A DNA stretch of 64,000 bases from an uncultured Chloroflexia bacterium (GTDB lineage Bacteria > Chloroflexota > Anaerolineae > CG2-30-64-16), in contig CAVZDU010000002.1 of NCBI GenBank assembly GCA_963774265.1, positions 845,552 to 909,551 of the forward strand, read 5' to 3'. The notes under the pieces were generated by a model, which saw nothing but the letters and a program-made list of their open reading frames with translations, searched no databases and was not told the origin of the DNA. A program made the position numbers and the translations under genes. Of this stretch, positions 1 through 64,000 are shown piece by piece; the first letter of the stretch is position 1; the number at the start of each line of letters is the position of its first letter.

Positions 1-2503
1 CGGTCGCCTGGCTGTCGCTGGACGAAGGGGATAACGACCCCGCACGCTTTCTGACTTACCTCGTCGCGGCTTTGCAGACCATCTTTGCCGGTATCGGAGC
101 AGGGGTGTTGGCTGCGCTCGCAATCCCCCCAGCCGCCGCCAACCGAATCGATTCTGACAACCCTGCTCAATGAAATCACCACCATCCCGGACAATTTCAT
201 CCTCGTCCTTGACGACTACCACGCTGATTGATGCCAAACCTGGTCGACGCAGGCCCTCACCTTTCTGCTCGAGCACCTGCCGCCGCAGATGCACCTGGTC
301 ATCGCCACCCGTGAGGATCCGCATCTACCCCTGGCCCGGTTGCGCGCCCGGGGCCAATTGACCGAGCTGCGCGCCGCCGACTTGCGTTTTACCCCCGCCG
401 AAGCCGCCGAGTTTCTCAACCAGGTGATGGGGCTGAACCTCTCGGCGGAAGACATCGCCGCACTGGAAACCCGCACCGAAGGCTGGATTGCCGGCCTGCA
501 ATTGGCCGCGCTTTCAATGCAGGGACATCAAGACACCACCAGCTTCATCAAGTCTTTCACCGGCAGCCACCATTTCGTGCTGGACTATCTGGTTGAAGAA
601 GTCCTGGGACAGCAGTCCGAAAGCGTCCAGACTTTCTTGCTGCGCACGTCCATCCTCGACCGCCTGTGCGGCCCTCTGTGTGATGCCGTTCTGCTCGGAT
701 GCCGGCGGGCATCCGCGATGTCCGGGCAGGAAACCCTGGAATATCTCGAACATGCCAACCTGTTCATCGTCCCCCTGGACAACGAGCGGCGTTGGTACCG
801 CTATCACCATCTCTTTGCCGAATTGCTGCGGCAGCGACTGCACCAGAGCGCCGCCTCGCCTACCGGGAGTGACAAGGGGAGCGTGGTCGATCTACACACA
901 CGTGCCAGCCAATGGTATGAAGACAATGGCCTGGAGATTGAAGCTTTTCACCATGCGGCTGCCGCCAATGACATTGAGCGCGCCGAGCGGCTGATTGAGG
1001 GAGGGGGGATGCCCCTGCACTCACTCGGCGCGGTGACCGCCATACTCGACTGGCTGGATTCGCTGCCAAGGCCGTACTGGATGCCAGGCCCCGGTTGTGG
1101 GTGAGGTCGGCCACGTCGGCGCTGATGGCTGGACGGACAACCGGCGTCGAAGAGAAACTGCAAGCGGCCGAAAGCAGCCACTGCAAGATGCCGATCCTGA
1201 TGACAAGACCCGCGACCTGATCGGGCAAATTGCCGCCATCAGAGCCACGTTGGCGCTCCTCCGCTACCAGCCGGAGGCCACGATCATCCAGGCGCGCCGC
1301 GCCCTGGAGTACCTGCACCCCGACAACCTGCCTTTCCGCAGCACGAGCTATCTGGACGCTGGGGTTTGCTTACCAGCTCCAGGGGGACCGTGCCGCGGCC
1401 CGTCAGGTCTATACCGAAGCCATAGCTATCAGCCAGGCGTCCGGGAATATCGTACTACACTATATTGGCTACAACCAGCCTGGGCAAGATACAGGAATCT
1501 GAAAACCAGCTTTATCAGGCGGCCGAGACCTACCGGCGCTCCTGCAACTGCTTAGCGATCAGGGACCTCCGAATGCCAGCGAAGCGTATCTTGGCCTGGC
1601 CCGCATATTCTACGAATGGAACGATCTGGATGCCGCTGAGCAGCACGGACAACAGAGCCTGCAACTGGCGCGGCAGTATGACCGCGTGATTGACCGATTC
1701 ATTATCTGCGAGGTGTTCCTGGCCCGCCTGAAACTGGCCCGGGGCGATGTGGCCGGCGCGGCCGCCATGTTGGCGGAGACCGAGCAGTCCGTGCGCCAGC
1801 ATAACTTCGTGCAGCGCATGCCCGAGGTTGCTGCCGCGCAAGTGCTTGCGCTGCTTCGCCAGGGCGATCTGGCGGCAGCCGCTGCATCTGGCCCAGACGC
1901 ACGATCTCCCCATCAGCCAGGCCCGGGTACACCTGGCCCAGGGAGACCCGTCCGCAGCGCTGGCGGTGCTGGAGCCATTGCGTCAGCAGATGGAAGCCAA
2001 GGGTTGGCAGGATGAACGGCTCAAGGTGATGGTTCTGCAGGCGGTCGCGCTGCATGCGCATGGCGAAAAGGACAAGGCTGTGCAACTGCTGGGTGAGGCG
2101 CTGGCGCTGGCCGAGCCGGGCGGCTTCATCCGTCTCTTTGTGGACGAAGGCGAGCCGATGCGATGTGCTGATCTTCGATTGTCGATTGAAAAGCAGCGCG
2201 CGTGCCGGATCATGCCAGAGCGGTTACGCGGATAAACTCCTGGCTGCTTTTGCACAACCGGCGGCCATGCCACAATCGAAAATCGAACAATCCAGCAATC
2301 CACACATGCTTGAGCCACTGAGCCAACGCGAGTTGGAAGTGCTGAAGCTGATCGCCCAGGGACTCTCGAACCGTGAGATCGGCGAGCGGCTTTTCCTCGC
2401 CCTGGACACGGTCAAAGGGCACAACCGCAGAATCTTCGACAAACTGCAGGTTCAAAGCCGCACCGAAGCCATCGCCCGCGCCCGCGAGCTGGGCTTGCTG
2501 TAA
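1..2503 (+). CDS. MalT-like LAL regulator 1 (STAND ATPase-TPR-LuxR HTH), 5'-truncated by window edge, several frameshifts
   Basis: Fragments 289-1104 ([28 protein letters not shown]), 1747-2235 and 2054-2503 (LSQRELEVLKLIAQGLSNREIGERLFLALDTVKGHNRRIFDKL) are colinear with the intact paralog 3939-6680. Confidence 0.9.
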
Positions 2504-2540
2504 CAGCAAGCGCCGTATTCCTCACTATTCTCCCCTTCAA

Positions 2541-2627
2541 TCAATTCAAAACAACACCTCCCACCAACACCAAAGTGTCTATACGACTAACACCGTGTTG
2601 CCGATATACTACTTGTGCATTGAGCAA
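2541..2627 (+). promoter_or_regulatory. AACACC-type operator/promoter, copy 1
   Basis: CAACACCTCCCACCAACACCAAAGTGTCTATACGACTAACACC...TATACT; near-identical copies at 6729 and 18304; -10-like TATACT at 2605-2610. Confidence 0.75.
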
Positions 2628-2672
2628 GTGGCACAGACCGGCTGTATGACCGGCCACAACAGGTACAAGGTG

Positions 2673-2987
2673 ATGTCAAACAAACTCGACCCAACAACTG
2701 ATCCAAGTCAACCCGTGGTCTATCAGATCAGGCTCAAGGGCCATCTGGGCCGTCAGTGGACAGACTGGTTTGGCGGCCTGACCATCACGCTGGAAGAGGA
2801 CGGCGATACGCTCCTAACCGGCCCGGTGGTCGACCAGGCCGCGTTGCATGGATTGCTCAAAAAAGTGCGTGATCTGGGTATGCCATTGGTCTCGGTCACT
2901 CCTGTCGAACCCGGCCCTCCGACGACGCTCCCCCTTCGGGGACTTCGCGGGACAGGCCAGGCAGATGCGTCAGATGTCAAGTCGTAA
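2673..2987 (+). CDS. Small conserved hypothetical protein (YQIRLKGHL..WTDWF..GPVVDQAALHGLLKKVRDLG), LAL-associated
   Basis: Homologous to 59402-59653 and more distantly to 49962-49714; ATG follows an AAGGTG purine-rich stretch. Confidence 0.8.
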   Translation: MSNKLDPTTDPSQPVVYQIRLKGHLGRQWTDWFGGLTITLEEDGDTLLTGPVVDQAALHGLLKKVRDLGMPLVSVTPVEPGPPTTLPLRGLRGTGQADASDVKS

Positions 2988-3040
2988 ATTGGCGTGAGCG
3001 TCTTGTTTACGCCAAAATCAATCACAACAAGGAGAGAAAA

Positions 3041-3703
3041 ATGAAAAAAGTTAAACAATTCGGAGAAACCGTGGAAGGATATAACATCCCTGTCTTAAAC
3101 GAGCGGGAAATAAGAGCATCGGCAGGGATACTGTTTATATCTATGTTCTTTTCCTGGATGCTGGTCATATTTAAAGAGAGTTTTTTCCTGATCAAGTTTG
3201 TTAACACAATCTTCCTGACAGATTTGATCATACGGGTATTGATCAATCCCAAGTATTCACCTTCATTAATAATCGGGAGGTTGATCGTAGGCGGTCAAAC
3301 CCCCGAATATGTCGGCGCGGCTCAAAAAAAGTTTGCCTGGACGATCGGTCTGGTGTTAGCTACGATCATATTCCTGCTGTTGGTTGTAATGAATTCAACT
3401 AGCTTCATTACCGGGATTGTCTGTCAAATCTGCCTGTTATTCTTATTCTTTGAAGCTGTGTTCGGCATTTGTTTGGGATGCAAGTTCTATCCAATGTTCC
3501 ATAAAGAAAAAACTCAATACTGCCCCGGTGAAATTTGTGATGTCAAGGTAAAACAGGAGATCCAGAAAACGTCGTTACTGCAAAAAGGCGTTGTGATTGG
3601 GTCTTTCGCTTATGTGATAGCAGCAGCGATCTTGCTTAACAATAATTTTAGTGCAAAACCGACTGACTTATGGGTCATCGTGAAATCTGTTCTATCGCTC
3701 TAA
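3041..3703 (+). CDS. DUF4395-like membrane protein
   Basis: LNEREIRASAG N-terminus, several TM segments, FEAVFGICLGC and CPGEIC Cys motifs; AGGAG RBS; lower GC than flanks. Confidence 0.75.
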   Translation: MKKVKQFGETVEGYNIPVLNEREIRASAGILFISMFFSWMLVIFKESFFLIKFVNTIFLTDLIIRVLINPKYSPSLIIGRLIVGGQTPEYVGAAQKKFAWTIGLVLATIIFLLLVVMNSTSFITGIVCQICLLFLFFEAVFGICLGCKFYPMFHKEKTQYCPGEICDVKVKQEIQKTSLLQKGVVIGSFAYVIAAAILLNNNFSAKPTDLWVIVKSVLSL

Positions 3704-3904
3704 GGATTGGTGCTGATAAAAATAGTTGCGACAACCGTCCATGTTCATGCTGGGCGTTGCGATTGCGGGAGTATCTTCAGCAGTCCGACAGCTAGTGGGA
3801 ATGCGAAAGACACCTGCCATCGACCCGGCAGATCCAGCCCCAAAGCCCATATGATAGTTGCGGGGCGCATACGCTAGGAGATTGTGGCTGGGTTGGGACG
3901 CTGT

Positions 3905-3938
3905 TTGAATTTCGGGGGGCGTGGTATATGATTGATTC
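3905..3938 (+). promoter_or_regulatory. Putative leaderless promoter of LAL2
   Basis: TTGAAT-16 bp-TATGAT, then 6 bp, then ATG; no SD sequence. Confidence 0.55.
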
Positions 3939-6680
3939 ATGTCCACGCCCATCCTGGCCACCAAACTTTATGTTCCCCTTCTTCGGCCTAAAGTCGTCCT
4001 CCGCCCCCGCCTGATCGAGCGGCTGAACGAGGGTCTGCGCCAAAGCCACGGCTTTGGACGCAAACTGACCCTCATCTCTGCCTCCGCCGGCTTCGGTAAA
4101 ACCACGCTGGTCAGCGAATGGGTCGCCGGCTGCGAGCGCGGCGAACCGAAGGTCCGCGTTGCCTGGCTGTCGCTGGATGAAGGGGACAACGATCCCGCAC
4201 GCTTTCTGACTTACCTCGTCGCGGCGGTGCAGACAGTCGCGCCCCGAGGGTCCGCTGTCGACGAGATCGGAGCAGGGGTGCTGGCTGCGCTGCAATCCCC
4301 CCAGCCGCCACCAACCGAATCGCTTCTGACGACCCTGCTCAATGAAATTGCGGCCATCCCGGAGAATTTCATCCTCGTCCTGGACGACTACCACGTCATC
4401 GATGCCCGACCGGTTGCCGCGTCGACCTCCGTCGACGCGGCCCTCACCTTTCTGGTGGAACATTTACCACCGCAGATGCACCTGGTCATTGCCACGCGTG
4501 AGGATCCCCATCTCCCCCTGGCCCGGTACCGCGCCCGGGGCCAATTGACCGAGCTGCGCGCCGCCGATTTGCGTTTCACCCCCGCCGAAGCCGCCGAATT
4601 TCTCAACCAGGCCATGGGTCTGCACTTGTCGGTCGAAAACATCGCGGCCCTGGAAACCCGCACCGAAGGCTGGATTGCCGGCCTGCAATTGGCCGCACTT
4701 TCAATGCGGGGACATCAAGACACCGCCGGCTTCATCAAGTCTTTCACCGGCAGCCACCATTTCGTGCTGGACTACCTGGTTGAAGAAGTCCTGGGGCAGC
4801 AATCCGAAAGCGTCCAGGCTTTCTTGCTGCGCACATCCATCCTGGACCGCATGTGCGGCCCGCTGTGTGACGCGGTTTCGCAGGGCGACCAGGGTCCCAC
4901 GCCTGCTGCTTCCGGTCAGGAAACCCTGGAATACCTCGAACACGCCAACCTGTTTGTCGTCCCCCTGGACAACGAGCGGCGCTGGTACCGCTATCACCAT
5001 CTCTTTGCAGAATTGCTGCGGCAGCGGCTGCAGCAGAGCCTCGCTTCATCAGGGGATGAAGGGCGGAGCGGGGCCGAGTTACACAGCTTGGCCAGCCAAT
5101 GGTACGAAAACCATGGCCTGGTGATCGAAGCCTTCCGTCATGCGGCTGCCGCCCATGACATTGAACGCGCCGAGCGGCTGATTGGGGGAGGAGGGATACC
5201 CCTGCATTCACTTTTCGCGGCGACCGCCATGCTCGACTGGCTGGATTCGCTGCCGAAGACTGTATTGGATGCCAGACCCTGGTTGTGGGTAAGTTCTGCC
5301 ACATCGGCGCTACTGGCTGGACAGACAACTGGTGTCGAAGAAAAACTACAAGCAGCTGAAAAAGCCATACAAAATGCCGATCTTGATGATAAGACCCGCG
5401 ACCTGATTGGACAAATTGCCGCTGTGAGAGCCATATTGGCGCACCTCCAATACCAGCCAGAAGCCACGATCACCCAGGCGCGCCGCGCCCTGGAGTACCT
5501 GCACCCCGATAACCCGCCTTTCCGTAGTAGAGCTTTCCGGGCGCTGGGGTTTGCTTACCAGCTCCAGGGGGACCGTGCCGCGGCCCGTCAGGCCTTTACC
5601 GAAGCCATATCTATCAGACAAGCGTCCGGGGATATCTACCTAACTGTATCAGCTGCAACCGGCTTGGGCAACGTACAGGAATCTGAAAACCAGCTTTATC
5701 AGGCGGTCGAAACCTACCAACGCTCCCTGCAACTGCTTAGTGATCAGTCATCTTCGAACGCTGATCAAGAGTTTATTGGCTTGGCTCGCATATTCTATGA
5801 ATGGAACGATCTGGATGCCGCTGAGCAGTACGGGCAGCAGAGCCTTCAACTAGCGCGGCAGTATGATCGCGCGGTTGATAGATTCGTTATCTGCGAGGTG
5901 TTTCTTGCCCGCTTGAAACTGGCCCGGGGTGATGTAGCCAGCGCAGCTGCAATGTTGGCTGAAACCAGCCGTTCCGTGCAACAGCATAACTACGAGCATC
6001 GTATACCCGATGTAGCTGCTCAACAAGTGATAGTGTTGCTTCATCAGGGTGATCTGGCGGCAGCTGCACAATTGGCTCAAGCACACGAACTGCCCCTGAG
6101 CCAGGCCAGGGTACACCTGGCCCAGGGAGACCCATCCGCAGCGCTGGCGGTGTTGGGGCCGTATCGCCAGCAGGCGGAAGCCAGGAATTGGCAGGATGAA
6201 CGGCTCAAGGTGATGGTCCTCCAGGCGGTCGCGCTCCAGGCGCATGGCGAAGTGGACAGAGCCGTGCAGCTTCTGGGCGAGGCGCTGGCACTGGCCGAGC
6301 CGGGCGGCTTCATCCGGACCTTTGTGGACGAAGGCGAGCCGGTGGCCCGGCTATTGTCCGGGGCGGCTGCCCGTGGGATGATGCCGGACTATACCGCTAA
6401 GCTGCTGGCTGCATTTCAGGATGTGACGCATGACGAAGGACAGACGCCACAACTTGCGCCTTCCGTCCTTCGTCCTTCGTCATTGGGCGAGCCATTGAGC
6501 CAACGCGAGTTGGAAATCCTGAAGCTGATCATCCAGGGACTCTCGAACCGTGAGATCGGCGAGCGGCTCTTCCTCGCCCTGGACACGGTCAAAGGGCACA
6601 ACCGCAGGATCTTCGACAAACTCCAGGTGCAAAGCCGCACCGAAGCCATCGCCCGCGCCCGCGAGCTGGGCTTGTTGTAA
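3939..6680 (+). CDS. MalT-like LAL regulator 2 (intact, 913 aa)
   Basis: ILATKLYVP start, Walker A ASAGFGKTT, Walker B LVLDDYH, TPR-like region, C-terminal LuxR HTH. Confidence 0.95.
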   Translation: MSTPILATKLYVPLLRPKVVLRPRLIERLNEGLRQSHGFGRKLTLISASAGFGKTTLVSEWVAGCERGEPKVRVAWLSLDEGDNDPARFLTYLVAAVQTVAPRGSAVDEIGAGVLAALQSPQPPPTESLLTTLLNEIAAIPENFILVLDDYHVIDARPVAASTSVDAALTFLVEHLPPQMHLVIATREDPHLPLARYRARGQLTELRAADLRFTPAEAAEFLNQAMGLHLSVENIAALETRTEGWIAGLQLAALSMRGHQDTAGFIKSFTGSHHFVLDYLVEEVLGQQSESVQAFLLRTSILDRMCGPLCDAVSQGDQGPTPAASGQETLEYLEHANLFVVPLDNERRWYRYHHLFAELLRQRLQQSLASSGDEGRSGAELHSLASQWYENHGLVIEAFRHAAAAHDIERAERLIGGGGIPLHSLFAATAMLDWLDSLPKTVLDARPWLWVSSATSALLAGQTTGVEEKLQAAEKAIQNADLDDKTRDLIGQIAAVRAILAHLQYQPEATITQARRALEYLHPDNPPFRSRAFRALGFAYQLQGDRAAARQAFTEAISIRQASGDIYLTVSAATGLGNVQESENQLYQAVETYQRSLQLLSDQSSSNADQEFIGLARIFYEWNDLDAAEQYGQQSLQLARQYDRAVDRFVICEVFLARLKLARGDVASAAAMLAETSRSVQQHNYEHRIPDVAAQQVIVLLHQGDLAAAAQLAQAHELPLSQARVHLAQGDPSAALAVLGPYRQQAEARNWQDERLKVMVLQAVALQAHGEVDRAVQLLGEALALAEPGGFIRTFVDEGEPVARLLSGAAARGMMPDYTAKLLAAFQDVTHDEGQTPQLAPSVLRPSSLGEPLSQRELEILKLIIQGLSNREIGERLFLALDTVKGHNRRIFDKLQVQSRTEAIARARELGLL

Positions 6681-6728
6681 CAGCAGGGTCCGTATTCCTC
6701 AACACTCTCCTCCTTCAGTGATCCAAAG

Positions 6729-6790
6729 CAACACCTCCAACCAACACCAAAGTGTCTATACACTAACACCGCATTGCGGATATTCTACTT
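6729..6790 (+). promoter_or_regulatory. AACACC-type operator/promoter, copy 2
   Basis: AACACC at 6730, 6743 and 6765; ACAC-CAAA-GTGT palindrome; -10-like TATTCT at 6781-6786. Confidence 0.75.
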
Positions 6791-6858
6791 ATGCCGACAT
6801 CTTCATCCTGGGTGTGCTCTACACGGCTGTCAATATAAGGTGAATTTGGAGGAAACTC

Positions 6859-7842
6859 ATGAAAGCGATTATCTGCACAAAATACGGCCCCCCTGATGTA
6901 CTTCAGCTCCAAGAGGTGGAAAAACCTACGCCCAAGGAGGATGAAGTACTGGTAAAGGTTCATGCTGCATCCGTAAATGCGTATGACTGGCATCTACTGA
7001 CCGCTGACATGTTCCTGGTTCGCCTCATGGGCGGGGGGCTGCTTAGACCCAAAAAGGCGATACCGGGCGTGGACATCGCCGGGCGGATTGAAGCGGCTGG
7101 AAGTAACGTCAAGCAGTTTCGGCCAGGTGATGAAGTGTTCGGGGATATCTCCGCATGTGGTAATGGCGGTTTTGCCGAGTATGTATCTGTTCCTGAGAAT
7201 GCACTGGCGCTGAAACCGGCTACTCTATCGTTCGAGGAAGCCGCGGCTGTACCCATGGCGGCCGTCACTGCCCTGCAGGGTCTGCGCGATGAAGGGCGGA
7301 TTCAGGCGGGGCAGAAGGTATTGATCAACGGGGCGTCTGGCGGGGTGGGGACGTTTGCGGTGCAGATCGCCAAAGCGTTCGGCGCTGAAGTCACAGCCGT
7401 GTGCAGTACACGGAACTTGGACATGGCGCGCACGCTTGGGGCAGACCGGGTCATTGACTACACCAAAGAAGATTTTACCCGCAATGGGCAGACATATGAC
7501 CTGATTCTTGCCGCTAACGGATATCATCCGCTTTCAGCGTACAAGCGTGCCTTAACTCCCCAGGGCATTTACGTTATGGTTGGAGGCAAGCCAGGGCAGA
7601 TTTTCCAGGCCATGCTCCTGGGAAGTTGGATGTCGGAAAACGGGGGTAAGAAGCTGGGAGGCTTCACGGCGAAAGCGAACCAGAAAGATTTGGTTATGCT
7701 CAAAGAGCTTGTGGAAGCGGGCAAGGTCGTACCGGTTATTGATAAACGCTACTCGCTAAGTGAGGCTGCTGAAGCTCTCCGGTATCTTGGAGCAGGACAT
7801 GCCCGTGGAAAAGTTGTCATCACTGTGGAACACAGCAACTAA
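6859..7842 (+). CDS. NAD(P)-dependent alcohol dehydrogenase / quinone oxidoreductase (MDR family)
   Basis: MKAIICTKYGPPDVLQL, GVDIAG, NGASGGVG Rossmann motif, GHARGKVVI; GGAGG RBS. Confidence 0.9.
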   Translation: MKAIICTKYGPPDVLQLQEVEKPTPKEDEVLVKVHAASVNAYDWHLLTADMFLVRLMGGGLLRPKKAIPGVDIAGRIEAAGSNVKQFRPGDEVFGDISACGNGGFAEYVSVPENALALKPATLSFEEAAAVPMAAVTALQGLRDEGRIQAGQKVLINGASGGVGTFAVQIAKAFGAEVTAVCSTRNLDMARTLGADRVIDYTKEDFTRNGQTYDLILAANGYHPLSAYKRALTPQGIYVMVGGKPGQIFQAMLLGSWMSENGGKKLGGFTAKANQKDLVMLKELVEAGKVVPVIDKRYSLSEAAEALRYLGAGHARGKVVITVEHSN

Positions 7843-7903
7843 ACCCGCCAAAGCGCCGCATCCGGTAAGTTGCGCGGCCATGCTGGCTTGGAAAGCGCCG
7901 ACT

Positions 7904-9031
7904 ATGAATTCGAATCAATCCTTCGCACCAAAAGCAGGGCATATTATGTTGATCATATTTTCTATCTTGTTGGCTTGCCTACTCATTCTTGTGGGCGGGC
8001 TGCAGCTATGGAGTCCAGGAAAACCAACGCCCTTCGTGGATGAAAACGGAAAGCCGCTGGCGGGCAGCGTTTCGGAGAAAGTATTTGTCAACATCAACGG
8101 TGTGGAGCAGGGGATGTTTGTCACGAGCAAAGATGCAAGGCATCCAGTGCTGCTTTACCTTCATGGGGGTATACCTGATTACTTCCTTACACAAAGGTAT
8201 CCTACCGGTCTTGAAGACTTATTCACCGTCGTTTGGTGGGAACAGCGTGGTTCAGGACTCTCCTATAGTTCCGATATCCCACCAGAGACGATGACGCTGG
8301 AGCAAATGATATCTGACACGCTGGAGCTGACGAATTACTTGCGTCACCGCTTTGGTCAGGAAAAGATATACCTGATGGGACATTCGGGGGGAACCTTTAT
8401 TGGCATCCAGGCGGCTGCACGGGCACCGGAGTTGTACTATGCCTATATTGGCGTTGCTCAGATGTCGAATCAACTTAAATCTGAAAGACTGGCGTACGAG
8501 TATATGCTTCAGCAGTTCCAAGAGAACGGAAACTTAGAAATGGTGCGAAGACTTGAAGCAGCACCCGTAACGATGACGGGCGGCATACCAGATGCCTATC
8601 TTGCAGTGCGTGACGAAGCAATGCATAGCCTTGGTATCGGCACGACACATGACATGAATTCGGTCCTCAGCGGCATCTTTTTCCCTTCGCTAACATTCCG
8701 GGGGTACACACTATTGGAAAAGATCAATCTGTGGCGTGGCAAATCTCAAACCGGTGTTAGCTCTATGTGGGGTGAAATAATCGCCACGGATCTGACCATA
8801 ACTGTGCCAGAGCTTGAAATCCCCGTCTATTTCTTCGGCGGCATATACGATTACACTGTCTCCTACCCGGAGGCAAAATCCTATTTTGAGAAACTGAAGG
8901 CACCAGTAAAAGGGTTTTATACGTTTGAGCAGTCTGCTCACAGCCCCATATTTGAAGAGCCCGAAAAAACGCTGAAGATTTTGCAGGAGGACGTTCTGGC
9001 AGGGACGAATAGCCTTGCTGACGTAAAGTAA
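7904..9031 (+). CDS. Membrane-anchored alpha/beta hydrolase (proline iminopeptidase-like)
   Basis: N-terminal TM helix, YLHGG, nucleophile elbow GHSGG, SAHSP catalytic His; start codon uncertain. Confidence 0.85.
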   Translation: MNSNQSFAPKAGHIMLIIFSILLACLLILVGGLQLWSPGKPTPFVDENGKPLAGSVSEKVFVNINGVEQGMFVTSKDARHPVLLYLHGGIPDYFLTQRYPTGLEDLFTVVWWEQRGSGLSYSSDIPPETMTLEQMISDTLELTNYLRHRFGQEKIYLMGHSGGTFIGIQAAARAPELYYAYIGVAQMSNQLKSERLAYEYMLQQFQENGNLEMVRRLEAAPVTMTGGIPDAYLAVRDEAMHSLGIGTTHDMNSVLSGIFFPSLTFRGYTLLEKINLWRGKSQTGVSSMWGEIIATDLTITVPELEIPVYFFGGIYDYTVSYPEAKSYFEKLKAPVKGFYTFEQSAHSPIFEEPEKTLKILQEDVLAGTNSLADVK

Positions 9032-9120
9032 GTGGATTAGGATGATGTGAAAGCGCCTGCTGGATTGCGGCCACGGCTGGGTCGCCCTGAAAGCCAGGCA
9101 CAGCGCAGGCGCCGTGCCTA

Positions 9121-10292
9121 ATGTAACTCATGTAATGGCTGCAAGACTTCGCTCCAGTGGAGCGACCGTGCGGCCGATGCGACTGAGGACGGCCTCGGGT
9201 TGCTCGGCGACTTTGGCGAAAAATGATTGGCCGCAGCGATGGCGGCATCGAGTGAGCCGAAGAAGTGATCGTGCGTCACATCAGCCCGTAGCCAGCGCCA
9301 GATCTGCTCCTGCACATGGAGCTTGGGCGCATAGCTGGGTAACTGCACAAGCACGACCTGCGGGTGTTCTTTGAGCCAAGCCCGCGTGCTCTTGGATGTA
9401 TAGATGCTGGCGCCATCGACAATCAGAAAGATGAAATCCGCCTCGGGATAGGCGGAGACGATCTCATGATCGACGAACTGCTGGAAGTCGAGGCTGCGCT
9501 TATGGACGCACAACTGGAAGTGCGTTTGCCCACTGCGGCTGTTGACCGCCCCGAACATGATCTGCTTGCGGTTGTTGCCGGGCGTCTCGACCTCCCAGGG
9601 GACGCCTATCGGTGCCCAGACCCGGGTGCGGGTGGGATTGAGCGCTAATGCGGCCTGATGCACATCCGGTACGGCCACCATCGGTTCGTCGGTGTTGCGG
9701 ATCGCCTCCGCCTTCACCCTTTTGGGTCGCACTGCGGGTCGCGGCTATGCACGACCGGGATGGGCTGCTTCAGGTGGATGCCATGCTGATGCAGCAGCAC
9801 CCGGACCCGCTCGGCGCTCAAGTTGACGCCGGTCTGTTGGGCCAGGTAGCCGGCCAAGAGAGCGCAGGTCCACAGCACCTGTTCCAGCCCGTACCAGCGC
9901 AGATCGTGGCGCATGGTCTCGACCAGCAGCCATTCGTAGGACTCGTCCCAGGCGACGGGGCGCCCATCGCTCCATTGACTGGATAGGCCCGCCAGCCCGT
10001 GGCTTCAAAACGATCCAACCAGCGATGCACGGTCGATTGATCGACACCCAACAACGCGGCGATCTGGGTCACCCGCCAGCCGTCTGCCGACAGCAGGATG
10101 GCGTGACTGCGATGCCCTACCTCGACCGCCGGACTGGTCTTGTATAATTCAGTCAGCGCCGCCCGTTCCTGGGCGGTCAGTTCGCGAACTTAGCACAAAG
10201 GCACGATAGGCTCCGTAAAAGCAGTTTCGTTTGGGCTGTCTGTCCGGTCTAGCTGTTATCGCCTGCCCTTGCAAGCTTTCAATGCATTACAT
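9121..10292 (-). mobile_element. IS630-family element, copy A, degenerate transposase
   Basis: Ends ATGTAA.../...TTACAT flanked by TA in CTAG context; HTH fragment (STVHRWLDRF) and DDE fragments (IVDGASI, LPSYAPKL..EQIW) split by frameshifts and stops. Confidence 0.85.
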
Positions 10293-10454
10293 TAGCGTCA
10301 AATGAACGCGACTGTTCGTCAGCTGGCACTCCTGGGTTTGCGAACACGGCACCCCGGAGCAACAGAGGCGTGGATGCAGCGCTACCTGGCGGATCTCTTG
10401 CTCGGATCGGAATTACTGCCCGCGCCCACGGACCGCAGCCTCTAGAGGAACCCC

Positions 10455-10915
10455 ATGATACTCGAACCCATCGCCGTGACCTTACAAGTGATTGACGCGT
10501 TGAAGCAGGTGGGCGCGACCTGGGTCGTCGGCGGCTCGCTCGCCAGCACAATCCATGGTGTGGTGCGCACCACGTTGGATGTCGATATCGTCGCCGACCT
10601 GAGCTTCAACAGGCGCAGCCACTTGCTGATCTTCTGACGGGCAAGTTCTACCTCGACAACGGCGCCGTCCGCTAGGCGATCTGCCAACGCAGCAGCTGCA
10701 ATGTGATCCACCTGGATACTATGTTCAAGGTCGACATTGTTATATCCAAGGGCAGGCCCTTTGACCGGTAGCAGTTGGACCGGCGCCAGCCATAGATTGT
10801 AAATCGTAGATCCCACTCCCGGTCGCACAATCGATGTGGCTATCCCGGAAGACACCATCTTGACCGAGCTGGTGCGGCGCCGTCTGAGCGATGAGATATC
10901 CGATCTGCAGCTCTC
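10455..10915 (+). pseudogene. Degraded nucleotidyltransferase-fold gene
   Basis: VVGGSLAS..HG..RTTLDVDIV motif, followed by frameshifts and in-frame stops. Confidence 0.6.
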
Positions 10916-13900
10916 ACGGCTGAACGTCGAGGTCACTCAGCAACACCTCGGCATCCGGCCATAGCTGGCCGTGTTCATTCCGAACCGGCAGGCGCACACT
11001 TGCCGCCTGCAAATCATACAGGCCCGTCGACAGGCGGTAGATGCCCGGCGGCGTGCCGGACGGGATCTTAAGAACCGCCCGGTCGGCAACCATCTCGCCC
11101 GGCTGCCAGCTCCAGGTGGGATTAGCGCCGCCTTGAGGCAAGTCGTCAACGCCGGCAATCAGAACCCCCTCGACGCTCAATAGATGCACGAAACGGGTGA
11201 AGCTGGCGCTCGTGGTCTGCTCGCTCTTGAAGTGCAGCGTGAGAGTCAAGGCCTGGCCTGCGTGAAGCCCGGTATCAGGCATCTGCAGATCATAACCCTC
11301 CAGCGACGCTAGCCCGTCGAAGTGGGCGTTGACCGACCGTTCCGGGACGCGTGACTCAGAGTTGATGATTTTGATCGGCGGCAGTCGCAGACCATCGGGC
11401 AGAGGCTGGCCTTCAGCGCCGAAAGCTGGTAGGCGGACGCCCGTGTCGAAGTCATAGAGCCCCACAGACGGCCAGTACAGCCCGCTGAGCGCCCCAGGCG
11501 GAATTCGCAGGAGATACCAGTCCCTCTGCAATCGATAGGAGTCCCAAAGCAGCGCCGGACGGAAGATGGGCCCCGGCAGTTGGTCCTGTTGTGCAAGTGG
11601 CTGGCCTGCATGGTCCACGAGATGCACGAAGCCGTGGTAGCTACGGGAGGCCGGAGAGAATGCCTGCCAATACAACGTATAGGCCACGCTATCCCCGGGG
11701 TGAGCCACAAGGAGTTGACCCGTTCTCACTTGTGGCTGGCCGCTTGCATGAACATCATAACCAGCCAGGCCGAGCGCGTCGCCCAGGCGCGCTTCAGCCG
11801 CATGGCTCGGCACTTGAGTCTCATCCGGGACCGACTTGGACAGTGTCAGATTCCCAAGCCGACGCCACGTTGTGATGCCCGCAGACGCGGGTGGCTGCAC
11901 CGCCAGCTGATAAGTCCCAGCCGGCAGTCCGGGCGGTAGTGCCACTTGGTAAGCATCCCGAATCAGCGTCCCGGTCGGCCAGTTGCGAGCGCTGGACGTG
12001 TTGTACCAGGGCGCGCTGACGGTCTCGGCGAGGACTCGGCCAGCAGAATCAAGCACACCCCAACGAACGCGCCATTCGGCCGACTGCGACGCGGTCACGA
12101 ACCATTCCGGGTAAACGTAGAGATAGGGATAGTGGCGGGCGGGCGTACCGAGCTCGAACCGATAGCCGGCCAGGCGCAGCCCTGGCCCAGTCACTTCCTC
12201 CGCGGGCGGCCGGATGACTGCCTGGGTCCGCGGCCAGACGGTTGCCATGACCCCGGCAACGAGCAAACCTAGCAGCAGAATCGCCCAGCCGCGACCCACC
12301 CGGCCGCGACCTGACTGGACGAGCAGCACGGCCAGCGTCACCAGGGTCAGAATGCCGCCAATACGCCGATCACGCGTTGCCTCAAAGCTCAGGTCCAGCC
12401 GATGTGAACCAGCCGGTACATCGACGGTGAGCAGACCAAGGTTTGTGCTCGGGTAAGCCGGTACAATCTGGCCGTCGAGCAGCACCCGCCAACTGGGAAA
12501 GTAGTATGTGCTGAAGCGCAGCGGCCCACCTGTGTCACTGATAACAGTGCCTCGCAGATCGTAGGCATTGCCGGCATCGGGCACGAACTCACCCTCGATG
12601 CCCGGCAGGTCCGGTTCGACTGCAAGTTCCACAGCTTCGGTGGCCCAACGCGGCCGAAACTCCTGCAGGCTGCTTGTGCCGAGTGTGTGCGCGTCCACTT
12701 CCACCTGGGCCGTCACCGCTGCCGAAACGTCGCTGCTCCCCTCAAAGAAGAGCTGGCCCCAGTTCAGTCGCACCCCATTGGCAGCCAGGATGAGGACCAA
12801 CAGGCCCAAGGTTACAGCCGCTCGCAGTCGGCCCAGACGGAGACACCGCACAATTCCGCAACTGAACAGCGCCAGGCTCAAGGACACAATGGAGAGCAGC
12901 CGCCAGGGGAACTGAACCGCCTGCAGCGTTGGGTTGCTGAGCCAGATCGGCAGCGCCCACGTGCCGATTCCCAGGCAGGCCAACAGGGCAAGGACGGCCC
13001 AAAAAAGCCACTCTGCATCCCAACGCCGAGCGAGGATAGCCCCAGCAAAAGCCAGCCCCACTTGCACCAGGCCCAGCCGGAAAGGAATCGCAGTAGAATA
13101 GCCGTACGCTAATCCCGTATCCAGAAAGCTGCGCCAAGTCCAGGCATTCTCGTGCAGGAAGACACGGGCAACAACCAGGCTCGCGTCGGTGATGTACGAA
13201 CGTTCGGCCAACACCGGCAGCCAGAAGAAGGCGCTGAGCCCCAATGCGATAACCCCGCCGGCAACGACCGGGCCGAGCGCGGCGACGCGCCTCCCGCTTT
13301 GCCACCACAAGACCGCGACGTAAGCCAGCCAGGGCAGCGGCACAAACAGCAGCGTAAGGTTATGAGCCAACACCAGTGCGGCCAAAGCAAGAGATGCCGG
13401 CAGCACATGACGCCAGGGGCGCACGCTGCAAATCAGGCCGCGTGCACCCCAAAACACCCAGGGCAGCAGCGCCTGGGCCAGCGCCTCGGGCAGCGCTCCG
13501 CGCACGAAGACATTGGTCAGAAAATAAGGGGCGAACATGTAGGCTGCAGCCGCCACCAGCGCCGCCCCCTGCCCATAGGGACCGAAGACAGCGCGGGCCA
13601 GCAGATACATGCCACAGCCGGCGACGAGGATCAGCAGCCCGCTTGCGATGGCGTAGGCCAGGTAGTAGCTGGCGCCCAGCAGACGCCAGAGCTCAATCAC
13701 GTAGTAGGCCAACGGCGCGTAGTAGTTGAAGACCGGGTAACCGTGCCCCAACATCAACTCGGGGAACCAGCGTGGATATAGCGTGCCATGCCGCAGACCA
13801 TAATCAAGCGCAGCCACGCGCGCGAGGTGGATGTGGCTGTCCACACCCCGCGGCAACCCGTTGGCAAAAACAGACCAAAGCGCCGACAAAGCCAGCAGCG

Positions 13901-14084
13901 GCACAGCGACCCAAGGGTGCGCCGCGCCCCAGGTGGCGAACGAAGTCAGGCCGGGGGTCGCAGCCTGCCCATCGGCCGGGAAAGACGGAGGCCGCGACCA
14001 GAAGGGCCAGTATGGCAGGTTTGGCTTCCGGCCTCGGCGCGCACGACCAACGATGCTCCGCTCATCGGCAGATTCTTGCCCCAT
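10914..14084 (-). CDS. Large polytopic membrane protein, PTPS-related/YfhO-like (GT-C glycosyltransferase-like), with extracellular repeat domains
   Basis: D..IH, YPRW.P....GHGYPVFNYYAPL, RGALPE, QFPWRLL motifs; repeated C-terminal TLYWQA..FVHL..D..P..W..G domains. Confidence 0.75.
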   Translation of the reverse strand: MGQESADERSIVGRARRGRKPNLPYWPFWSRPPSFPADGQAATPGLTSFATWGAAHPWVAVPLLALSALWSVFANGLPRGVDSHIHLARVAALDYGLRHGTLYPRWFPELMLGHGYPVFNYYAPLAYYVIELWRLLGASYYLAYAIASGLLILVAGCGMYLLARAVFGPYGQGAALVAAAAYMFAPYFLTNVFVRGALPEALAQALLPWVFWGARGLICSVRPWRHVLPASLALAALVLAHNLTLLFVPLPWLAYVAVLWWQSGRRVAALGPVVAGGVIALGLSAFFWLPVLAERSYITDASLVVARVFLHENAWTWRSFLDTGLAYGYSTAIPFRLGLVQVGLAFAGAILARRWDAEWLFWAVLALLACLGIGTWALPIWLSNPTLQAVQFPWRLLSIVSLSLALFSCGIVRCLRLGRLRAAVTLGLLVLILAANGVRLNWGQLFFEGSSDVSAAVTAQVEVDAHTLGTSSLQEFRPRWATEAVELAVEPDLPGIEGEFVPDAGNAYDLRGTVISDTGGPLRFSTYYFPSWRVLLDGQIVPAYPSTNLGLLTVDVPAGSHRLDLSFEATRDRRIGGILTLVTLAVLLVQSGRGRVGRGWAILLLGLLVAGVMATVWPRTQAVIRPPAEEVTGPGLRLAGYRFELGTPARHYPYLYVYPEWFVTASQSAEWRVRWGVLDSAGRVLAETVSAPWYNTSSARNWPTGTLIRDAYQVALPPGLPAGTYQLAVQPPASAGITTWRRLGNLTLSKSVPDETQVPSHAAEARLGDALGLAGYDVHASGQPQVRTGQLLVAHPGDSVAYTLYWQAFSPASRSYHGFVHLVDHAGQPLAQQDQLPGPIFRPALLWDSYRLQRDWYLLRIPPGALSGLYWPSVGLYDFDTGVRLPAFGAEGQPLPDGLRLPPIKIINSESRVPERSVNAHFDGLASLEGYDLQMPDTGLHAGQALTLTLHFKSEQTTSASFTRFVHLLSVEGVLIAGVDDLPQGGANPTWSWQPGEMVADRAVLKIPSGTPPGIYRLSTGLYDLQAASVRLPVRNEHGQLWPDAEVLLSDLDVQP

Positions 14085-14279
14085 AATGCTCCCTTTGCCG
14101 GCCACATCGGCGCGAAGCCGAAACCGTTTTCCGCTCGTCATTATAGGTCCGGAAGATCGCGTTGGCAAACGACTGATCGCGCCGATCCGTCAAGATTGGT
14201 TGTAAAGGGGCAATTTGTGTATGATCCCACATAGATATCGTATCACGCGGCCTTTCAGCCAAAGCAGGGCATACCATTT

Positions 14280-14531
14280 ATGGTGCTGTCGCGTCGCGCC
14301 AACAGACGGCAACTTCAGGGGATCCTAATCCTGGAGAGCATTCTGCTCATCCTCAGCCTGGGCAGAGCGCGTCTGATCCTCCCGTCGCTCGCAGCCAGCG
14401 GAAGCAACCACAGCGTGGTGGTGATCACCGAATTCGTGGCTGCAGGCCAAACTACGCTGGCCGAGGAGGACGGCGAGTATCACGATTGGGTCGAGCTGCA
14501 CAACCGCAGCAGGCGAAGCGTTAACTTGCTA
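14280..14531 (+). pseudogene. Lamin-tail-domain protein N-terminus, truncated by IS630
   Basis: Signal-like segment, then VVITEFVA...EDGEYHDWVELHN...VNL; ends at the IS TA site. Confidence 0.6.
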
Positions 14532-15391
14532 ATGTAACTCGTGTAATGGCTGCAAGACTTCGCTCCAGTGGAGCGACCGTGCGGCCGATGCGACTGAGGA
14601 CAGCTGCCGGTTGCTCGGCCACTTTTGCGAAAAAGCGCCGGGCTGCGGCCACAGCAGCGTCGAGCGAGCCGAAGAAGTGATCGTGCGTCACGTCGGCCCG
14701 CAGCCAGTGCCAGATCTGCTCCTGCAGATTGAGCGTCGGGGCGTAGCTGGGCAACGGCACGAGCACAATCCGCGGGCGCTCTTTGAGCCAGGCCCGCGTG
14801 CTCTTGGACCTGTAGATGCTGGCGCCATCTACAATCAGAAAGATGAAATCCGCCTCGGGATAGGCGGAGACGATCTCATGATCGACGAACTGCTGGAAGT
14901 CGAGGCTGCGCTTATGGACGCGCAACTGGAAGTGCGTTTGCCCACTGCGGCTGTTGACGGCCCCGAACATGACCTGCTTGCGGTTGTTGCCGGGCGTCTC
15001 GACTTCCCAGGGCTCACCCACGAGTGTTCAGACTCGGGTGCGGGTCGGGTTGAAGGCCAGTTCGGCCTGATCGACATCCAACACCGCGACGGTCGGTTCG
15101 CCGGTATTGGGGACGTCTCCGCCTTCACCCTTTTGGGTCGTACTGCGAGTCGCGGCTATGCACGACCGGGATGGGCTGCTTGAGATGGAGGCCATGCTGA
15201 TGCAATAGCACCCGCACGCGTTCGGCGCTCAGGCTGATTCCCGTCTGCTGGGCCAGGTAACCGCCAAGAGCGAGCACGTCCACACCGATTGCTCCAGTCC
15301 GTACCAGCGCAGATCGTGGCGCATGGTCTCGACCAGCAGCCATTCGTAGGACTCGTCCCAGGCGACGGGGCGCCCATCGCTCCATTGACTA

Positions 15392-16511
15392 AGTAGGTAA
15401 CAGAAAATTCGGGGCACTTCTTCGTTGCCTGATATACTGGGGTTACGGAGGGTGCCATGATCTATGTACGAACACCAACGGATGCTGAACTGCAAGAGCT
15501 CAAGCGAATGACCCGCCATGAGATCGGGCGGGTTAGCCAACGAGCGCAGATGGTTCTGCTCTCAGCGCAGCAGCGCACGGTGCCTGAGATCGCCGTCATC
15601 TTTGGCGTCAAGTACAAGACCGTGCGCAAATGGCTCCGCCGCTTCAATGCGGCCGGGCCGGCCGGACTGTATGATGAGCCGCGCAGTGGGCGGCCGCGGA
15701 CGCTGACCGACCGTGTCCGTGACACTTTGGTCGACATGAGCGAGCAGGATCCCGAGCAGTCGGACTATCCCGCGACCTTGTGGACGGTTGCGATGCTGGC
15801 CTTAGCCTTGGCCGAGAAGATCGGCGTGTATCTGAGCCATAGCACCCTGCGTCAGACGCTGCATGCGGCCGGCCTGGCCTGGAGCCGCCCACGACTCGCC
15901 ATGCCCCGCAAGACTGATCCGCAGAAGGCGGCCAAGCAGTGGGCAATAGTGCAGGCCGTGATTGGGGCTGGCCCAGCTGCAGTCGTGCTGTACGCCGACG
16001 AATCGCGCATCCAGATGCTACCGTTGATTCGAGCAATGTGGCATCGGCTGGGCCAGCAGATCCGTGTCCCGACGCCCGGCAGCAATCAGACGCGCAGCCT
16101 ATTTGGAGCGCTCAACATTCGCACGGGCCAGTGGACGTGGTTGATCCGCGAGCATATGCACAAAGAAGACTTCATCACTTTCCTGGAACACCTGTTGACG
16201 GTGTATGCCAGCGGTCCGATCATTCTGATCGTCGATAACTACTCCAGCCATACGGCTAAGGCCATCGATGCCTGGCTGACTGAGCACCCGCGACTCCAGT
16301 TGCACTACCTGCCGAAGTACTGCTCGCATCTGAATCCGGTTGAGAACATCTGGCTGCGTCTCAAAGGCCAGACCGCCGCTGACCGCTTGTACGGTTCGCT
16401 GCATGGTCTGCTGGACGCCGTCACACGCTTCTTCGACCATATGACGCCAGCGATGGCGTTGACCTGGGCCAGTCTCGACTGAAAAGTGACCCGTACTTTT
16501 TGTGACATACT
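15392..16511 (+). mobile_element. Second IS630-family element nested in copy B
   Basis: Imperfect ~30 bp IRs (AGTAGGTAACAGAAAATTCGGGGCACTT / AGTATGTCACAAAAAGTACGGGTCACTT); TA duplication at 15390-91 and 16512-13. Confidence 0.9.
15457..16482 (+). CDS. IS630 transposase (intact)
   Basis: N-terminal HTH; DDE triad in YADES, IVDNY, LNPVENIW. Confidence 0.92.
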   Translation: MIYVRTPTDAELQELKRMTRHEIGRVSQRAQMVLLSAQQRTVPEIAVIFGVKYKTVRKWLRRFNAAGPAGLYDEPRSGRPRTLTDRVRDTLVDMSEQDPEQSDYPATLWTVAMLALALAEKIGVYLSHSTLRQTLHAAGLAWSRPRLAMPRKTDPQKAAKQWAIVQAVIGAGPAAVVLYADESRIQMLPLIRAMWHRLGQQIRVPTPGSNQTRSLFGALNIRTGQWTWLIREHMHKEDFITFLEHLLTVYASGPIILIVDNYSSHTAKAIDAWLTEHPRLQLHYLPKYCSHLNPVENIWLRLKGQTAADRLYGSLHGLLDAVTRFFDHMTPAMALTWASLD

Positions 16512-16844
16512 TAGATAGGCCCGCCAGCCCGTGGCTTCAAAACGATCCAACCAGCGATGCACGGTCGATAGATCGACACCCAACAACGCGGCGATCTGGG
16601 TCACCCGCCAGCCATCCGCCGACAGCAGGATGGCATGGCTGCGATGCACCAGTTCGGTCACCGGGCTGGTTTTGTACAGCTCGGTTAGCGCCGCCCGTTC
16701 GTGGGCGGTCAGTTCTCGCACATGTCGCAAGGGAAGGATACACTCCGCAAGCGCAGTCTCACTGGGCTGACCCGTCCAGTCTACCTGCTACCGGAGGTCT
16801 TGCAACCTTTCGATGGTTTACATTAGCACCTCTGACATCACCCG

Positions 16845-18284
16845 TTATTGGCCGTGGAATACGATAGCCCGATCGTAGATGATCTCGGTGAACGCCGGCC
16901 CGACCGCTGTAGCTGGCTCAAGGTACGCTCGGAACCCCATCCACATGTCGGGTGGATCATTATTCAGGTCTAGCCTGGCGCAAGTAGTCGTTATCGGTGT
17001 GCAGTGCGCTTCCTCGTGACAGTCACGGGCAAACTTCCAGGCATACAACGTATCCGGCGCGTTTGCCAGGTAATCCCGAGCGCTTCCTGGGAAGTTGCCG
17101 CTCTGCTCGCTGACCAGGCCCAGCAGCAGGTCTTCGCCGTAGATGTCGTGGCCCGCGTATACGCTGGCGTTCGAGTAGGTCGCTTTTCCGGTTGCCTCGT
17201 GGTTGGCCCCGTAAACGATCACGAAGTCATTCGGGCCAAGCCGAAACTCCGGGACGGTCCGCAAGTACACTGTGTCGCGCGACGGCCCCCACTGGTCGAT
17301 CCCCCGCTGCAGCCCGTCGTAGCCGTCCGTCAGCCAGACCTGCGTGGTCTGCTCCTCGCGCGGCACGCTACTATGCCGTGCCAGAATGGCCTGGCGCAGA
17401 CCTTCGACGGCAGGCATCAGGTCCATCTCGGTCCGTCCTGTGCCCCGTACCCTGAGCGGTGGGGCCGGGAATGGATCGGGCGCGGCGCCGACGAGCGTCA
17501 CACGCAACGCCACCTGTGGCGCGTCCAGGTACTTATTGAGGGCGTCTTCATATCCAGGTTTGGGCCGGAACATCCTTTGCGTGAAGTTGAAGATATCGGT
17601 GTTCTCATCGTTGCCTAAGCGGGTTAGGGCGCTCGGTACGACCAGCGTGTTGAGGATGCTCGCCGGATAGCCCGCCTGGCGAGCGGCCGCCTGCACCCGC
17701 TCGTCAACACCCCGATCGGCGGTCAGTATGACGATCGTGTCCTTGTCGAATGGGTCCGACGCTGGCCCGCTCGTGCGAATCGTCAGGTTGTTGACGGTGT
17801 CACCAAGCGGCGCCAGAAGCTCCACCCAGGTCTGTTGCCTTTCGTCCCATCGCCAGGCCAGGAACGATTGGACGCTGAAGTAGCTCGTCGGGGGTGGGGT
17901 GCGGCCCACGATGATGATGGCCTCGTTGGCGGCCAGCCGGAAGAGCAAGGGAGACCCGGTCGGAGCTTGTCCGGGCGCATCCGGCACCTGGACCATCTTG
18001 TACGGCGCCCCGGCGTTATTGCACTCGCAGGTAGGGATTTGGTTGCTGCAACAAAGGGTAACAAAGTCCATGCGAGCCAGTTGCCCCTGCTGAACCGCAA
18101 ACCCCTTCTTCTCAAGGGCCGCGGTGAAGCGAGCGATATCTTGCGGGGTTCCGATGGGCCCCGCCAACTGGCCCGCAGGGACATCGGGGGACGCACCTGC
18201 GGTCGAGGATCCCGCGCTGCTGGTACAGAGCAGCATGGCAACGACGACGGCAGTCGGGAGCCAGGTCAGTCTTATTGTCTTCAT
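16845..18284 (-). CDS. Secreted hypothetical protein (~479 aa)
   Basis: Long ORF; signal peptide MKTIRLTWLPTAVVVAMLLC; GGAGG RBS. Confidence 0.75.
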   Translation of the reverse strand: MKTIRLTWLPTAVVVAMLLCTSSAGSSTAGASPDVPAGQLAGPIGTPQDIARFTAALEKKGFAVQQGQLARMDFVTLCCSNQIPTCECNNAGAPYKMVQVPDAPGQAPTGSPLLFRLAANEAIIIVGRTPPPTSYFSVQSFLAWRWDERQQTWVELLAPLGDTVNNLTIRTSGPASDPFDKDTIVILTADRGVDERVQAAARQAGYPASILNTLVVPSALTRLGNDENTDIFNFTQRMFRPKPGYEDALNKYLDAPQVALRVTLVGAAPDPFPAPPLRVRGTGRTEMDLMPAVEGLRQAILARHSSVPREEQTTQVWLTDGYDGLQRGIDQWGPSRDTVYLRTVPEFRLGPNDFVIVYGANHEATGKATYSNASVYAGHDIYGEDLLLGLVSEQSGNFPGSARDYLANAPDTLYAWKFARDCHEEAHCTPITTTCARLDLNNDPPDMWMGFRAYLEPATAVGPAFTEIIYDRAIVFHGQ

Positions 18285-18292
18285 TGTTTCCT

Positions 18293-18378
18293 CCAATTCA
18301 AGACAACACCTCCGACCAACACCAAAGTGTCTATACACTAACACCGTATTGTCGATATTCTACTTGTGACTTGAGCAA
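18293..18378 (+). promoter_or_regulatory. AACACC-type operator/promoter, copy 3 (no adjacent LAL gene)
   Basis: About 85 bp near-identical to 2541-2627; TATTCT at 18356-18361. Confidence 0.75.
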
Positions 18379-18474
18379 ACGGACGAATGGCACCAGGCGC
18401 CGCAGACGAGATGGTTGAGTGGTGGGGCGTCATCAAGAGTGTGACGCCTGGCGCACAGAGAGAAGGGACCAACC

Positions 18475-19044
18475 ATGGATATGAAACTAATCATCATCAT
18501 AGGGTTCTCGTACTTGTATGGATTCTTTGAAGTCTTTATGGCCTTAAGACAGAGAGGAAAAAGTACTACTACAGCTTCGGGCGATAAAGGGAGTCTATGG
18601 TTGTTGTATATCCTGATAACGGTTGGCTATGCCTTGTCATTTTCAATAGGCGCAACAAGAATCGGCAGGATGAATCATTGGGATGCCTTTTTTGCAGTTG
18701 GAGTCGTAACGGCTCTGACAGGATTGATCATCAGGGTGCGTTCCATACTGACCCTCAAACAATACTTCACATATTCCGTTGCACACACCGAGAATCACAA
18801 GTTGATTGAAACAGGGCTATACAAAATCATTAGGCATCCCGGGTATCTGGGGCAATTGATGATATTCGCGGGGATCTCTATTTCATTATCGAATTGGTTA
18901 GCAGTTCTCTTAATGATGACTCCGATTACGATAGGGTATGTCTACCGAATAAAAGTGGAAGAAGACTTCATGATTGAACAGATGGGAGAAAGTTACTTGA
19001 ATTATCAAAAACGGACAAAACGAATGATCCCAATGATCTATTAA
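18475..19044 (+). CDS. Isoprenylcysteine carboxyl methyltransferase (ICMT/PEMT) family membrane protein
   Basis: TM helices, [34 protein letters not shown]. Confidence 0.85.
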
Positions 19045-19057
19045 AAGGAGTAGTCCC

Positions 19058-19744
19058 GTGGAAAAACCAATCATCCTGGCTCGAAACATACACAAGACCT
19101 TCCGCAACGGCAAGATCGAGGTGCATGCCCTGCGCGGCGTGGATCTGTCCATCGCGGCCGGCGAGATGGTGGCCGTGATGGGGCCATCGGGGTGCGGCAA
19201 GACGACATTGATCAACTGCCTTTCCGGCCTGGACAGCTTCGATTCGGGAGAGGTGGAAATCGAAGGCACCTCCCTGCGGGCGATGAGCGACCGGGCGCGC
19301 ACCAGCTATCGGGCCAGACGCATGGGCTTCGTGTTCCAAACCTTCAACCTGCTCCCCGTCATCACTGCGGTGGAGAACGTCGAACTGCCCCTCCTGCTCA
19401 GCCGCGTCCGCCCGCGGGAGGCCCGGCAGCGGGCTTTGCGCGGCCTGACCCAGGTGGGACTGGCCGATCGGGCGGAGCATCGCCCGGCGGAGCTCTCCGG
19501 CGGAGAGCGCCAACGGGTTACCATCGCGCGGGCGCTGGCCAGCCAACCCGCGATCGTCTGGGCCGACGAGCCCACCGGCAACCTGGACACCGTGGCGGCC
19601 ACGGATGTGCTCACGCTCATGCGCGACTTGAACCGGGAACAAGGTCAAACCTTCGTGATCGTCACCCATGACCCCCATATCGGTGATCTGTGCGACCGCG
19701 TCATTCGCATGCAGGATGGGGCGATCGTGGCGATGGCACGATGA
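19058..19744 (+). CDS. ABC transporter ATP-binding protein (LolD/MacB-like)
   Basis: [30 protein letters not shown]. Confidence 0.95.
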
Positions 19745-19799
19745 TGTAGCCGATCCCGCACCGGACGTCCGGCCGGGCGGCAGGGGAATAGGAGCAACC

Positions 19800-22700
19800 A
19801 TGACACTCAACCTGGATTCGGCTCGGCCCAAACATGGGCCATCGGACTCCTTGCCGCCGTGGCGCTGGTCCTGCTCTACCTGGTAGTGATGGGGCTGCGC
19901 AACCGCACCATTGCCAAACTGGGTGTGCGCAACATTCCTCGTCGACCGTCCCAGTCAGCCCTCATCATCCTGGGTCTGACGTTGAGCACCATCATCATCG
20001 TCAGCGCGCTCAGTATCGGCGACACGCTCAGCTTCTCGGTGCGCCGCCACGCCATCAACGCTTACGGCACCATCGATCAGGTGATCTCGCCGCCCTTGCT
20101 CTCAGCGCTGGCCGGACTCGCCACGAATGCCGCGGAAGGGGATAATCCAACCGACGCCCTGGCCGGCTCCGAGCTGTCCGGCTTGCTGGAGGGGGACCTG
20201 CTCAGTATCCTGGGATTGCTCCAGAAGGGGTTGCCGGGCATCAGCGAAGAGCGCTACGCCCAACTCCGGGATCAGGCCCAGGCAGACCCGGCCACCGCCG
20301 CCGTGGTGGACGGGCTGGCTCCCTCCATCGCCTTCCCTACCATTATCCGTGACCGGACAAGCGGCCAGGGCATCCCCCTGGGTTTCATCGTGGCCGTGAA
20401 CAACGAATACGACGAGCAGTTCGGTCTCACGACGGTGGATGGGGAGCCGGTGCAGATGGAGGACCTGCGCACGGGCGTGGGGAACATCTTTGCCCAGGCG
20501 AGCAACCTCTTTCGCTGGGCGGACAGCATCGGCATCAATGTGGACAGCGTGGCCGCCGGCGTGGCCCAGGCCGGAGCGCTGCATCACCCAGGGTCAGGGA
20601 CGGCTGGGTGCATCGGCCTGGTGAACCCACTCGGCCCTGACCGGACCCCGGACCTCGCCGGCACTGGGCAGTGCGTTGTCGACGGGCAACCTCGACCTGG
20701 CCGCGGCGGGAGCGGCGTTGGGCATCGACACGAACGCGATCCTCAGCGCCGTGAACCTGAACACCCTGGGCACGGAGATCGACCGCGTGCTGGAGCAGGT
20801 GGGGCTGGAACTGCGCCAGGGGGATGTCTACCTCAACAGACTGGGCGCGGAGCAGCTCAACGCGAAGCCGGGAGATGTGCTGGACATCTTCATCGGCCCC
20901 ATCCCCGTGCCCTTCCGGGTGCGAGCCGTTGTGGAGCAGGCCGGCCCCTTGGGTGCGCTCAAGCCGGTGGTCATGCTGCGGCTGGATGAAGCCCAGGAAC
21001 TGCTCTTCATGCCGGGGCGGGTGAACAATGTGCTCGTCTCGAACGCCGGGGATGCCTACACGGGCATGGCGAACACGGCGGCCGCGGCCCGGCAACTGAG
21101 AGCGCTGGCCCTGAACGAGGACGCCCTGGCGGAGTTGGTGGCCCTGCTTCGGGAACCGGACGTGCTGGCTGCCATCGAGGCCGGCGCGGACGGTTCCGCC
21201 CCGTCCACCGTGAGTCGAGAGGGAGAGGACATGGCCGACTTCCTGGCCTTCTTCTCCGTGGGAGGGGGCAAGGTGGCTCTGGCCGAGCGCACGCCCCGCC
21301 TGGTCGCGGAACTGGCGGGCGCCGGCGTCTCCCAGGAGCTGCGGGTGATCCTGGCCCAGCCGGACATGCAGAGTTGGCTGCGGAGACTGCCCCTCGCCGG
21401 CGAGACCGGAGCCAGGCTGGACGAGATCCTGGGCCGGATCAGCGATCTGGAAGTGCTGGATGTGCTGAGCAAGAACACGGTGGTCGCGGCGGCAGGGATC
21501 GGCGGCAGGGTATTTACCACGGTCTTCACCATCTTTGGCATCTTCTCCATATTCGCCGGGGTGCTTCTGATCTTCCTGATCTTCGTCATGTTGGCGGCGG
21601 AGAGACGCAGCGAGATGGGGATGGCCCGAGCCATCGGTATGCAGCGGGGCCACCTGGTGCAGATGTTCGTCTCCGAGGGCATGATCTACGATCTGGTGGC
21701 CGCCGCTCTGGGCATCGTCCTGGGGCTGGCCATCTCCTACGCCATGATCGGCTTTCTGGGCGGCATCTTCAACACGGCGGCCCAGAAGATCAGCAGCGAG
21801 CTGTCCGGCAGCCTCTTCACCTTCCGCTTCAACGTCGCCCCCACGTCGGTGGTGATCGCCTACGCCCTGGGCGTGCTCCTGACCTTTGCCGTGGTCACCT
21901 TCTCCTCCTGGCGGGTCAGTCGCCTGAACATCGTCTCGGCGATCCAGGACACGCCGGAACCGGACGGGGGCCAACGGGGCACGGGCAAGCTGATCGGGCG
22001 GCTGATCACCGGCCCGCTGACCGTGGCCGCGGGCGCGTGGATCTACTTCGGCGTGGCGGGCGGAGCGTCGGGCGCCCTGCTGCTGATCGCGCTCTCCATG
22101 GTGCTGGTCGGCGGGTTGCTGAGCGTGAGCTGGGCGCTCTCGGCTACGTCCATGCGCACGGAACGCAGGCGACGGCTGGTCTATACAGTCATGGGCCTGG
22201 GCCTCGTGCTCATTTGGGGGCTGCCGTGGGAGACCTTGCTGCCCGGCAGGGGCTTTGGCCTGCTGCAGCAGGATCCCCAATGGACACTCCTCTCGCTGGT
22301 GGTAAAGGGTCCGGCGCTGATCCTGGGCGGTATCCTGGTCATCATGTTCAGCGCGGACATTCTGCTGCAGACGGTGAGCCGGGTGCTGGGCGGCATCGGC
22401 GCACTGACGCCGGTGCTCAAGACCGCCATCGCCTATCCCCTGACCAGTCGCTTCCGCACGGGCGTGGCCATGGTCATGTTCGCCATGATCATCACCACAG
22501 TGGTGCTCATGTCCGTGGTCATCGAGGCCACGCAAAGCGTCATCACGCCGGACGCCAAGAGCAGCGCCGGCTTTGACATCAGCACGTCGTTTGGCCTGCT
22601 CAGCTTCTTTGACCGGGTGACGGATCTGGAAGGGGAATTAGCCGGGATGAAGGACTTTCCCCACGAAGATGTGGCGGCAGTGGGGGCCATTGTCAACCGC

Positions 22701-23782
22701 TCGGTGGACGTGCGCCAGGCGGGCCCCGGCACGACCGGACCGTGGCATTCTCTCGCGCTGACGGGCATGGACGAACGCTTCATGGCCCAGGCCCGGGAGA
22801 TCTACACCTTCCAACAGCGATCGGCGGGGTTCGAGAACGACGCCGCGGTCTGGCAGGCGCTGCTGGAGCGGGACGACGTGGCCATCGTCACCCCGTTCCT
22901 GGTGGCCAATCCCGACAGCAGCTACGAAAGCTCCGGCGGCGGCGGTGGCAACGACTTGATGGCCACCATCGGCGGGCTCGCCGAGGAGGCCGGCTCTCAG
23001 GATGACGCGCAGGCCACACAGGATGAGCTCAACTTCCGGCTGGCCGGCTTCACCCGGGCGGATGATCTGCCGGAGGTGTGGCTGGAGCTGCGGGACAAGT
23101 CGGGCGGACAGGTGCGCATCCACCGGGTGCAGGTGATCGGCGTGCTGTCGGACATCACCACGGTCAGCATGAACTCGGTCCACGTCAACAGCCGTGCGAT
23201 AGCGCCATCGCCGCCGTCACCGGCGAGGACGTGCGGCCGGACACCTTCTTCATCAAGGTGACCGAGGGCGCGAATGTGCGGGAAGTCGCCCAGGAAGTGG
23301 AGCGGGCCTTCCTGAGCTCCGCGCTGGACGCCACGGTGATCGCGGACAGCTCCGCCCAGGGCCAGGCGTTGACCCGCGGCATCCTGCAACTGTTCCAGGG
23401 TTTCCTGGCCCTCGGGCTGCTGGTGGGCATCGCCGCTCTGGGCGTGATCAGCGCCCGCACCGTGGTGGAGCGACGGCAGCAGGTGGGCATGCTGCGGGCC
23501 ATCGGCTACCAGCCTGAAATGGTCGCGCTCTCCTTTGTGCTGGAGGCCAGCTTCATCGCCCTGGTGGGCATCGGCCTGGGCACCGCTGCGGGCATCCTGA
23601 TGGGACAGGCCATCATCGGCCAACTGTTCAGCGTCATCACGGCCGGGCGCACCCTGGCCGTGCCGTGGGGCCAGATCGGGATCATCGTCCTGGGCGCGTA
23701 CCTTTTCTCGCTGCTCACCACGATCCTGCCCGCGATACAGGCCTCGCGCATCTATCCGGCGGACGCGCTCCGCTACGAGTAG
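19800..23782 (+). CDS. Large FtsX/MacB-type ABC permease, frameshifted into several pieces
   Basis: RNIPRRP..SALIILGL start; two ERR.E/Q.GM.RAIG motifs; ends ASRIYPADALRYE. Confidence 0.85.
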
Positions 23783-23869
23783 GGCGGACCTCCTACATGG
23801 CGACAAGGCTTCCCGGCCTGCCCATACGGGCCGGGAAGCCTTTGAGCGACCACAGGTTTTGTCGCACGA

Positions 23870-23992
23870 GCAGCTCTTGCTGTAGCAGGCGGTGATGGTG
23901 GTGCCATCCGGGATCGATGCAGACACGATACTGGCAAGGCCAAGAAGCATCGCCAATATCAGCGGGATTCCGACCAGGCGGGACTTAATCAT
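23870..23992 (-). pseudogene. N-terminal fragment of a secreted protein
   Basis: AGGAG RBS, signal peptide MIKSRLVGIPLILAMLLGLASIVSA-SIPDGTTITACY, then runs into the convergent permease. Confidence 0.4.
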
Positions 23993-24155
23993 GGTTCACT
24001 CCTGAATGCGTATTGGCTGGATAAAGAGAATGCTAGAGTACGTACGAACCGACAACAGTGATAGCGCTTCCTGTCAAGCACAATCTCTGCACAATATTTA
24101 TGCAACCATTGGCCAAACGGTAACACCGTGCAGGCCCTATTCTACATTGGGGCGC

Positions 24156-24190
24156 TTCCTGAATTGTGGCGCATGTTCTATAATCGTCCT
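24156..24190 (+). promoter_or_regulatory. Putative leaderless promoter of LAL3
   Basis: TATAAT at 24179-24184, 6 bp before ATG 24191. Confidence 0.6.
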
Positions 24191-26935
24191 ATGTCCGCAC
24201 CCATCTTAGCCACCAAACTGTATGTTCCCCCACCCCGGCCTAACGTTGTCCCTCGCCCCCGCCTGATCGGACGGCTGTACGAGGGTCTGCGCCAAAACCA
24301 GGGCTTTAGCCGCAAGCTGACCCTCATCTCGGCCCCCGCCGGCTTCGGTAAAACCACGCTGGTCAGCGAATGGGTCGCGGGTTGGCCGCGCATCGAACCA
24401 AAGGTCCGCGTTGCCTGGCTGTCGCTGGACGAAGGGGACAACGACACGGCACGCTTTCTGGCCTACCTCGTCGCGGCGCTGCAAACGATCGCGCCCCGAG
24501 GGTCCGCTGGCGGCGAGATCGGAGCCGGGGTGCTGGCTAGCCTGCAATCCGCTCAGCCGCCGCCAACCGAATTGCTTCTGACAACCCTGCTCAATGAAAT
24601 CGCCGCGGTCCCGGACCATTTCATCCTCGTCCTGGATGACTACCACGTGGTTGATTCTGAACCGATTGACGCGGCCCTCATCTTTCTGGTGGAACATTTG
24701 CCGCCGCAGATGCACCTGGCCATCGCCACGCGTGAGGATCCACAGCTACCCCTGGCCCGGTACCGCGCCCGGGGCCAGTTGACCGAGCTGCGCGCCGCCG
24801 ACTTGCGTTTCACCCCCGCCGAAGCCGCCGAATTTCTCAACCAGGTGATGGGGTTAAGCCTCTCGCCGGAAAACATCGCCGCCCTGGAAACCCGCACCGA
24901 AGGCTGGATTGCCGGCCTGCAATTAGCCGCGATTTCAATGCGGGGACATGGGGATGCCACCGGCTTCATCCAATCCTTCACCGGGGGCCACCATTTCGTG
25001 CTGGACTACCTGGTTGAAGAAGTGCTGCACCAGCAGCCTCAGAGCATCCAGGCATTCCTGCTGCGCACATCCATCCTCGACCGCCTGTGCGGCCCCCTGT
25101 GTGACGCCGTTATGAACGGGGAGGCCGGCCAGGGCACCCTGGAATATCTCGAACGCGCCAACCTCTTCATCGTCCCGCTGGACAACGAGCGGCGCTGGTA
25201 CCGCTATCACCATCTCTTTGCCGATCTGTTGCGGGGGCGATTGCAGCAGGGCGACGACGCGGCCGAATTGCATCTTCGCGCGAGCCGGTGGTATGAAAAC
25301 AACGGTTATGAGGCCGAAGCCTTCCATCACGCGCTTGCCGCCGGGGATTACGGCCGGGCAGCGGGATTGGCCGAGCTAGCATGGGTGGGCATGGACAGGG
25401 TTTTTCAATCCGCGGCCTGGCTTGGCTGGATCAAAAAACTGCCGGACGAGGAGGTCCGAGCCCGGCCCGTGCTCTGCACCCAGATTGCCTATGCCTTGAC
25501 GGACGCCGGCGAGCTGGAGGCCAGCGAATCGCGCTTGCGGGACGCCGAACGGTGGCTGGATGTCACGGAAGCCTCATCGGGTGCGATGGTTGTCGTGGAT
25601 AAGGAGCTGTTTCGGGCTTTGCCCGCGAGGATCGCAATTATCCGCGCGTCGAATGCCCAGGCCCAGGGCGATTTCGCCGGCACGGTGAAATACGCTGAGC
25701 TGGCGCTCGCTCTCAGTTCTGAAGACGATTTCAATCACGAAGCGGCAACCGTCATTTTGGGCATGGCCAACTGGGCGCGCGGCGAGCTGGAGCCGGCCAA
25801 GAGGGTCATGAAGGATTGGATCAACGGGATGCAAAAGGCCGGCAATACCGCTTTTGCCCTTGTCAGCATGAGCTACCTGGCCGATATGATCGTGTCCCAG
25901 GGGCGTCTCCGGGAGGCAGTAACCGCATACCGGCAAACATTGTCGCTCGCGTCAGCGTGCGACAAATCCGTGCTGCCAATGACGGCGAATGCCCACCTGG
26001 GTTTAGCCTTGATCTTTCACGAGCAAGACAATCAGGAAGCCGCCGCACAAGACCTGCTCCAAAGCAAGGAGCTGGGTGAAGGGACCTCGTTGATTGACTG
26101 GCCCTGTCGCTGGCATCTTGCCCAGGCCCGCCTCAAAGAGGCCGGGGGCGATCTGGAAACCGCTCTTGACCTGCTGGATGAGGCCAGGCGCCTGTATGTC
26201 AGGGAGCCCGTGCCGGATATCCGTCCCGTAGAGGCCTTGAAAGCCAGGGTGTACGTCAAGCAAGGTCGACTAACCAGGGCCTTTGATTGGGTTCGTGAGC
26301 GAGGTCTGACCGTTGATGATGATCTCAGCTACCTGCGCGAGTTCGAGCACATCACCCTGGCCAGGGTGCTCCTCGCCGACTACATGAGCCACCGCGCCGA
26401 ACGCTCCGTGCTTCAGGCTATCGCCTTCCTGGATCGCCTCTTGCAGGCGGCGGAAGCAGGGGGTCGGATAGGGAGCGCGATCGAAATCCTGGCGCTGCAG
26501 GCGCTCGCTCACCGGGCGCAGGGCAACATCCCCCGGGCTCTCGCCTCCCTGGAACGCGCCCTGGCTTTCGCCGAGCCGGAAGGCTATATCCGGGTCTTTG
26601 TCGACGAAGGCCCGGCCATGGCGGACCTTCTGGCAAGGATGAAGGCGGAAGACGAAGAACGGAAGGCGTATGTCCACAGATTGCTCGCTGGTTGCGGAGC
26701 AAAAGAAGCTCGTCCTTCATCCGTCACCCGTCAGCCTACGGTTGAGCCGCTGAGCGAGCGCGAGCTTGAAGTGCTCAGGTTGCTCCGTACGGACTTGAGT
26801 GGCCCCGAAATTGCCCGCGAGCTCATGGTGTCCCTGAACACCCTGCGAACCCACACCAAAAACATCTTCGGAAAGCTTGGGGTGAACAGCCGCCGCGCGG
26901 CCATCCACCGCGCGCAAGAACTCAATTTACTGTAA
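24191..26935 (+). CDS. MalT-like LAL regulator 3 (intact)
   Basis: [71 protein letters not shown]. Confidence 0.95.
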   Translation: MSAPILATKLYVPPPRPNVVPRPRLIGRLYEGLRQNQGFSRKLTLISAPAGFGKTTLVSEWVAGWPRIEPKVRVAWLSLDEGDNDTARFLAYLVAALQTIAPRGSAGGEIGAGVLASLQSAQPPPTELLLTTLLNEIAAVPDHFILVLDDYHVVDSEPIDAALIFLVEHLPPQMHLAIATREDPQLPLARYRARGQLTELRAADLRFTPAEAAEFLNQVMGLSLSPENIAALETRTEGWIAGLQLAAISMRGHGDATGFIQSFTGGHHFVLDYLVEEVLHQQPQSIQAFLLRTSILDRLCGPLCDAVMNGEAGQGTLEYLERANLFIVPLDNERRWYRYHHLFADLLRGRLQQGDDAAELHLRASRWYENNGYEAEAFHHALAAGDYGRAAGLAELAWVGMDRVFQSAAWLGWIKKLPDEEVRARPVLCTQIAYALTDAGELEASESRLRDAERWLDVTEASSGAMVVVDKELFRALPARIAIIRASNAQAQGDFAGTVKYAELALALSSEDDFNHEAATVILGMANWARGELEPAKRVMKDWINGMQKAGNTAFALVSMSYLADMIVSQGRLREAVTAYRQTLSLASACDKSVLPMTANAHLGLALIFHEQDNQEAAAQDLLQSKELGEGTSLIDWPCRWHLAQARLKEAGGDLETALDLLDEARRLYVREPVPDIRPVEALKARVYVKQGRLTRAFDWVRERGLTVDDDLSYLREFEHITLARVLLADYMSHRAERSVLQAIAFLDRLLQAAEAGGRIGSAIEILALQALAHRAQGNIPRALASLERALAFAEPEGYIRVFVDEGPAMADLLARMKAEDEERKAYVHRLLAGCGAKEARPSSVTRQPTVEPLSERELEVLRLLRTDLSGPEIARELMVSLNTLRTHTKNIFGKLGVNSRRAAIHRAQELNLL

Positions 26936-26982
26936 CCAACACCCGTTCACCGACCCCTCACCCCGGCATCGGAATAGCCTCA

Positions 26983-27046
26983 ATCACCACATCGATCACC
27001 ACACCTGGTGATGACGCGTCACCATATAATCGGGTATCTTTGGGTC
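26983..27046 (+). promoter_or_regulatory. TCACCA-type operator/promoter
   Basis: ATCACCA (26983), ATCACCA (26995), inverted TGGTGAT (27006), GTCACCA (27018), then TATCTTTGGGTC. Confidence 0.7.
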
Positions 27047-27079
27047 ATAGAAAAGAGCAAACGGAACCAGGGAGGAAGA

Positions 27080-27499
27080 ATGAACACAAGCACGACGATC
27101 ACCGCAATGGAATCGATGAAATCGAAACTTCAGACATTATGGATATTCCTAATGCTGAACTGGCTGTACTGCGATATCCTCAGCAACATGGAGGCTGGGG
27201 TTCTGCAGGGATACCTGACCGGAAGCGTGGGGAACATCCAGGTCACCCCAACGTTCTTGCTGGGCTCCGCGATCCTCATGGAGATTCCGATAGCCATGGT
27301 TCTCCTGTCCAGGGTGCTGAAATACCGGGCGAATCGTTGGGCCAACATCATTGCCGGGACGATCATGGCGGCTGTTCAGCTTGCGTCGTTCTCTTTTGGC
27401 ACGGGGCCAACGCCGCACTACGTGTTCTATTCGATCATCGAAGTCGCGTGTGCTGCATTCATTGTCTGGTCTGCCTGGAACTGGCGCAACCCCGCCTGA
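27080..27499 (+). CDS. DUF6326-like small membrane protein
   Basis: KSKLQTLWIFLMLNWLYCDI, MEIPIAMVLLSR.L.YRANRWANII; GGAGG RBS. Confidence 0.75.
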   Translation: MNTSTTITAMESMKSKLQTLWIFLMLNWLYCDILSNMEAGVLQGYLTGSVGNIQVTPTFLLGSAILMEIPIAMVLLSRVLKYRANRWANIIAGTIMAAVQLASFSFGTGPTPHYVFYSIIEVACAAFIVWSAWNWRNPA

Positions 27500-27649
27500 G
27501 ACGAGCGGACGAACAAAGTTGGCACATCGTATGCAGTGTTGCCGAGTAATCTGCAATGTGCGCCTATAATCGGGGCCGACTCGGAAGCGTTGGCCGTCCA
27601 GCTGCCACAGCGGCCCCGCATCCCAGCACACTGCAGTAGGAGTATCCGA

Positions 27650-29617
27650 ATGCGTTCTGGAAGAGTATTGGCAGTCTTGAGTTTAGTTGCCCTGCTCATC
27701 GGCCTGTTGCCGGCTGTCCCGGCAAGTGCCCAAACGAGCGCTCTCGGCCCGTCGCCCACCCGGCAGATCCCTGCCGGAGGATTCACCAGCATCCGGTCGG
27801 GGCCTGAGGGACCCGATGGACTTCAGCAGCCGGAATTGCGTCCCGGTTCCACACAAGACGAGGGAGCCGGCAGCTTCAACCGGCCCCGGCCCGGCTTCAA
27901 GAACGGCAAGTTCCCGAAGAAGCCGCTCGACGCCCCAACCGTGCCATCCAGCGCGGTCGCCAGCTCGAACCCTGAGCTCAGCCTCAGCTTCGACGGCCTG
28001 AATCACCGCCAACAACGGCTCGCGAACGGCGGCAACCAGTGGACCCTTGAGCCACCCGACCAGGGGCTCTGCGTAGGCAACGGCTACGTGGTCGAGGTCG
28101 TCAACAGCGTCATCCGTGTGTGGAACACGAGCGGCAGCGCGCTGTCTGGCGTGCAGGATCTCAATACGTTCTTTGGCTACCCCGCCGCCATCGATCGGGC
28201 GACGGGAGTAGTCGGCCCCGACGTGATCGACCCTCAGTGCTATTACGACCCGGACAACAACCGGTTCGTTGTCGACATCACGACGCTCGACGTGGATGCC
28301 GATGGCAACTACAACGGTAAGAACACGATCGACGTCGCTGTCAGTAACACAGGCGACCCAACCGGCGCCTGGACGATCTACAACATTCCAGCCCAAAACG
28401 ATGGGACGGATGGGACGCCCGACCACGGTTGTACGACCGACGGCACGACCCCGGGTCCGTGCTTCCAGGATTATCCGCACATCGGCGCCGACAAATACGG
28501 CGTCTACATCACGACGAACGAGTACGATCTGTTCGGACCCAGCTACAACGCCGCACAGATCTTCGCCTTCTCTAAGGCACAGCTTGCCGCGCACCCGGGG
28601 TCGATCAATATGACGCTGATCGAAAACCTCAGTGTCGACGGCTCGCCGGGCTTCACGGTTTGGCCTGCGACTTCACCGGCCGGGCAGTATGCAAGCGATA
28701 AGAACGGCACCGAATACTTCCTCAGCACGATCGCTGGGGACGGCTCCGAGACCGGGAACCCAACGGGCACCGCCCGGCGTATCGGCCTGTGGGCGGTCAC
28801 CAACACCCGGTCTCTCGGCTCGGCCACGCCGGCCCTCAATTGGACGAGCCGCCTGATCAACAGCGAGACATACGTGTTCCCGCCCCAGGCAGACCAAAAG
28901 CCCGGCAACATCCCAGTGGCCGACTGCATCAACGACGCCACCTCGCCTACGCCATTTGGCCCGGGCTGCTGGCAGATCATCGTCCTCCCGCCTGAACCGG
29001 CTCACAACGAGGTCGAGGTGCACATCGATTCGAACGATACCCGCATGCAACAGACGTGGTACGTGAACGGCGTGCTGTGGGGATCCGCCGATACGGCCGT
29101 GTGGGTCAATGGCGAGCTCAAGGCGGGTGTGGCCTGGTTCGCAGTGCAGCCGAAGATCAACGGCGTTGGGAAGGTGGAAGGCCGGGTCAGGATGCAAGGC
29201 TATCTTGCGCTGGCAAACAACAACCTGACCTACCCTGCCCTCGCGATGGGGACCAACGGCAAGGGCGCGATTGCGTTCACCGTCACAGGTGAGGACTATT
29301 ATCCAAGCGCGGGTTACGCGTCGATCGGTGCGGACGGCTCTGTAGGGCCGATTCACATCGCGCAGGCCGGGCTTGGCCCGGACGACGGCTTCACCGGTTA
29401 CAATGCCTTCGGGTATGTTCGCCCGCGTTGGGGCGACTACGGCGCTGCCGTGACCGACGGCAGCTCGATCTGGATCGCCTCGGAATACATCGGCCAGACC
29501 TGCACCTATGCCGAGTACTATCCCGTCCCGCCGAGTCTCGCCGACTTCGGGAGCTGTGGCGGCACGCGGACGTCCCTCGCCAACTGGGGCACGCGGCTGA
29601 GCAAACTGAATCCGTAG
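27650..29617 (+). CDS. Secreted hypothetical protein (~655 aa, beta-rich)
   Basis: Signal peptide; EPPDQGLCVG, DPQCYYD, DYPHIG, RWGDYG motifs. Confidence 0.8.
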   Translation: MRSGRVLAVLSLVALLIGLLPAVPASAQTSALGPSPTRQIPAGGFTSIRSGPEGPDGLQQPELRPGSTQDEGAGSFNRPRPGFKNGKFPKKPLDAPTVPSSAVASSNPELSLSFDGLNHRQQRLANGGNQWTLEPPDQGLCVGNGYVVEVVNSVIRVWNTSGSALSGVQDLNTFFGYPAAIDRATGVVGPDVIDPQCYYDPDNNRFVVDITTLDVDADGNYNGKNTIDVAVSNTGDPTGAWTIYNIPAQNDGTDGTPDHGCTTDGTTPGPCFQDYPHIGADKYGVYITTNEYDLFGPSYNAAQIFAFSKAQLAAHPGSINMTLIENLSVDGSPGFTVWPATSPAGQYASDKNGTEYFLSTIAGDGSETGNPTGTARRIGLWAVTNTRSLGSATPALNWTSRLINSETYVFPPQADQKPGNIPVADCINDATSPTPFGPGCWQIIVLPPEPAHNEVEVHIDSNDTRMQQTWYVNGVLWGSADTAVWVNGELKAGVAWFAVQPKINGVGKVEGRVRMQGYLALANNNLTYPALAMGTNGKGAIAFTVTGEDYYPSAGYASIGADGSVGPIHIAQAGLGPDDGFTGYNAFGYVRPRWGDYGAAVTDGSSIWIASEYIGQTCTYAEYYPVPPSLADFGSCGGTRTSLANWGTRLSKLNP

Positions 29618-29648
29618 GCCCCCGGCAGGCGTTGTCGGAAACACGACG

Positions 29649-29690
29649 AAGACCCGAAGGGCGCCGCGACGCCTTTCGGGTCTTGTCTTT
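29649..29690 (+). terminator. Intrinsic terminator-like hairpin
   Basis: AAGACCCGAAGGGCG / CGCCTTTCGGGTCTT stem followed by a T-rich tail. Confidence 0.6.
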
Positions 29691-29862
29691 GCGGGGTGGG
29701 CGTCATCCTGGCGGATCAAAGCGAGGTTCTACAAAAGATTGGCCTGCTGTTGGCAGAGTAGCTCCACCATCTCCTGGTGACTGCATCTGGCAGCGGAACG
29801 GCAGCAAAGTTGCCGCCATGGTGGGCGGCTTTCGCGTGGGGCGGGCCGGTCACCTGGGCTGG

Positions 29863-29958
29863 GCCTAACACTGCTTTCAGCTGACGGCTGCGCCGGTCGC
29901 GCTGTGGGTCGCGGCAGGTTCATTGGTGCAGCCGCAGGTGAACCTTGGGCCATTACCC
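29863..29958 (+). repeat. attC-like site 1
   Basis: GCCTAAC core; TTCAGCTGACGGCTGC pairs with GCAGCCGCAGGTGAA leaving an extrahelical base; ends in ATTACCC rather than GTTRRRY. Confidence 0.55.
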
Positions 29959-30380
29959 ATTGGTCCTCCCGGTTGACCTTACCCTCCGTCGCCATTCCCA
30001 TCCACCAAATCCGCCACCTGATCCAGCCTATCGACAGTCTCTTCGATAATGCAGGTTGCCGGCTCAGCCAAGTCGATCTCAATGGCGATGGCGGCCAGGT
30101 CCTCAGCGCTTCTAGCACGCCACCCTCTCGTGATAAAACGTCCAACCTTGACTGTCATCCCCTTTGCGACCATCGCAGTCTGTGATAGCATCTGCGCCAG
30201 GCGACACAAAACCCTGCATGATCGAATCGCGGGCGTGTGTAGAGTGTGCCGGCACGAGCGGCGAGCCGCTTGCGTAGATCAGGGTTTCGCTGATGGACTC
30301 CTTTGCGGGTGTCCGAAGGGTCACAAATGACCAAACGCTCACCCCATATCGATGTAGATCGCTCGCCATTCGGAGGCAGA

Positions 30381-31232
30381 ATGAAGAAAAAAGTATTGGC
30401 CTTCATCAAGATATTTGACGTCGTAATGCTCGCTGCGACCATCGTTTTTTGCGGTGTAATCTCCTTTCTGGACTTCTCTGGATTGCTCGGCAGTTCCGAG
30501 ATGAAGGATAGAATCCCCACCTTCACTCTGCTGGCAGTAGCGCTTTTGGGATTCTACATTTTGCTGGAACGAAGAGGCCAATTGTCGGGGATACATGACA
30601 AGGTTCAGACGATATCGCAATCCGGTGAAGTATTCACCCGGCGCATCATTGAGTCGCTAGATGGCGTGGACGTAACAAGATTCGAAAACCAGTTGTCGTG
30701 CCTGCAGTATGTGAACAAACGACTGCGCTCAACGAGCAAGAGCATTGATGATCTGTCATGGGCACCAGCAAGGATTACGAGCGATGACCTCGAAGTCATA
30801 ACAACAGAGAGGTCAAAGCATCGCGATCTCGTACATGCTACTGCAAGGAAAATACCATATCGCGAGATTTTCATATTCAACGAAGGTAGAAAGGAGAAGT
30901 TACGCGATTCGCTCTCACTGGACACACTAGGATACTCGTGCGGCTATTATGACACCGTGGGTAAGGCACCGCTGTTGCAGTTCATGATCGTTGATGAAGA
31001 GGAAGTCATCGTCTTGACCGGAGGCTATACGTATCTGGCGTTTCGGCACGCGAAGCTGGTTACCCTTTTTCGGCAGTACTATGAGGATATTTGGACAAGA
31101 TCGAGCAAGCTAAAGATCGGCATAAGAGCCGATTTTCATGAACTTGAGAAGGTTCTGGGCACGGAAAAAACTGCCGTTCTCAAGGAGAAAATGACGAGCG
31201 CAGTTCCTGCAGACTTAAATCAAGGGAGTTAG
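30381..31232 (+). CDS. Hypothetical protein, 2 N-terminal TM helices plus cytoplasmic domain (cassette-like ORF)
   Basis: GGAGG RBS, low GC, C-terminal FMIVDEEEVI...LFRQYYEDIW. Confidence 0.75.
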   Translation: MKKKVLAFIKIFDVVMLAATIVFCGVISFLDFSGLLGSSEMKDRIPTFTLLAVALLGFYILLERRGQLSGIHDKVQTISQSGEVFTRRIIESLDGVDVTRFENQLSCLQYVNKRLRSTSKSIDDLSWAPARITSDDLEVITTERSKHRDLVHATARKIPYREIFIFNEGRKEKLRDSLSLDTLGYSCGYYDTVGKAPLLQFMIVDEEEVIVLTGGYTYLAFRHAKLVTLFRQYYEDIWTRSSKLKIGIRADFHELEKVLGTEKTAVLKEKMTSAVPADLNQGS

Positions 31233-31440
31233 GCTATGCCAACTATCAGAATCCCCCGCCTTCCACTGATGTTATTATGGAGGAAACAACCCATCGCAAC
31301 CACTGCCACGATTCCAGCAGACCGGGGATAACCTTCTGGATCGTCATTTGCGGTGATGGCGGGTTGTGGTAGCGCCTGTTCCAGGCAAAGCGACAACTCC
31401 GTCCCAGGGCCGAGCCTGAAAACCAAGCGGGGAGGTTAAA

Positions 31441-31869
31441 ATGCGCGATTGGTTCAAGCTTCATAATGGAAAGCATCACAAAGTTGATGTTGATGAAGGA
31501 TTGTGGCTTCACTATTCGGAAACCTGTAATGTGCATGATCTAGCCATAGTGAGTTCAGCACGCTCAGCTTGGGCTTCTCGTTCAACGACAATCAACGAGA
31601 CTCGCCTTGCTCCCTCTCGCTTGGGTTGGGTAGCAATAAACTATGAAACAAGAGGCCGAATGGCCTTTTTCGTTCAACTAAATGACAAACGCGCAGCATG
31701 GCAACGGATTGAATGGCCGACTGGTTTTGATGAGAACTGGGACGAAGACAAAGTCAGAGAAGCGATCGACAATTTCATCTGCGTGGCGGAGTGTGAAGAG
31801 GAGCGGCGGGATATTACCCAAGAGAGCATAAGAGGCGGCGCAGGTGGTCGACTGCGCCATGCGGAGTGA
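31441..31869 (+). CDS. Hypothetical protein (cassette-like ORF)
   Basis: GGAGGT RBS, 142 aa, low GC. Confidence 0.6.
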   Translation: MRDWFKLHNGKHHKVDVDEGLWLHYSETCNVHDLAIVSSARSAWASRSTTINETRLAPSRLGWVAINYETRGRMAFFVQLNDKRAAWQRIEWPTGFDENWDEDKVREAIDNFICVAECEEERRDITQESIRGGAGGRLRHAE

Positions 31870-32064
31870 CTGCCCCCCCCTTTGTAATCATAGCGGTTTG
31901 TGATAGTATCCCCAAAGCCACACATCACAGCACTTCATCGCAGGCCATCTACTGGCGCATGTATCCTAAAGTGTGCAGCCGGAGCGACATATCCGACGTT
32001 TTGCAGGATAATGATTAGGGCCAGTAATGGGACACGCACCTGACGGGGGACCATCCGACGCAGC

Positions 32065-32811
32065 ATGACAGCAAAAGCTAAACTCGAAACAGCCGCCGCG
32101 ATTGCCGCCATCATCGGTGTAATAGTTGGTCTTCTGACGTGGCTGATGCCATTTGCCCCAATCGGACCTTCACCGCTAGCAAAGGCTTCTCAGACAGAGA
32201 CAACCATGCCAACACAAAGGGTTGGTTTGCCGACTCCTACAAATTCATTGAGAGCACGGGTGGAAACTAGGCCAAGCCCAACATCGGCTGTAACATCGCC
32301 AACGCCCACGCTGCCATTGCCGACTGCCACAAAACAGGCTCAACCCTCGGCTACGGCAATGCCACCAGAGACAATCCAGGGAGAGTTATCTGTGCCATGT
32401 AACAGCAAGGCAGGTGCTCGTCTTGATGTGTCCATTTCTGGACGTTACATGATCAGTTATGCTGGCGGTTCTTATTCGCCAGAGTCCTGGACGGGGCCAT
32501 CTGACCTCCATTGGCGTTCTCGCATAAACATTTATCGCAACAAAGCCGTGCAGTTCGGGGCGCGAGCGTTTCAACAAGGCGACAGCTCTGGCATCACTTA
32601 TTACGAGCCGACTTCGCCTGATGTTATCTTCCCCGGAAACTACGTTAAGATGACGCAATCACAAAGCGAAGACAGCGCACGAGCAGCACCAGCGGTGACC
32701 TTTGATCTGAACAAGGGTGATTTTTTGACTTTTGTGTGTATGGATGACCAACCGTACTTTGCCGACAACCAGGGAGCAATGCACTTCGTCTTTGTGGCGA
32801 CCGGCAGGTAG
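32065..32811 (+). CDS. Membrane-anchored protein with Pro/Thr linker and extracellular domain
   Basis: N-terminal TM helix, PTPT-rich linker, C-terminal DD..YFADNQG. Confidence 0.7.
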   Translation: MTAKAKLETAAAIAAIIGVIVGLLTWLMPFAPIGPSPLAKASQTETTMPTQRVGLPTPTNSLRARVETRPSPTSAVTSPTPTLPLPTATKQAQPSATAMPPETIQGELSVPCNSKAGARLDVSISGRYMISYAGGSYSPESWTGPSDLHWRSRINIYRNKAVQFGARAFQQGDSSGITYYEPTSPDVIFPGNYVKMTQSQSEDSARAAPAVTFDLNKGDFLTFVCMDDQPYFADNQGAMHFVFVATGR

Positions 32812-32892
32812 CGCCACCCTTTCCATTTCATGTTTTTGTCCCGTCGCGCCTGTTTTCAAGCAAGGTTAGGCTGCCACGGTTCGAGGCCACGG

Positions 32893-32987
32893 GCCTAGCT
32901 TTGCTTCCACCTGACGGCTGCACCGGTGGGGCTCGTGCGATTGCAAGTCGCGTCGGGCGCAGCCAAAGCTTGCAACAGCCATTAGGC
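32893..32987 (+). repeat. attC-like site 2 (degenerate)
   Basis: GCCTAGC...TTCCACCTGACGGCTGC...GCAGCC...ATTAGGC, lying between two co-oriented low-GC ORFs. Confidence 0.45.
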
Positions 32988-33010
32988 AGCAGAGGAGTGC
33001 TTTGGAAAGA

Positions 33011-34036
33011 ATGCACGCACTGAGATTCGGCGTTGTTCATTTGGTATTGGTCTCCTATTTGGCTGTGACTCTTACCGCTTGTGGCCCAAATCCAGCACCA
33101 TACGTTTCAGCAGAATTGGGGCCTCTTGAGATTGGCCTATCGTTAAATACAAACGGGGAAGTCTCAGTGGTTACAGGCATCTCATCCCCCAAGATACGAG
33201 TTGGCTTGGGACCAGTGAACCTGAGATTCGGCATTGATAACGCTGTTCAATTGACTCGACAGCGCAAGTATATGCTTTTTGTTCTTTGGCAGGACGCAGC
33301 AGGTCAAATATGGCGGGACGAGTATGAAATCGGGCAGAAATTCCGCGTAAGGTTTAACTCCCAGGAACATGTAAGGGAGATTGCCGGAGAAAACGACAGT
33401 GTCATAGTAGTTGTCGAGAAACTCCTGCCGCCAACCGGCCAGTCGACTCTCTCAGTGGCAATCCCTACCCTATCCCAGCAAGCTCCGGTACTATCGCAGC
33501 CGACAGTTCTGCCTGCAACGTCCATCGAGACAATGAATCGACAGCAGTTAGCAGTAGCTTTCGGAATTCCCAAGGATAGAATCGTCCGTGAAAGCCCAAC
33601 GAAATTTCACATCTTTGATTACCCGCTGAAGCCGGAGTATGGACAGGATAGCCAGGGGTACATAGTCAAGAACGGTCAACGTATATCGAGTCTGGCAGAC
33701 AAAGAAATCATGAATTTCGGGCCTCCTGAAGATCCATACAAGTATTACCAAGGGCCTATCAATTGGCGTATTCCGACGAGCGGAGAGGTTGGCTTCTGCA
33801 AAGCAGGAATATGGACAGGCGGAAACAGCGGTGGATGGACAAACACCTTGCGCTATGCTGCCAACGATAATGGCAGCGTGTTCATTGAAGGCGCACCCAG
33901 AGCTTGGATTACTTGTGATGGGAACCCAGCCGGAACTTGGGCTCTTGATGAAGCTATGCGCGCCAAGAACGATCCTGGAGCAGTAGGCGTGTACTACTGG
34001 GACAGCAAGTCCAATCAATGGATTAACGTAAAATAG
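33011..34036 (+). CDS. Putative lipoprotein (cassette-like ORF)
   Basis: Lipobox LTAC, ~341 aa, low GC. Confidence 0.7.
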   Translation: MHALRFGVVHLVLVSYLAVTLTACGPNPAPYVSAELGPLEIGLSLNTNGEVSVVTGISSPKIRVGLGPVNLRFGIDNAVQLTRQRKYMLFVLWQDAAGQIWRDEYEIGQKFRVRFNSQEHVREIAGENDSVIVVVEKLLPPTGQSTLSVAIPTLSQQAPVLSQPTVLPATSIETMNRQQLAVAFGIPKDRIVRESPTKFHIFDYPLKPEYGQDSQGYIVKNGQRISSLADKEIMNFGPPEDPYKYYQGPINWRIPTSGEVGFCKAGIWTGGNSGGWTNTLRYAANDNGSVFIEGAPRAWITCDGNPAGTWALDEAMRAKNDPGAVGVYYWDSKSNQWINVK

Positions 34037-34122
34037 CGATAGTTCTCCACAACGGCAGTAAGGCGCGGTTCGCCTTCATGGGCGGCGCTCGCGTGGGGGG
34101 CGGGGCTGGTTACCAGGGTGGG

Positions 34123-34233
34123 GCCTAACAGTCGCTTCCTGCCGACCGCCGGAGCTCGGCGGTTAACCGCTTTTCGCCGTCAAACTGACGATTCGCGTCC
34201 ACCCGGCGGCGGCTGAACCGCGGGCCATTTGCC
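34123..34233 (+). repeat. attC-like site 3
   Basis: GCCTAAC; TTCCTGCCGACCGCCGG pairs with CCGGCGGCGGCTGAA leaving extrahelical bases; right core degenerate (ATTTGCC). Confidence 0.55.
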
Positions 34234-34608
34234 TATTGGTCCTCCCGGTTGACCTTACCCTCCGCCGCCATTCCCACCCTGCTGTTTGTACTTGTCAAGC
34301 AAAAAGGGGCTCTCCCCCACTTTTCGTGATGCTCAGTAGGGGTAAGTTTCGCTTGACAAATACAGTCGGAGTCGCCGAATTCCAGACTCAGACTCTCGAG
34401 AATACCGAGTCTTGTCCTATATACACCTCCTTTCCCACGACTGAGGATAGCGTGGTTCGATGACGAAACAACGCGGCTCGTAAACCTCGACCAGCATTTG
34501 AGGGATGTCCTCTGCCACGTGAACCTTCGTCTGAAGAATTGCTCGAAACTGGCTGGCTTTGTTGAAGGGGTGCCTAAAAAGCCAATACAACCGGCCGCTT
34601 TGTATACT

Positions 34609-35836
34609 CTACCCTTTAGCCAACGCCTCCGCAACGAGAATAGACGCATCCAGCGCACCCAAATCCACCAGATTTCCATTGGCCTCATGCGTCAACGTGT
34701 AGACCGGCTTGGCCCACCTGATCACCTCACGAGCCAGCGCCTCGGTCCGACCCCCCAGCGCCGCATGAATGAACAAGACGCGCTCCGCCAGCGCGGCGAC
34801 AAACCGGTTGCGAGCCGCCGCCAATTCCGCCGTAATCCGCCGCTCGTCATCGTCGAACGGCGACAGTAGGAGCAACCGGCCGTCTTCGAGTGGCTTCCTG
34901 TACTTCTTCTCCAGCATCTTGGGCATCCCGCGCGCCAGGCAGACGACCAGCGGGCCTGCCCCTGCCAGCATCACATCCAAAAAGGCTTGTTCCACCGGCG
35001 TGTGAAAGCCGCCAACGAGCGCAGCGCTTTTGTCCCGCAATTCATGGGCGAGATCTTGCGCCTGCATGATGAGGACCCCAGGGCAGCGCATCGAGCAGAA
35101 GACCGCCGACAGGGGGCGGTCAAGCAAGCTCGCGTTGCCCAGCGCCGTGATAACTGCGGGAGCCTCCGTGCCGAGGGCGGCACGCACTCGCGCAGGGTAG
35201 CGAGAATCGGAACAAGGCAGGCGGATGAGAGGCGTTTTCTTCGTGATCTTGAATTCGAACGGATCCAACTCGTGAAGATAGTCGAAATGCTTCTCGAAAT
35301 TGCGCACGCGTCTCCTCGTTGGCCGGATCGCGCAACTCGGCGACATAGCGCCGTAAATGTTCCTTCAACTCGGGCACCAGTCGGTGCGGGTTGATCAAGA
35401 TGACGCCGCCCGGTGAGAGCGCTACCGAATCCGAGTAGTCACCGCTGATGATGATTCGCTGCTGTGCCATTCCGCTGTGATAGAAGCCGCAGCGACCGGA
35501 AGTGTAGAGGATGGACGCAATGTCGTCGTGGAGCCTGGGGGGCATAGTGGTCAGGCTAGGAAAGACGTCCTCTAACCCTATCCTGAAGCGATCTTGGGAC
35601 TTTTCGGAATCCTCGGCGGCGACTCTGCATTTCCCGATAAGCTCAAAGTAGCTGAAGACGATCATCAGCACAGCCCATCCACTGTGGCGCATCGCCGGCT
35701 GGCCCCCATTGATGCAGGCATCAGCGATATCGAGCTGCCAGCCAGAGACCCGTTCTTCAAAGATGAGGATCTTGTCATCCAGGCATAATGGCCACTTGAA
35801 GTCCGAGTCTTGATGAAAAGGCGTGATCCACGTCAT
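34609..35836 (-). CDS. HEPN-like (RCGFYH) domain followed by a DprA/Smf-like SLOG domain, probably one gene with a single frameshift near 35305
   Basis: 35836 ORF carries LYTSGRCGFYHSG (Rx4H); 34609 ORF carries GN..LL, FCS..CPG, GGFHTPVE, RNRFVAALA (DprA-like); removing one base joins them in frame. Confidence 0.65.
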
Positions 35837-35847
35837 GAGGCTTCCTC

Positions 35848-35931
35848 CTCATCCTTCCCCATCCGATACTCGATGTTGTAGTTGATGATGAAACCCAGTC
35901 TTTTATCGGAGAAGTCGTACCAGCGGGCGAG
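35848..35931 (-). repeat. Relic copy of the MTase 3' end (LARWYDFSDKRLGFIINYNIEYRMG)
   Basis: About 80 bp homologous to 37973-38053 (LARHYGFTDEELDFIINYDIKYRMG). Confidence 0.8.
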
Positions 35932-35986
35932 CTTCGATTGATCCATAGCAGGCCGCGATACGGGGCGTTGCATCACCTCACTCGAT

Positions 35987-37810
35987 TCATGCTCCGTCAG
36001 GTTCGTCTTCCACTTCCTCAACGAAGGTCTCCTGCGGTGAGCTCACACCAACGACAGGTTTGCCCATGGCGTTCTCAATACGGCGCAACAGCTCGGCCTC
36101 ACGCATGCGGAAGAACTCGTAGAACTCATCCAACCGTGCGGCAAGCGGATAGATATTGTGGGATTCGAGGATTTCATCCATCCTCTGCTCCCCAATGCCA
36201 GCCTGCTGCTGCAACAGTGTCAGATAGGCGCTGGGTCCCTTGTTGCCGACGGTGCGGTTGGTCCTGGCGGAGAGCGGCGTCTTGTTCACGATAGAGTCGT
36301 AATACTTGGGCTCAATGCCTTGTTTGACACACCAGTCTTTAGGGAAGATGTGATGAATGTCGACGCTTTCATCAAAATACAGCTGGGATTCAATCGGGTC
36401 ACCGGAGCGGAAGTCCAACGCACCATCACGTAAGAGCAGGGCATGGACTCCCTTGTAGGCCGCACTATTACGCGTACGTAACGTGAGCAAACGTGACGGA
36501 AAGAAGTTCGCATCGCGAATGGTTGTCGATTCTGGGCCAGTGTCCACCCAGGCAAGCACTTCAGGCAAGTCCCGCGCGAAGCGACTCTCCACCGCACTGC
36601 CATACAACTCGCCAAACACACCGCACCAGTACCATTGAAGCAGTTTTGTGCGGACACCATCGTGCTCGCACCGTTCACCCAGCATCGCCATGATGGCGGC
36701 TAATGGCGCCAATTGCGTGCTGTAGGGCAGATCACGTGCATCGAAAAGCTTCTGGCCGCGCAGCAACTTCGCAGCACGGATGAAACCCTCCGTCGCCGGA
36801 TCTACCCAACGCTGATACTCTGGCAACGTCAGGCCAAGTATGTCTTTGCGCTTGCACCCGATACCAGGTGCGTTCTCGGGCTGAACACCTTCAGCTATCT
36901 TGGCACCGCGCCGTTCAGCGGTCGCCAGCAGTGCGGTGGTCTGGAGCAGTTCACCGGTTTGGACATTCTTCAGAACTTTATACGCGTGTAATCGGACGTG
37001 GCGAGTGTTCCAATCGTCGCGCAAATTGTAATCGTCGGCAGCGAACGTGGCGGTCATCAGCTCAAACACGGTTAACGAGACGCCCCCCGTGTTCACCTTC
37101 TCAAACACCTGGCAAACCGCATCTTTGGGAGTCGGCCGACGCAGCAGGATCAATGGCATCTGATATTGCTCAAATCGCTTGATCACCATTTCCTCGAACC
37201 GGTCGAATAGCTCCGACTTGGCGCTATCATGCTGCCAGAAGCGATTGAAGCCGCGCCGCCATTCGGCTGAACTGAACACCCGGTTCAGCGGGAATAGACC
37301 GGTTTCGTATTCGCGTTCGGGGGTCGAAAAATCAGCGGTGACCTCATTGCGGAAGTTGCGCACTAACCGATCATCCGGCAGCGACACAACGGCTTCGTCG
37401 CGATCGCCGTTGGCGTTGAGCGCCTTCGCCATATCGATATAGTACCAGCGCTTGATCTGCTTCTTGCGCGCGTCTTGCGTTTCTACCGGTCCGCCATACA
37501 GCGTGGCCAGATAGAGAGAAGTGAGCCGCTGCTGACCATCGAGGATGAGGCGTTCCGGCCTGAGACCATTCGCCACTACACCCTCCACCAGGCGGGGTTT
37601 GAATCGCACTTCCTCGCCACCCGTTTCCAACATCATCACGGTCCCAACGGGATAGGACAGTGACAGGCTCGCCAGGAGACTGCGAATGTGGTCGTCATCC
37701 CATACCCAGCCACGTTGAAAGTCGGGTAACTGCGTCTTGCTGTCAGCAATGCTGCGCAACATATCGAGGAGGGATTCTTTGGTGCTATCGAAGGTAGTGA
37801 ATGCAGTCAT
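35987..37810 (-). CDS. GmrSD-like type IV restriction protein (DUF262 plus C-terminal HNH/DUF1524-like)
   Basis: QLPDFQRGWVW, LDGQQRLTSL, FEKVNTGG, DIHHIFPK...N.TPLSARTN. Confidence 0.85.
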   Translation of the reverse strand: MTAFTTFDSTKESLLDMLRSIADSKTQLPDFQRGWVWDDDHIRSLLASLSLSYPVGTVMMLETGGEEVRFKPRLVEGVVANGLRPERLILDGQQRLTSLYLATLYGGPVETQDARKKQIKRWYYIDMAKALNANGDRDEAVVSLPDDRLVRNFRNEVTADFSTPEREYETGLFPLNRVFSSAEWRRGFNRFWQHDSAKSELFDRFEEMVIKRFEQYQMPLILLRRPTPKDAVCQVFEKVNTGGVSLTVFELMTATFAADDYNLRDDWNTRHVRLHAYKVLKNVQTGELLQTTALLATAERRGAKIAEGVQPENAPGIGCKRKDILGLTLPEYQRWVDPATEGFIRAAKLLRGQKLFDARDLPYSTQLAPLAAIMAMLGERCEHDGVRTKLLQWYWCGVFGELYGSAVESRFARDLPEVLAWVDTGPESTTIRDANFFPSRLLTLRTRNSAAYKGVHALLLRDGALDFRSGDPIESQLYFDESVDIHHIFPKDWCVKQGIEPKYYDSIVNKTPLSARTNRTVGNKGPSAYLTLLQQQAGIGEQRMDEILESHNIYPLAARLDEFYEFFRMREAELLRRIENAMGKPVVGVSSPQETFVEEVEDEPDGA

Positions 37811-37859
37811 GGCACGGTCCCTTTTGTTTCGGTGCCCTTGTCAATGTTGACAAGACCAT

Positions 37860-37891
37860 CATCCGGTACTTGATGTCATAGTTGATGATGA
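37860..37891 (-). repeat. Short relic of the MTase 3' end (IINYDIKYRM)
   Basis: CATCCGGTACTTGATGTCATAGTTGATGATGA matches 37982-38013 with 2 mismatches. Confidence 0.8.
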
Positions 37892-37945
37892 GCAGCGGCT
37901 ACCACGCGACATGTTAGAGATGGCGGACATGGGTTGTTCACCTGC

Positions 37946-40900
37946 CTATTCGGTTTCATCCGTTGCCTCCAACTCATCCCCCATCCGATACTTGATGTCG
38001 TAGTTGATGATGAAGTCCAGTTCCTCGTCGGTGAAGCCGTAGTGGCGGGCGAGGACGCGGTCGATCTCATCGATGATGGGCTTGCTGCGCTTCGGGATGA
38101 TTGACTGAACCGTCAGAGTATCGTGGGCGAACCGCATGACTCGTTCTTGGGAATTGTGTTGGAGGTCGCCCATCAGTATCTGGGCAAGCTCCTGCAACCG
38201 CTGGCCGAGATTTGCGGCGGTGAGTCTGTCCAAGTCAACAAGGAAGTTGTCAACCTCGCGCTTGTTGACGTGGCGGCAGTCGGAAAGTGTCGTAACGAAC
38301 CAATAGAAGAGGCTGGAATTCAAGCAGCATAGCGTGGCCTTTGCGTGAGCTTCGGAGCCAAAGCTTAATTCCTTGAACTCAGTTGGCGGGCGCAATCTGC
38401 CCTGACCATCGAGAACTCGGGGCTGGAAGTCCAGGACTTGGAGGAAGTAACCGACTTTCCGAGAGTAGTAGATCTGATGCTGAGCGGTTGCGGCATAGAA
38501 GGACGCTAGACGACGGCGGTCCAGCGATAACTTGTGGCCGATACTTTCTTCCAAATCCGACGATAGCTTGGGTAAGCTACCCGAGATTAGCGATTGCTCT
38601 GCAGGAGCGTACGTCAATCTGTGGAACAGATTGGGTCTTTCTGCCGAAGTCCACTTGTTGTAGCGCGTGGAGTGTCTCTGTGCCCCGACCCCTTCGACGC
38701 CAATGAGGTGGATAGTCAACCGAATGTGTTCTAGTCCGTCAAAGAGACGGGAGGGGCGGTCATCAAAAGCGCTGTAGTGCAACTCCCTCAACATTAGGAG
38801 CCTCTGCAGACTCCCGTAGCGATCTGTGGATACTGACGAAACAGGCACGATAAATCCTTGACGGCCAGACCGCGAACACAATGCAAAGCTTCTCTCAAGA
38901 ACGAGGGCATAGAGGTTGCCTGCATCAAGACATGTATAGCCGCGAGTTGCGTACTCATTCAGCGCCGCAAGTTCCACATACGGCGGATTCCCGATCACTA
39001 CATCAAACCCACCGCGCCGCATGATCCCATAGAACTCCACAAACCAATGGAACGGCCGGTGCGATGCCAGCCAGTCCTTGTAGCCTTCGGCTTCGCCTCA
39101 GTCCATGCCATACTCGCGTGCGAGCGCCCGATTCAGCTCGTCATCCAGCGCGTCCAGCCGGCGACGCAGCTCGGCCTTGTCTTCGGTCGTCACCTGGCCG
39201 CCCAGCTCCGTCTGCTGCTGGCGGAACAGGCCGAACAGCCGCTCCACATCGGCGGCCCGCTCCTCGAACCGCTGGAGCGCGGTGGACTCCTCCTCAAACA
39301 TCAGCTTCATTCGCCCATCGGTGGCAGTGGTCAGCGCGCGCTGCACGTCTTCCCGTGTGGCGTAGCCCACCAGGGTGTTGCCGGCGCGGATGTTGAAGTC
39401 GATGTCGGGCAGCGGCTCGATCGTCCTCGACGCGCTCCACCTGCGCCACCAGCTTCAGGAAGAGGCGCAGCTTGCAGATTTCCACCGCCTCTTCCATGAT
39501 GTCCACGCCGTAGAGGTTGTTGACGATGATGGACTTGAGGATGAAGTAGCGGCGGTTGGGGTGCTGGCGCGACGCGCGCCAGCACCTTGCGGAAGTCGCT
39601 GAACTTCTCCGGGCCGGTGCGGCTCGCCGGAGCGCTCCAGGTCGTCCACGAACGCCTCCATGCGCTCCAGGCAGGCCTCGTAGAGCGGCTCCAGGATGTT
39701 GAGCGCGGCGAACAGGAACGCGCCCGAGCCGCAGGTGGGATCGAGGACCGTGATCGCCTCGATGGCCTGCCAGAAGGCGCGCAGCAGCTCCGGCCCTTCG
39801 CAGCTCTCGATCACATCCTGGGCGAACTGGCGGATGTCCAGGTTGTAGGTGATGAGGTCGTTGACGTGCGCGGACCTCGCCGGCCGCCAGCTTGGCCTCG
39901 CACTTCCTCGTACCGCTGGCGGCGGGCCACGACCTCGCGCCAGATCTCGGTGGGCAGGGCGTACTCGGCCGGCGCAGGCCGGTTCCACTCCGTCGCGCTT
40001 CGGCCACGTCGTCCACCCCGGCGGCGATCTCGGCGGGCAGCGGCAGCGTCGACGCCGTGGCGCACCGCCGCGTAGATGTAGCGGTCGGGATCGTCGCGCA
40101 GCAGCCGCCAGACGGCTGCCGTCGCCCTCGAAGGCGATGCCGGCAGCTCCGTTGCGCGCCGCGTCGAACAGGAAGGGGATGATCGTGTTCTTGCTGATGT
40201 ACTCGGTGATGTCCTCCTTGGTGTAGTAGGCCCCCATCTGCTTCTGGTTGATGTACTTCTCGAAGATGTAGCCCAGCACGTCGGGGTTGATCTCGTTGTC
40301 GGCGCGCAGCGGGCGCTCGTCCAGGTGCCAGTGGTACGCGTCGAAGAAGTCGAAGAGCCGCTCGAAGGCGGCATCGGGGATCTGGATGGTCTGCGCCGTA
40401 GGCGCTTCTCGATCTGGTGGCGCTCGAAGATGCCGCCGTTCAGGTAGGGCACCTGGCCCAGCAGCGGCTCGGTCTGCGGCCGAGCGCTCGCTCCGGCCGC
40501 CTGGCAAAGCCCTCGAAGAACAGCGGGCAGAGGAAGTCGCGCGTAGAAGCGGTCCGCGCCGCGGCCGCCTGGCTGGCCGCCAGCCGGGTCCGCAGGTAGT
40601 CGGGATCGCCGTCCAGGAAGCCCTTCTTCTGGATGAAGTAGATGAACATCAGCCGGTTGAGCATCACCGAGGCGTACCAGCGCTGCAGCTGCTTCGTCGG
40701 GGATGCCGCTGCAGGAACTTGAGGAAGGCGGCGTGCTCGGCCTTGAACCGCTCGTAGAAGCGCTTGGTGACCCGCTCCACATCGAAGCCCGCGCTGCACC
40801 CGTCCCGCCACATCCACGATGGTGCAGGCTGTTCCTTCTTCCTCCAGGCTGAAGGCGATCGCCTGCAGCTTCTGGATCAGCGCCTCGCCGGTCTGGCCGC

Positions 40901-41264
40901 GGTAGAAGGTCTGCTCGCGGGCCGCGGTCGGCTTGCCCGGTCTCGCGCTTCACCCACTGCCAGACCTGCTGTGTGCTGGCCGCGTCGGTGTAGATGATCA
41001 GGTGCTCGTTGACCGACTTCGCCACCTGCGTCTCGATCTTGCGCGCGCAGGGGATAAGGTGGGATGCGGCCATCGGGCGCTGGGGCGCAGCGAAACGCGA
41101 CCAGGCCGCGCTTGTGCGCGATGGCCTGCAAGTGGAAGTCCTGGCCGTCGACGGGCATCGACCAGTTCCTGGCGGTGCTGGTCCCAGCCCAGCTCCTCGA
41201 TGAAGAGGGTGTGGAGGTCGAAGTCCTTCAGGTAACGACGAGCGCGAGCAACGTCAAGCAGCAT
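37946..41264 (-). CDS. Eco57I-like N6-adenine DNA methyltransferase with C-terminal TRD (frameshifted)
   Basis: LGYIFEKY, GAYYT, VLDPTCGSGAFL (motif I), LYGVDI, GNPPY (motif IV), distributed over successive frames. Confidence 0.88.
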
Positions 41265-41282
41265 GGTTTTCCTTCCGACGTG

Positions 41283-41497
41283 CTAGTGACCCTTTGCCAA
41301 CATACCAAAGTGCTTAAGCGCGGCTGTGATGTCAGCTTGCTTGCCGGGGGGGCATGGATACGCTCTAGTTCCCCCTCGATTCGGAGCCGGCTTGATGGGG
41401 AGCCGTTTAACTCTTTGACATGGGCGATCCAGCAGGTCTTGGGGACATAGCCGTATTGCTCACTGACGTACTCTCGGATTTGACGGTAGGTAGCCAT
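41283..41497 (-). CDS. Small protein ATYRQIREYV..YG..KTCWIAHVK...AALKHFGML (one frameshift)
   Basis: GGAGG RBS; resembles the small C-terminal domain of some RumA/TrmA-type RNA methyltransferases (recalled, not searched). Confidence 0.55.
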
Positions 41498-41505
41498 ATT
41501 CCTCC

Positions 41506-44500
41506 TTAATTGGGCAACAAGCCCAGCGAGCAGATGATCTGCGGCTCCTGGGCCTGGCGCTCATCTTCGACCAGGCACAGGCGGTCCTCTTCGCGCAACG
41601 CCACGACCAGCTCGGCCAGGTCTTCATCGCTGATGCCGGCGCGCAGCTGGCGGTTCAGCGTGTCGGTGGCCGCCTGGCGCAGCGGGTAGCGGTAGATGTC
41701 GTCAATCGCCTTGAGCAGCTCAGGCGTGTCGAAGAGCGTGCCCTTGATCCGTTCCGCGTACCCCTTGAGCCGCGTGAAGGTGCGGAAGCGCGCACCGGAC
41801 GGCCGGCCCAACTGCCCGCCCACCGACCGCTCTTCCGCGACGATCAGCTCGACGCCGCGCTTCACCAGGTCATGGTGGGCTTCATCGCGCGGCAGGGCCG
41901 GCGTGTCGGGCGCACACTCGGCCGCCTGCAGGATGGCGAACTGCGACTCGGTGACGCTGCCCCCGTTCCGATCCACCCAGACCAGGGCGTCGTTGCCCTC
42001 GCCCGTGCGCATGTAGACCAGCACTCCGGCGGGCGCGTTCGGGGCGGCGATATGCGGCTCGTGCCGAGTAGACGACCGGCGGCAGCGCCGGGATGACCCG
42101 CTGGAGGCTGGGATCGGCCGCGATCGCGTTCTTCCAGATCTGGTAGGCATAGGAGGCCAGGTCCACCTCGCCCTCGTCATCGCCGTCCAGGATGCCGGCC
42201 TTCTCGTTGTAGAGGTCGACGACGGCCTGATCGTTGCGGTCATCCTCGAAGAACGCCTCGTCCGTGCCGACGACCTCGGCGTTCTCGGTCAGCCGCTGCC
42301 GCACGCGGGCGCGCAGCCGGATGATGCGCTCCACGCCATCGGCCGGCAGGAACGAGTAGCAGAGGATCGTCTCGGCCCGCTGCCCGATGCGGTCCACGCG
42401 GCCGGCGCGCTGGATCAGCCGGATGATCGCCCACGGCAGGTCGTAGTTGACCACGATCCAGGCGTCCTGCAGGTTCTGGCCTTCGCTCAGGACATCGGTG
42501 GCGACCAGCACCCGCAGCTCGTCGGCGGGCCGCACCTGGTCGCGCTTCTCGTTGCTCACGGGGCTGAAGCGCCAGGCCGCGCCGGTGGGGTCCGGCGAGT
42601 CGCCGGTGACGCCCGCCAGCGCGGTCACGCCCGCGGCCGTGCAGCTGCGCCTCCAGATAACGCACCGTGTCGGCGAACTGCGTGAAGACCAGGACCTTGT
42701 CGTCGGGGTGGTCCACCGTGAGCAGCTTGTGCAGGGCGTTCAGCTTGGCATCGCGGGCCGGGTCCCAGTCGCCGCACGCGCACTGCTGCATCACATCCAG
42801 CAGGGCTCTGGCGTCGGCCGCCAGGTCTCGCTTCAGGTGTGCGTTGAACAGGTCGGGGCGCAGCCACTTGAAGCGGCGCTTGTAGAGGGCTGGCGTACTC
42901 GTCGTAGACCTGAGCGGCGCGGCTGCGGAACTCCGCCTCGGTGCGCAGACTGCGGCCGTCTCGATGTCGGAGCTGGTGCCTTCTTCCTCGCCCTCGTCGT
43001 CGAAGGCATCCATCACGTCGCCGATGTCCTCGTCCTCATCGTGGACGCGGCTATCCAGCAGCGCCGCGTCCTGCGTGCCGATGGGCAGCGGCAGGCCGTT
43101 CTCGATGGCGTGCAGGAAGACGTAGTTGCGCAGGATGTGGCGCTCGACCGACTGGATGAAGGCCTGCCCGCTGCTCTCCAGCCGCTTGAACAGGTTGGTG
43201 CGGCAGAAGCCCATCAGCCGCTTGCCCGCGCGGGACAGGTCGTCCAACTGCTTGCTTCTCGGCCGGCGTCGGCGGCGTGCTGGGCCGGGTCGCCGACGTA
43301 GTTGCCCAGGCCGTAGCGCGGCAGGCGCAGGCCGTTGATCGTGTCCACCACGAGCGGGGCATACAGCCGGGCGTACTGGTCGTTCGGATCGTCGTCCGCA
43401 ATGGCGAACTTGACCGTCTTCGGCTCGCGGTCGGGGAAGTACGACCGCGTGCCGTCCTCGAACGTCAGGTACTTGCGCCCCGTGTCCGGGTCGGTCTGCG
43501 CGTAGTTGTCCTGGATGAAGCTGCGCGTGCGCCGCACCATGTACAGGCGCATCAGCTCGCGCCAGTCGTCGGGATAGTCGCTCTTCTCGAAGGCGGCCAG
43601 CGAGCGGGGCGAACACTGGTGCCGGCGGATGAACTCCGTCTCGCCGATCTCGCGCAGCAGCCGCTCCGGCCGGATGCCCAGGTTCTTGTCTTCGGGCACG
43701 AACAGGCGCAGCTGGCTGGAGAGGTCGAGGTAGGTCTTGTTGTAGGGCGTGGCCGACAGCAGGATGCAGCTGCTCTCGTTCTTCTGGATGTACTCCTGGA
43801 TGGCCCGGTAGCGCTTGCCCTCGCGGTTGCGCAGGTTGTGGCTTTCGTCGATGACCACCAGCCGGTAGCGGCGCAGGTCGGGCAGCTCCTGCAGCACCCG
43901 GCTGATCGAGAGCACCCTGGCGCGCAGGCGGTACTGATCGCGATAGTCCTCCCACATCTTGACCAGGTTCTTCGGGCAGATGATCAGCGTCTCCAGGCCG
44001 TAGTCATCCTCGAAGATGCGCGCCAGCGCCGTCGCCATCAGCGTCTTGCCCAGGCCGACCACGTCGCCGATCAGCACGCCGCCGCGCTTGTTCAGGTGAT
44101 GCGCCGCGATCTTGACCGCCGCGGTCTGGAACTCGAACAGCCGGTTGCCGAAGTCGGCTGGGATGCGGAACTCGGACAGCCCGGCGCGCGCTTCCTGCGA
44201 CAGGTGGTAGGCCATCTTGAGGTAGATGTGGTACGGCGGAATCAGCTCCTCCCGCGCCCAGCTCTCCTCGATGATCTGCACCAGCTCATCGGAGATGTCC
44301 ACGCACCAGCGGTCGTTCCAGCGATCCTCGAACCACTGGCGAGCTTGTGGCCGGCGTCGGGATCGAGCACATCGACGTTCAGTTCGCCCTGCTTGGAGAG
44401 GCCGGCCAGGGTCAGGTTGCTGCTGCCGAGGTAGCCGATGATCGGATTGATGGGATCGGGGCGATAGAGCAGGTAGAGCTTGGCGTGGAGGGAGTGGCGC

Positions 44501-44901
44501 AGGAAGAGCTTGACGACCACCTTCTTGGCTCGGATTTGGGCGGCCAGCCGGCGCAGACCAGCCTCGTCCTCATTGGTCGGCGCGCCGATGGTCAACTGCT
44601 GGCGAAACTCCTCCGCCAGCTTCTTCTTCAGGCGCAGCGCCGTCTGGTTGTCGATGCCCGGCTCATCGTCTGCCAGGCTCAGCACCGCGCGCAACTCGTC
44701 TTGGGGCGCTTGCTGCATGCCGACCAGCAGACGACACGTGTGCCCATCGCCGCCCGGCCACGGCTCGACCAGCGGCGCTAGCTCTCGCCAGCCTCGCAGA
44801 TTGAAGTACCCTACGCAGAAGTCGGCCCGGGTCGCGAGTTGGATCGTTTCCTGAAGAGCCGGTAGAAGATGTTGTTCGATGTTGTCGATAATGCGCGGCA
44901 T
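41506..44901 (-). CDS. PLD-nuclease-SNF2 helicase fusion (frameshifted)
   Basis: N-terminal VGYF, LHAKLY, GSSNLT (PLD); [41 protein letters not shown]. Confidence 0.9.
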
Positions 44902-45283
44902 GCTGCAGGCCTCGAAATACCAAGGTCAAATAAGGCAGAAAGCCGCCCGCGGTTTGACCCAAGGCGGCCTTCAGAGTAGGATCTTTCTGTCAGGGCACCC
45001 CTTGCTCTGGTCGGCCCCGGTGGTGTCGTCTGTTGACGTCCAGACTGCCGGGGCTTTAGTTTTCTATCGATGTTACGCTCTGGGGACTGAGTATAGCACA
45101 GGCGCGCATTGTGCCGCAAGGTGCAAAACTCAACGGAGATGGCAACGAGGACCAAACCAATGAGGTCTTCATCGATGAAAAACGAGAGGTTGCAGTTACT
45201 TTCCTAACAGCAAAGAAATGGAATTCCGCCGCTTCGACTGATTCACCCGGGACATCTTCACCTATACCGGGTCCGTTCCAGTG

Positions 45284-45345
45284 GTTTGTACTACTTTTTG
45301 TACAAGTTCTGGTCGGGGCTCATGAGCGGTGAATTCGCGTATGAT
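45284..45345 (+). promoter_or_regulatory. TTGTAC direct-repeat promoter, copy 1
   Basis: 28/34 identity to the minus strand of 56315-56348; the same 22 bp spacing to TATGAT. Confidence 0.6.
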
Positions 45346-45392
45346 GGCATCAGATCGGCGAAACGATACACAGGCCGATCGCAGGAGGAAAA

Positions 45393-45650
45393 ATGCAGTT
45401 CAAGTCCCGGTTCGTTCGTGGTCTTCCGCGTCTCGCGCTGTTGGCCGGCCTTCTCTTGCCGCTCAAGCCGGCGCCCCCGGCACTTCATGGAGGGGCAGCT
45501 CGCCCCCGTCTCCGGCGAGTTGATGGCATCGAAGGACTGCACGGCCTAACTCACGGCCGTGCAGTCCTGAGCGACACGACCCACGTGCGGACGGCCTGCA
45601 TGACCCGTGCAGGCCGTCCGCACGTGTTATGGCACGGATGCCGGCGGTAA
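45393..45650 (+). pseudogene. Probable remnant of a secreted-protein gene
   Basis: AGGAGG RBS and signal-like MQFKSRFVRGLPRLALLAGLLLPL, then nothing recognisable. Confidence 0.4.
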
Positions 45651-48600
45651 AGCCCGCACATACTCCAGGGCCATGAAGCTGGGCGTTTCCACATCGCCCT
45701 CCGCGGTGTTGACAAGCGCCGCCACCAGGACCTTGGTGCCCTGGATGCCCGCAAAGAAGGCGTGATAGGCTTCAGCGTCACCTCCCATGCCGAAGCTGCC
45801 CGGCGGCAGGCTCTCCGATCGTTGCCCCGCCGAGGCCCCAGAGCAGCCCGCTTCCGGCTTCCTTTGCCAGGGGCGTCGCCATCTCAGCCAGCGTCTCTTT
45901 CGATACCAGCACGCCGTCGAAGAGCGCGCCGGCAAAGGTCAACAGGTCCGAAACGCTGCTCACAACGCCGCCGTTCGCCCAGGCCGTAGAGGTGCTCGGA
46001 TAATTCGGCACTTCCAGGACGCTGATGTAGCCTTTCGCGGTCTTGAAATAGCCCAGCACCAGGGTCTCCCGAATGCCCTTGTCGCTCACGAAGGCAGTGT
46101 GCTTGAGATGTAAGGGTTCGATGATGCGCGACCGCACCGCCTGCTCCCAGCTGTTTCCCGTGATCTCTTCGATGATCATTCCCAACACGAAGTAATTGGT
46201 GTCTGCATAGTGGGCGTTTTTTGTGCCGGGTTTATCCACAGGACCCAGCCGGTTGGCTTCGGCCACCGCGTCCATCGGCGGGAATTCATGAGACCACCTG
46301 GGATCGTTCTCCGTTGTGATGAAGTCGGCCAGCCCACTCGTGTGGGAAAGCAACATGCGTACGGTGATCTTGTCTCCATTGGGCTGGTCCGGGAACCACC
46401 TGTCGATCGTGTCATCCAGGGAGAGCTTGCCCTCCTTCACCAGCTGCATAATGACCACGGCCGTATAGGTCTTGGTGACACTCGCCAGCATGGAGACCGT
46501 ATCGGGGGTCCACAGGGTTTTCTTTTCGGGATCGATAGTGCCGGAAACCCCGCTGACGACCGTGCCATCCGCCAGGCGGACGGCCATGGCCATGCCCAGG
46601 ATGCCTTGCTTCTGCACCTGGTCGTCGAGGAGCCCTTGCAGGGCTTCACCCACATTGCCCTGCGAAGGAGCGGCATTGGACGGCGCCGGCGCCTGAGCGG
46701 TCTGTGGTTGAGAACGCGCATACTCCAGAGCCATCAGGCTGGGGCCGATGACATCGCCCTCGTCGGTGTTGACGAGCGCCGCCACCACGTACTGGGTGTC
46801 CTGGATGCCGGCGAAGAAGGCGTGATAGCCCGGGATGTCACCGCCCATGCCGAAGGAGCCGGGAATCGTCTCGAGCGATGCGCCGCCCAGGCCCCAGACC
46901 AACCCGCTTTCGACTTCCTTTTCCACAGGCGTCGCCATCTCGGCCAGCGTCTTTTTGGATACGAGCCCGCCGTCGAAGAGCGCGGTGGCAAAGGTCATCA
47001 AGTCCGAGAGCGTGCTCACGACCGCGCCGGCCGCCCAGGAAGTCGAGAGGTGCGGATAGTTCGGGATGTCCAGCGAGCTGATGTAGCCATTCGGCGTCTT
47101 GGCGTAGCCCATCACCATGGCGTCCGCCCCGACACCCTTTTCGCTCAGGAAGGTGGTGTGCTGAAGATGGAGGGGTTCGATGATGCGCGAGCGAACCGCC
47201 TGCTCCCAGCTCGTTCCGGTGATCGTTTCGATGATCAATCCGAGCACGAATGTAATCCGGTGTTTGAGTAGTGAGCAGACTTGCCCGGCTGGTCGACAGC
47301 ACCCATGCCGGTTGGCCTCGGCCACCAGGTCGCAGCGGCGCCCACGCGTGACCCCATTTGGGATCCATGTGGTTGTTGGCGTTGATGTAGTTGGCCAGCC
47401 CGCTGGTGTGGGAAAGCAACATGCGCACGGTGATCTTGTCTCCATTGGGCTGGTCCGGGAACCACTTGTCGATCGTGTCGTCCAGGGACAGCTTCCCCTC
47501 CTGAACGAGTTGCATGATGACCACGGCTGTAAACGACTTGGTGACGCTGCCAACTGCGGTAACCGTGTCGGGGGTCCACTGGTTTTTCTTTTCAGGTTCG
47601 AGATAGCCGGAACTCCTCCAGACGACGGTGCCATCTGCCAGCCGGACGGCCATGGCCATGCCCAGGATGCCTTGCTTCTTCACCTGGTCGTCGAGGAGCC
47701 CTTGCAGGGCCGCACCGGCCACGGCCTGTTCAGCAGGTAACGGGTACCGGCATCGTGTATCCCGGCACCAGCACCTCCAGGACGCGCGGCATGAGCTGGC
47801 TAAAGCCGGATGCCGCATCGTTCATGTTCACAGCCCCCGAGATCGTGATTTGCTGCTTCGGAAAGTGGAAGACAAAACTCGAATAGCCGCCCTCGGTGTC
47901 ACCGCTGTGGCCGATCGCCGCCAGATCCGGCCCAAAAGAAGCCTTCTGCAGGCCAAGTCCGTAATCGGTCAGGATCACGCTCATGGGGTGGTTCGGCGCG
48001 AACTTGACCCAATGTGAGCATTTGGTCCAGCGTCCCGGCCTTCTTGAAGAGCTTGCCGGCCATCAGGGCATCCATGAAGCGGGCCAGGTCCGGGGCATTC
48101 GTGATCAGCGACTGCCCGCCGGCCGCGCCCACGACCGACGCGGTGACCAGCTCGGTGGCGTCGAAGGGTCCGTTGCCGAAGTCGGCGTAGCCGTGCACGT
48201 GATCGCCTGGGACGGTGCGATTCCTCGGGCGCGGGCAGGAAGGTGTCCTTCAGTCCGAGAGGCTCGAAGATGCGCCGGCGCAGCTCCTCGCGCCACGTCC
48301 GGCCGGTGGCCTTGTCGATGATCATGCCCAGCAAGAGATAGTCCGTGTTTGAGTAGTACTGCGCCGCGCCGGGCGCGAACATCGGCTTCTGGGCCGCGGC
48401 GAAGTCGAGGAGCTCCTCGACCTGTCCACACCTTTGTCAGGATGGGCGATGAGCTGGGGTCCCGCCGTCGTCCATGAAGTCGGCCAGCCCGCTGGTGTGG
48501 TTTAGCAACATGCGGACGGTTATCCGGTCGGCATACGGGAACTTGCCGGTGACCTCGGCGGGCAGCAGCGCGGTGATCGGGTCATCCAGGCCGAAGCGCC

Positions 48601-49648
48601 CCTCCTCGACCAACTGCAGCACCACGGCCGAGATGAAGGGCTTGGTCAGGCTGCCCGCGCGGAACCGGTCGTTCGGCCGCATGGGGGTCTTGGTTTCCAC
48701 GACGCCGAGGCCGGCCGCGCCGCTCCAGTCGCCCAGACCGGGCGCGCGCACGTACAGGAGCGCGCCGGGCCACTTGGTGTCGGGGCTGGCCACTGCGGCC
48801 TCAAGGGCCGCCTGCAGCTTCTTCCCGAGCTCCTGGTTCAAGAGCTTTGGAGCGGCAACTGCTGAGGCGGGTTGGTCCTGCCCCTGCTGGGGCTGCGGCG
48901 CTGTCGTCGCGGCTGCCCCAGCTTCTTCCAGAGTTATCATGCCGACACCGACCTTAAGGTCGACCTGCAACGTCACCTTAGACGAGCCATAGGCAGCGTT
49001 GGTATACGCGCCTCCATCGTTCGTCAGCCCTGCGGCCCGAACCGTATGCGGTCCGTCCTCGACCTTGATCCGGGCGCCAACGTCCCTGGGCAGCCGCAAC
49101 GTGATGTCAGCTGCGCCGGCATCGACGGTAGCGTCCAGGTTACGCGCCCAGTCGCCGCTCAGGTCGATGGTGTATTGGCCCGCGCCCAGGTTGACGTCGA
49201 GCCCGGTCAACGACAGGCCGGTCAGTTGCAGATCGCTGACCCCAGCGCCCACATCCACACTCAGATCCATGGGCACTCCGTCGTAGAGGCGCAGGTTCCA
49301 CTCGTTGCGGAAGTTCGTCACGCTTCGCACGTTTGGGAAGCCGCTCGTCTCGGGCTGCCGAACGACGAGCGTGCCATTCGTGTACTGCACCTCTGGCTTG
49401 AGTTTGGCGACGTTGTAGGCGAAGTCGGCCTCCAGCAGCTTTTCCGCGCCACCTTTCACCTTCAGCTCGCCAGCGCCCATGTCGAGCTCGACACGCACCG
49501 ATTTGGCGTCTCCCAGCTCGACCGAGCGGGACTCGGTCTGCAACGCGCCCACGATGACCTCGGGAGCGCAGCCCGCGAGCAGCAGCCCGCCAAGAAGCAC
49601 GAGGGCGAGCGAAGCAGCCTTCCACAACCCGACGTTTCGCTTGTTCAT
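45627..49648 (-). CDS. Lipoprotein: DUF2154/toast-rack-like N-domain plus three tandem beta-lactamase-family serine hydrolase domains (frameshifted)
   Basis: Lipobox LAGC; SxxK in GSLTK, GSVTK, ASVTK; LL.HTSGL three times; YSNT, YSNT, YADT. Confidence 0.8.
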
Positions 49649-49713
49649 TTCCAACTCCTCCGGTCGTATTAGCCGACCAATTCTGCCGGTCACCAACCCC
49701 GGGCTGACAGCAC

Positions 49714-49962
49714 TCACGTGGATTGGATGATCTGAAATTGCTGGATCGTTATGCCCAGCCCGTGCAGCCTGCGCACCAGCCCGACGATGCCCGCTTGATC
49801 GGTGTTCACATCGAGCACGGTGACTTCGTCCAACTGTCTGGCCTCATCGACGATGATCTCCGCCGAACCGCCGAAGCCTTGCAGCCACTCCACGTCGACT
49901 CGGCCACGGATCTCAATCCGGTAATGTGTCGTTGGATCGAAGATGGGTTTTGCTTCATTCAT
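49714..49962 (-). CDS. Small LAL-associated protein (divergent homolog)
   Basis: YRIEIRGRV...W...F...T.L....DQAGIVGLVRRLHGLG pattern; GGAGG RBS. Confidence 0.75.
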   Translation of the reverse strand: MNEAKPIFDPTTHYRIEIRGRVDVEWLQGFGGSAEIIVDEARQLDEVTVLDVNTDQAGIVGLVRRLHGLGITIQQFQIIQST

Positions 49963-50011
49963 GGCTTGCCGCGTTCCTCCCATCCCCTCATCTGGTTTCA
50001 CTTTCGATAGC

Positions 50012-50080
50012 AGTCTATCGGAGCAGACAAAAAAAGGAACCACATAACCATGTGGTTCCTCGAGAGATAAATATGTGGTT
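50012..50080 (-). promoter_or_regulatory. AACCACAT-type operator/promoter downstream of LAL4
   Basis: AACCACAT direct copy, perfect GGAACCACAT-N4-ATGTGGTTCC palindrome (50036-50059), -10-like TAGACT at 50017-50012. Confidence 0.65.
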
Positions 50081-50093
50081 TTTTCCGTCGCCG

Positions 50094-52829
50094 TCAGATA
50101 AAATTCATCTCGCGGGCTGTCTCGATCGCCTGCGCCCGCTTGTTGACCTGCAGCTTACTGTAGATGTTCTTGACGTGAAACTGGACCGTGTTCAGGCTGA
50201 GGAAGAGCTGCTGGCCGATCGCTTCATACGTCAGCCCCCTGGCCAGGCAACGCAGTACTTCGAGCTCGCGCTCGCTCAACAGCGTCTCGTGCCTGCCTCC
50301 GGTTTCGGGTCGCACCGGTTCGCAGGTCATCGCTTCCGTGAGACGGTCGGCATATGCCATAAGGGTTTCGTGTGCCAGCCGGGGCCTGAGCTCGGCCAGC
50401 AGGGCTTTTAGGAGGTCGCATTCATCCACAAAGATGCGGAAAAGCCCCGTGGGTGCGGCTGTGGTCAACGCCGCCTCGAGCATTTTCAGCGCTTCATGCT
50501 TCTTCCCCGCAGCCTGGTAGAGCAAGGCCCTGGCGATGGCGATTTCCACGACCGGGCCGGTGAAATCATGGGCCGCGGCGAAATCGTGCTGGCGCTCCAG
50601 GTAAGCATGAACGTCCTGCAGCGGGGTTGCGCCGGGCTGCCCTTTTGCCAGGCGCGCCAGCACATGGGCTGCGCGGAGATAGCTCTCGAAGTGGGCCATG
50701 CTCATGGGGACCACGCTGTGGATCACGGCCAGCTTGCCGTACTCGATCCCTGACTGGGCCAACCAGGCCCGGGCATCCTTCGACACGTTCGGATCGGTGG
50801 GCCAATGACGCATCAACAGGTGGTGGCGCAAAGCCTGGGCATAGAGCGCGCCTTCGGGCCAGGCCTCTTCGAGGGTCTTCACCGCTTCCAGCATGGCCGG
50901 CCGGTCCCCCTGGATGGCGCGCAAGCGGGCCAGCGCGGTATAGCCGGTATAGTGCGCCTCATAGTCCCCGGTCCAGCGGATCAAATCGAGCCCTTCCAGC
51001 AAGACCGGTTCGGCTTCTGCCAGGCAGTTGTATTCCAGGAGGATGCTGCCCTTCAGGATGCTAAGCCCCCCGATCGGCGGGAAATGCTGACCGGCCCGGA
51101 TTTTGTGGAAGCGTTCGATGTAGGCGTCACATAGGTGCAGGGCTTCGTTCAAGCGTCCCGCCAGCAGGGCGATCAGGACCAGGTTGATCGGCCCGTAGAT
51201 GGCGGCGTAGAGATTGCCTCCGGCCAAACCGTCCTCCAGGGTTTGTCTGTAGGCGAGCTCGGCAGCCTGAGTATCCGCCAGCACCAGGTAACCGTAGCCG
51301 ATGTTCAGGCCGTTGACGCTGCGAATCGCCCTTTCCCCCTCCGGCAAGAGCCGCAGGGCTTCCCGGGAGAGAGCGATCAGCGGTTCCGGTCTTTCGCCGA
51401 TCAGCGCGGGCGATCGCAGCAAATAAGCCCGAATGGTGGCCGCGTGTCCGGCGACCAGGGCGCGCAGCGCTTCCCCCGCGTTCACCATCTCCAGGGCACG
51501 GTCCGCGGCCTGTAGCGCCCGGTCCACCTCGTCCCTGCGCGTGCCGCGTTTCATCAGGACCAACGCCCAGGCCTTGTAGATGCACAACATGGGGGCAGCC
51601 TGCTCGACCGCCTCAGGCAGCCTGTCGAACCAGCTCAGGACCACGGTGACCCGACCTTGATACAACTCCAGGAGGGCGTTTCGCTCGATCAGGTCCGCGG
51701 CTCGGGTCAGATCGCTGTCCTGCAGCGCGTGATCGATTGCGGTGTGGATTTGTCCATGTTCCTCGTACCAGCGGCTGGCGCGGCGGTGAAGCACGGGGAT
51801 GAGCCCGGGCTGGGAGCGGGACAACTGGTTGCGCAGCAAGTCGGAGAAAAGATGGTGATAGCGGTACCAATGGCGTTCTTCGTCCAGGGGGATGAGGAAG
51901 AGGTTCGCGGCGTCCAGCTTGGCCAACAGCGTGCCGCTATCAGTCCGCCCGGTGAGCGCGTCGCACAGCGGCCCGCTGAGGCGATTGAGAACCGCGGTTT
52001 GCAGCAGGAACGCGCGGGTATCTTCGGGCTGCTGCCGGATCACCTCGTCGGTCAGGTAGTCCAATATGTGGCGGTTGCTGCCGGAGAAATCGGCGATGAA
52101 AGACGGCAGGTCGGCCCGTTTTTGCATCGACAGCGCGGCAAGTTGCAGGCCCACCGCCCAGCCTTCGGTGCGATCCTCCAAGGCAGCGACATCCTGCTCG
52201 GAAAGCGTCAATCCCATGACGCTCCCCAGGAACGCTTTGGTCTCTCCCCGGGTAAAGCGCAGATCCCCGGCGCGGATTTCGGTGAGCCGGTCCTGGGCTC
52301 TTAGCCGCGACAAGGGCAGGTCGGGGTCTTCGCGTGTCGTGAGCACCAGGTGGAGCTGCGGAGGCAGGTGATCGAGCAAGAATCCCATCACCTGCAGAAC
52401 AGGGGGGTTATGGAGCAGGTGAAAATCGTCCAGCACCAGGATGAGCGGATCTGTTCGGGCGGCAATCTCGTTGAGCAAGCCCGCCAGCACCTTCTCAATG
52501 GCAGGAAGCTGTGGCGCCTGCAGGACGCCGAGCACCGATCCCCCGATTTCCTCGTCTGCCCCCTGGAATGCGGCTGCCAGGTGAGCCAGAAAGCGCGTCA
52601 GCTCGTTGTCGGCCTCGTCCAGGGACAGCCATGCCGCCGGAAGGCCGTTCTGGTTGAGCCAGTCGACCACCAGGGTGGTCTTGCCGAATCCCGCCGGCGC
52701 CGAGACCAGGGTCAGCTTGCGTTTTGCGGTCGGTCCCTCATTCAATAATTCGATCAGGCGGGGGCGTGGCACCAGGTTGGGACGGAGCGGAGGGATGAAT
52801 AGTTTGGAGGTTAACAGTTTTATGGCCAT
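50094..52829 (-). CDS. MalT-like LAL regulator 4 (intact, ~911 aa)
   Basis: [28 protein letters not shown] ...FLSLNTVQFHVKNIYSKL. Confidence 0.95.
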   Translation of the reverse strand: MAIKLLTSKLFIPPLRPNLVPRPRLIELLNEGPTAKRKLTLVSAPAGFGKTTLVVDWLNQNGLPAAWLSLDEADNELTRFLAHLAAAFQGADEEIGGSVLGVLQAPQLPAIEKVLAGLLNEIAARTDPLILVLDDFHLLHNPPVLQVMGFLLDHLPPQLHLVLTTREDPDLPLSRLRAQDRLTEIRAGDLRFTRGETKAFLGSVMGLTLSEQDVAALEDRTEGWAVGLQLAALSMQKRADLPSFIADFSGSNRHILDYLTDEVIRQQPEDTRAFLLQTAVLNRLSGPLCDALTGRTDSGTLLAKLDAANLFLIPLDEERHWYRYHHLFSDLLRNQLSRSQPGLIPVLHRRASRWYEEHGQIHTAIDHALQDSDLTRAADLIERNALLELYQGRVTVVLSWFDRLPEAVEQAAPMLCIYKAWALVLMKRGTRRDEVDRALQAADRALEMVNAGEALRALVAGHAATIRAYLLRSPALIGERPEPLIALSREALRLLPEGERAIRSVNGLNIGYGYLVLADTQAAELAYRQTLEDGLAGGNLYAAIYGPINLVLIALLAGRLNEALHLCDAYIERFHKIRAGQHFPPIGGLSILKGSILLEYNCLAEAEPVLLEGLDLIRWTGDYEAHYTGYTALARLRAIQGDRPAMLEAVKTLEEAWPEGALYAQALRHHLLMRHWPTDPNVSKDARAWLAQSGIEYGKLAVIHSVVPMSMAHFESYLRAAHVLARLAKGQPGATPLQDVHAYLERQHDFAAAHDFTGPVVEIAIARALLYQAAGKKHEALKMLEAALTTAAPTGLFRIFVDECDLLKALLAELRPRLAHETLMAYADRLTEAMTCEPVRPETGGRHETLLSERELEVLRCLARGLTYEAIGQQLFLSLNTVQFHVKNIYSKLQVNKRAQAIETAREMNFI

Positions 52830-53133
52830 AGGGAGCCCCCAACCAAATTGGTTCGCATCGCCGGCTGGACAGGAATTGGCCTCACTATACGTTAAAGCAC
52901 ACATTACTTCAAAAGTGTAGGTGAGATTACTGTTCAGCAATGGCCATGTAGTGGCAAAGGAGGCTTGCGTATCAATACGACAGTGCTGTCCCGTGTCCCC
53001 TGCAAACAGCATTGCCCCTTACGACGAAGACGTGTGCGTTGTGTTACATTAGCGCGCGTTGCATGTGCCGCGCTTCCTGCGGATCGATACGGTGATTGAG
53101 AAAACAAGGACAGGCAAGGTGCGGAGGATTGAC

Positions 53134-53934
53134 ATGACGAGGGCATCTGATGACTCGTGGATGACCGGCGCCGCGTATGAAGCATACATGGGCCGTTGGA
53201 GCCGCCAGCTTGCGCGGGTATTTGTCGAATGGCTGCATCCGAAATCCTTCGCTCACTGGCTTGAGATCGGATGCGGTACAGGAGCGCTCACGTCCGCGAT
53301 CTGCGATCTCTGCGAGCCAGCATCGGTTGTCGCCTGCGATCCGTCAGAGCCGTTCGTCGAGCACGCTCGGAGAAATCTTCCGGACGCCCGCGTATCGTTT
53401 GTTGTTGCCGGAGCCGACGCCCTTCCAAGCCGAGACGACGGATTCGACGCCGTCGTTGCAGGGCTCGTCCTGAACTTCCTGCCGGAGCCGGGACATGCAG
53501 TGGCGTCGATCCGCGAGCGCCTTCGTCCGGGAGGCACCGCCGGCGCTTACGTCTGGGATTACGCGGAAGGCATGGAGTTTCTGCGGTACTTCTGGGAAGA
53601 AGCGGTCGCCCTAGACCCGCGCGCAGCCGCCCTCGACGAAAGCCGGCGTTTCTCGCTCGCTCAGGCGCCGGCCCTGGTTTCACTCTTTCGCGCGGCTGGG
53701 CTTGCGCAAGTGGAAACTGCCCTGCTGGATATTCCGGCCGACTTCGAAGACTTCGATGACTTCTGGAAGCCGTTTCTCCGCGGGACTGGGCCGGCGCCAG
53801 GCTACGTTATGTCGCTGGATCTGGCAAGCCGCGAGTTGCTGAGAGAGCGGCTCAGGCAGCGCCTGCTCCCCGGAAGCGACGGGCGCATTCAACTTCGGGC
53901 GCGCGCGTGGGCGGTGCGTGGCCTCTCGAACTGA
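53134..53934 (+). CDS. Class I SAM-dependent methyltransferase
   Basis: AYEAYMGRWS, LEIGCGTG, FDAVV, LRPGG. Confidence 0.9.
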   Translation: MTRASDDSWMTGAAYEAYMGRWSRQLARVFVEWLHPKSFAHWLEIGCGTGALTSAICDLCEPASVVACDPSEPFVEHARRNLPDARVSFVVAGADALPSRDDGFDAVVAGLVLNFLPEPGHAVASIRERLRPGGTAGAYVWDYAEGMEFLRYFWEEAVALDPRAAALDESRRFSLAQAPALVSLFRAAGLAQVETALLDIPADFEDFDDFWKPFLRGTGPAPGYVMSLDLASRELLRERLRQRLLPGSDGRIQLRARAWAVRGLSN

Positions 53935-53993
53935 CGATCGTGATGATCGACTGCTTTCTTCCCTGTCCCGGTACAAAGCGTCACTGAGAACCG

Positions 53994-54019
53994 CCGCCCG
54001 GACGTTGACGTCCGGGCGG
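53994..54019. terminator. Hairpin between convergent genes
   Basis: CCGCCCGGACG-TTGA-CGTCCGGGCGG. Confidence 0.55.
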
Positions 54020-54024
54020 TCTGG

Positions 54025-56255
54025 TCAATGGGGGCCCATCAGGCCTGGCTCCCTAAACTCCTCCCCGATCTGCCACTCCTCCAGCGCGGCCGGAGAGACC
54101 GCCATGCCCGACAGGAAGCTGACCGACTGATAGAAATACGACTGCCCGTATGAGTCCGGGCCATCGAACACCCAGATAAGCCAGCCATATGGTTTGCCAA
54201 AGACCGCATCCCCCCACAGGCTTGTTGCGGTGAAGCTGCCAACGTTCCCCAGATCCGGGGTATACCAGTAAGCGTCCGTGTCCAAATCCGTAAACACAAT
54301 GCGATAGGTATCTCCTGCGATGCCTCGCTGTTGCCAGGTGAAGGTGACCGGCAGGGCTTCCGCTGCACCGGCTGGCGGCGACAGCAAGGAGACATTCGCG
54401 ATATCGAAGTCGCCGCCGGCCATTGTGCTGCCGCTCGTATACGCGGTGATACTTGGAGTCAGCCAGAACGCGACCCACAAAGGATTGTTGGGGGACCGGA
54501 AGCGCACCCAGTACTCCTGTCCGGAGCCCAGGCTCGCGGCTCCCATGAAGCGATAATGCCCCGCGCTATCGGTGGTGGTCGTCGCTAAGGTGGTAGTCTC
54601 CGACCCATCGTAGAAGCGCAGCTGCAACTCGATGCCTGATGCGGCCGCTCCCTGGTAGGTAACGCGACCGTTGATGCCGTCGTTCGACGGTGCCGCGGTG
54701 GCGGTCGCGGTGCGGTCGCGGTTGCAGTCGCGGTAGGAGTGCTGGCGGGCGTCCTCGTCGGCGGCGCCTGCGGAGCGGCTGACGAACCATTCAACACCAG
54801 CGGCAGGTAGACCCTTCTCGCGCCCGCAATGCGGGTGGCGGTCGGCGTGGGGGAAGCCGTCGCCGTAGGGGTGGCGGTCGGCGGGGGAGACGATGGGACC
54901 CGCCCCCAGGCAGGACGACCGGCATCGTCGGCGAGTTTGTGCAGGCCCGAGCCGTCGCGGTTCACGATCCACAGGCTGCTCGTCGGATCCCACACCTCCG
55001 CCACCCACTCGAAGACGATCTGCCGGCCGTCGGGCGAGATGCTGAGCCCGCGGGCGACCTGGTCGTCGGGGAGGTGCGTCACCTGGGTGATCTTTTGCGT
55101 CGCGAAGTTGTACTCGAAGATGTTGGTGAAGGTCCCAGGTCGACGGAGCGCTTGGTGAAGAGGAAACCGGACGCGTCGGGCAGCCATTCGATGTCGTACA
55201 CCTCCTCGGCGCCGTAGTAGGCGTTGATGGGCACCAGCATCGTGCCACCGGATGGGTCGGCCGCGGTGTTCAGGTAGATCCCCGCGACGTCCAGGTAGAT
55301 CGCGTCGTCCTTCGAGGCATAGAGATACTGATCGCTGTGCGCGGCAGTCGGGCTCCAGGCGACCAGGGTGGGCACTGCGTGCTGGACCACCGGGAGCGGC
55401 TGGCCGGTGGATGCCGTAGGGCGGGACTGGCGGGGATCTGCTTGATGCTGGAGAAGCTCCGCATGCCGTAGGCGAGCGCCGAGCCGTCGGCCTTCCAGGA
55501 GACCTTGCCGGCGCCGAACATGAGGGCGCCGGCCCCCGGTATGGTGAGGCTTCCTCCGAACACCGTCTGATCCGGCTGGACGTCCGCGTAGGGCGGATAC
55601 CCCTGCACACGGTCCTGCCCTGGGGCCGAGGTACATGCCGACTGCGGGCTGCAGAACGCCCGGCCCGAGATCGGCGACGTTGTCGAATCTCATCCTGCCG
55701 CTGCTCGGACAAACTTGACGCCCGGCGCGCCCTGCACGTAGACCTCTGCCAGGGGACCTGCGGAGTTGTTGACGTCTACCTCCACCGAGCCCTTTGGCAG
55801 GCCGGCGAGCGCGGCGCAGGCCGGCGAATTGGTGACGCGCCGGTAGCCCGCGCCGTCGTAGCCGATGGCGTAGACGTCACTCTCGTACAGGAGCACGCCT
55901 CCTCGTGCTCGCTGGAGAAAGCGAGCTCGCGGCCGTCGGGCCGCCAGGCGAGATCGTACGCCGGATAGGGGGCGAGCGGCTCGGGAGCGGTCCACAGCAC
56001 ACGGTCGCCGGTGCCGTCAGGCGAGATGACGTGGATGTCGTACGTCGAGCGCTGCACGTAGGCGATGGTCCCCGAGCCGCCGGCGGATGCAACGGTTTCC
56101 GGGTTGCCCTCGAAGCCAGGTGGATCGATGGGCACCGCGAAGGTGGGCAATGCGTTCATTGCCGCGAGCAGGCCGATAACAACGGCCAGCGCCGCGAGGT
56201 GCGCCGGCCGGCGCAGGGAGCCAAATGGCGAGTGTCTACCTCTCTGGGTGAACAT
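54025..56255 (-). CDS. Secreted TolB/PD40-like beta-propeller protein with Pro/Thr linker (heavily frameshifted)
   Basis: Signal peptide; WRPDGRELAF, WSP, ISPDGRQIVF repeats; VYLPLVL motif. Confidence 0.7.
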
Positions 56256-56286
56256 CTGAATCCTCCTGGGTGCAAGATCGATTTCG

Positions 56287-56348
56287 ATCATAAAGGAAAA
56301 TCGGCCGCAGTGGACTCGACAAGAAGTTGTACAAGAAGTGATACAAAC
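56287..56348 (-). promoter_or_regulatory. TTGTAC direct-repeat promoter, copy 2
   Basis: GTTTGTATCACTTCTTGTACAACTTCTTGTCGAG-22 bp-TATGAT. Confidence 0.6.
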
Positions 56349-56358
56349 GCGGGATGCC

Positions 56359-56393
56359 TTTCGAAGTACGGACGGGCGGTGTATAATCGGTCC
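56359..56393 (+). promoter_or_regulatory. Putative leaderless promoter of LAL5
   Basis: TATAAT at 56382-56387, 6 bp before ATG 56394. Confidence 0.6.
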
Positions 56394-59213
56394 ATGTCTG
56401 CGCCGATTTTAGCCACCAAGCTGTATATCCCCCCGCATCGATCGAACGTTGTCCTCCGCCCCCGCCTGATCGGGCGGCTCAACGAGGGCCTCCGCCAAAG
56501 CCATGGCTTTGGACGCAAGCTGACCCTCATCTCTGCCCCCGCCGGCTTCGGCAAAACCACGCTGGTCAGCAGTTGGTTGGCTGGCTTGCCGACGAGGGCA
56601 GCGAGTCAGGAAGAAAACGCGAATCCAAAATCCAAAATCCAAAATCCAGTGGCCTGGCTTTCGCTGGACAAAGACGATAATGATCTGACGCGTTTTCTGG
56701 CGTATTTCATCGCGGCCTTGCAGACCATCGCGCCCACGGTTGGAGAAGCGACGTTGGGCGCGCTCGCAGTCGTCGCAGCCGCCGCCGACCGAATTGCTTC
56801 TGACGACCCTGCTCAATGAAATGGCCGCCATCCCGGACCATTTCGTCCTCGTCCTTGACGATTACCACGTGATTGAACCTGAACCGGTTGACGCGGTCGA
56901 CCGTAACTGTCGACGACGCGCTCGCCTTTCTGCTCGACCACCTGCCGCCCCAGATGCACCTGGTCATCACCACCCGTGAAGACCCCCAGCTACCCCTGGC
57001 CCGGTACCGCGCCCGGGGCCAACTGACCGAGCTGCGCGCCGCCGACTTGCGTTTCACCCCCGCCGAAGCCGCCGAATTTCTCAACCAGGTGATGGGCCTC
57101 GAATCTCTCCGCGGAAGACATCGCGGCCCTGGAAGCCCGCACCGAAGGCTGGATTGCCGGCCTGCAATTGGCCGCCCTGGCATGCAGCCTTGCCATGCAG
57201 GGGCGATCAGACACCGCCCGTTTTATCCAGGCTTTCACCGGCAGCCACCGTTTTGTGCTGGACTACCTGGCCGAAGAGGTGCTTCATCGCCAGCCCGAAC
57301 GGGTGCGCTAGCTTCTTGCTGCAAACCGCTATTCTCGACCGGTTAAGCGGCCCTCTGTGCGATGCCGTCACCGGGCGAGACGATGGCAGAGAGATGCTGG
57401 ATGCCCTGGAGCGCGGCAACCTGTTCGTCGTGCCGCTCGATGACAAGCGCCAGTGGTATCGTTATCACCACCTCTTCGCCGATGTTTTGCAGTCGCGCTT
57501 GATGGAGGAGCAGCCTGATCAGGTACCTGGCCTGCACCGGCGGGCAAGCGAGTGGTACGAGCAGAACGGTCTGCCATCCGATGCGATCCGCCATGCGCTT
57601 GGCCGCCGAGGATTTCGAGCGCGCGGCGGGCCTGATCGAACTGGCCTGGTCAGCCATGGACGTCAACATGCAATCCGCCACGTGGCTCGGTTGGGCAAGG
57701 GCATTGCCGGACGAGCTGATCCGTGCCCGGCCTGTGCTCAGCGTTGGCTATGCCTGGGCGCTACTGGATGGCGGTGAGATGGAGACCTGCGAGGCTCGGT
57801 TGCGGGACGCCGAACGGTGGCTGGACACGCCAGCGGACGCGGAAGAGGCCGGAACGCCATCGAACGAGATGGTCGTCGTGGACGAAGAACAATTTCGGTC
57901 GCTGCCCGCGACGATCGCCACCGCCCGAGCCTACCGCGCCCTGGCCCTCGGCGATGTACCCGGCGCCGTGAAGAACGCGCGGCAGGCGCTCCAACTCACA
58001 CCGGAGGAAGACTATATCAGGCACGTGCAGGCAACCTCGCTCCTGGGGATTGCCCAGTATGCGAGCGGAGACCTGGAGGCAGCCGACCAGTCCCTGGCCG
58101 ATTTCCTGGCGAATCTGTGGAAAGCGGACGACATCCTGACCGCAATCGGCATCACATTTGTCCTGGCCGACATCAGGACGGCACGAGGCCGTCTCCACGA
58201 GGCAGTCCGCACCTACCAGCAGGCATTGCAGCTCGCGGCCAGTCAGGGCGAGCCACTGCCCGTGGGGACGGCGGACCTGTACCGGGGAATCAGTGAGCTT
58301 TACTGCGAACGGGGCGACCTGGAAGCCGCCGCACAACACTTGTTAACAGGCAAGAAGCTGAGCGAGCAAGCAGCACTCACCGGTTGGCAGCATCGCCTGT
58401 GCGTCGCCGAGGCTCGCATAAAGGAGGCCCAGGGAGACCTGGATGGCGCTCTCGAGCTGCTGGACGAGGCGGAGCGCCTGTATGTCAGGAGTCCACTGCC
58501 CGATGTGCGTCCCATCGCGGCACTGAGGGCACGGATTTGGGTTGCGCAGGGCAGGCTGACCGAAGCATTGGCCTGGACACGTCAGCGGGGCCTATCCATT
58601 GACGACGACCTCAGCTACTTGCGTGAGTTCGAGCACCTCGTGTTAGCCAGGGTACTTATCGCCCGGTATCAGCGCGAGCGGGTAAATGGAGCCATTCACG
58701 AGGCCCTGGGCCTCCTGGAGCGCCTCTTGCGTGCGGCGGAAGAAGGTGGGCGGACGGGAAGCGTGATCGAGATCCTGGTGCTTCAAGCGCTTGCTCACGA
58801 GGCAGAAGGCAACCTGGCTCCTGCCCTCGCGGCGTTGGAGCGGGCGCTGACCCTGGCGGAGCCGGAGGGCTATGTCCGCATCTTCGTGAACGAGGGCGCG
58901 GCCCATGGCGCGGCTGCTGCAAGAGGCCGCGGTGCGCGGTATCGCCGCGAACTATGTGAGTCAATTACGGGCAGCTTACGGGCAGGTTGCAGGCAGAATG
59001 CCTGTCTCTCAGCCCTTGATCGAGCCATTGAGCGAACGTGAGATGGAAGTGCTCAGGCTGCTCAAAACCGAATTGAGCGGCCCGGAAATTGCCCGCGAGC
59101 TCATCGTGTCACTGAGCACCCTGCGCACCCACACCCAAAACATTTACACCAAGCTTGGCATGAACAATCGCCGGGCGGCCGTCCGCCGCGCTGAGGAACT
59201 CGATTTGCTGTAA
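56394..59213 (+). CDS. MalT-like LAL regulator 5 (several frameshifts)
   Basis: [25 protein letters not shown] region similar to LAL3, HTH ...[18 protein letters not shown]. Confidence 0.9.
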
Positions 59214-59304
59214 CGAACGGGCAATCACCGACCCGCGCCCTGGCAGGTGTGTCGAGCCATCTGCCGGGGCGCTTTTGTTTCCCCTGCAGCCTCCCGATCT
59301 ATCG

Positions 59305-59368
59305 ATCATCACACCGTTCATCACATGTGATGATGATGCCTCATCACATCATCCTGTATCTTTGGGTC
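59305..59368 (+). promoter_or_regulatory. TCATCA-type operator/promoter
   Basis: ATCATCA (59305), TTCATCA (59317), inverted TGATGAT (59328), CTCATCA (59340), TATCTTTGGGTC; aligns without gaps to 26983-27046. Confidence 0.7.
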
Positions 59369-59401
59369 GAAGAAAGAAATGAACGACATGAGAGATGCAG
59401 C

Positions 59402-59653
59402 ATGAGTGAAACACACACATCAACTGAGGATCATGACCCGCCCATGCTTTACGAAATTCGCATCAAGGGGCACCTCGATGCGCGGTGGGCCGACTGGTTT
59501 GAAGGCCTGACCATGAGGCTGGAAGAGGGCGGCGACACACGATTGACCGGCCCGGTGGTTGACCAGGCCGCGCTGCATGGATTGCTTAGAAAGGTGCGTG
59601 ATTTGGGCATGACATTGCTCTCAATCAATCAAAAGGAGAATACGAATGAATAA
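59402..59653 (+). CDS. Small LAL-associated protein
   Basis: YEIRIKGHLDARWADWFEGL...LTGPVVDQAALHGLLRKVRDLG. Confidence 0.85.
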   Translation: MSETHTSTEDHDPPMLYEIRIKGHLDARWADWFEGLTMRLEEGGDTRLTGPVVDQAALHGLLRKVRDLGMTLLSINQKENTNE

Positions 59654-60315
59654 CCTACAGAAGACGGGCGGCGTCGCCGCACTGATCCACGGAGCAGCCT
59701 ATGCGGTAGCCATGGTATGGTTCCTTATCCTGCTTTCGCCCCTCTTGAACGCCGGTCCCCGCCAGCATATGGCTTTTGTCGCAGACAACCAGGCTATCAT
59801 GTACGTGGGGATTCTGATCAGTTATTGGGTGCCCGGCGCCACGCTGGTTGTCATGGCGCTGGCGCTCTACGAACGGATGAAGAACGGTTCACCTGCATTG
59901 ATGCAGATAGCAACCGTTTTCGGGTGTATCTGGGCCGCCCTGATCATTGGCAGCGGCAACCTCATGCTCTCTGACTTCGGCGTGGTTGCCAAACTCTACG
60001 GTAATAACCCGGTTCAGGCTGAGACCGTCTGGTTGGGGCTTGATGCTGTGGAAACCGGGCTGGTCAGCGGAAATGAGATTGTAGGCAGTGTGTGGGTTCT
60101 GCTGCTAAGCCTGGCCGCCTTGCGGACAAAAGGCGCTTCCCAGGGGGCTAAACTATCTTGGCGTGCCGCTCGGTGTGGTGGGCATCCTCACAGGTATCCT
60201 GGCTTTCATCCCGGCAGTCAAAGATATCATCATGGTTTTTGGGCTGGGTATGATCGTGTGGTCCGCATGGGTGGGCATCGTCATGTTGCGCGTTCGCCCA
60301 GGCGCGGCGGCGTAA
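59646..60315 (+). CDS. DUF4386-like membrane protein (frameshift near 60135)
   Basis: LQKTGGVAALI, several TM helices, GNEIVG..WVLL. Confidence 0.65.
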
Positions 60316-60375
60316 GCCAGCAGCTAACCAGAAATGAATATGACTGCCATCAATCAAACAGGGAAGGATACAAAG

Positions 60376-61324
60376 ATGAGAGCGATTGTATACACAAAAT
60401 TCGGGCAGCCGGAAGTGCTTCAACTCAAAGAGGTGGAAAAACCCACGCCCAAAGATAATGAGGTGCTGATCAAGATATACGCGACAACAGTCGCAAAGGA
60501 AGACCCGGACATGAGAAGATCTCCCGGATTCAACGGTCTTCTGAAACCCAGAAACCCGATACTGGGGCAAGAACTGGCCGGGGAGATTGAAGCGATTGGC
60601 GGAAACGTGACCCGGTTCAGGCCAGGCGACCAGGTATTCGGCATGGGCATGTTCGGCGCGTATGCCGAATACAAATGTATGCCTGAAGACGGGGCGCTCA
60701 CCCTAAAACCGGTCAATCTGAGCTATGTGGATGCGGCCAGCATTCCGAACGGGGCGTTGACCGCGCTGCCGTTCCTGAGAGATCAGGGCAATATCCAGGC
60801 GTGGACAAACCGTGCTGATCTATGGCGCTTCCGGATCGGTTGGCACTGCCGCGGTACAGCTTGCCAGGTGCTTCGGAGCCAAAGTCACCGGGGTATGCAG
60901 CACCGCCAATACGGAAATGGTGAAATCCCTGGGAGCCGAATCGGTCATTGATTACACCCAGGAGGATTTTACCCAAAACGGCAAGACCTATGACATTATC
61001 TTTGACACGGTAGGCAAGCGCTCGTTTGCGGAGTGCAAAGGATCGCTGACAAATGAAGGCATCTATCTTACGACGGTCCCGACGCCGGCAGTCATGCTTC
61101 AAGCGTTATGGCCTGCAAAGCGCGGCGGCAAGAGGGCAAAGTTTGCGGCCACGGGTTTGAGGCCGGCTCGTGAGAAGATCAAAGATCTCGTCTTCCTGAC
61201 AGAGTTGATTGAGGCCGGGAAGTTCAGAGCGGTCATTGACAGATGCTATCCGTTGGAACAGATGGCCGATGCGCATCGGTATGTCGAAAAGGGCACAAGA
61301 AGGGCAATGTGGTTATCACGGTAG
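60376..61324 (+). CDS. NAD(P)-dependent alcohol dehydrogenase (MDR family), frameshifted
   Basis: [31 protein letters not shown]; paralog of 6859-7842. Confidence 0.85.
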
Positions 61325-61531
61325 GAACGACGGATCAGGCATTGTTCCACGCGTGATCGTCCGTATGGAGTCAGGCGATAGGGAAACAATCCGCTTTTCA
61401 CGCCCCACCGGGGGATCAGGCAAAATGGATTCCGCATCATAATAAGGTCAGGCGGCGCATGCTAGAATCGCGCGGGTCCGTACTCGAAATGCGGCGCAAT
61501 TTCCAACCCAGGTCAGTATGAGGAGGCTTCT

Positions 61532-61999
61532 ATGAGCCCAAAGAAAGTCACGCAGGAGTCCGCCGAGAGCGCCAGCGCGATCGGCAAGACGTCCAAGGGA
61601 TTCACGGCTGAGGAACGCGCCGCGATGAAGGAGCGCGCCCAGGAGCTGAAGGCGGAGGCGAAGAAGGCGGACGGGGAAAGCGCCGTGCTCGCGGCGATCG
61701 CCGCGATGCAGGAACCGGATCGCGCCATGGCCGAGCGGCTCCATGCGATCATCAAAGCCAGCGCGCCAGCCCTCTCGCCGAAAACCTGGTACGGGATGCC
61801 CGCGTATGCCAGGGACGACAAGGTTGTCTGCTTCTTCCAAAGCGCACAGAAGTTCAACACGCGGTACGCGACGCTCGGCTTCAGCGACGCGGCGAACCTC
61901 GACGAAGGCGCCCTGTGGCCGACCGCCTACGCGCTGAAAGAGCTGACCGCCGCCGAAGAGGCAAGGATCGGCGCGCTCGTGAAGAAAGCGGTGAGCTAG
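61532..61999 (+). CDS. DUF1801/YdhG-like protein
   Basis: [41 protein letters not shown]. Confidence 0.85.
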
Positions 62000-62004
62000 T
62001 GAAC

Positions 62005-62032
62005 GGGGGGAGAGCCTCGGCGGCCTCCCCCC
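62005..62032. terminator. Hairpin between convergent genes
   Basis: GGGGGGAG...CTCCCCCC. Confidence 0.4.
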
Positions 62033-62067
62033 ATGCCTGGCGCGCCCGCAGGGTGCGCGCCACAACG

Positions 62068-63892
62068 CTAGAAGATTACGCCTGACGCCGTGACGACGTC
62101 CTCCTGGTTGATCGGGGTCGGCTCGAACTCGAAGCCATAGAACCAGACCACGTTCTGCTTGTTGTTGCTGTCGGTCCAGAAGGCATGGAAGACCTGATCG
62201 GAGCCGACTGCCAGATCGGTGTAGTCGCCAAAGAAACCGCCGCCAAACCCGTTGCGTGTGTTGATCGGGTGCGTGCTCACTTGCTGGGTCACGCCCGAAC
62301 CAGCGTTGGTCACGTAGTAGCTGAGCCGGGCGTTGTCAATGTAGTTGCCCAGCGCCAGGCAGTTGATGCGCCCCTCTGGTGGAGGCGGCGCGCTGGCGCA
62401 GGTCTGCCACGGGGAGATGGTATCGGCAGCGTAGGCCGACAGGTAGACGCGGCCTGACGGCGAAACCGCTACACCCGGCCAGAGCGTATCCACGCGTCGG
62501 GCAGTTGGTGCATTCAGCGTGCCGCCGCCTGGCTGTGTGACCGGATAGCCAACTGCTGCCCGGGTCGATGCGTCGAGTGTCGGGAAGATGGCCGCGGGCG
62601 CGCTCCAGGTCGCGCCGCCATCGGTGGATTTGCTGTACACAGCTGCGGAATGGCAGCCGTTATTCGTGGAGGATGAGCACAATCCGCCGCCATCGCTCAT
62701 CAAGGTGGACCAAGCAACGTACAGATCGCCGTTTGGCGCGGCCGCGCCCGCCGGGAAGCTGTTGACGCGGAAGGCCGTGTTCGCGAGCGGGATGACATCT
62801 TGCAGTTGAGACACTGCCACCGGCTTGCCGAAGCTCACACCCCCATCCGTCGACTTGACGATGTAGGTGCTGTCGAGGGTGGACAGCCGGGTCGCTCCCT
62901 CGAAGATGACGAATACGGCGCCATCGTAGCCGACGATTGGGCGCGAGCCTTGGGAATACAGCACGTTGCCGGCGATGTTCTGCGGATTGCTGAACGTGCT
63001 ACCCCCATCCGTCGAATAGGCAAAGAAGATCGGCGACTGGACATATCTGCCATTTTGCGGATTGAAGATGTAGCGTGTCCAGCTGACATAGATGCGATCG
63101 CGATAGGGGCTGGAAACGTGCCAGTCCGCGGCGATCCATTCTTTGTCATTGAGGGTCGCGGGTGAGGTGGTTGGGTTGATAAAGGTCGGTGGGCCCCAAG
63201 ATCAAGTGCCCACTGCCGTCGAAGGTGCCTTTGTTGACGGCGACTGTATTGGGTGGAGCTGTGCGATCGAAACCGAGGCCTGCGTAGAAGACCTGGCCAC
63301 GACTGTCAAAGGCAAGAGCAGGATCGCCGCCAGCATCGTATTGACCGCCTGTCAGGTGCTCGACTCCGGGGATCAGCGTTCCCAGATGGGCCGGATCGGA
63401 ACTGGTGCAGCACCAGGTCTGGCCGCCATCATTCGAGTAGTACGTGCCGGAGTAGCCATCCCCCAGGGCACTGCAGGGCGTGCCGTTGACGTCGCAGGCC
63501 CAGGTGCGAGCCACATAATCATTGGCGCCGGCGACCACTCGATTGGGGTTGTTCGGATCCACTGCGATGGCCGTCTCGTTCTGGGGTGCACCCGCGGTAT
63601 CCTGGTTCACCGTAACCGCCGGCGGCGCAACGGAGCTGCCATCCAACGGACTGGACAATACAAAGGCGGGCGTAATGGGTGCACCAGGCGTCAAGTTCGG
63701 GGATTCGATCGCAGCTTCTTCTTCGATGAAGGCCGAGAAGCGAATCTGCAAACCGGCCGTGCCGTTAACCGATGCCACTTTACCTGCCAGCGTGTTGATG
63801 TCGTAGACGGGCTTAGCCGCAGCACTCACGGGCAAGACCGACGCACTCAGTAACAACGCAAGAATCAACACCACGCTAAATCGTCGTTGCAT
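62068..63892 (-). CDS. Secreted sialidase-like/BNR (Asp-box) repeat protein, one frameshift
   Basis: Signal peptide; QNETAIAVDP; S.DGG.TW/F Asp boxes; FFGDY. Confidence 0.85.
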
Positions 63893-64000
63893 GCTTTTCT
63901 TCTCCTGACTGATCACTAGCTGTGATTTTGTATTTCACAAGCTTCATATAAATCATGTACTACCGTTTGCCGTCTCGTAATGTGATGTGGAATGCCGTGT

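Follow-up and report, generated by a model that had tools for sequence, protein, structure and literature searches.

Each of the five MalT-like regulator genes (LAL1 to LAL5) in the window, the whole 64,000-nucleotide stretch of DNA that was analysed, is followed on its 3' side, before the next gene, by an array of mostly six-base boxes (Table 1). In about 100 related genomes box sequence and recognition helix vary in step, which suggests that the regulator's HTH probably binds its own downstream array, a variant of the known MalT box, likely switching on the neighbouring gene.

MalT-family regulators and the arrays behind them

All five genes described by the sequence-only reading are present with their arrays, and their recognition-helix peptides lie at the positions it gave. 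Two of them, LAL1 and LAL5, are multiply frameshifted as assembled, with at least 5 frame changes against the LAL2 reference and at least 6 against the LAL3 reference, respectively; the operators of both broken genes are intact. Domain profiles detected TPR_MalT and GerE in LAL2, LAL3 and LAL4, the MalT-type TPR sensor (PF17874, cut-off 45) scoring 258, 214 and 101 bits, while AAA_16 matches in the LAL proteins were weak. All five genes, the broken ones included, yielded the C-terminal GerE/LuxR-type HTH (PF00196, cut-off 23.5), with scores of 53 to 69 bits. The MalT profile NF003420 aligned over its full length with LAL2 (E 3e-130), LAL3 (2e-118) and LAL4 (3e-125), and their 436, 397 and 419 bits did not reach the 537 bits that this equivalog sets for MalT orthology. 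For the N-terminal nucleotide-binding oligomerisation module, residues 29-409 of LAL3 matched the solved MalT chain 8bob_C (E 2.1e-54). On these profile scores LAL2, LAL3 and LAL4 are members of the MalT family and not MalT orthologs, and each intact gene is by its domain matches a MalT-family STAND regulator with an ATPase, a MalT-type TPR sensor and a LuxR/GerE HTH.

Table 1. Regulator genes, predicted operators and neighbouring genes in the window
Feature	Position	Strand	Description
LAL1	1..2503	+	MalT-like; begins about 250 nt before the window; broken; helix DTVKGHNRR
Operator/promoter 1	2553..2610	+	AACACC at 2553, 2566, 2589; palindrome centre 2572.5; TAnnnT hexamer TATACT at 2605
Palindrome of operator/promoter 1	2567-2578	+	ACACCAAAGTGT
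sp1	2673..2987	+	small ferredoxin-like protein; first gene of module 1
DUF4395 membrane protein	3041-3703		next after sp1
LAL2	3939..6680	+	intact, 913 aa; AAA_16/NACHT-like, TPR_MalT, GerE; helix DTVKGHNRR
Operator/promoter 2	6730..6786	+	AACACC at 6730, 6743, 6765; palindrome 6744-6755, centre 6749.5; TAnnnT hexamer TATTCT at 6781
ADH_zinc gene	6859-7842		after operator 2
Hydrolase gene	7760-9031		after operator 2
Orphan AACACC operator/promoter	18305..18361	+	palindrome centre 18324.5; TAnnnT at 18356; precedes PEMT/ICMT-like gene 18475-19044
LAL3	24128..26935	+	intact, 935 aa; helix NTLRTHTKN at 26837-26860
Operator/promoter 3	26984..27040	+	TCACCA at 26984, 26996, 27019; inverted TGGTGA at 27006; palindrome centre 27003.5; TGAC at 27012-27015; TAnnnT hexamer TATCTT at 27035
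DUF6326 gene	27080-27499		after operator 3
sp4	49714..49962	-	small ferredoxin-like protein, divergent; beta-lactamase-family ORFs next
LAL4 element	50012..50080	-	AACCACA at 50080, 50057; inverted TGTGGTT at 50044; palindrome centre 50047.5; TAnnnT hexamer TAGACT at 50017
LAL4	50094..53012	-	intact, 972 aa; helix NTVQFHVKN
LAL5	56352..59213	+	broken; helix STLRTHTQN at 59115-59138
Operator/promoter 5	59306..59362	+	TCATCA at 59306, 59318, 59341; inverted TGATGA at 59328; palindrome centre 59325.5; TAnnnT hexamer TATCTT at 59357
sp5	59402..59653	+	small ferredoxin-like protein; then ORF 59646-60458 with weak DUF4386 match

Every coordinate, spacing and box of the sequence-only reading was found again in the sequence. 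When re-measured, the palindrome centre lies 31.5 nt before the start of the TAnnnT hexamer (32.5 in copy 1, 30.5 at LAL4), and the distance between the outermost direct boxes is 35 nt, or 36 nt in copy 1. Between stop codon and first box there are 49, 49, 48, 92 and 13 nt at LAL1, LAL2, LAL3, LAL5 and LAL4, respectively. The start codons follow 39 to 72 nt past the -10 hexamer in the window.

In order to compare the arrays with chance, the regions downstream of 181 LAL genes from 90 related genomes were scored for box 1, box 2, inverted box 3 and box 4, with 18 possible matches and a threshold of at least 15. This score was reached in 62/181 regions, as against 3/181 for the reverse complement, 0/181 for shuffled sequence and 2/181 for the coding DNA just upstream; at 16 or more there were 49 LAL regions and none in any of the three controls. 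The 119/181 regions scoring below 15 include the 26 class-A rows, and for helices of the form [NSTH]T.R[TSA]H the threshold was reached in 48/72. Some close homologs, such as L003 and L061 (Cohnella), are without any array. The canonical layout is TCNNCA-6-TCNNCA-4-TGNNGA-7-TCNNCA (direct, direct, inverted, direct). When 13 class-A sequences of 11 genomes are aligned, the columns without variation fall within boxes, palindrome, TATAC and -10, and 26 aligned class-B arrays show the same pattern of invariance; across genomes box positions are conserved while spacers drift. Altogether, these counts support the box arrays as real and far above chance.

Searched on both strands, the 5.5-Mb genome has perfect arrays, other than GC-rich repeats, only after LAL3, LAL5 and LAL6, and every class-B palindrome occurs there essentially only once, 3' of its own LAL. 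LAL0, LAL1 and LAL2 have one helix and one operator type in common, and the same operator type occurs at the orphan promoter, which has no LAL gene upstream. Besides, among 68 metagenome operators 51 have a LAL HTH within 600 nt upstream, while 17 are without one in at least 590 nt of upstream DNA. The description of these modules as a self-contained and orthogonal set is not supported by these observations.

Co-variation of recognition helix and boxes

The sequence-only reading expected box class to follow helix class across genomes, and the two are indeed associated, in counts per position as well as in a blind test. With N at helix position 1, box position 3 is A in 42/42 cases, and with S it is a base other than A in 27/32; with K at helix position 8, box position 4 is C in 57/59 cases, and with R or Q it is T in 15/16. 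In class A a D helix accompanies AACACC in 14/17 cases and an S helix AATACT or CATAC in 5/5. All four boxes change in concert between paralog classes that differ in their recognition helix, and two genomes from different families, G000 and G079, both keep the trio TCACCA/N..K, TCATCA/S..Q and TCCCCA/S..KS. In the blind test, the rules of the genome set were applied to metagenome loci chosen by DNA pattern alone and predicted 116/160 boxes, as compared with 58 +/- 8 for shuffled helix labels (0/10000 reached 116) and 87 when the commonest box was always guessed. Exceptions to the rules are NTMRTHTKN with TCATCA (L070), STVRTHTKN with TCATCA (L116) and T at position 7 with TCACCC (L090), and mixed arrays exist, for example three TCACCA with one TCATCA; S..R helices have alternating TCGTCA/TCATCA and fall outside the rules. 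Of the proposed readable helix-to-DNA code the co-variation and its predictive value stand; a simple per-position code breaks down for helices that combine S at position 1 with R at position 8.

On the tree, only two to three well-supported independent helix-box switches are resolvable: the contrasts on well-supported branches number 2 for helix position 1 and 3 for helix position 8, none of them in the opposite direction, and a sign test on these contrasts is not significant. With so few, the association could largely go back to a handful of old events that many rows have inherited, regulator and neighbouring DNA having been duplicated together without the helix differences setting specificity. 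The four AACACC elements of the genome, about 90% identical over about 85 bp with the spacers included, are in agreement with this. Such co-inheritance is nevertheless very unlikely to be the whole explanation, since between classes the differences cluster at the same one or two positions of each of the four boxes, with CATCAA, CATG and TGAC unchanged as spacers, a pattern that neutral drift does not predict, and since across genomes it is the spacers that vary and the boxes that stay. Furthermore, the genome-set rules predict independently drawn metagenome boxes, and the E. coli MalT helix TTIKTHIRN fits two of them: its position 8 is R where the fourth base of the box is T, and its position 7 is hydrophobic where the sixth base is C.

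Taken jointly, these observations raise the possibility, which we put forward tentatively and would not call probable, of a natural and very large switch library in which three helix residues set three box bases: helix position 1 (N or H versus S) would set box position 3 (A versus C or G), position 7 (T versus hydrophobic) box position 6 (A versus C), and position 8 (K versus R or Q) box position 4 (C versus T). The sequence of any member would then reveal its target box, also for E. coli MalT, several paralogs could work together in one cell, and the ~85-aa protein described below would be their universal partner, as a feedback or ligand-presenting subunit.

Probable activation and possible repression or termination at the arrays

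In the 105 canonical arrays, TAnnnT lies exactly 10 nt past box 4 in 98 and a.GAC element (TGACA, AGACA or TGACG) directly follows the inverted box in 54. The earlier statement that these promoters have no consensus -35 applies loosely; about half of the family, operator 3 included, has a -35-like TGAC 3' of the palindrome. In the mechanism that we favour, the HTH of each intact LAL would bind the array starting 13 to 92 nt past its own stop codon, where ligand- and ATP-driven oligomers of the regulator may occupy the boxes. The palindrome would be centred near -43.5, with its 3' end at about -36 from the predicted start, and the regulator would serve as activator for the downstream gene's promoter, in the manner of MalT at MalT boxes overlapping the -35. 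Box variants have diverged among paralogs in step with 2 to 3 recognition-helix residues, and the paralogs may be insulated from one another.

The same arrays could also be bound by the LAL for repression or dual action, with occupancy of box 3, beside the -35, and of box 4 in the spacer occluding RNA polymerase until the ligand changes the oligomer. The consensus promoter of the family is fairly strong, with a near-consensus -35 and -10 (aTGACa, 18 nt, TATAgT), and box 4 falls within the spacer between them, an arrangement that would suit a repressor as well; the LAL-type SCO6993 is reported as a palindrome-binding repressor (PMC9628970). Yet the.GAC is kept in little more than half of the canonical arrays, the promoters of the window are weak (operator 3 has 8/12 consensus positions), and in experiments MalT from both E. 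coli and Actinoplanes activates from sites with this same position relative to the -35 (PMC7567727). On balance we regard repression as unlikely and activation as the preferred reading.

At LAL4, the palindrome and boxes lie where the operator had been placed, and the palindrome is at the same time a terminator hairpin: about 33 nt past the stop codon, a 12-bp stem with 5 GC pairs and a 4-nt loop is followed by T7, and its predicted RNA fold of -24.8 kcal/mol (z -4.1) was equalled by 0/200 shuffles. By these features it is a canonical intrinsic (rho-independent) terminator. In its relatives L066 and L067, whose helix has an aromatic residue at position 5, a T run likewise comes after the palindrome. 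That the palindromes are in general terminators of the LAL genes, the extra boxes being chance or relics, is extremely improbable: in the remaining four elements of the window the fold is not better than that of shuffles (z -0.7 to -1.1) and a T run is absent, the palindrome has direct half-site copies beside it even in the cases of LAL4 and L066, and a terminator would have no use for the fourth box or the fixed TAnnnT. In LAL4 and relatives, one hairpin may serve both as terminator and as operator.

Downstream genes and comparison with known systems

About half of the modules begin with an unnamed ferredoxin-like protein of ~85 aa, often followed by small membrane proteins (DUF4386, DUF4395, DUF6326) or enzymes. 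In a comparison with stand-alone RAM/ACT-type ferredoxin-fold domains, its AF2 model (pLDDT 84) has the order E-H-E-E-H-E; the best Foldseek match has an E of 0.018, and the best VIA match, TTHA0845 (Lrp RAM domains), a Z of 7.7, which is in the tool's 'common' range. No Pfam or NCBIfam match was found for this protein. The family comprises 15,664 clusters at 50% identity (E <= 1e-3) and occurs in 59/301 sampled genomes of the phylum, so that the usual predicted first target belongs to a very large unnamed protein family.

In Chloroflexota, Actinobacteria and soil metagenomes, LAL/MalT-like proteins belong to the commonest large regulators, yet very few have a known binding site. Should the helix-box rules hold, sequence alone would suffice to predict direct target and operator for thousands of members not yet characterised, and the modules would offer naturally insulated regulator-promoter pairs for studying how one-base operator changes are discriminated.

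In class II activation of the LuxR/TraR type, a dimer of GerE-type HTHs binds a palindrome centred at about -42 to -44, beside or overlapping the -35. Here, by contrast, the sensor is a STAND ATPase with TPR and not an acyl-homoserine-lactone domain, and extra direct boxes flank the palindrome. The pathway-specific Streptomyces regulators MilO and PimR, of the LuxR-family and SARP-LAL kinds, resemble the present case in binding three direct repeats at a single neighbouring promoter, but MilO does not belong to the LALs and has 11-bp repeats situated 142 bp upstream of the TSS, while PimR binds via a SARP domain (PMC11784345).

The MalT of E. coli and Klebsiella shares the domain order and the full-length protein alignment; its arrays include direct repeats with a proximal site at the -35 region, and its published box core in E. 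coli is GGA(T/G)GA, or TC(A/C)TCC on the other strand (PMC7567727), one or two bases off the boxes described here. It differs in that the LALs score below the MalT equivalog cut-off, in their fixed four boxes with an internal 4-bp-spaced palindrome, in a target that would be the gene directly downstream instead of the mal regulon, and in the many paralogs per genome, with differing boxes and the small protein as usual first target. In Actinoplanes sp. SE50/110, MalT was found to be an activator by deletion and overexpression and activates 40/51 genes, which are not maltose genes, through TCATCC-5nt-GGATGA overlapping the -35 (PMC7567727). This is likewise a palindromic hexamer pair, and between its 3' end and the mapped TSS there are 34.4 +/- 1 nt, compared with about 36 nt predicted here; in contrast, a single regulator acts on 17 promoters of a 51-gene region, the two hexamers are 5 nt apart, and the available text of that report does not describe flanking direct boxes or a paralog series. 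The sequence-only reading knew of no description of the arrangement; with boxes that are variants on the MalT box core and the Actinoplanes palindrome already published (PMC7567727), it is a diversified form of a known one.

MalT-like regulators of the window and the arrays behind them

The window holds five MalT/LAL-type genes, LAL1 to LAL5 (STAND ATPase, TPR, LuxR/GerE HTH). The intact LAL2, LAL3 and LAL4 cover the MalT profile NF003420 end to end (E 3e-130, 2e-118 and 3e-125, respectively), all scoring below its equivalog cut-off, and 8bob_C, a solved MalT chain, matches residues 29-409 of LAL3 at 2e-54. Some but not all of the junctions where the frame changes in LAL1 and LAL5 coincide with homopolymers, and these genes are either pseudogenes or the product of assembly errors. 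Beyond the window, the source genome G000 carries five further LAL genes, namely LAL0, frameshifted too and some 5 kb ahead of the window, and LAL6 to LAL9. With regard to autoregulation, the 300 nt upstream of the intact LAL2, LAL3 and LAL4 contain no cognate box in either direct or inverted orientation.

Positions of the features discussed (window coordinates)
Feature	Position	Strand	Description
LAL1	end at 2503		in pieces; at least 5 frame changes relative to LAL2 (tblastn)
sp1	2673-2987		~85-aa protein
Cargo gene	3041-3703		DUF4395
LAL2	3939-6680		intact; MalT-type TPR region and GerE/LuxR HTH
High-AT-skew stretch	12001-14000		AT skew 0.33, much higher than elsewhere in the window
IS-type transposase	15457-16482		DDE_3 and HTH domains
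Orphan AACACC element	18305-18361		no preceding LAL
LAL3	24128-26935		intact; MalT-type TPR region and GerE/LuxR HTH
op3	26984-27040		operator after LAL3
Shared stretch, op3	27035-27060		downstream of the -10
Cargo gene	27080-27499		DUF6326
Defence-type cluster	35987-44434		partly overlapping or short ORFs
GmrSD_N	35987-37810
Eco57I-type methylase piece	37946-39040
SNF2/DEAD helicase pieces	42240-44302
sp4	49714-49962	minus	~85-aa protein
Operator palindrome, then T run	50012-50080		terminator-like
LAL4	50094-53012	minus	intact; MalT-type TPR region and GerE/LuxR HTH
LAL5	end at 59213		in pieces; at least 6 frame changes relative to LAL3 (tblastn)
op5	59306-59362		operator after LAL5
Shared stretch, op5	59357-59385		downstream of the -10
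sp5	59402-59653		~85-aa protein
Cargo gene	59646-60458		weak DUF4386

The sequence-only reading had placed a box array with a -10 element after each of the five genes. Palindrome centres and helix peptides lie where it put them, all coordinates being confirmed in the sequence, and the same holds for the distance from palindrome centre to TAnnnT (31.5 nt; 32.5 in copy 1, 30.5 at LAL4) and for the span from first to last direct box (35 nt; 36 in copy 1). The AACACC operator reported after LAL1 and LAL2 is present, but as one operator type common to LAL0, LAL1, LAL2 and an orphan site: it is a single ~85-bp unit, ~90% identical in four copies, three following these genes and the fourth without a preceding LAL. 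A single operator type serves three regulators and an orphan promoter, which limits the proposal of a set of orthogonal switches. At LAL4 the spacing stood, but the palindrome is a canonical intrinsic terminator, with a 12-bp stem and T7 directly after the gene; the other four elements, of class A (AACACC type) and class B (TCNNCA type), fold no better than shuffles, and no known RNA family was found in the window at Rfam gathering scores.

An operator palindrome with a T run behind it, resembling a terminator, also occurs at L066 (Marispirochaeta) and L067, two of the collected loci, making three distant organisms with the window. The LALs concerned have an aromatic side chain at helix position 5 (NTV[RLQ][YF]H), and in them the hairpin may have two functions. 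Downstream of the -10, op3 and op5 have in common GTATCTTTGGGTC, then a purine-rich stretch, and relatives carry the same feature (TATCCTTTGGTCGAAGAAAAGAATGAA); this shared stretch is possibly a conserved 5' leader.

Elsewhere in the window, the defence-type cluster could represent a restriction island that has decayed or was mis-assembled. The stretch of high AT skew falls within the minus-strand gene of a 1084-aa PTPS_related membrane protein, and no tandem repeat was found there.

Distribution of the arrays and co-variation with the recognition helix

LAL C-termini and the downstream DNA were gathered from three sources: relatives of G000, where 32 of the 41 genomes carry a homolog (61 rows reaching the C-terminus used, 60 fetched); a class sample, where 86 of the 401 genomes gave a match (30 loci direct plus 80 of 114 further rows); and named genome records, scanned with the C-terminal 400 aa of LAL3 (8 loci). 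By the named records, this LAL group belongs to Chloroflexota/Anaerolineae, and Cohnella, Marispirochaeta and Clostridia contain outliers. Filtering left 181 unique LAL ends, drawn from 90 genomes. A detector built on the canonical layout (box1, box2, inverted box3, box4; 18 possible matches) scored ≥15/18 in 62 of the 181 downstream regions, as compared with 3/181 for reverse complements, 0/181 for shuffled sequences and 2/181 for coding DNA; at ≥16/18 the figures were 49 versus 0 in each control. The array is present in 48 of 72 LALs with an [NSTH]T.R[TSA]H helix, and is absent from the 220 nt downstream of the Cohnella locus L061 (helix NTLRTHTKN). Perfect arrays in G000, other than GC-rich repeats, stand only after LAL3, LAL5 and LAL6, and across the 5.5-Mb genome the class-B palindromes of these arrays occur once or almost so. 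Two more exact occurrences of TCATCAn4TGATGA lie in G000 at C3:308496 and C3:316017, outside any LAL module.

Of 105 canonical arrays, 98 carry TAnnnT exactly 10 nt 3' of box 4, and 54 have.GAC directly behind the inverted box. Contrary to the earlier description of these promoters as having no consensus -35, a -35-like element is present in the consensus of 26 canonical arrays (anchored alignment), aaaTCNNCAcatcaaTCNNCAcatgTGNNGAtgaca.cTCNNCAcatt.atttgTATAgT. Class A goes undetected by the four-box detector because its palindrome is imperfect; in an alignment of 13 sequences from 11 genomes, the invariant columns are those of its boxes, palindrome, TATAC and -10, and its spacers vary.

The sequence-only reading had also claimed that the box tracks the recognition helix, and this was borne out by paired classes across genomes and by pooled counts at helix positions 1, 7 and 8 (helix numbered as in LAL3, N1 T2 L3 R4 T5 H6 T7 K8 N9; box T1 C2 N3 N4 C5 A6). 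TCACCA is paired with helix NT.R.HTKN, TCCCCA with ST.R.HTKS, TCATCA with [ST]T.RTHTQ., TCCCCC with STVRSH.K. and TCACCC with NT.[KR].H[LI][KR]. The DNA pattern TCNNCACANNNNTCNNCANNNNTGNNGANGNNNNNTCNNCA, run against metagenomes, yielded at least 121 stretches, 80 of which became loci, and the pooled helix-box set amounted to 81 unique rows. In these rows, N at helix position 1 goes with A at box position 3 (42/42), as does H (5/5), while S goes with non-A (27/32); K at helix position 8 goes with C at box position 4 (57/59), and R or Q with T (15/16). Threonine at helix position 7 is matched by A at box position 6 in 25/25, and where the latter is C or T, position 7 is hydrophobic in 11/15. Within class A, a D helix occurs with AACACC in 14/17 and an S helix with AATACT or CATAC in 5/5.

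The rules from the genome set were then applied blind to the metagenome loci (160 boxes, 40 loci). The central dinucleotide was correct in 116 of the 160 boxes, against baselines of 58 ± 8 with shuffled helix labels (116 in 0 of 10000 shuffles) and 87 when the commonest box was always guessed, and at least three of four boxes were correct in 28 of the 40 loci. The code is not simply additive, since the rules fail on S..R helices, for which they predict TCCTCA and the actual arrays alternate TCGTCA and TCATCA; further exceptions are the loci L070, L116 and L090 and mixed arrays. The helix-DNA rules are correlative but were predictive in an independent sample.

As to INDEPENDENCE, a tree of ~140 C-terminal residues with the helix masked gave only 2 independent contrasts for helix position 1 and 3 for helix position 8 on well-supported branches, none opposite in direction, so that a sign test falls short of significance. 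From class to class, all four boxes differ at the same one or two positions with the spacers unchanged, and G000 and G079, genomes of different families, retain the same trio of helix-box pairs. At the level of sequence, the concerted change within operators and the shared trio are a stronger argument than the tree contrasts.

Orphan operators and cargo genes

Among the matches listed, 51 of the 80 metagenome loci have a LAL HTH ≤600 nt upstream of the operator, and for a further 17 operators none occurs in upstream DNA of at least 590 nt; the genes upstream of these 17 that Pfam can name are unrelated. These 17 of 68 metagenome operators, and the AACACC type at an orphan promoter, limit the proposal that the modules are self-contained. 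A canonical four-box operator followed by the small protein was seen at the metagenome loci L180, L184, L192, L199, L201, L208, L215, L220, L225, L234, L255 and others. Genes upstream of these operators encode an MFS transporter, a solute-binding protein, a hydrolase and DUF4386, and because they are unrelated, the regulator is not always the upstream neighbour. In the window, the LAL2 module and the orphan AACACC operator have the IS-type transposase between them.

Of 176 LALs for which ≥500 nt of downstream sequence was available, 92 have a ~85-aa protein encoded by the first gene behind them (consensus YEIRxxGHL...W..WF.GLTIT...G.T.LTGPV.DQAAL.GLL.K.RDLGLPL). G000 has 8 copies of this family: sp1, sp4 and sp5 in the window, and those at C2:842373, C2:728870, C6:88456, C1:1102796 and C1:1118857. 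No Pfam or NCBIfam model matched the protein; it is modelled as a ferredoxin-like beta-alpha-beta-beta-alpha-beta fold (pLDDT 84), and no specific structural relative was found (best Foldseek E-value 0.018, best VIA Z 7.7). The family comprises 15,664 clusters at 50% identity in a library of 1.84 billion proteins and was found in 59 of the 301 genomes sampled from the phylum. Behind the ~85-aa gene, or in its place, the cargo consists of small membrane proteins (DUF4386, DUF4395, DUF6326) or enzymes. The DUF cargo of the window represents three families, and locus L301 carries DUF4386 cargo at 4191-4904 and 6098-6739.

Mode of action and relation to known MalT systems

Sequence comparison argues that the arrays are real and widespread, a diversified form of the MalT-box system in which the operators are paralog-specific. 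No paper on helix-operator co-variation in the MalT/LAL family, or on a cassette of LAL, operator and small protein, was found in a search made mostly without subscription journals. We infer the mechanism from homology and geometry: a LAL regulator would bind the predicted MalT-box operator near -35, and the next gene would thereby be activated. Repression, or a dual role, is possible as well, given that box 4 lies inside the promoter spacer and that SCO6993, one LAL-type protein, is a reported repressor (PMC9628970).

Activation is nonetheless the likely role, on comparison with two MalT systems described in PMC7567727. The E. coli MalT box has the core GGA(T/G)GA, or TC(A/C)TCC on the other strand, from which the boxes of the present arrays depart by one or two bases. 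The E. coli MalT helix, aligned to LAL3, reads TTIKTHIRN, and its R8 goes with box T4 and its I7 with box C6, as the rules predict. Actinoplanes MalT activates through TCATCC-5nt-GGATGA overlapping the -35, the 3' end of this motif lying 34.4 ± 1 nt from the mapped TSS; here, a transcription start 7 nt beyond the -10 would put the end of the palindrome at about -36. On these grounds we take the arrays to be MalT-box operators and the LAL proteins to be likely activators.

Follow-up and report, generated by a model that had tools for sequence, protein, structure and literature searches.

Gene organization at the locus

The window analyzed in this study is a stretch of 64,000 nucleotides from an uncultured Chloroflexia bacterium (assembly GCA_963774265.1, contig CAVZDU010000002.1) and carries two paralogous MalT-like regulator genes on its plus strand. 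The first, LAL3 (24128..26935), is a single open frame whose translation is a LuxR-family regulator of 935 amino acids. Pfam analysis of this protein revealed a C-terminal GerE helix-turn-helix (HTH) domain at residues 874-929 (53 bits; cut-off 23.5) and a TPR_MalT domain at residues 501-840 (213.6 bits; cut-off 45). AAA_16 scored 24.8 bits, under its cut-off of 32.6, and a GFGKTT motif is present in the translation. No receiver domain was found by Pfam in the 935 residues. The NCBIfam MalT model matches LAL3 end to end (residues 27-932) at 396.7 bits, under the equivalog cut-off of 537, and Pfam analysis of the neighbouring proteins found no maltose genes beside LAL3. The recognition helix, SLNTLRTHTKN, is encoded at 26831..26863 (plus strand).

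The second regulator, LAL5 (56352..59213, plus strand), was located by tblastn of LAL3 against the region and is present in seven pieces. The six +1 frame breaks lie near 56735-56758, 56895-56909, 57060-57100, 57295-57308, 57599-57600 and 58894-58953. For five of the six breaks, related metagenome contigs have one letter fewer at that point or next to it; since these contigs come from relatives, they do not discriminate between assembly error and real extra bases. In a comparison with sequencing runs, no run contained a share of the sampled words above 0.12. If the breaks are real, full-length LAL5 is not made in this organism. The LAL5 recognition helix is encoded at 59109..59141 (plus strand), within the last open piece (58905-59213). 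Both helix sequences given by the first-pass annotation of this DNA agree with the translations, with the qualification that LAL5 is not one frame.

Alignment with Escherichia coli NarL placed the two helix residues that differ between the paralogs and are studied here. The column with lysine or glutamine corresponds to NarL Lys192, as the first-pass annotation had proposed, and the column with asparagine or serine corresponds to NarL Ser185. In LAL3 these residues are Asn (AAC, 26837-26839) and Lys (AAA, 26858-26860); in LAL5 they are Ser (AGC, 59115-59117) and Gln (CAA, 59136-59138). Both differences are single-base codon changes (AAC to AGC and AAA to CAA). By alignment, the 185- and 192-equivalent residues of E. 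coli MalT are Thr and Arg. A third MalT-like paralog is encoded elsewhere on the contig, beyond the limits of the window; its downstream layout is identical, with TCCCCA boxes, and its helix is AVSTLRTHTKS.

The first gene after the LAL3 operator (27080..27499, plus strand) encodes a DUF6326 membrane protein of 139 amino acids (Pfam, 105.4 bits). The first open reading frame after the LAL5 operator (59402..59653, plus strand) encodes an 83-amino-acid protein (YEIRIKGHLD...), homologs of which are also found after many other LAL genes, the third paralog among them; its nearest Atlas clusters are hypothetical proteins from Chloroflexota. Among the downstream proteins, Pfam gave no family for those of 83, 693, 270 and 250 amino acids, and NCBIfam gave none for the small proteins of 83 and 81 amino acids or for those of 693 and 250. 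Genes in the putatively controlled operons include DUF6326, the 83-amino-acid protein and DUF4386.

Operator organization

Each regulator gene is followed by its own four-box site, in the same direction, overlapping the predicted promoter of the next operon. The LAL3 operator with its predicted promoter (26983..27046, plus strand) is defined by sequence, by the consensus of 95 loci and by a box-geometry score of 16/16. Its TCACCA boxes are at 26984, 26996, 27006 (inverted, minus strand) and 27019, and a -10-like TATCTT is at 27035-27040. The LAL5 operator with its predicted promoter (59305..59368, plus strand), defined by sequence, alignment and geometry score, has TCATCA boxes at 59306, 59318, 59328 (inverted, minus strand) and 59341, and TATCTT at 59357-59362. 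The layout is fixed: the first, second and fourth boxes point forward, the third is inverted, and a -10-like TATCTT follows the fourth after ten bases; the box spacing of 0, 12, 22 and 35 is common to both sites. Together with box 2, the inverted box makes up a 7-2-7 palindrome, defined as in PMC10853779 by two inverted heptamers 2 bp apart (TCACCAC-AC-CTGGTGA in LAL3); the consensus palindrome of the 95 loci is TCACCAC-AT-GTGGTGA, and TAT..T is also conserved in that consensus.

The two operator strings quoted by the first-pass annotation were found at these positions, and their ungapped alignment has 50 of 64 positions identical. Position 4 is the only box position that differs between them: every box has C in LAL3 and T in LAL5 (seen as G and A in the inverted box), and these account for four of the 14 differences. 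Among 1,000,000 random placements of 14 differences in 64 positions, 0.95% hit some one of the six box positions in every box, a figure that does not demand the identical base change in each box. In the 5.5-Mb genome, no more than three sites reached a box-geometry score of 16/16; they lie behind the three paralogs, and the box type is uniform within each. A genome search for the 3' element TATCTTTGGGTC, allowing at most one mismatch, found an operator context only at the two window sites, the other six matches being without boxes. A scan with the sigma-70 consensus found no promoter at the LAL3 or LAL5 operator, which may reflect a weak or absent -35 element and may equally be plain lack of support for a promoter.

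Covariation of helix residues and box bases

Because each LAL regulator adjoins its own four-box site, more than 100 natural regulator-site pairs can be read from sequence alone. The comparison covered 193 distinct homologous loci, some from genomes and some from metagenomes, for which the best 80 of 575 confirmed genome candidates and the best 80 of 560 confirmed metagenome candidates were kept. The four-box layout was present at a score of at least 13/16 in 115 of the 193. For each locus the residues at the 185- and 192-equivalent positions (written in that order, as N,K for LAL3 and S,Q for LAL5) were compared with the majority dinucleotide at box positions 3 and 4. Four loci stand outside this comparison: L042 (Gln; operator missing), L215 and L242 (about 20 residues of the regulator left) and L241 (no regulator upstream).

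All 43 N,K loci have AC at positions 3 and 4, and S,K loci mostly have CC (25 of 31; three have AC and three are mixed). AT is found in every locus with S,Q (14), N,Q (two), T,Q (one) and A,Q (one). Among regulators with Arg at the 192-equivalent position, N,R occurs with AC (5/5) and A,R with AT (4/4), while three of the four S,R loci have AT and the remaining one is tied between A and G at position 3, so that T stands at position 4 in all four. A single S,E locus (L160) has CG. In amino acid-base pairing, Lys usually goes with G, Gln with A and Glu with C, and the combinations observed for the lower strand of the boxes (Lys-G, Gln-A and, in L160 only, Glu-C) fit this pattern.

Counted by individual box, 60 of 70 boxes beside Gln regulators have AT and two have AC, and 265 of 287 boxes beside Lys regulators have AC or CC, 13 being TCATCA. 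Searching by operator instead gave eight exact TCACCA operators next to an intact regulator, which was N,K in every case; in a search for the TCATCA pattern, 22 of 29 matches had no HTH in the locus and were treated as chance matches. The trio of the present genome recurs in genome G079, where S,Q accompanies AT, N,K accompanies AC and S,K accompanies CC.

Mutual information, the check suggested by the first-pass annotation, singled out the same residue. For box position 4 the 192-equivalent column reaches 0.857 of 0.964 bits (109 loci, 65 columns), against 0.30 bits for the runner-up, the 185-equivalent column. Box position 3 correlates most strongly with columns outside the helix, because the TCCCCA loci belong mostly to one clade.

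Independent changes in regulator trees

A tree of the last 110 residues was dropped as too poorly resolved (13 of 112 branches supported; 11 apparent K/Q changes implied), and unrooted trees of the last 600 residues, with the helix columns excluded, were used instead, built with 84, 85 and then 90 rows. With 84 and 85 rows there are four K/Q changes, all accompanied by C/T at box position 4 (sign test, p = 0.125); with 90 rows there are five, again all accompanied by C/T (p = 0.0625). Comparison of Lys with non-Lys regulators gave nine independent pairs, of which about six change the same way, three are unchanged and none is opposite. For N/S among Lys loci there are five pairs, four changing the same way and one unchanged.

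In these trees LAL3 and LAL5 fall in separate old lineages and are not each other's sister, so the pair is not the product of a recent one-step divergence. The first-pass annotation had taken the two as a natural one-residue change of specificity. The residue that it named does follow the box base, in five of five tree changes; the view of a single residue switch is supported in part only, since the N/S position also tracks the boxes and some Lys regulators stand beside TCATCA, and a one-step change between LAL3 and LAL5 is not borne out.

Comparison with known regulators

The domain order of LAL3, including the MalT-type TPR and the GerE domain, is common to E. coli MalT. The MalT box motif is GGA(T/G)GA, and the E. 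coli malP promoter region has two direct hexamers (TCATCC and TCCTCC) and one inverted hexamer (GGATGA) that resemble LAL boxes; the MalT box core is TC[A/C]TCC against TC[A/C][C/T]CA for LAL. Unlike MalT, LAL3 scores below the equivalog cut-off, and the LAL operators have four fixed boxes with a 7-2-7 palindrome in a site directly behind their own gene. MalT multimerises and binds several MalT boxes cooperatively, as described in PMC4381067; in the LAL operators only the four-box layout matches this behaviour, which would be carried over by analogy.

The best solved-structure matches to the GerE HTH are ChrA, LiaR and VraR (E 7e-9 to 1e-7), with NarL at 4e-5. This HTH is shared with NarL/FixJ-type regulators (NarL, LiaR, VraR, DosR), and the base-reading positions 185, 188, 189 and 192 align. 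NarL/FixJ-type proteins have a receiver domain; the LAL proteins are without one and carry the HTH at the end of a STAND-kind protein of about 930 residues. PMC10853779 describes base contacts by NarL Lys188, Val189 and Lys192, in agreement with the first-pass annotation on Lys192, and shows that at the yeaR promoter NarL binds a 7-2-7 inverted repeat whose centre is at -43.5. The 7-2-7 arrangement is shared by the LAL operators, which add two flanking half-sites. In PMC4482077, LiaR Lys174 is described as poised to bond the O6 of guanine; since the same text equates LiaR Lys177 with NarL Lys188, LiaR Lys174 is the equivalent of Ser185. Searches of open-access text gave nothing usable on the base touched by NarL Lys192.

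Recognition codes of the LacI family have been the subject of earlier papers. They follow the same logic as the present analysis, a regulator beside its own site across genomes allowing helix residues to be paired with bases (PMC4052901); the LAL fold differs, being a GerE HTH in a MalT-like protein. No recognition code for the LuxR/GerE HTH of MalT-like regulators was found in open-access literature text.

A model of regulator-operator co-evolution

These observations are probably explained by three paralogous MalT-like activators, each with a presumed ATPase region, a MalT-type TPR sensor, a C-terminal LuxR/GerE HTH and its own downstream four-box operator, in which two helix residues co-evolve with two box bases. 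Since two helix residues track the two variable box bases, the difference between LAL3 and LAL5 is best read as co-evolution of each regulator and its operator, in which the residue chiefly associated with T:A is Gln at the 192-equivalent position. Co-evolution of regulators with their operators is a known phenomenon and the present case is a variant of it.

By analogy with MalT, the regulator would multimerise, four HTH domains would be placed on the four boxes and the downstream promoter would then be activated. If the predicted -10 is correct, the palindrome would have its centre close to -43.5, the place of the NarL dimer on the yeaR promoter. Within a box written TC[3][4]CA, the 192-equivalent residue would read position 4, presumably by direct contact, with Lys mostly at C:G, Gln at T:A and Glu, from its single locus, at G:C. 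The 185-equivalent residue would modify this reading, giving AC with N,K and CC with S,K and, under Arg, C with Asn and T with Ser or Ala. Judged from these pairings, Gln appears to demand T:A and Lys appears less exclusive.

Exceptions and alternative explanations

The exceptions to the K/Q pairing bear on the order in which site and protein changed. The regulator L217/L224 (helix MVSLNTMRTHTKNI, with Lys) has four perfect TCATCA boxes, and L077 has an identical helix, yet TCACCA boxes; a further Lys regulator, L207/L229 (S,K), has three TCATCA boxes and one TCCTCA. A TCATCA operator therefore does not require Gln. L217/L224 belongs to the lineage of LAL3 and is its closest relative (66% identity) in the set drawn from the best 80 of 575 and best 80 of 560 candidates plus extras. 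Together with the TCATCA boxes counted above among Lys loci, it raises the possibility that the operator changed first: Lys would tolerate both C:G and T:A, the boxes would have drifted or been selected to TCATCA under Lys, and Gln would later have locked the preference, for example by keeping the regulator off a paralog's TCACCA operators. On this account, which we regard as tentative and clearly less probable than its competitor above, the K-to-Q change is not the cause of the switch. A search of the L217/L224 genome (G343, 91% complete) found no TCACCA-type paralog, and the two genomes that hold both TCACCA and TCATCA operators (G000 and G079) have Gln in the TCATCA regulator, as the idea of later sharpening would lead one to expect. 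Genome G390 speaks against it, since it contains both L226, an N,K regulator whose boxes are of the TCACCA type, and L229, an S,K regulator whose boxes are TCATCA, so that insulation is found without Gln; moreover, only one or two intermediates stand behind the idea, and unrooted trees cannot give the direction of change.

The reverse combination, Gln with TCACCA boxes, had been named beforehand as the case that would tell against the pairing. It occurs in none of the 18 scoreable Gln loci, all of which are TCATCA-majority; a more distant Gln homolog, L232 (ISVNTVKTHLQRI; TVKTHLQRI), is an exception to the pairing, with three TCACCC boxes and one TCATCC.

Arg at the 192-equivalent position makes the code context-dependent, because position 4 then follows the 185-equivalent residue: Asn goes with C (TCACCA, 5/5) and Ser or Ala with T (8/8, seven TCATCA-majority and the one tied at position 3). 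It is conceivable on this evidence, if improbable, that the Asn-to-Ser change retargeted LAL5, with Gln carried along as a passenger or contributing minor tuning. Some TCATCA boxes in the S,K loci L097, L040, L125 and L207 point the same way, as does the approach of LiaR Lys174, at the equivalent position, to guanine (PMC4482077). The N,Q regulators L052, L035 and L212 are TCATCA-majority without Ser; S,K goes mostly with TCCCCA and not with TCATCA; and the N/S column carries about a third of the information of the K/Q column on position 4. These three points weigh against Ser as the main determinant.

An inherited correlation, with K/Q and the box base marking a few clades while the determinants lie elsewhere or another protein reads the boxes, is likewise improbable: ten Gln loci do form one clade and kinship does inflate mutual information, as the clade effect at position 3 illustrates, but the four or five K/Q changes have branch support of at least 95% and each comes with C/T, position 4 changes only five or six times per tree, the column is by NarL alignment a known base-contacting position (PMC10853779), and the residue-base combinations are the expected ones.

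Significance of the pairings

The co-evolution favoured here may extend to a compact, evolvable code in the MalT-like family, a proposal for which we would claim somewhat less than even chances: the 192-equivalent residue would pick position 4, the 185-equivalent residue would set position 3, and private four-box operators would be retargeted by single-base codon changes. If true, the code at position 4 would be Lys for C:G, Gln for T:A, Glu for G:C and possibly Asn for A:T. Several paralogs per genome (three here and three in G079) could then run insulated circuits, and the permissive Lys state seen in L217/L224 would be an evolutionary bridge. A Lys regulator with TCATCA boxes is in any case a candidate intermediate and bears on which changed first, site or protein.

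Avoidance of cross-talk between paralogs and the specificity residues of LuxR/GerE proteins are generally studied by experiment, one protein at a time; the LAL pairs single out two residues and two bases. If the code holds, they would also supply ready-made orthogonal pairs of activator and operator and document how such pairs diverge in nature, and the practical value would lie in mutually insulated activators for circuit design.

Terminator-like hairpins upstream of the boxes

In the interval from the LAL5 stop codon to the boxes, at 59235..59272 (plus strand), a consensus scan found a terminator-like hairpin of 15 pairs, 11 of them G-C, with TTTTGTTT after it. Similar hairpins were seen in many of the homologous loci.

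Paired operator-like sites and their regulators

Comparison of the sites downstream of LAL3 and LAL5, two genes for MalT-like LuxR-family (LAL) regulators, revealed the gapless alignment claimed by the first-pass annotation, with 50 of 64 positions identical (26983-27046 against 59305-59368). Both sites carry four hexamers (boxes) of the form TC[3][4]CA, in which positions 3 and 4 vary, at offsets 0, 12, 22 (inverted) and 35; the boxes are TCACCA at the LAL3 site and TCATCA at the LAL5 site. The uniform box change was also found: four of the 14 differences fall at box position 4, and all are C to T (G to A in the inverted box). When 14 differences were scattered at random over the 64 positions in 1 million trials, one box position was changed in all four boxes in 0.95% of them, a figure that leaves the identity of the base change free among boxes. 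The sites start 48 or 92 bases after the regulator stop codon, on the same strand, and a terminator-like hairpin lies between the LAL5 gene and its boxes. The LAL3 site has a perfect TATAAT at 27025-27030, directly after box 4 and upstream of the family-wide TATCTT; this TATAAT is absent from the LAL5 site, from the site of a third paralog and, at consensus level only, from the consensus of 95 loci. Either hexamer could act as the -10 at the LAL3 site.

LAL3 (24128-26935) is an open frame of 935 amino acids with the helix SLNTLRTHTKN, and the LAL5 gene ends at 59213; both recognition helices quoted in the first-pass annotation, the LAL5 helix likewise of 11 residues, were found in the translations. 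One base per codon separates LAL3 from LAL5 at the Lys/Gln (AAA to CAA) and Asn/Ser (AAC to AGC) differences. LAL3 matches the Pfam families TPR_MalT (213.6 bits) and GerE (53 bits), with a weak AAA_16 match under the Pfam cut-off (24.8 bits). The NCBIfam MalT model aligned to residues 27-932 at 396.7 bits, under its cut-off of 537; because of these domain matches and this score, LAL3 is a MalT-like member of the large ATP-binding LuxR family and not MalT itself.

In an alignment that included NarL and MalT from the E. coli K-12 record, the Lys/Gln residue fell at NarL Lys192, as previously proposed, the Asn/Ser residue at Ser185, the invariant arginine at Lys188 and the threonine at Val189. 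E. coli MalT has Thr, Lys, Thr and Arg at the 185, 188, 189 and 192 equivalents. According to PMC10853779, major-groove base contacts are made by NarL Lys188, Val189 and Lys192. PMC4482077 describes LiaR Lys174 as poised for a bond with guanine O6 and equates LiaR Lys177 with NarL Lys188, so that LiaR Lys174 is the Ser185 equivalent. Thus both variable residues occupy base-reading positions of solved relatives.

Covariation of helix residues and boxes

Homologous loci were collected from 41 related genomes, from one genome per species of a public collection (best 80 of 575 confirmed candidates) and from metagenome contigs (best 80 of 560), using peptide patterns placed outside the recognition helix. 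The four-box layout, at a score of at least 13/16 and at most 600 bases past the stop codon, was found at 115 of the 193 distinct HTH matches from these sets. The other 78 loci were excluded from the residue-box comparison: 29 belong to other subfamilies (Lys at the 188 position) and 49 to this subfamily, with a site undetected in this geometry or a short contig.

For each pair of residues at the 185 and 192 positions, the majority dinucleotide at box positions 3 and 4 was recorded over the 115 loci. Among Lys loci, N,K was accompanied by AC in 43 of 43; S,K by CC in 25, AC in three and a mixture in three of 31; and H,K by AC in three of four, the fourth being tied at position 3. All Gln loci showed AT (S,Q, 14; N,Q, two; T,Q, one; A,Q, one). 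Arg was found with AC in N,R (five of five) and with AT in A,R (four of four) and S,R (three of four, the fourth tied A/G at position 3), position 4 being T in all four S,R loci. The remaining pairs were H,S (two loci, AT), S,S (one, AT), H,N (two, AA or mixed) and S,E (one, CG, TCCGTA). The S,E locus, L160 from a metagenome contig, has Glu in the helix TIALSTVRTHTESI and the boxes TCCGTA (three) and TCCCCA (one); two adjacent bases are changed from the boxes of its Lys relatives.

In total 21 Gln loci were found, of which 18 were scoreable, and 18 of 18 are TCATCA-majority; two others (L110 and L153) fall under the score threshold and have TCATCA-type boxes, and at L042 the operator was not found. 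The mutual information that the first-pass annotation had proposed to compute was calculated for 65 columns of the domain at the 109 loci left once six with tied majorities had been set aside. Of the 0.964 bits at position 4, 0.857 are shared with the Lys192-equivalent column; the runner-up is the Ser185 equivalent (0.30 bits). For position 3 the best correlation is with columns beyond the helix, an effect of most TCCCCA loci belonging to a single clade.

Operator-side searches and exceptions

The exact pattern TCACCA-N6-TCACCA-N4-TGGTGA was searched in 401 genomes of the class and gave 10 sites in nine genomes; the reversed control gave none. Eight of the 10 sites have an intact regulator directly upstream, N,K in all eight; at one of the other two the regulator is shortened to some 20 residues, and the last site lacks an upstream regulator. 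Allowing at most one mismatch, the TCATCA pattern gave 29 matches, 22 without an HTH in the locus and seven true operators: that of the window, L208 (S,Q), L221 (T,Q), L212 (N,Q), L217 (N,K), L207 (S,K) and L215 (regulator truncated). L217 (also recovered as L224) has the helix MVSLNTMRTHTKNI and TCATCA in all four boxes, yet L077, with an identical helix, has TCACCA. It is also the nearest tree relative of LAL3 (66% identity, 565 columns).

Gln beside TCACCA, the counterexample named by the first-pass annotation, was found at none of the subfamily loci examined, but a distant Gln regulator (ISVNTVKTHLQRI) in the genome of L217 has the boxes TCACCC (three) and TCATCC (one), which resemble those of Lys-bearing members of its own subfamily.

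Operators L215 and L242 lie behind regulators reduced to their last ~20 residues, and L241 has no regulator upstream. Genome G278 contains L242, an orphan TCACCA operator, as well as an intact N,K regulator with TCACCA (L237); a regulator acting in trans might control L242.

Independence of the changes

For tree building, the final 600 residues were used after deletion of the twelve helix columns, and rows had to contain at least 400 residues (31 of 115 rows excluded). The 84-row tree revealed four K/Q changes, all four with C/T at position 4, and the same four were found in an 85-row tree with LAL5 added (read through, with X at two breaks). With five later loci (90 rows), five of five K/Q changes occurred with C/T, and position 4 changed six times overall. 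Sign tests gave p = 0.125 for four and 0.0625 for five changes; they cannot reach 0.05 because there are so few K/Q pairs. Comparison of Lys with any other residue gave nine independent pairs, about six changing the same way, three unchanged and none opposite (median p = 0.031). For N/S among Lys loci, four of five pairs changed the same way and one was unchanged. LAL5 groups with L035 (N,Q), L091 (H,N) and L085/L090 (N,K), and LAL3 with L108, L087, L092 and L111; LAL3 and LAL5 therefore come from different old lineages and are not recent duplicates.

Reading of box position 4

Gln at the Lys192 position is accompanied by T:A at box position 4 without exception among the subfamily loci examined, Lys by C:G in the great majority of loci, and the single Glu by G:C. 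On the lower strand Lys-G, Gln-A and Glu-C are the usual amino acid-base pairings, and this would fit direct readout by the Lys192-equivalent residue. The observation is confirmed, and its earlier interpretation, a natural one-residue specificity change, is partly supported by sequence comparison. The tracking of position 4 by Lys/Gln stood; a simple one-residue switch did not, because the Ser185-equivalent residue also matters, because at loci with Arg at the 192 position the boxes go with the residue at 185, and because TCATCA boxes also occur next to Lys regulators. Plausibly, Lys would tolerate T:A, and Gln would fix the preference afterwards. Co-evolution of regulator and operator is known in kind; the case here, in a LuxR-type domain, comes with an unusually clean natural data set and clear exceptions. 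Searches of open-access text found no account of these Chloroflexota-type regulator-site pairs as a family, and none of a code linking residues to bases in the GerE domains of MalT-like proteins.

Operator layout and pairing within genomes

The consensus of 95 sites is AAATCACCACaTCAATCACCACATGTGGTGATGaCg.CTCACCACATt..cttgTATctT.TGg, where boxes 2 and 3 make up a 7-2-7 palindrome, resembling NarL 7-2-7 sites, and a conserved TAT..T lies ten bases past box 4. A sigma-70 scan did not find a full promoter at the sites. If the TAT..T hexamer is taken as -12 to -7, the palindrome centre would lie at -43.5; the NarL dimer on yeaR is centred at -43.5 (PMC10853779). A similar hexamer occurs three times in the E. 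coli malP promoter region, twice in direct orientation and once inverted. The four-box design recalls MalT multimers on several boxes, MalT being described in PMC4381067 as multimerising and binding several boxes cooperatively.

Behind the third close paralog, on the same contig outside the window (951 amino acids, helix AVSTLRTHTKS), the layout recurs, each of its four boxes reading TCCCCA, and a homolog of the small gene downstream of LAL5 comes next. A scan of the whole 5.5-Mb genome with positions 3 and 4 free revealed three sites scoring 16/16, exactly those behind LAL3, LAL5 and the third paralog, with a uniform box type within each. This genome and G079 each have the same trio (S,Q with AT, N,K with AC and S,K with CC), which would suit insulation between paralogs; genome G390 keeps TCACCA-type and TCATCA sites apart with two Lys regulators. 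A site scoring 14/16 at about base 559 of contig C7 of the genome that holds the window (boxes TCCACA, TCCACA, TGCACA and ACCTCA), at the contig start, may be the operator of a regulator lost beyond the contig end.

Frame breaks in LAL5

A tblastn comparison of LAL3 with 56000-59400 showed LAL5 in seven pieces, in frames 2, 3, 1, 2, 3, 1 and 2, that is, six successive +1 shifts. The region was compared with contigs from four public metagenome runs, two of which cover 57193-59372 (some 2.2 kb) with an identity near 93%. The metagenome contigs lack one letter at 56765, 57097/57100, 57309, 57599/57600 and 58900/58902. These positions coincide with or adjoin five of the six breaks, and therefore LAL5 reads through in relatives. 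The compared contigs are those of other organisms and do not separate assembly error from real mutation in the window. The window end being the contig end, and the apparent frame shifts in genes further downstream, favour assembly error without proving it. The last 8 kb (56000-64000) is dense in apparent frame shifts, and the frame also changes in a gene at 59646-60458 and in an oxidoreductase-like gene at 60334-61324; low assembly quality may account for this density at the contig end.

Further LAL genes and a small downstream gene

A protein of ~80 residues (YEIRIKGHLD...GPVVDQAALHGLL), with no family in Pfam or NCBIfam, is encoded downstream of many LAL operators in many genomes, for example at 59402-59653 in the window and on the minus strand of L001 at 4868-5110. 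Three more LAL genes in the window (2264-2620, 3939-6800 and, on the minus strand, 49930-53012) show the same design with other boxes. The helix LALDTVKGHNRRI occurs in the first two, and downstream of these genes lie CAACACC, CAACACC, inverted GTGTC and TAACACC (near 2552-2600 and 6729-6775). In the minus-strand LAL at 50094-53012 the helix is LSLNTVQFHVKNI; downstream of this gene come AACCACAT repeats, together with a copy in inverted orientation, and then another small YRIEIRG-type gene.
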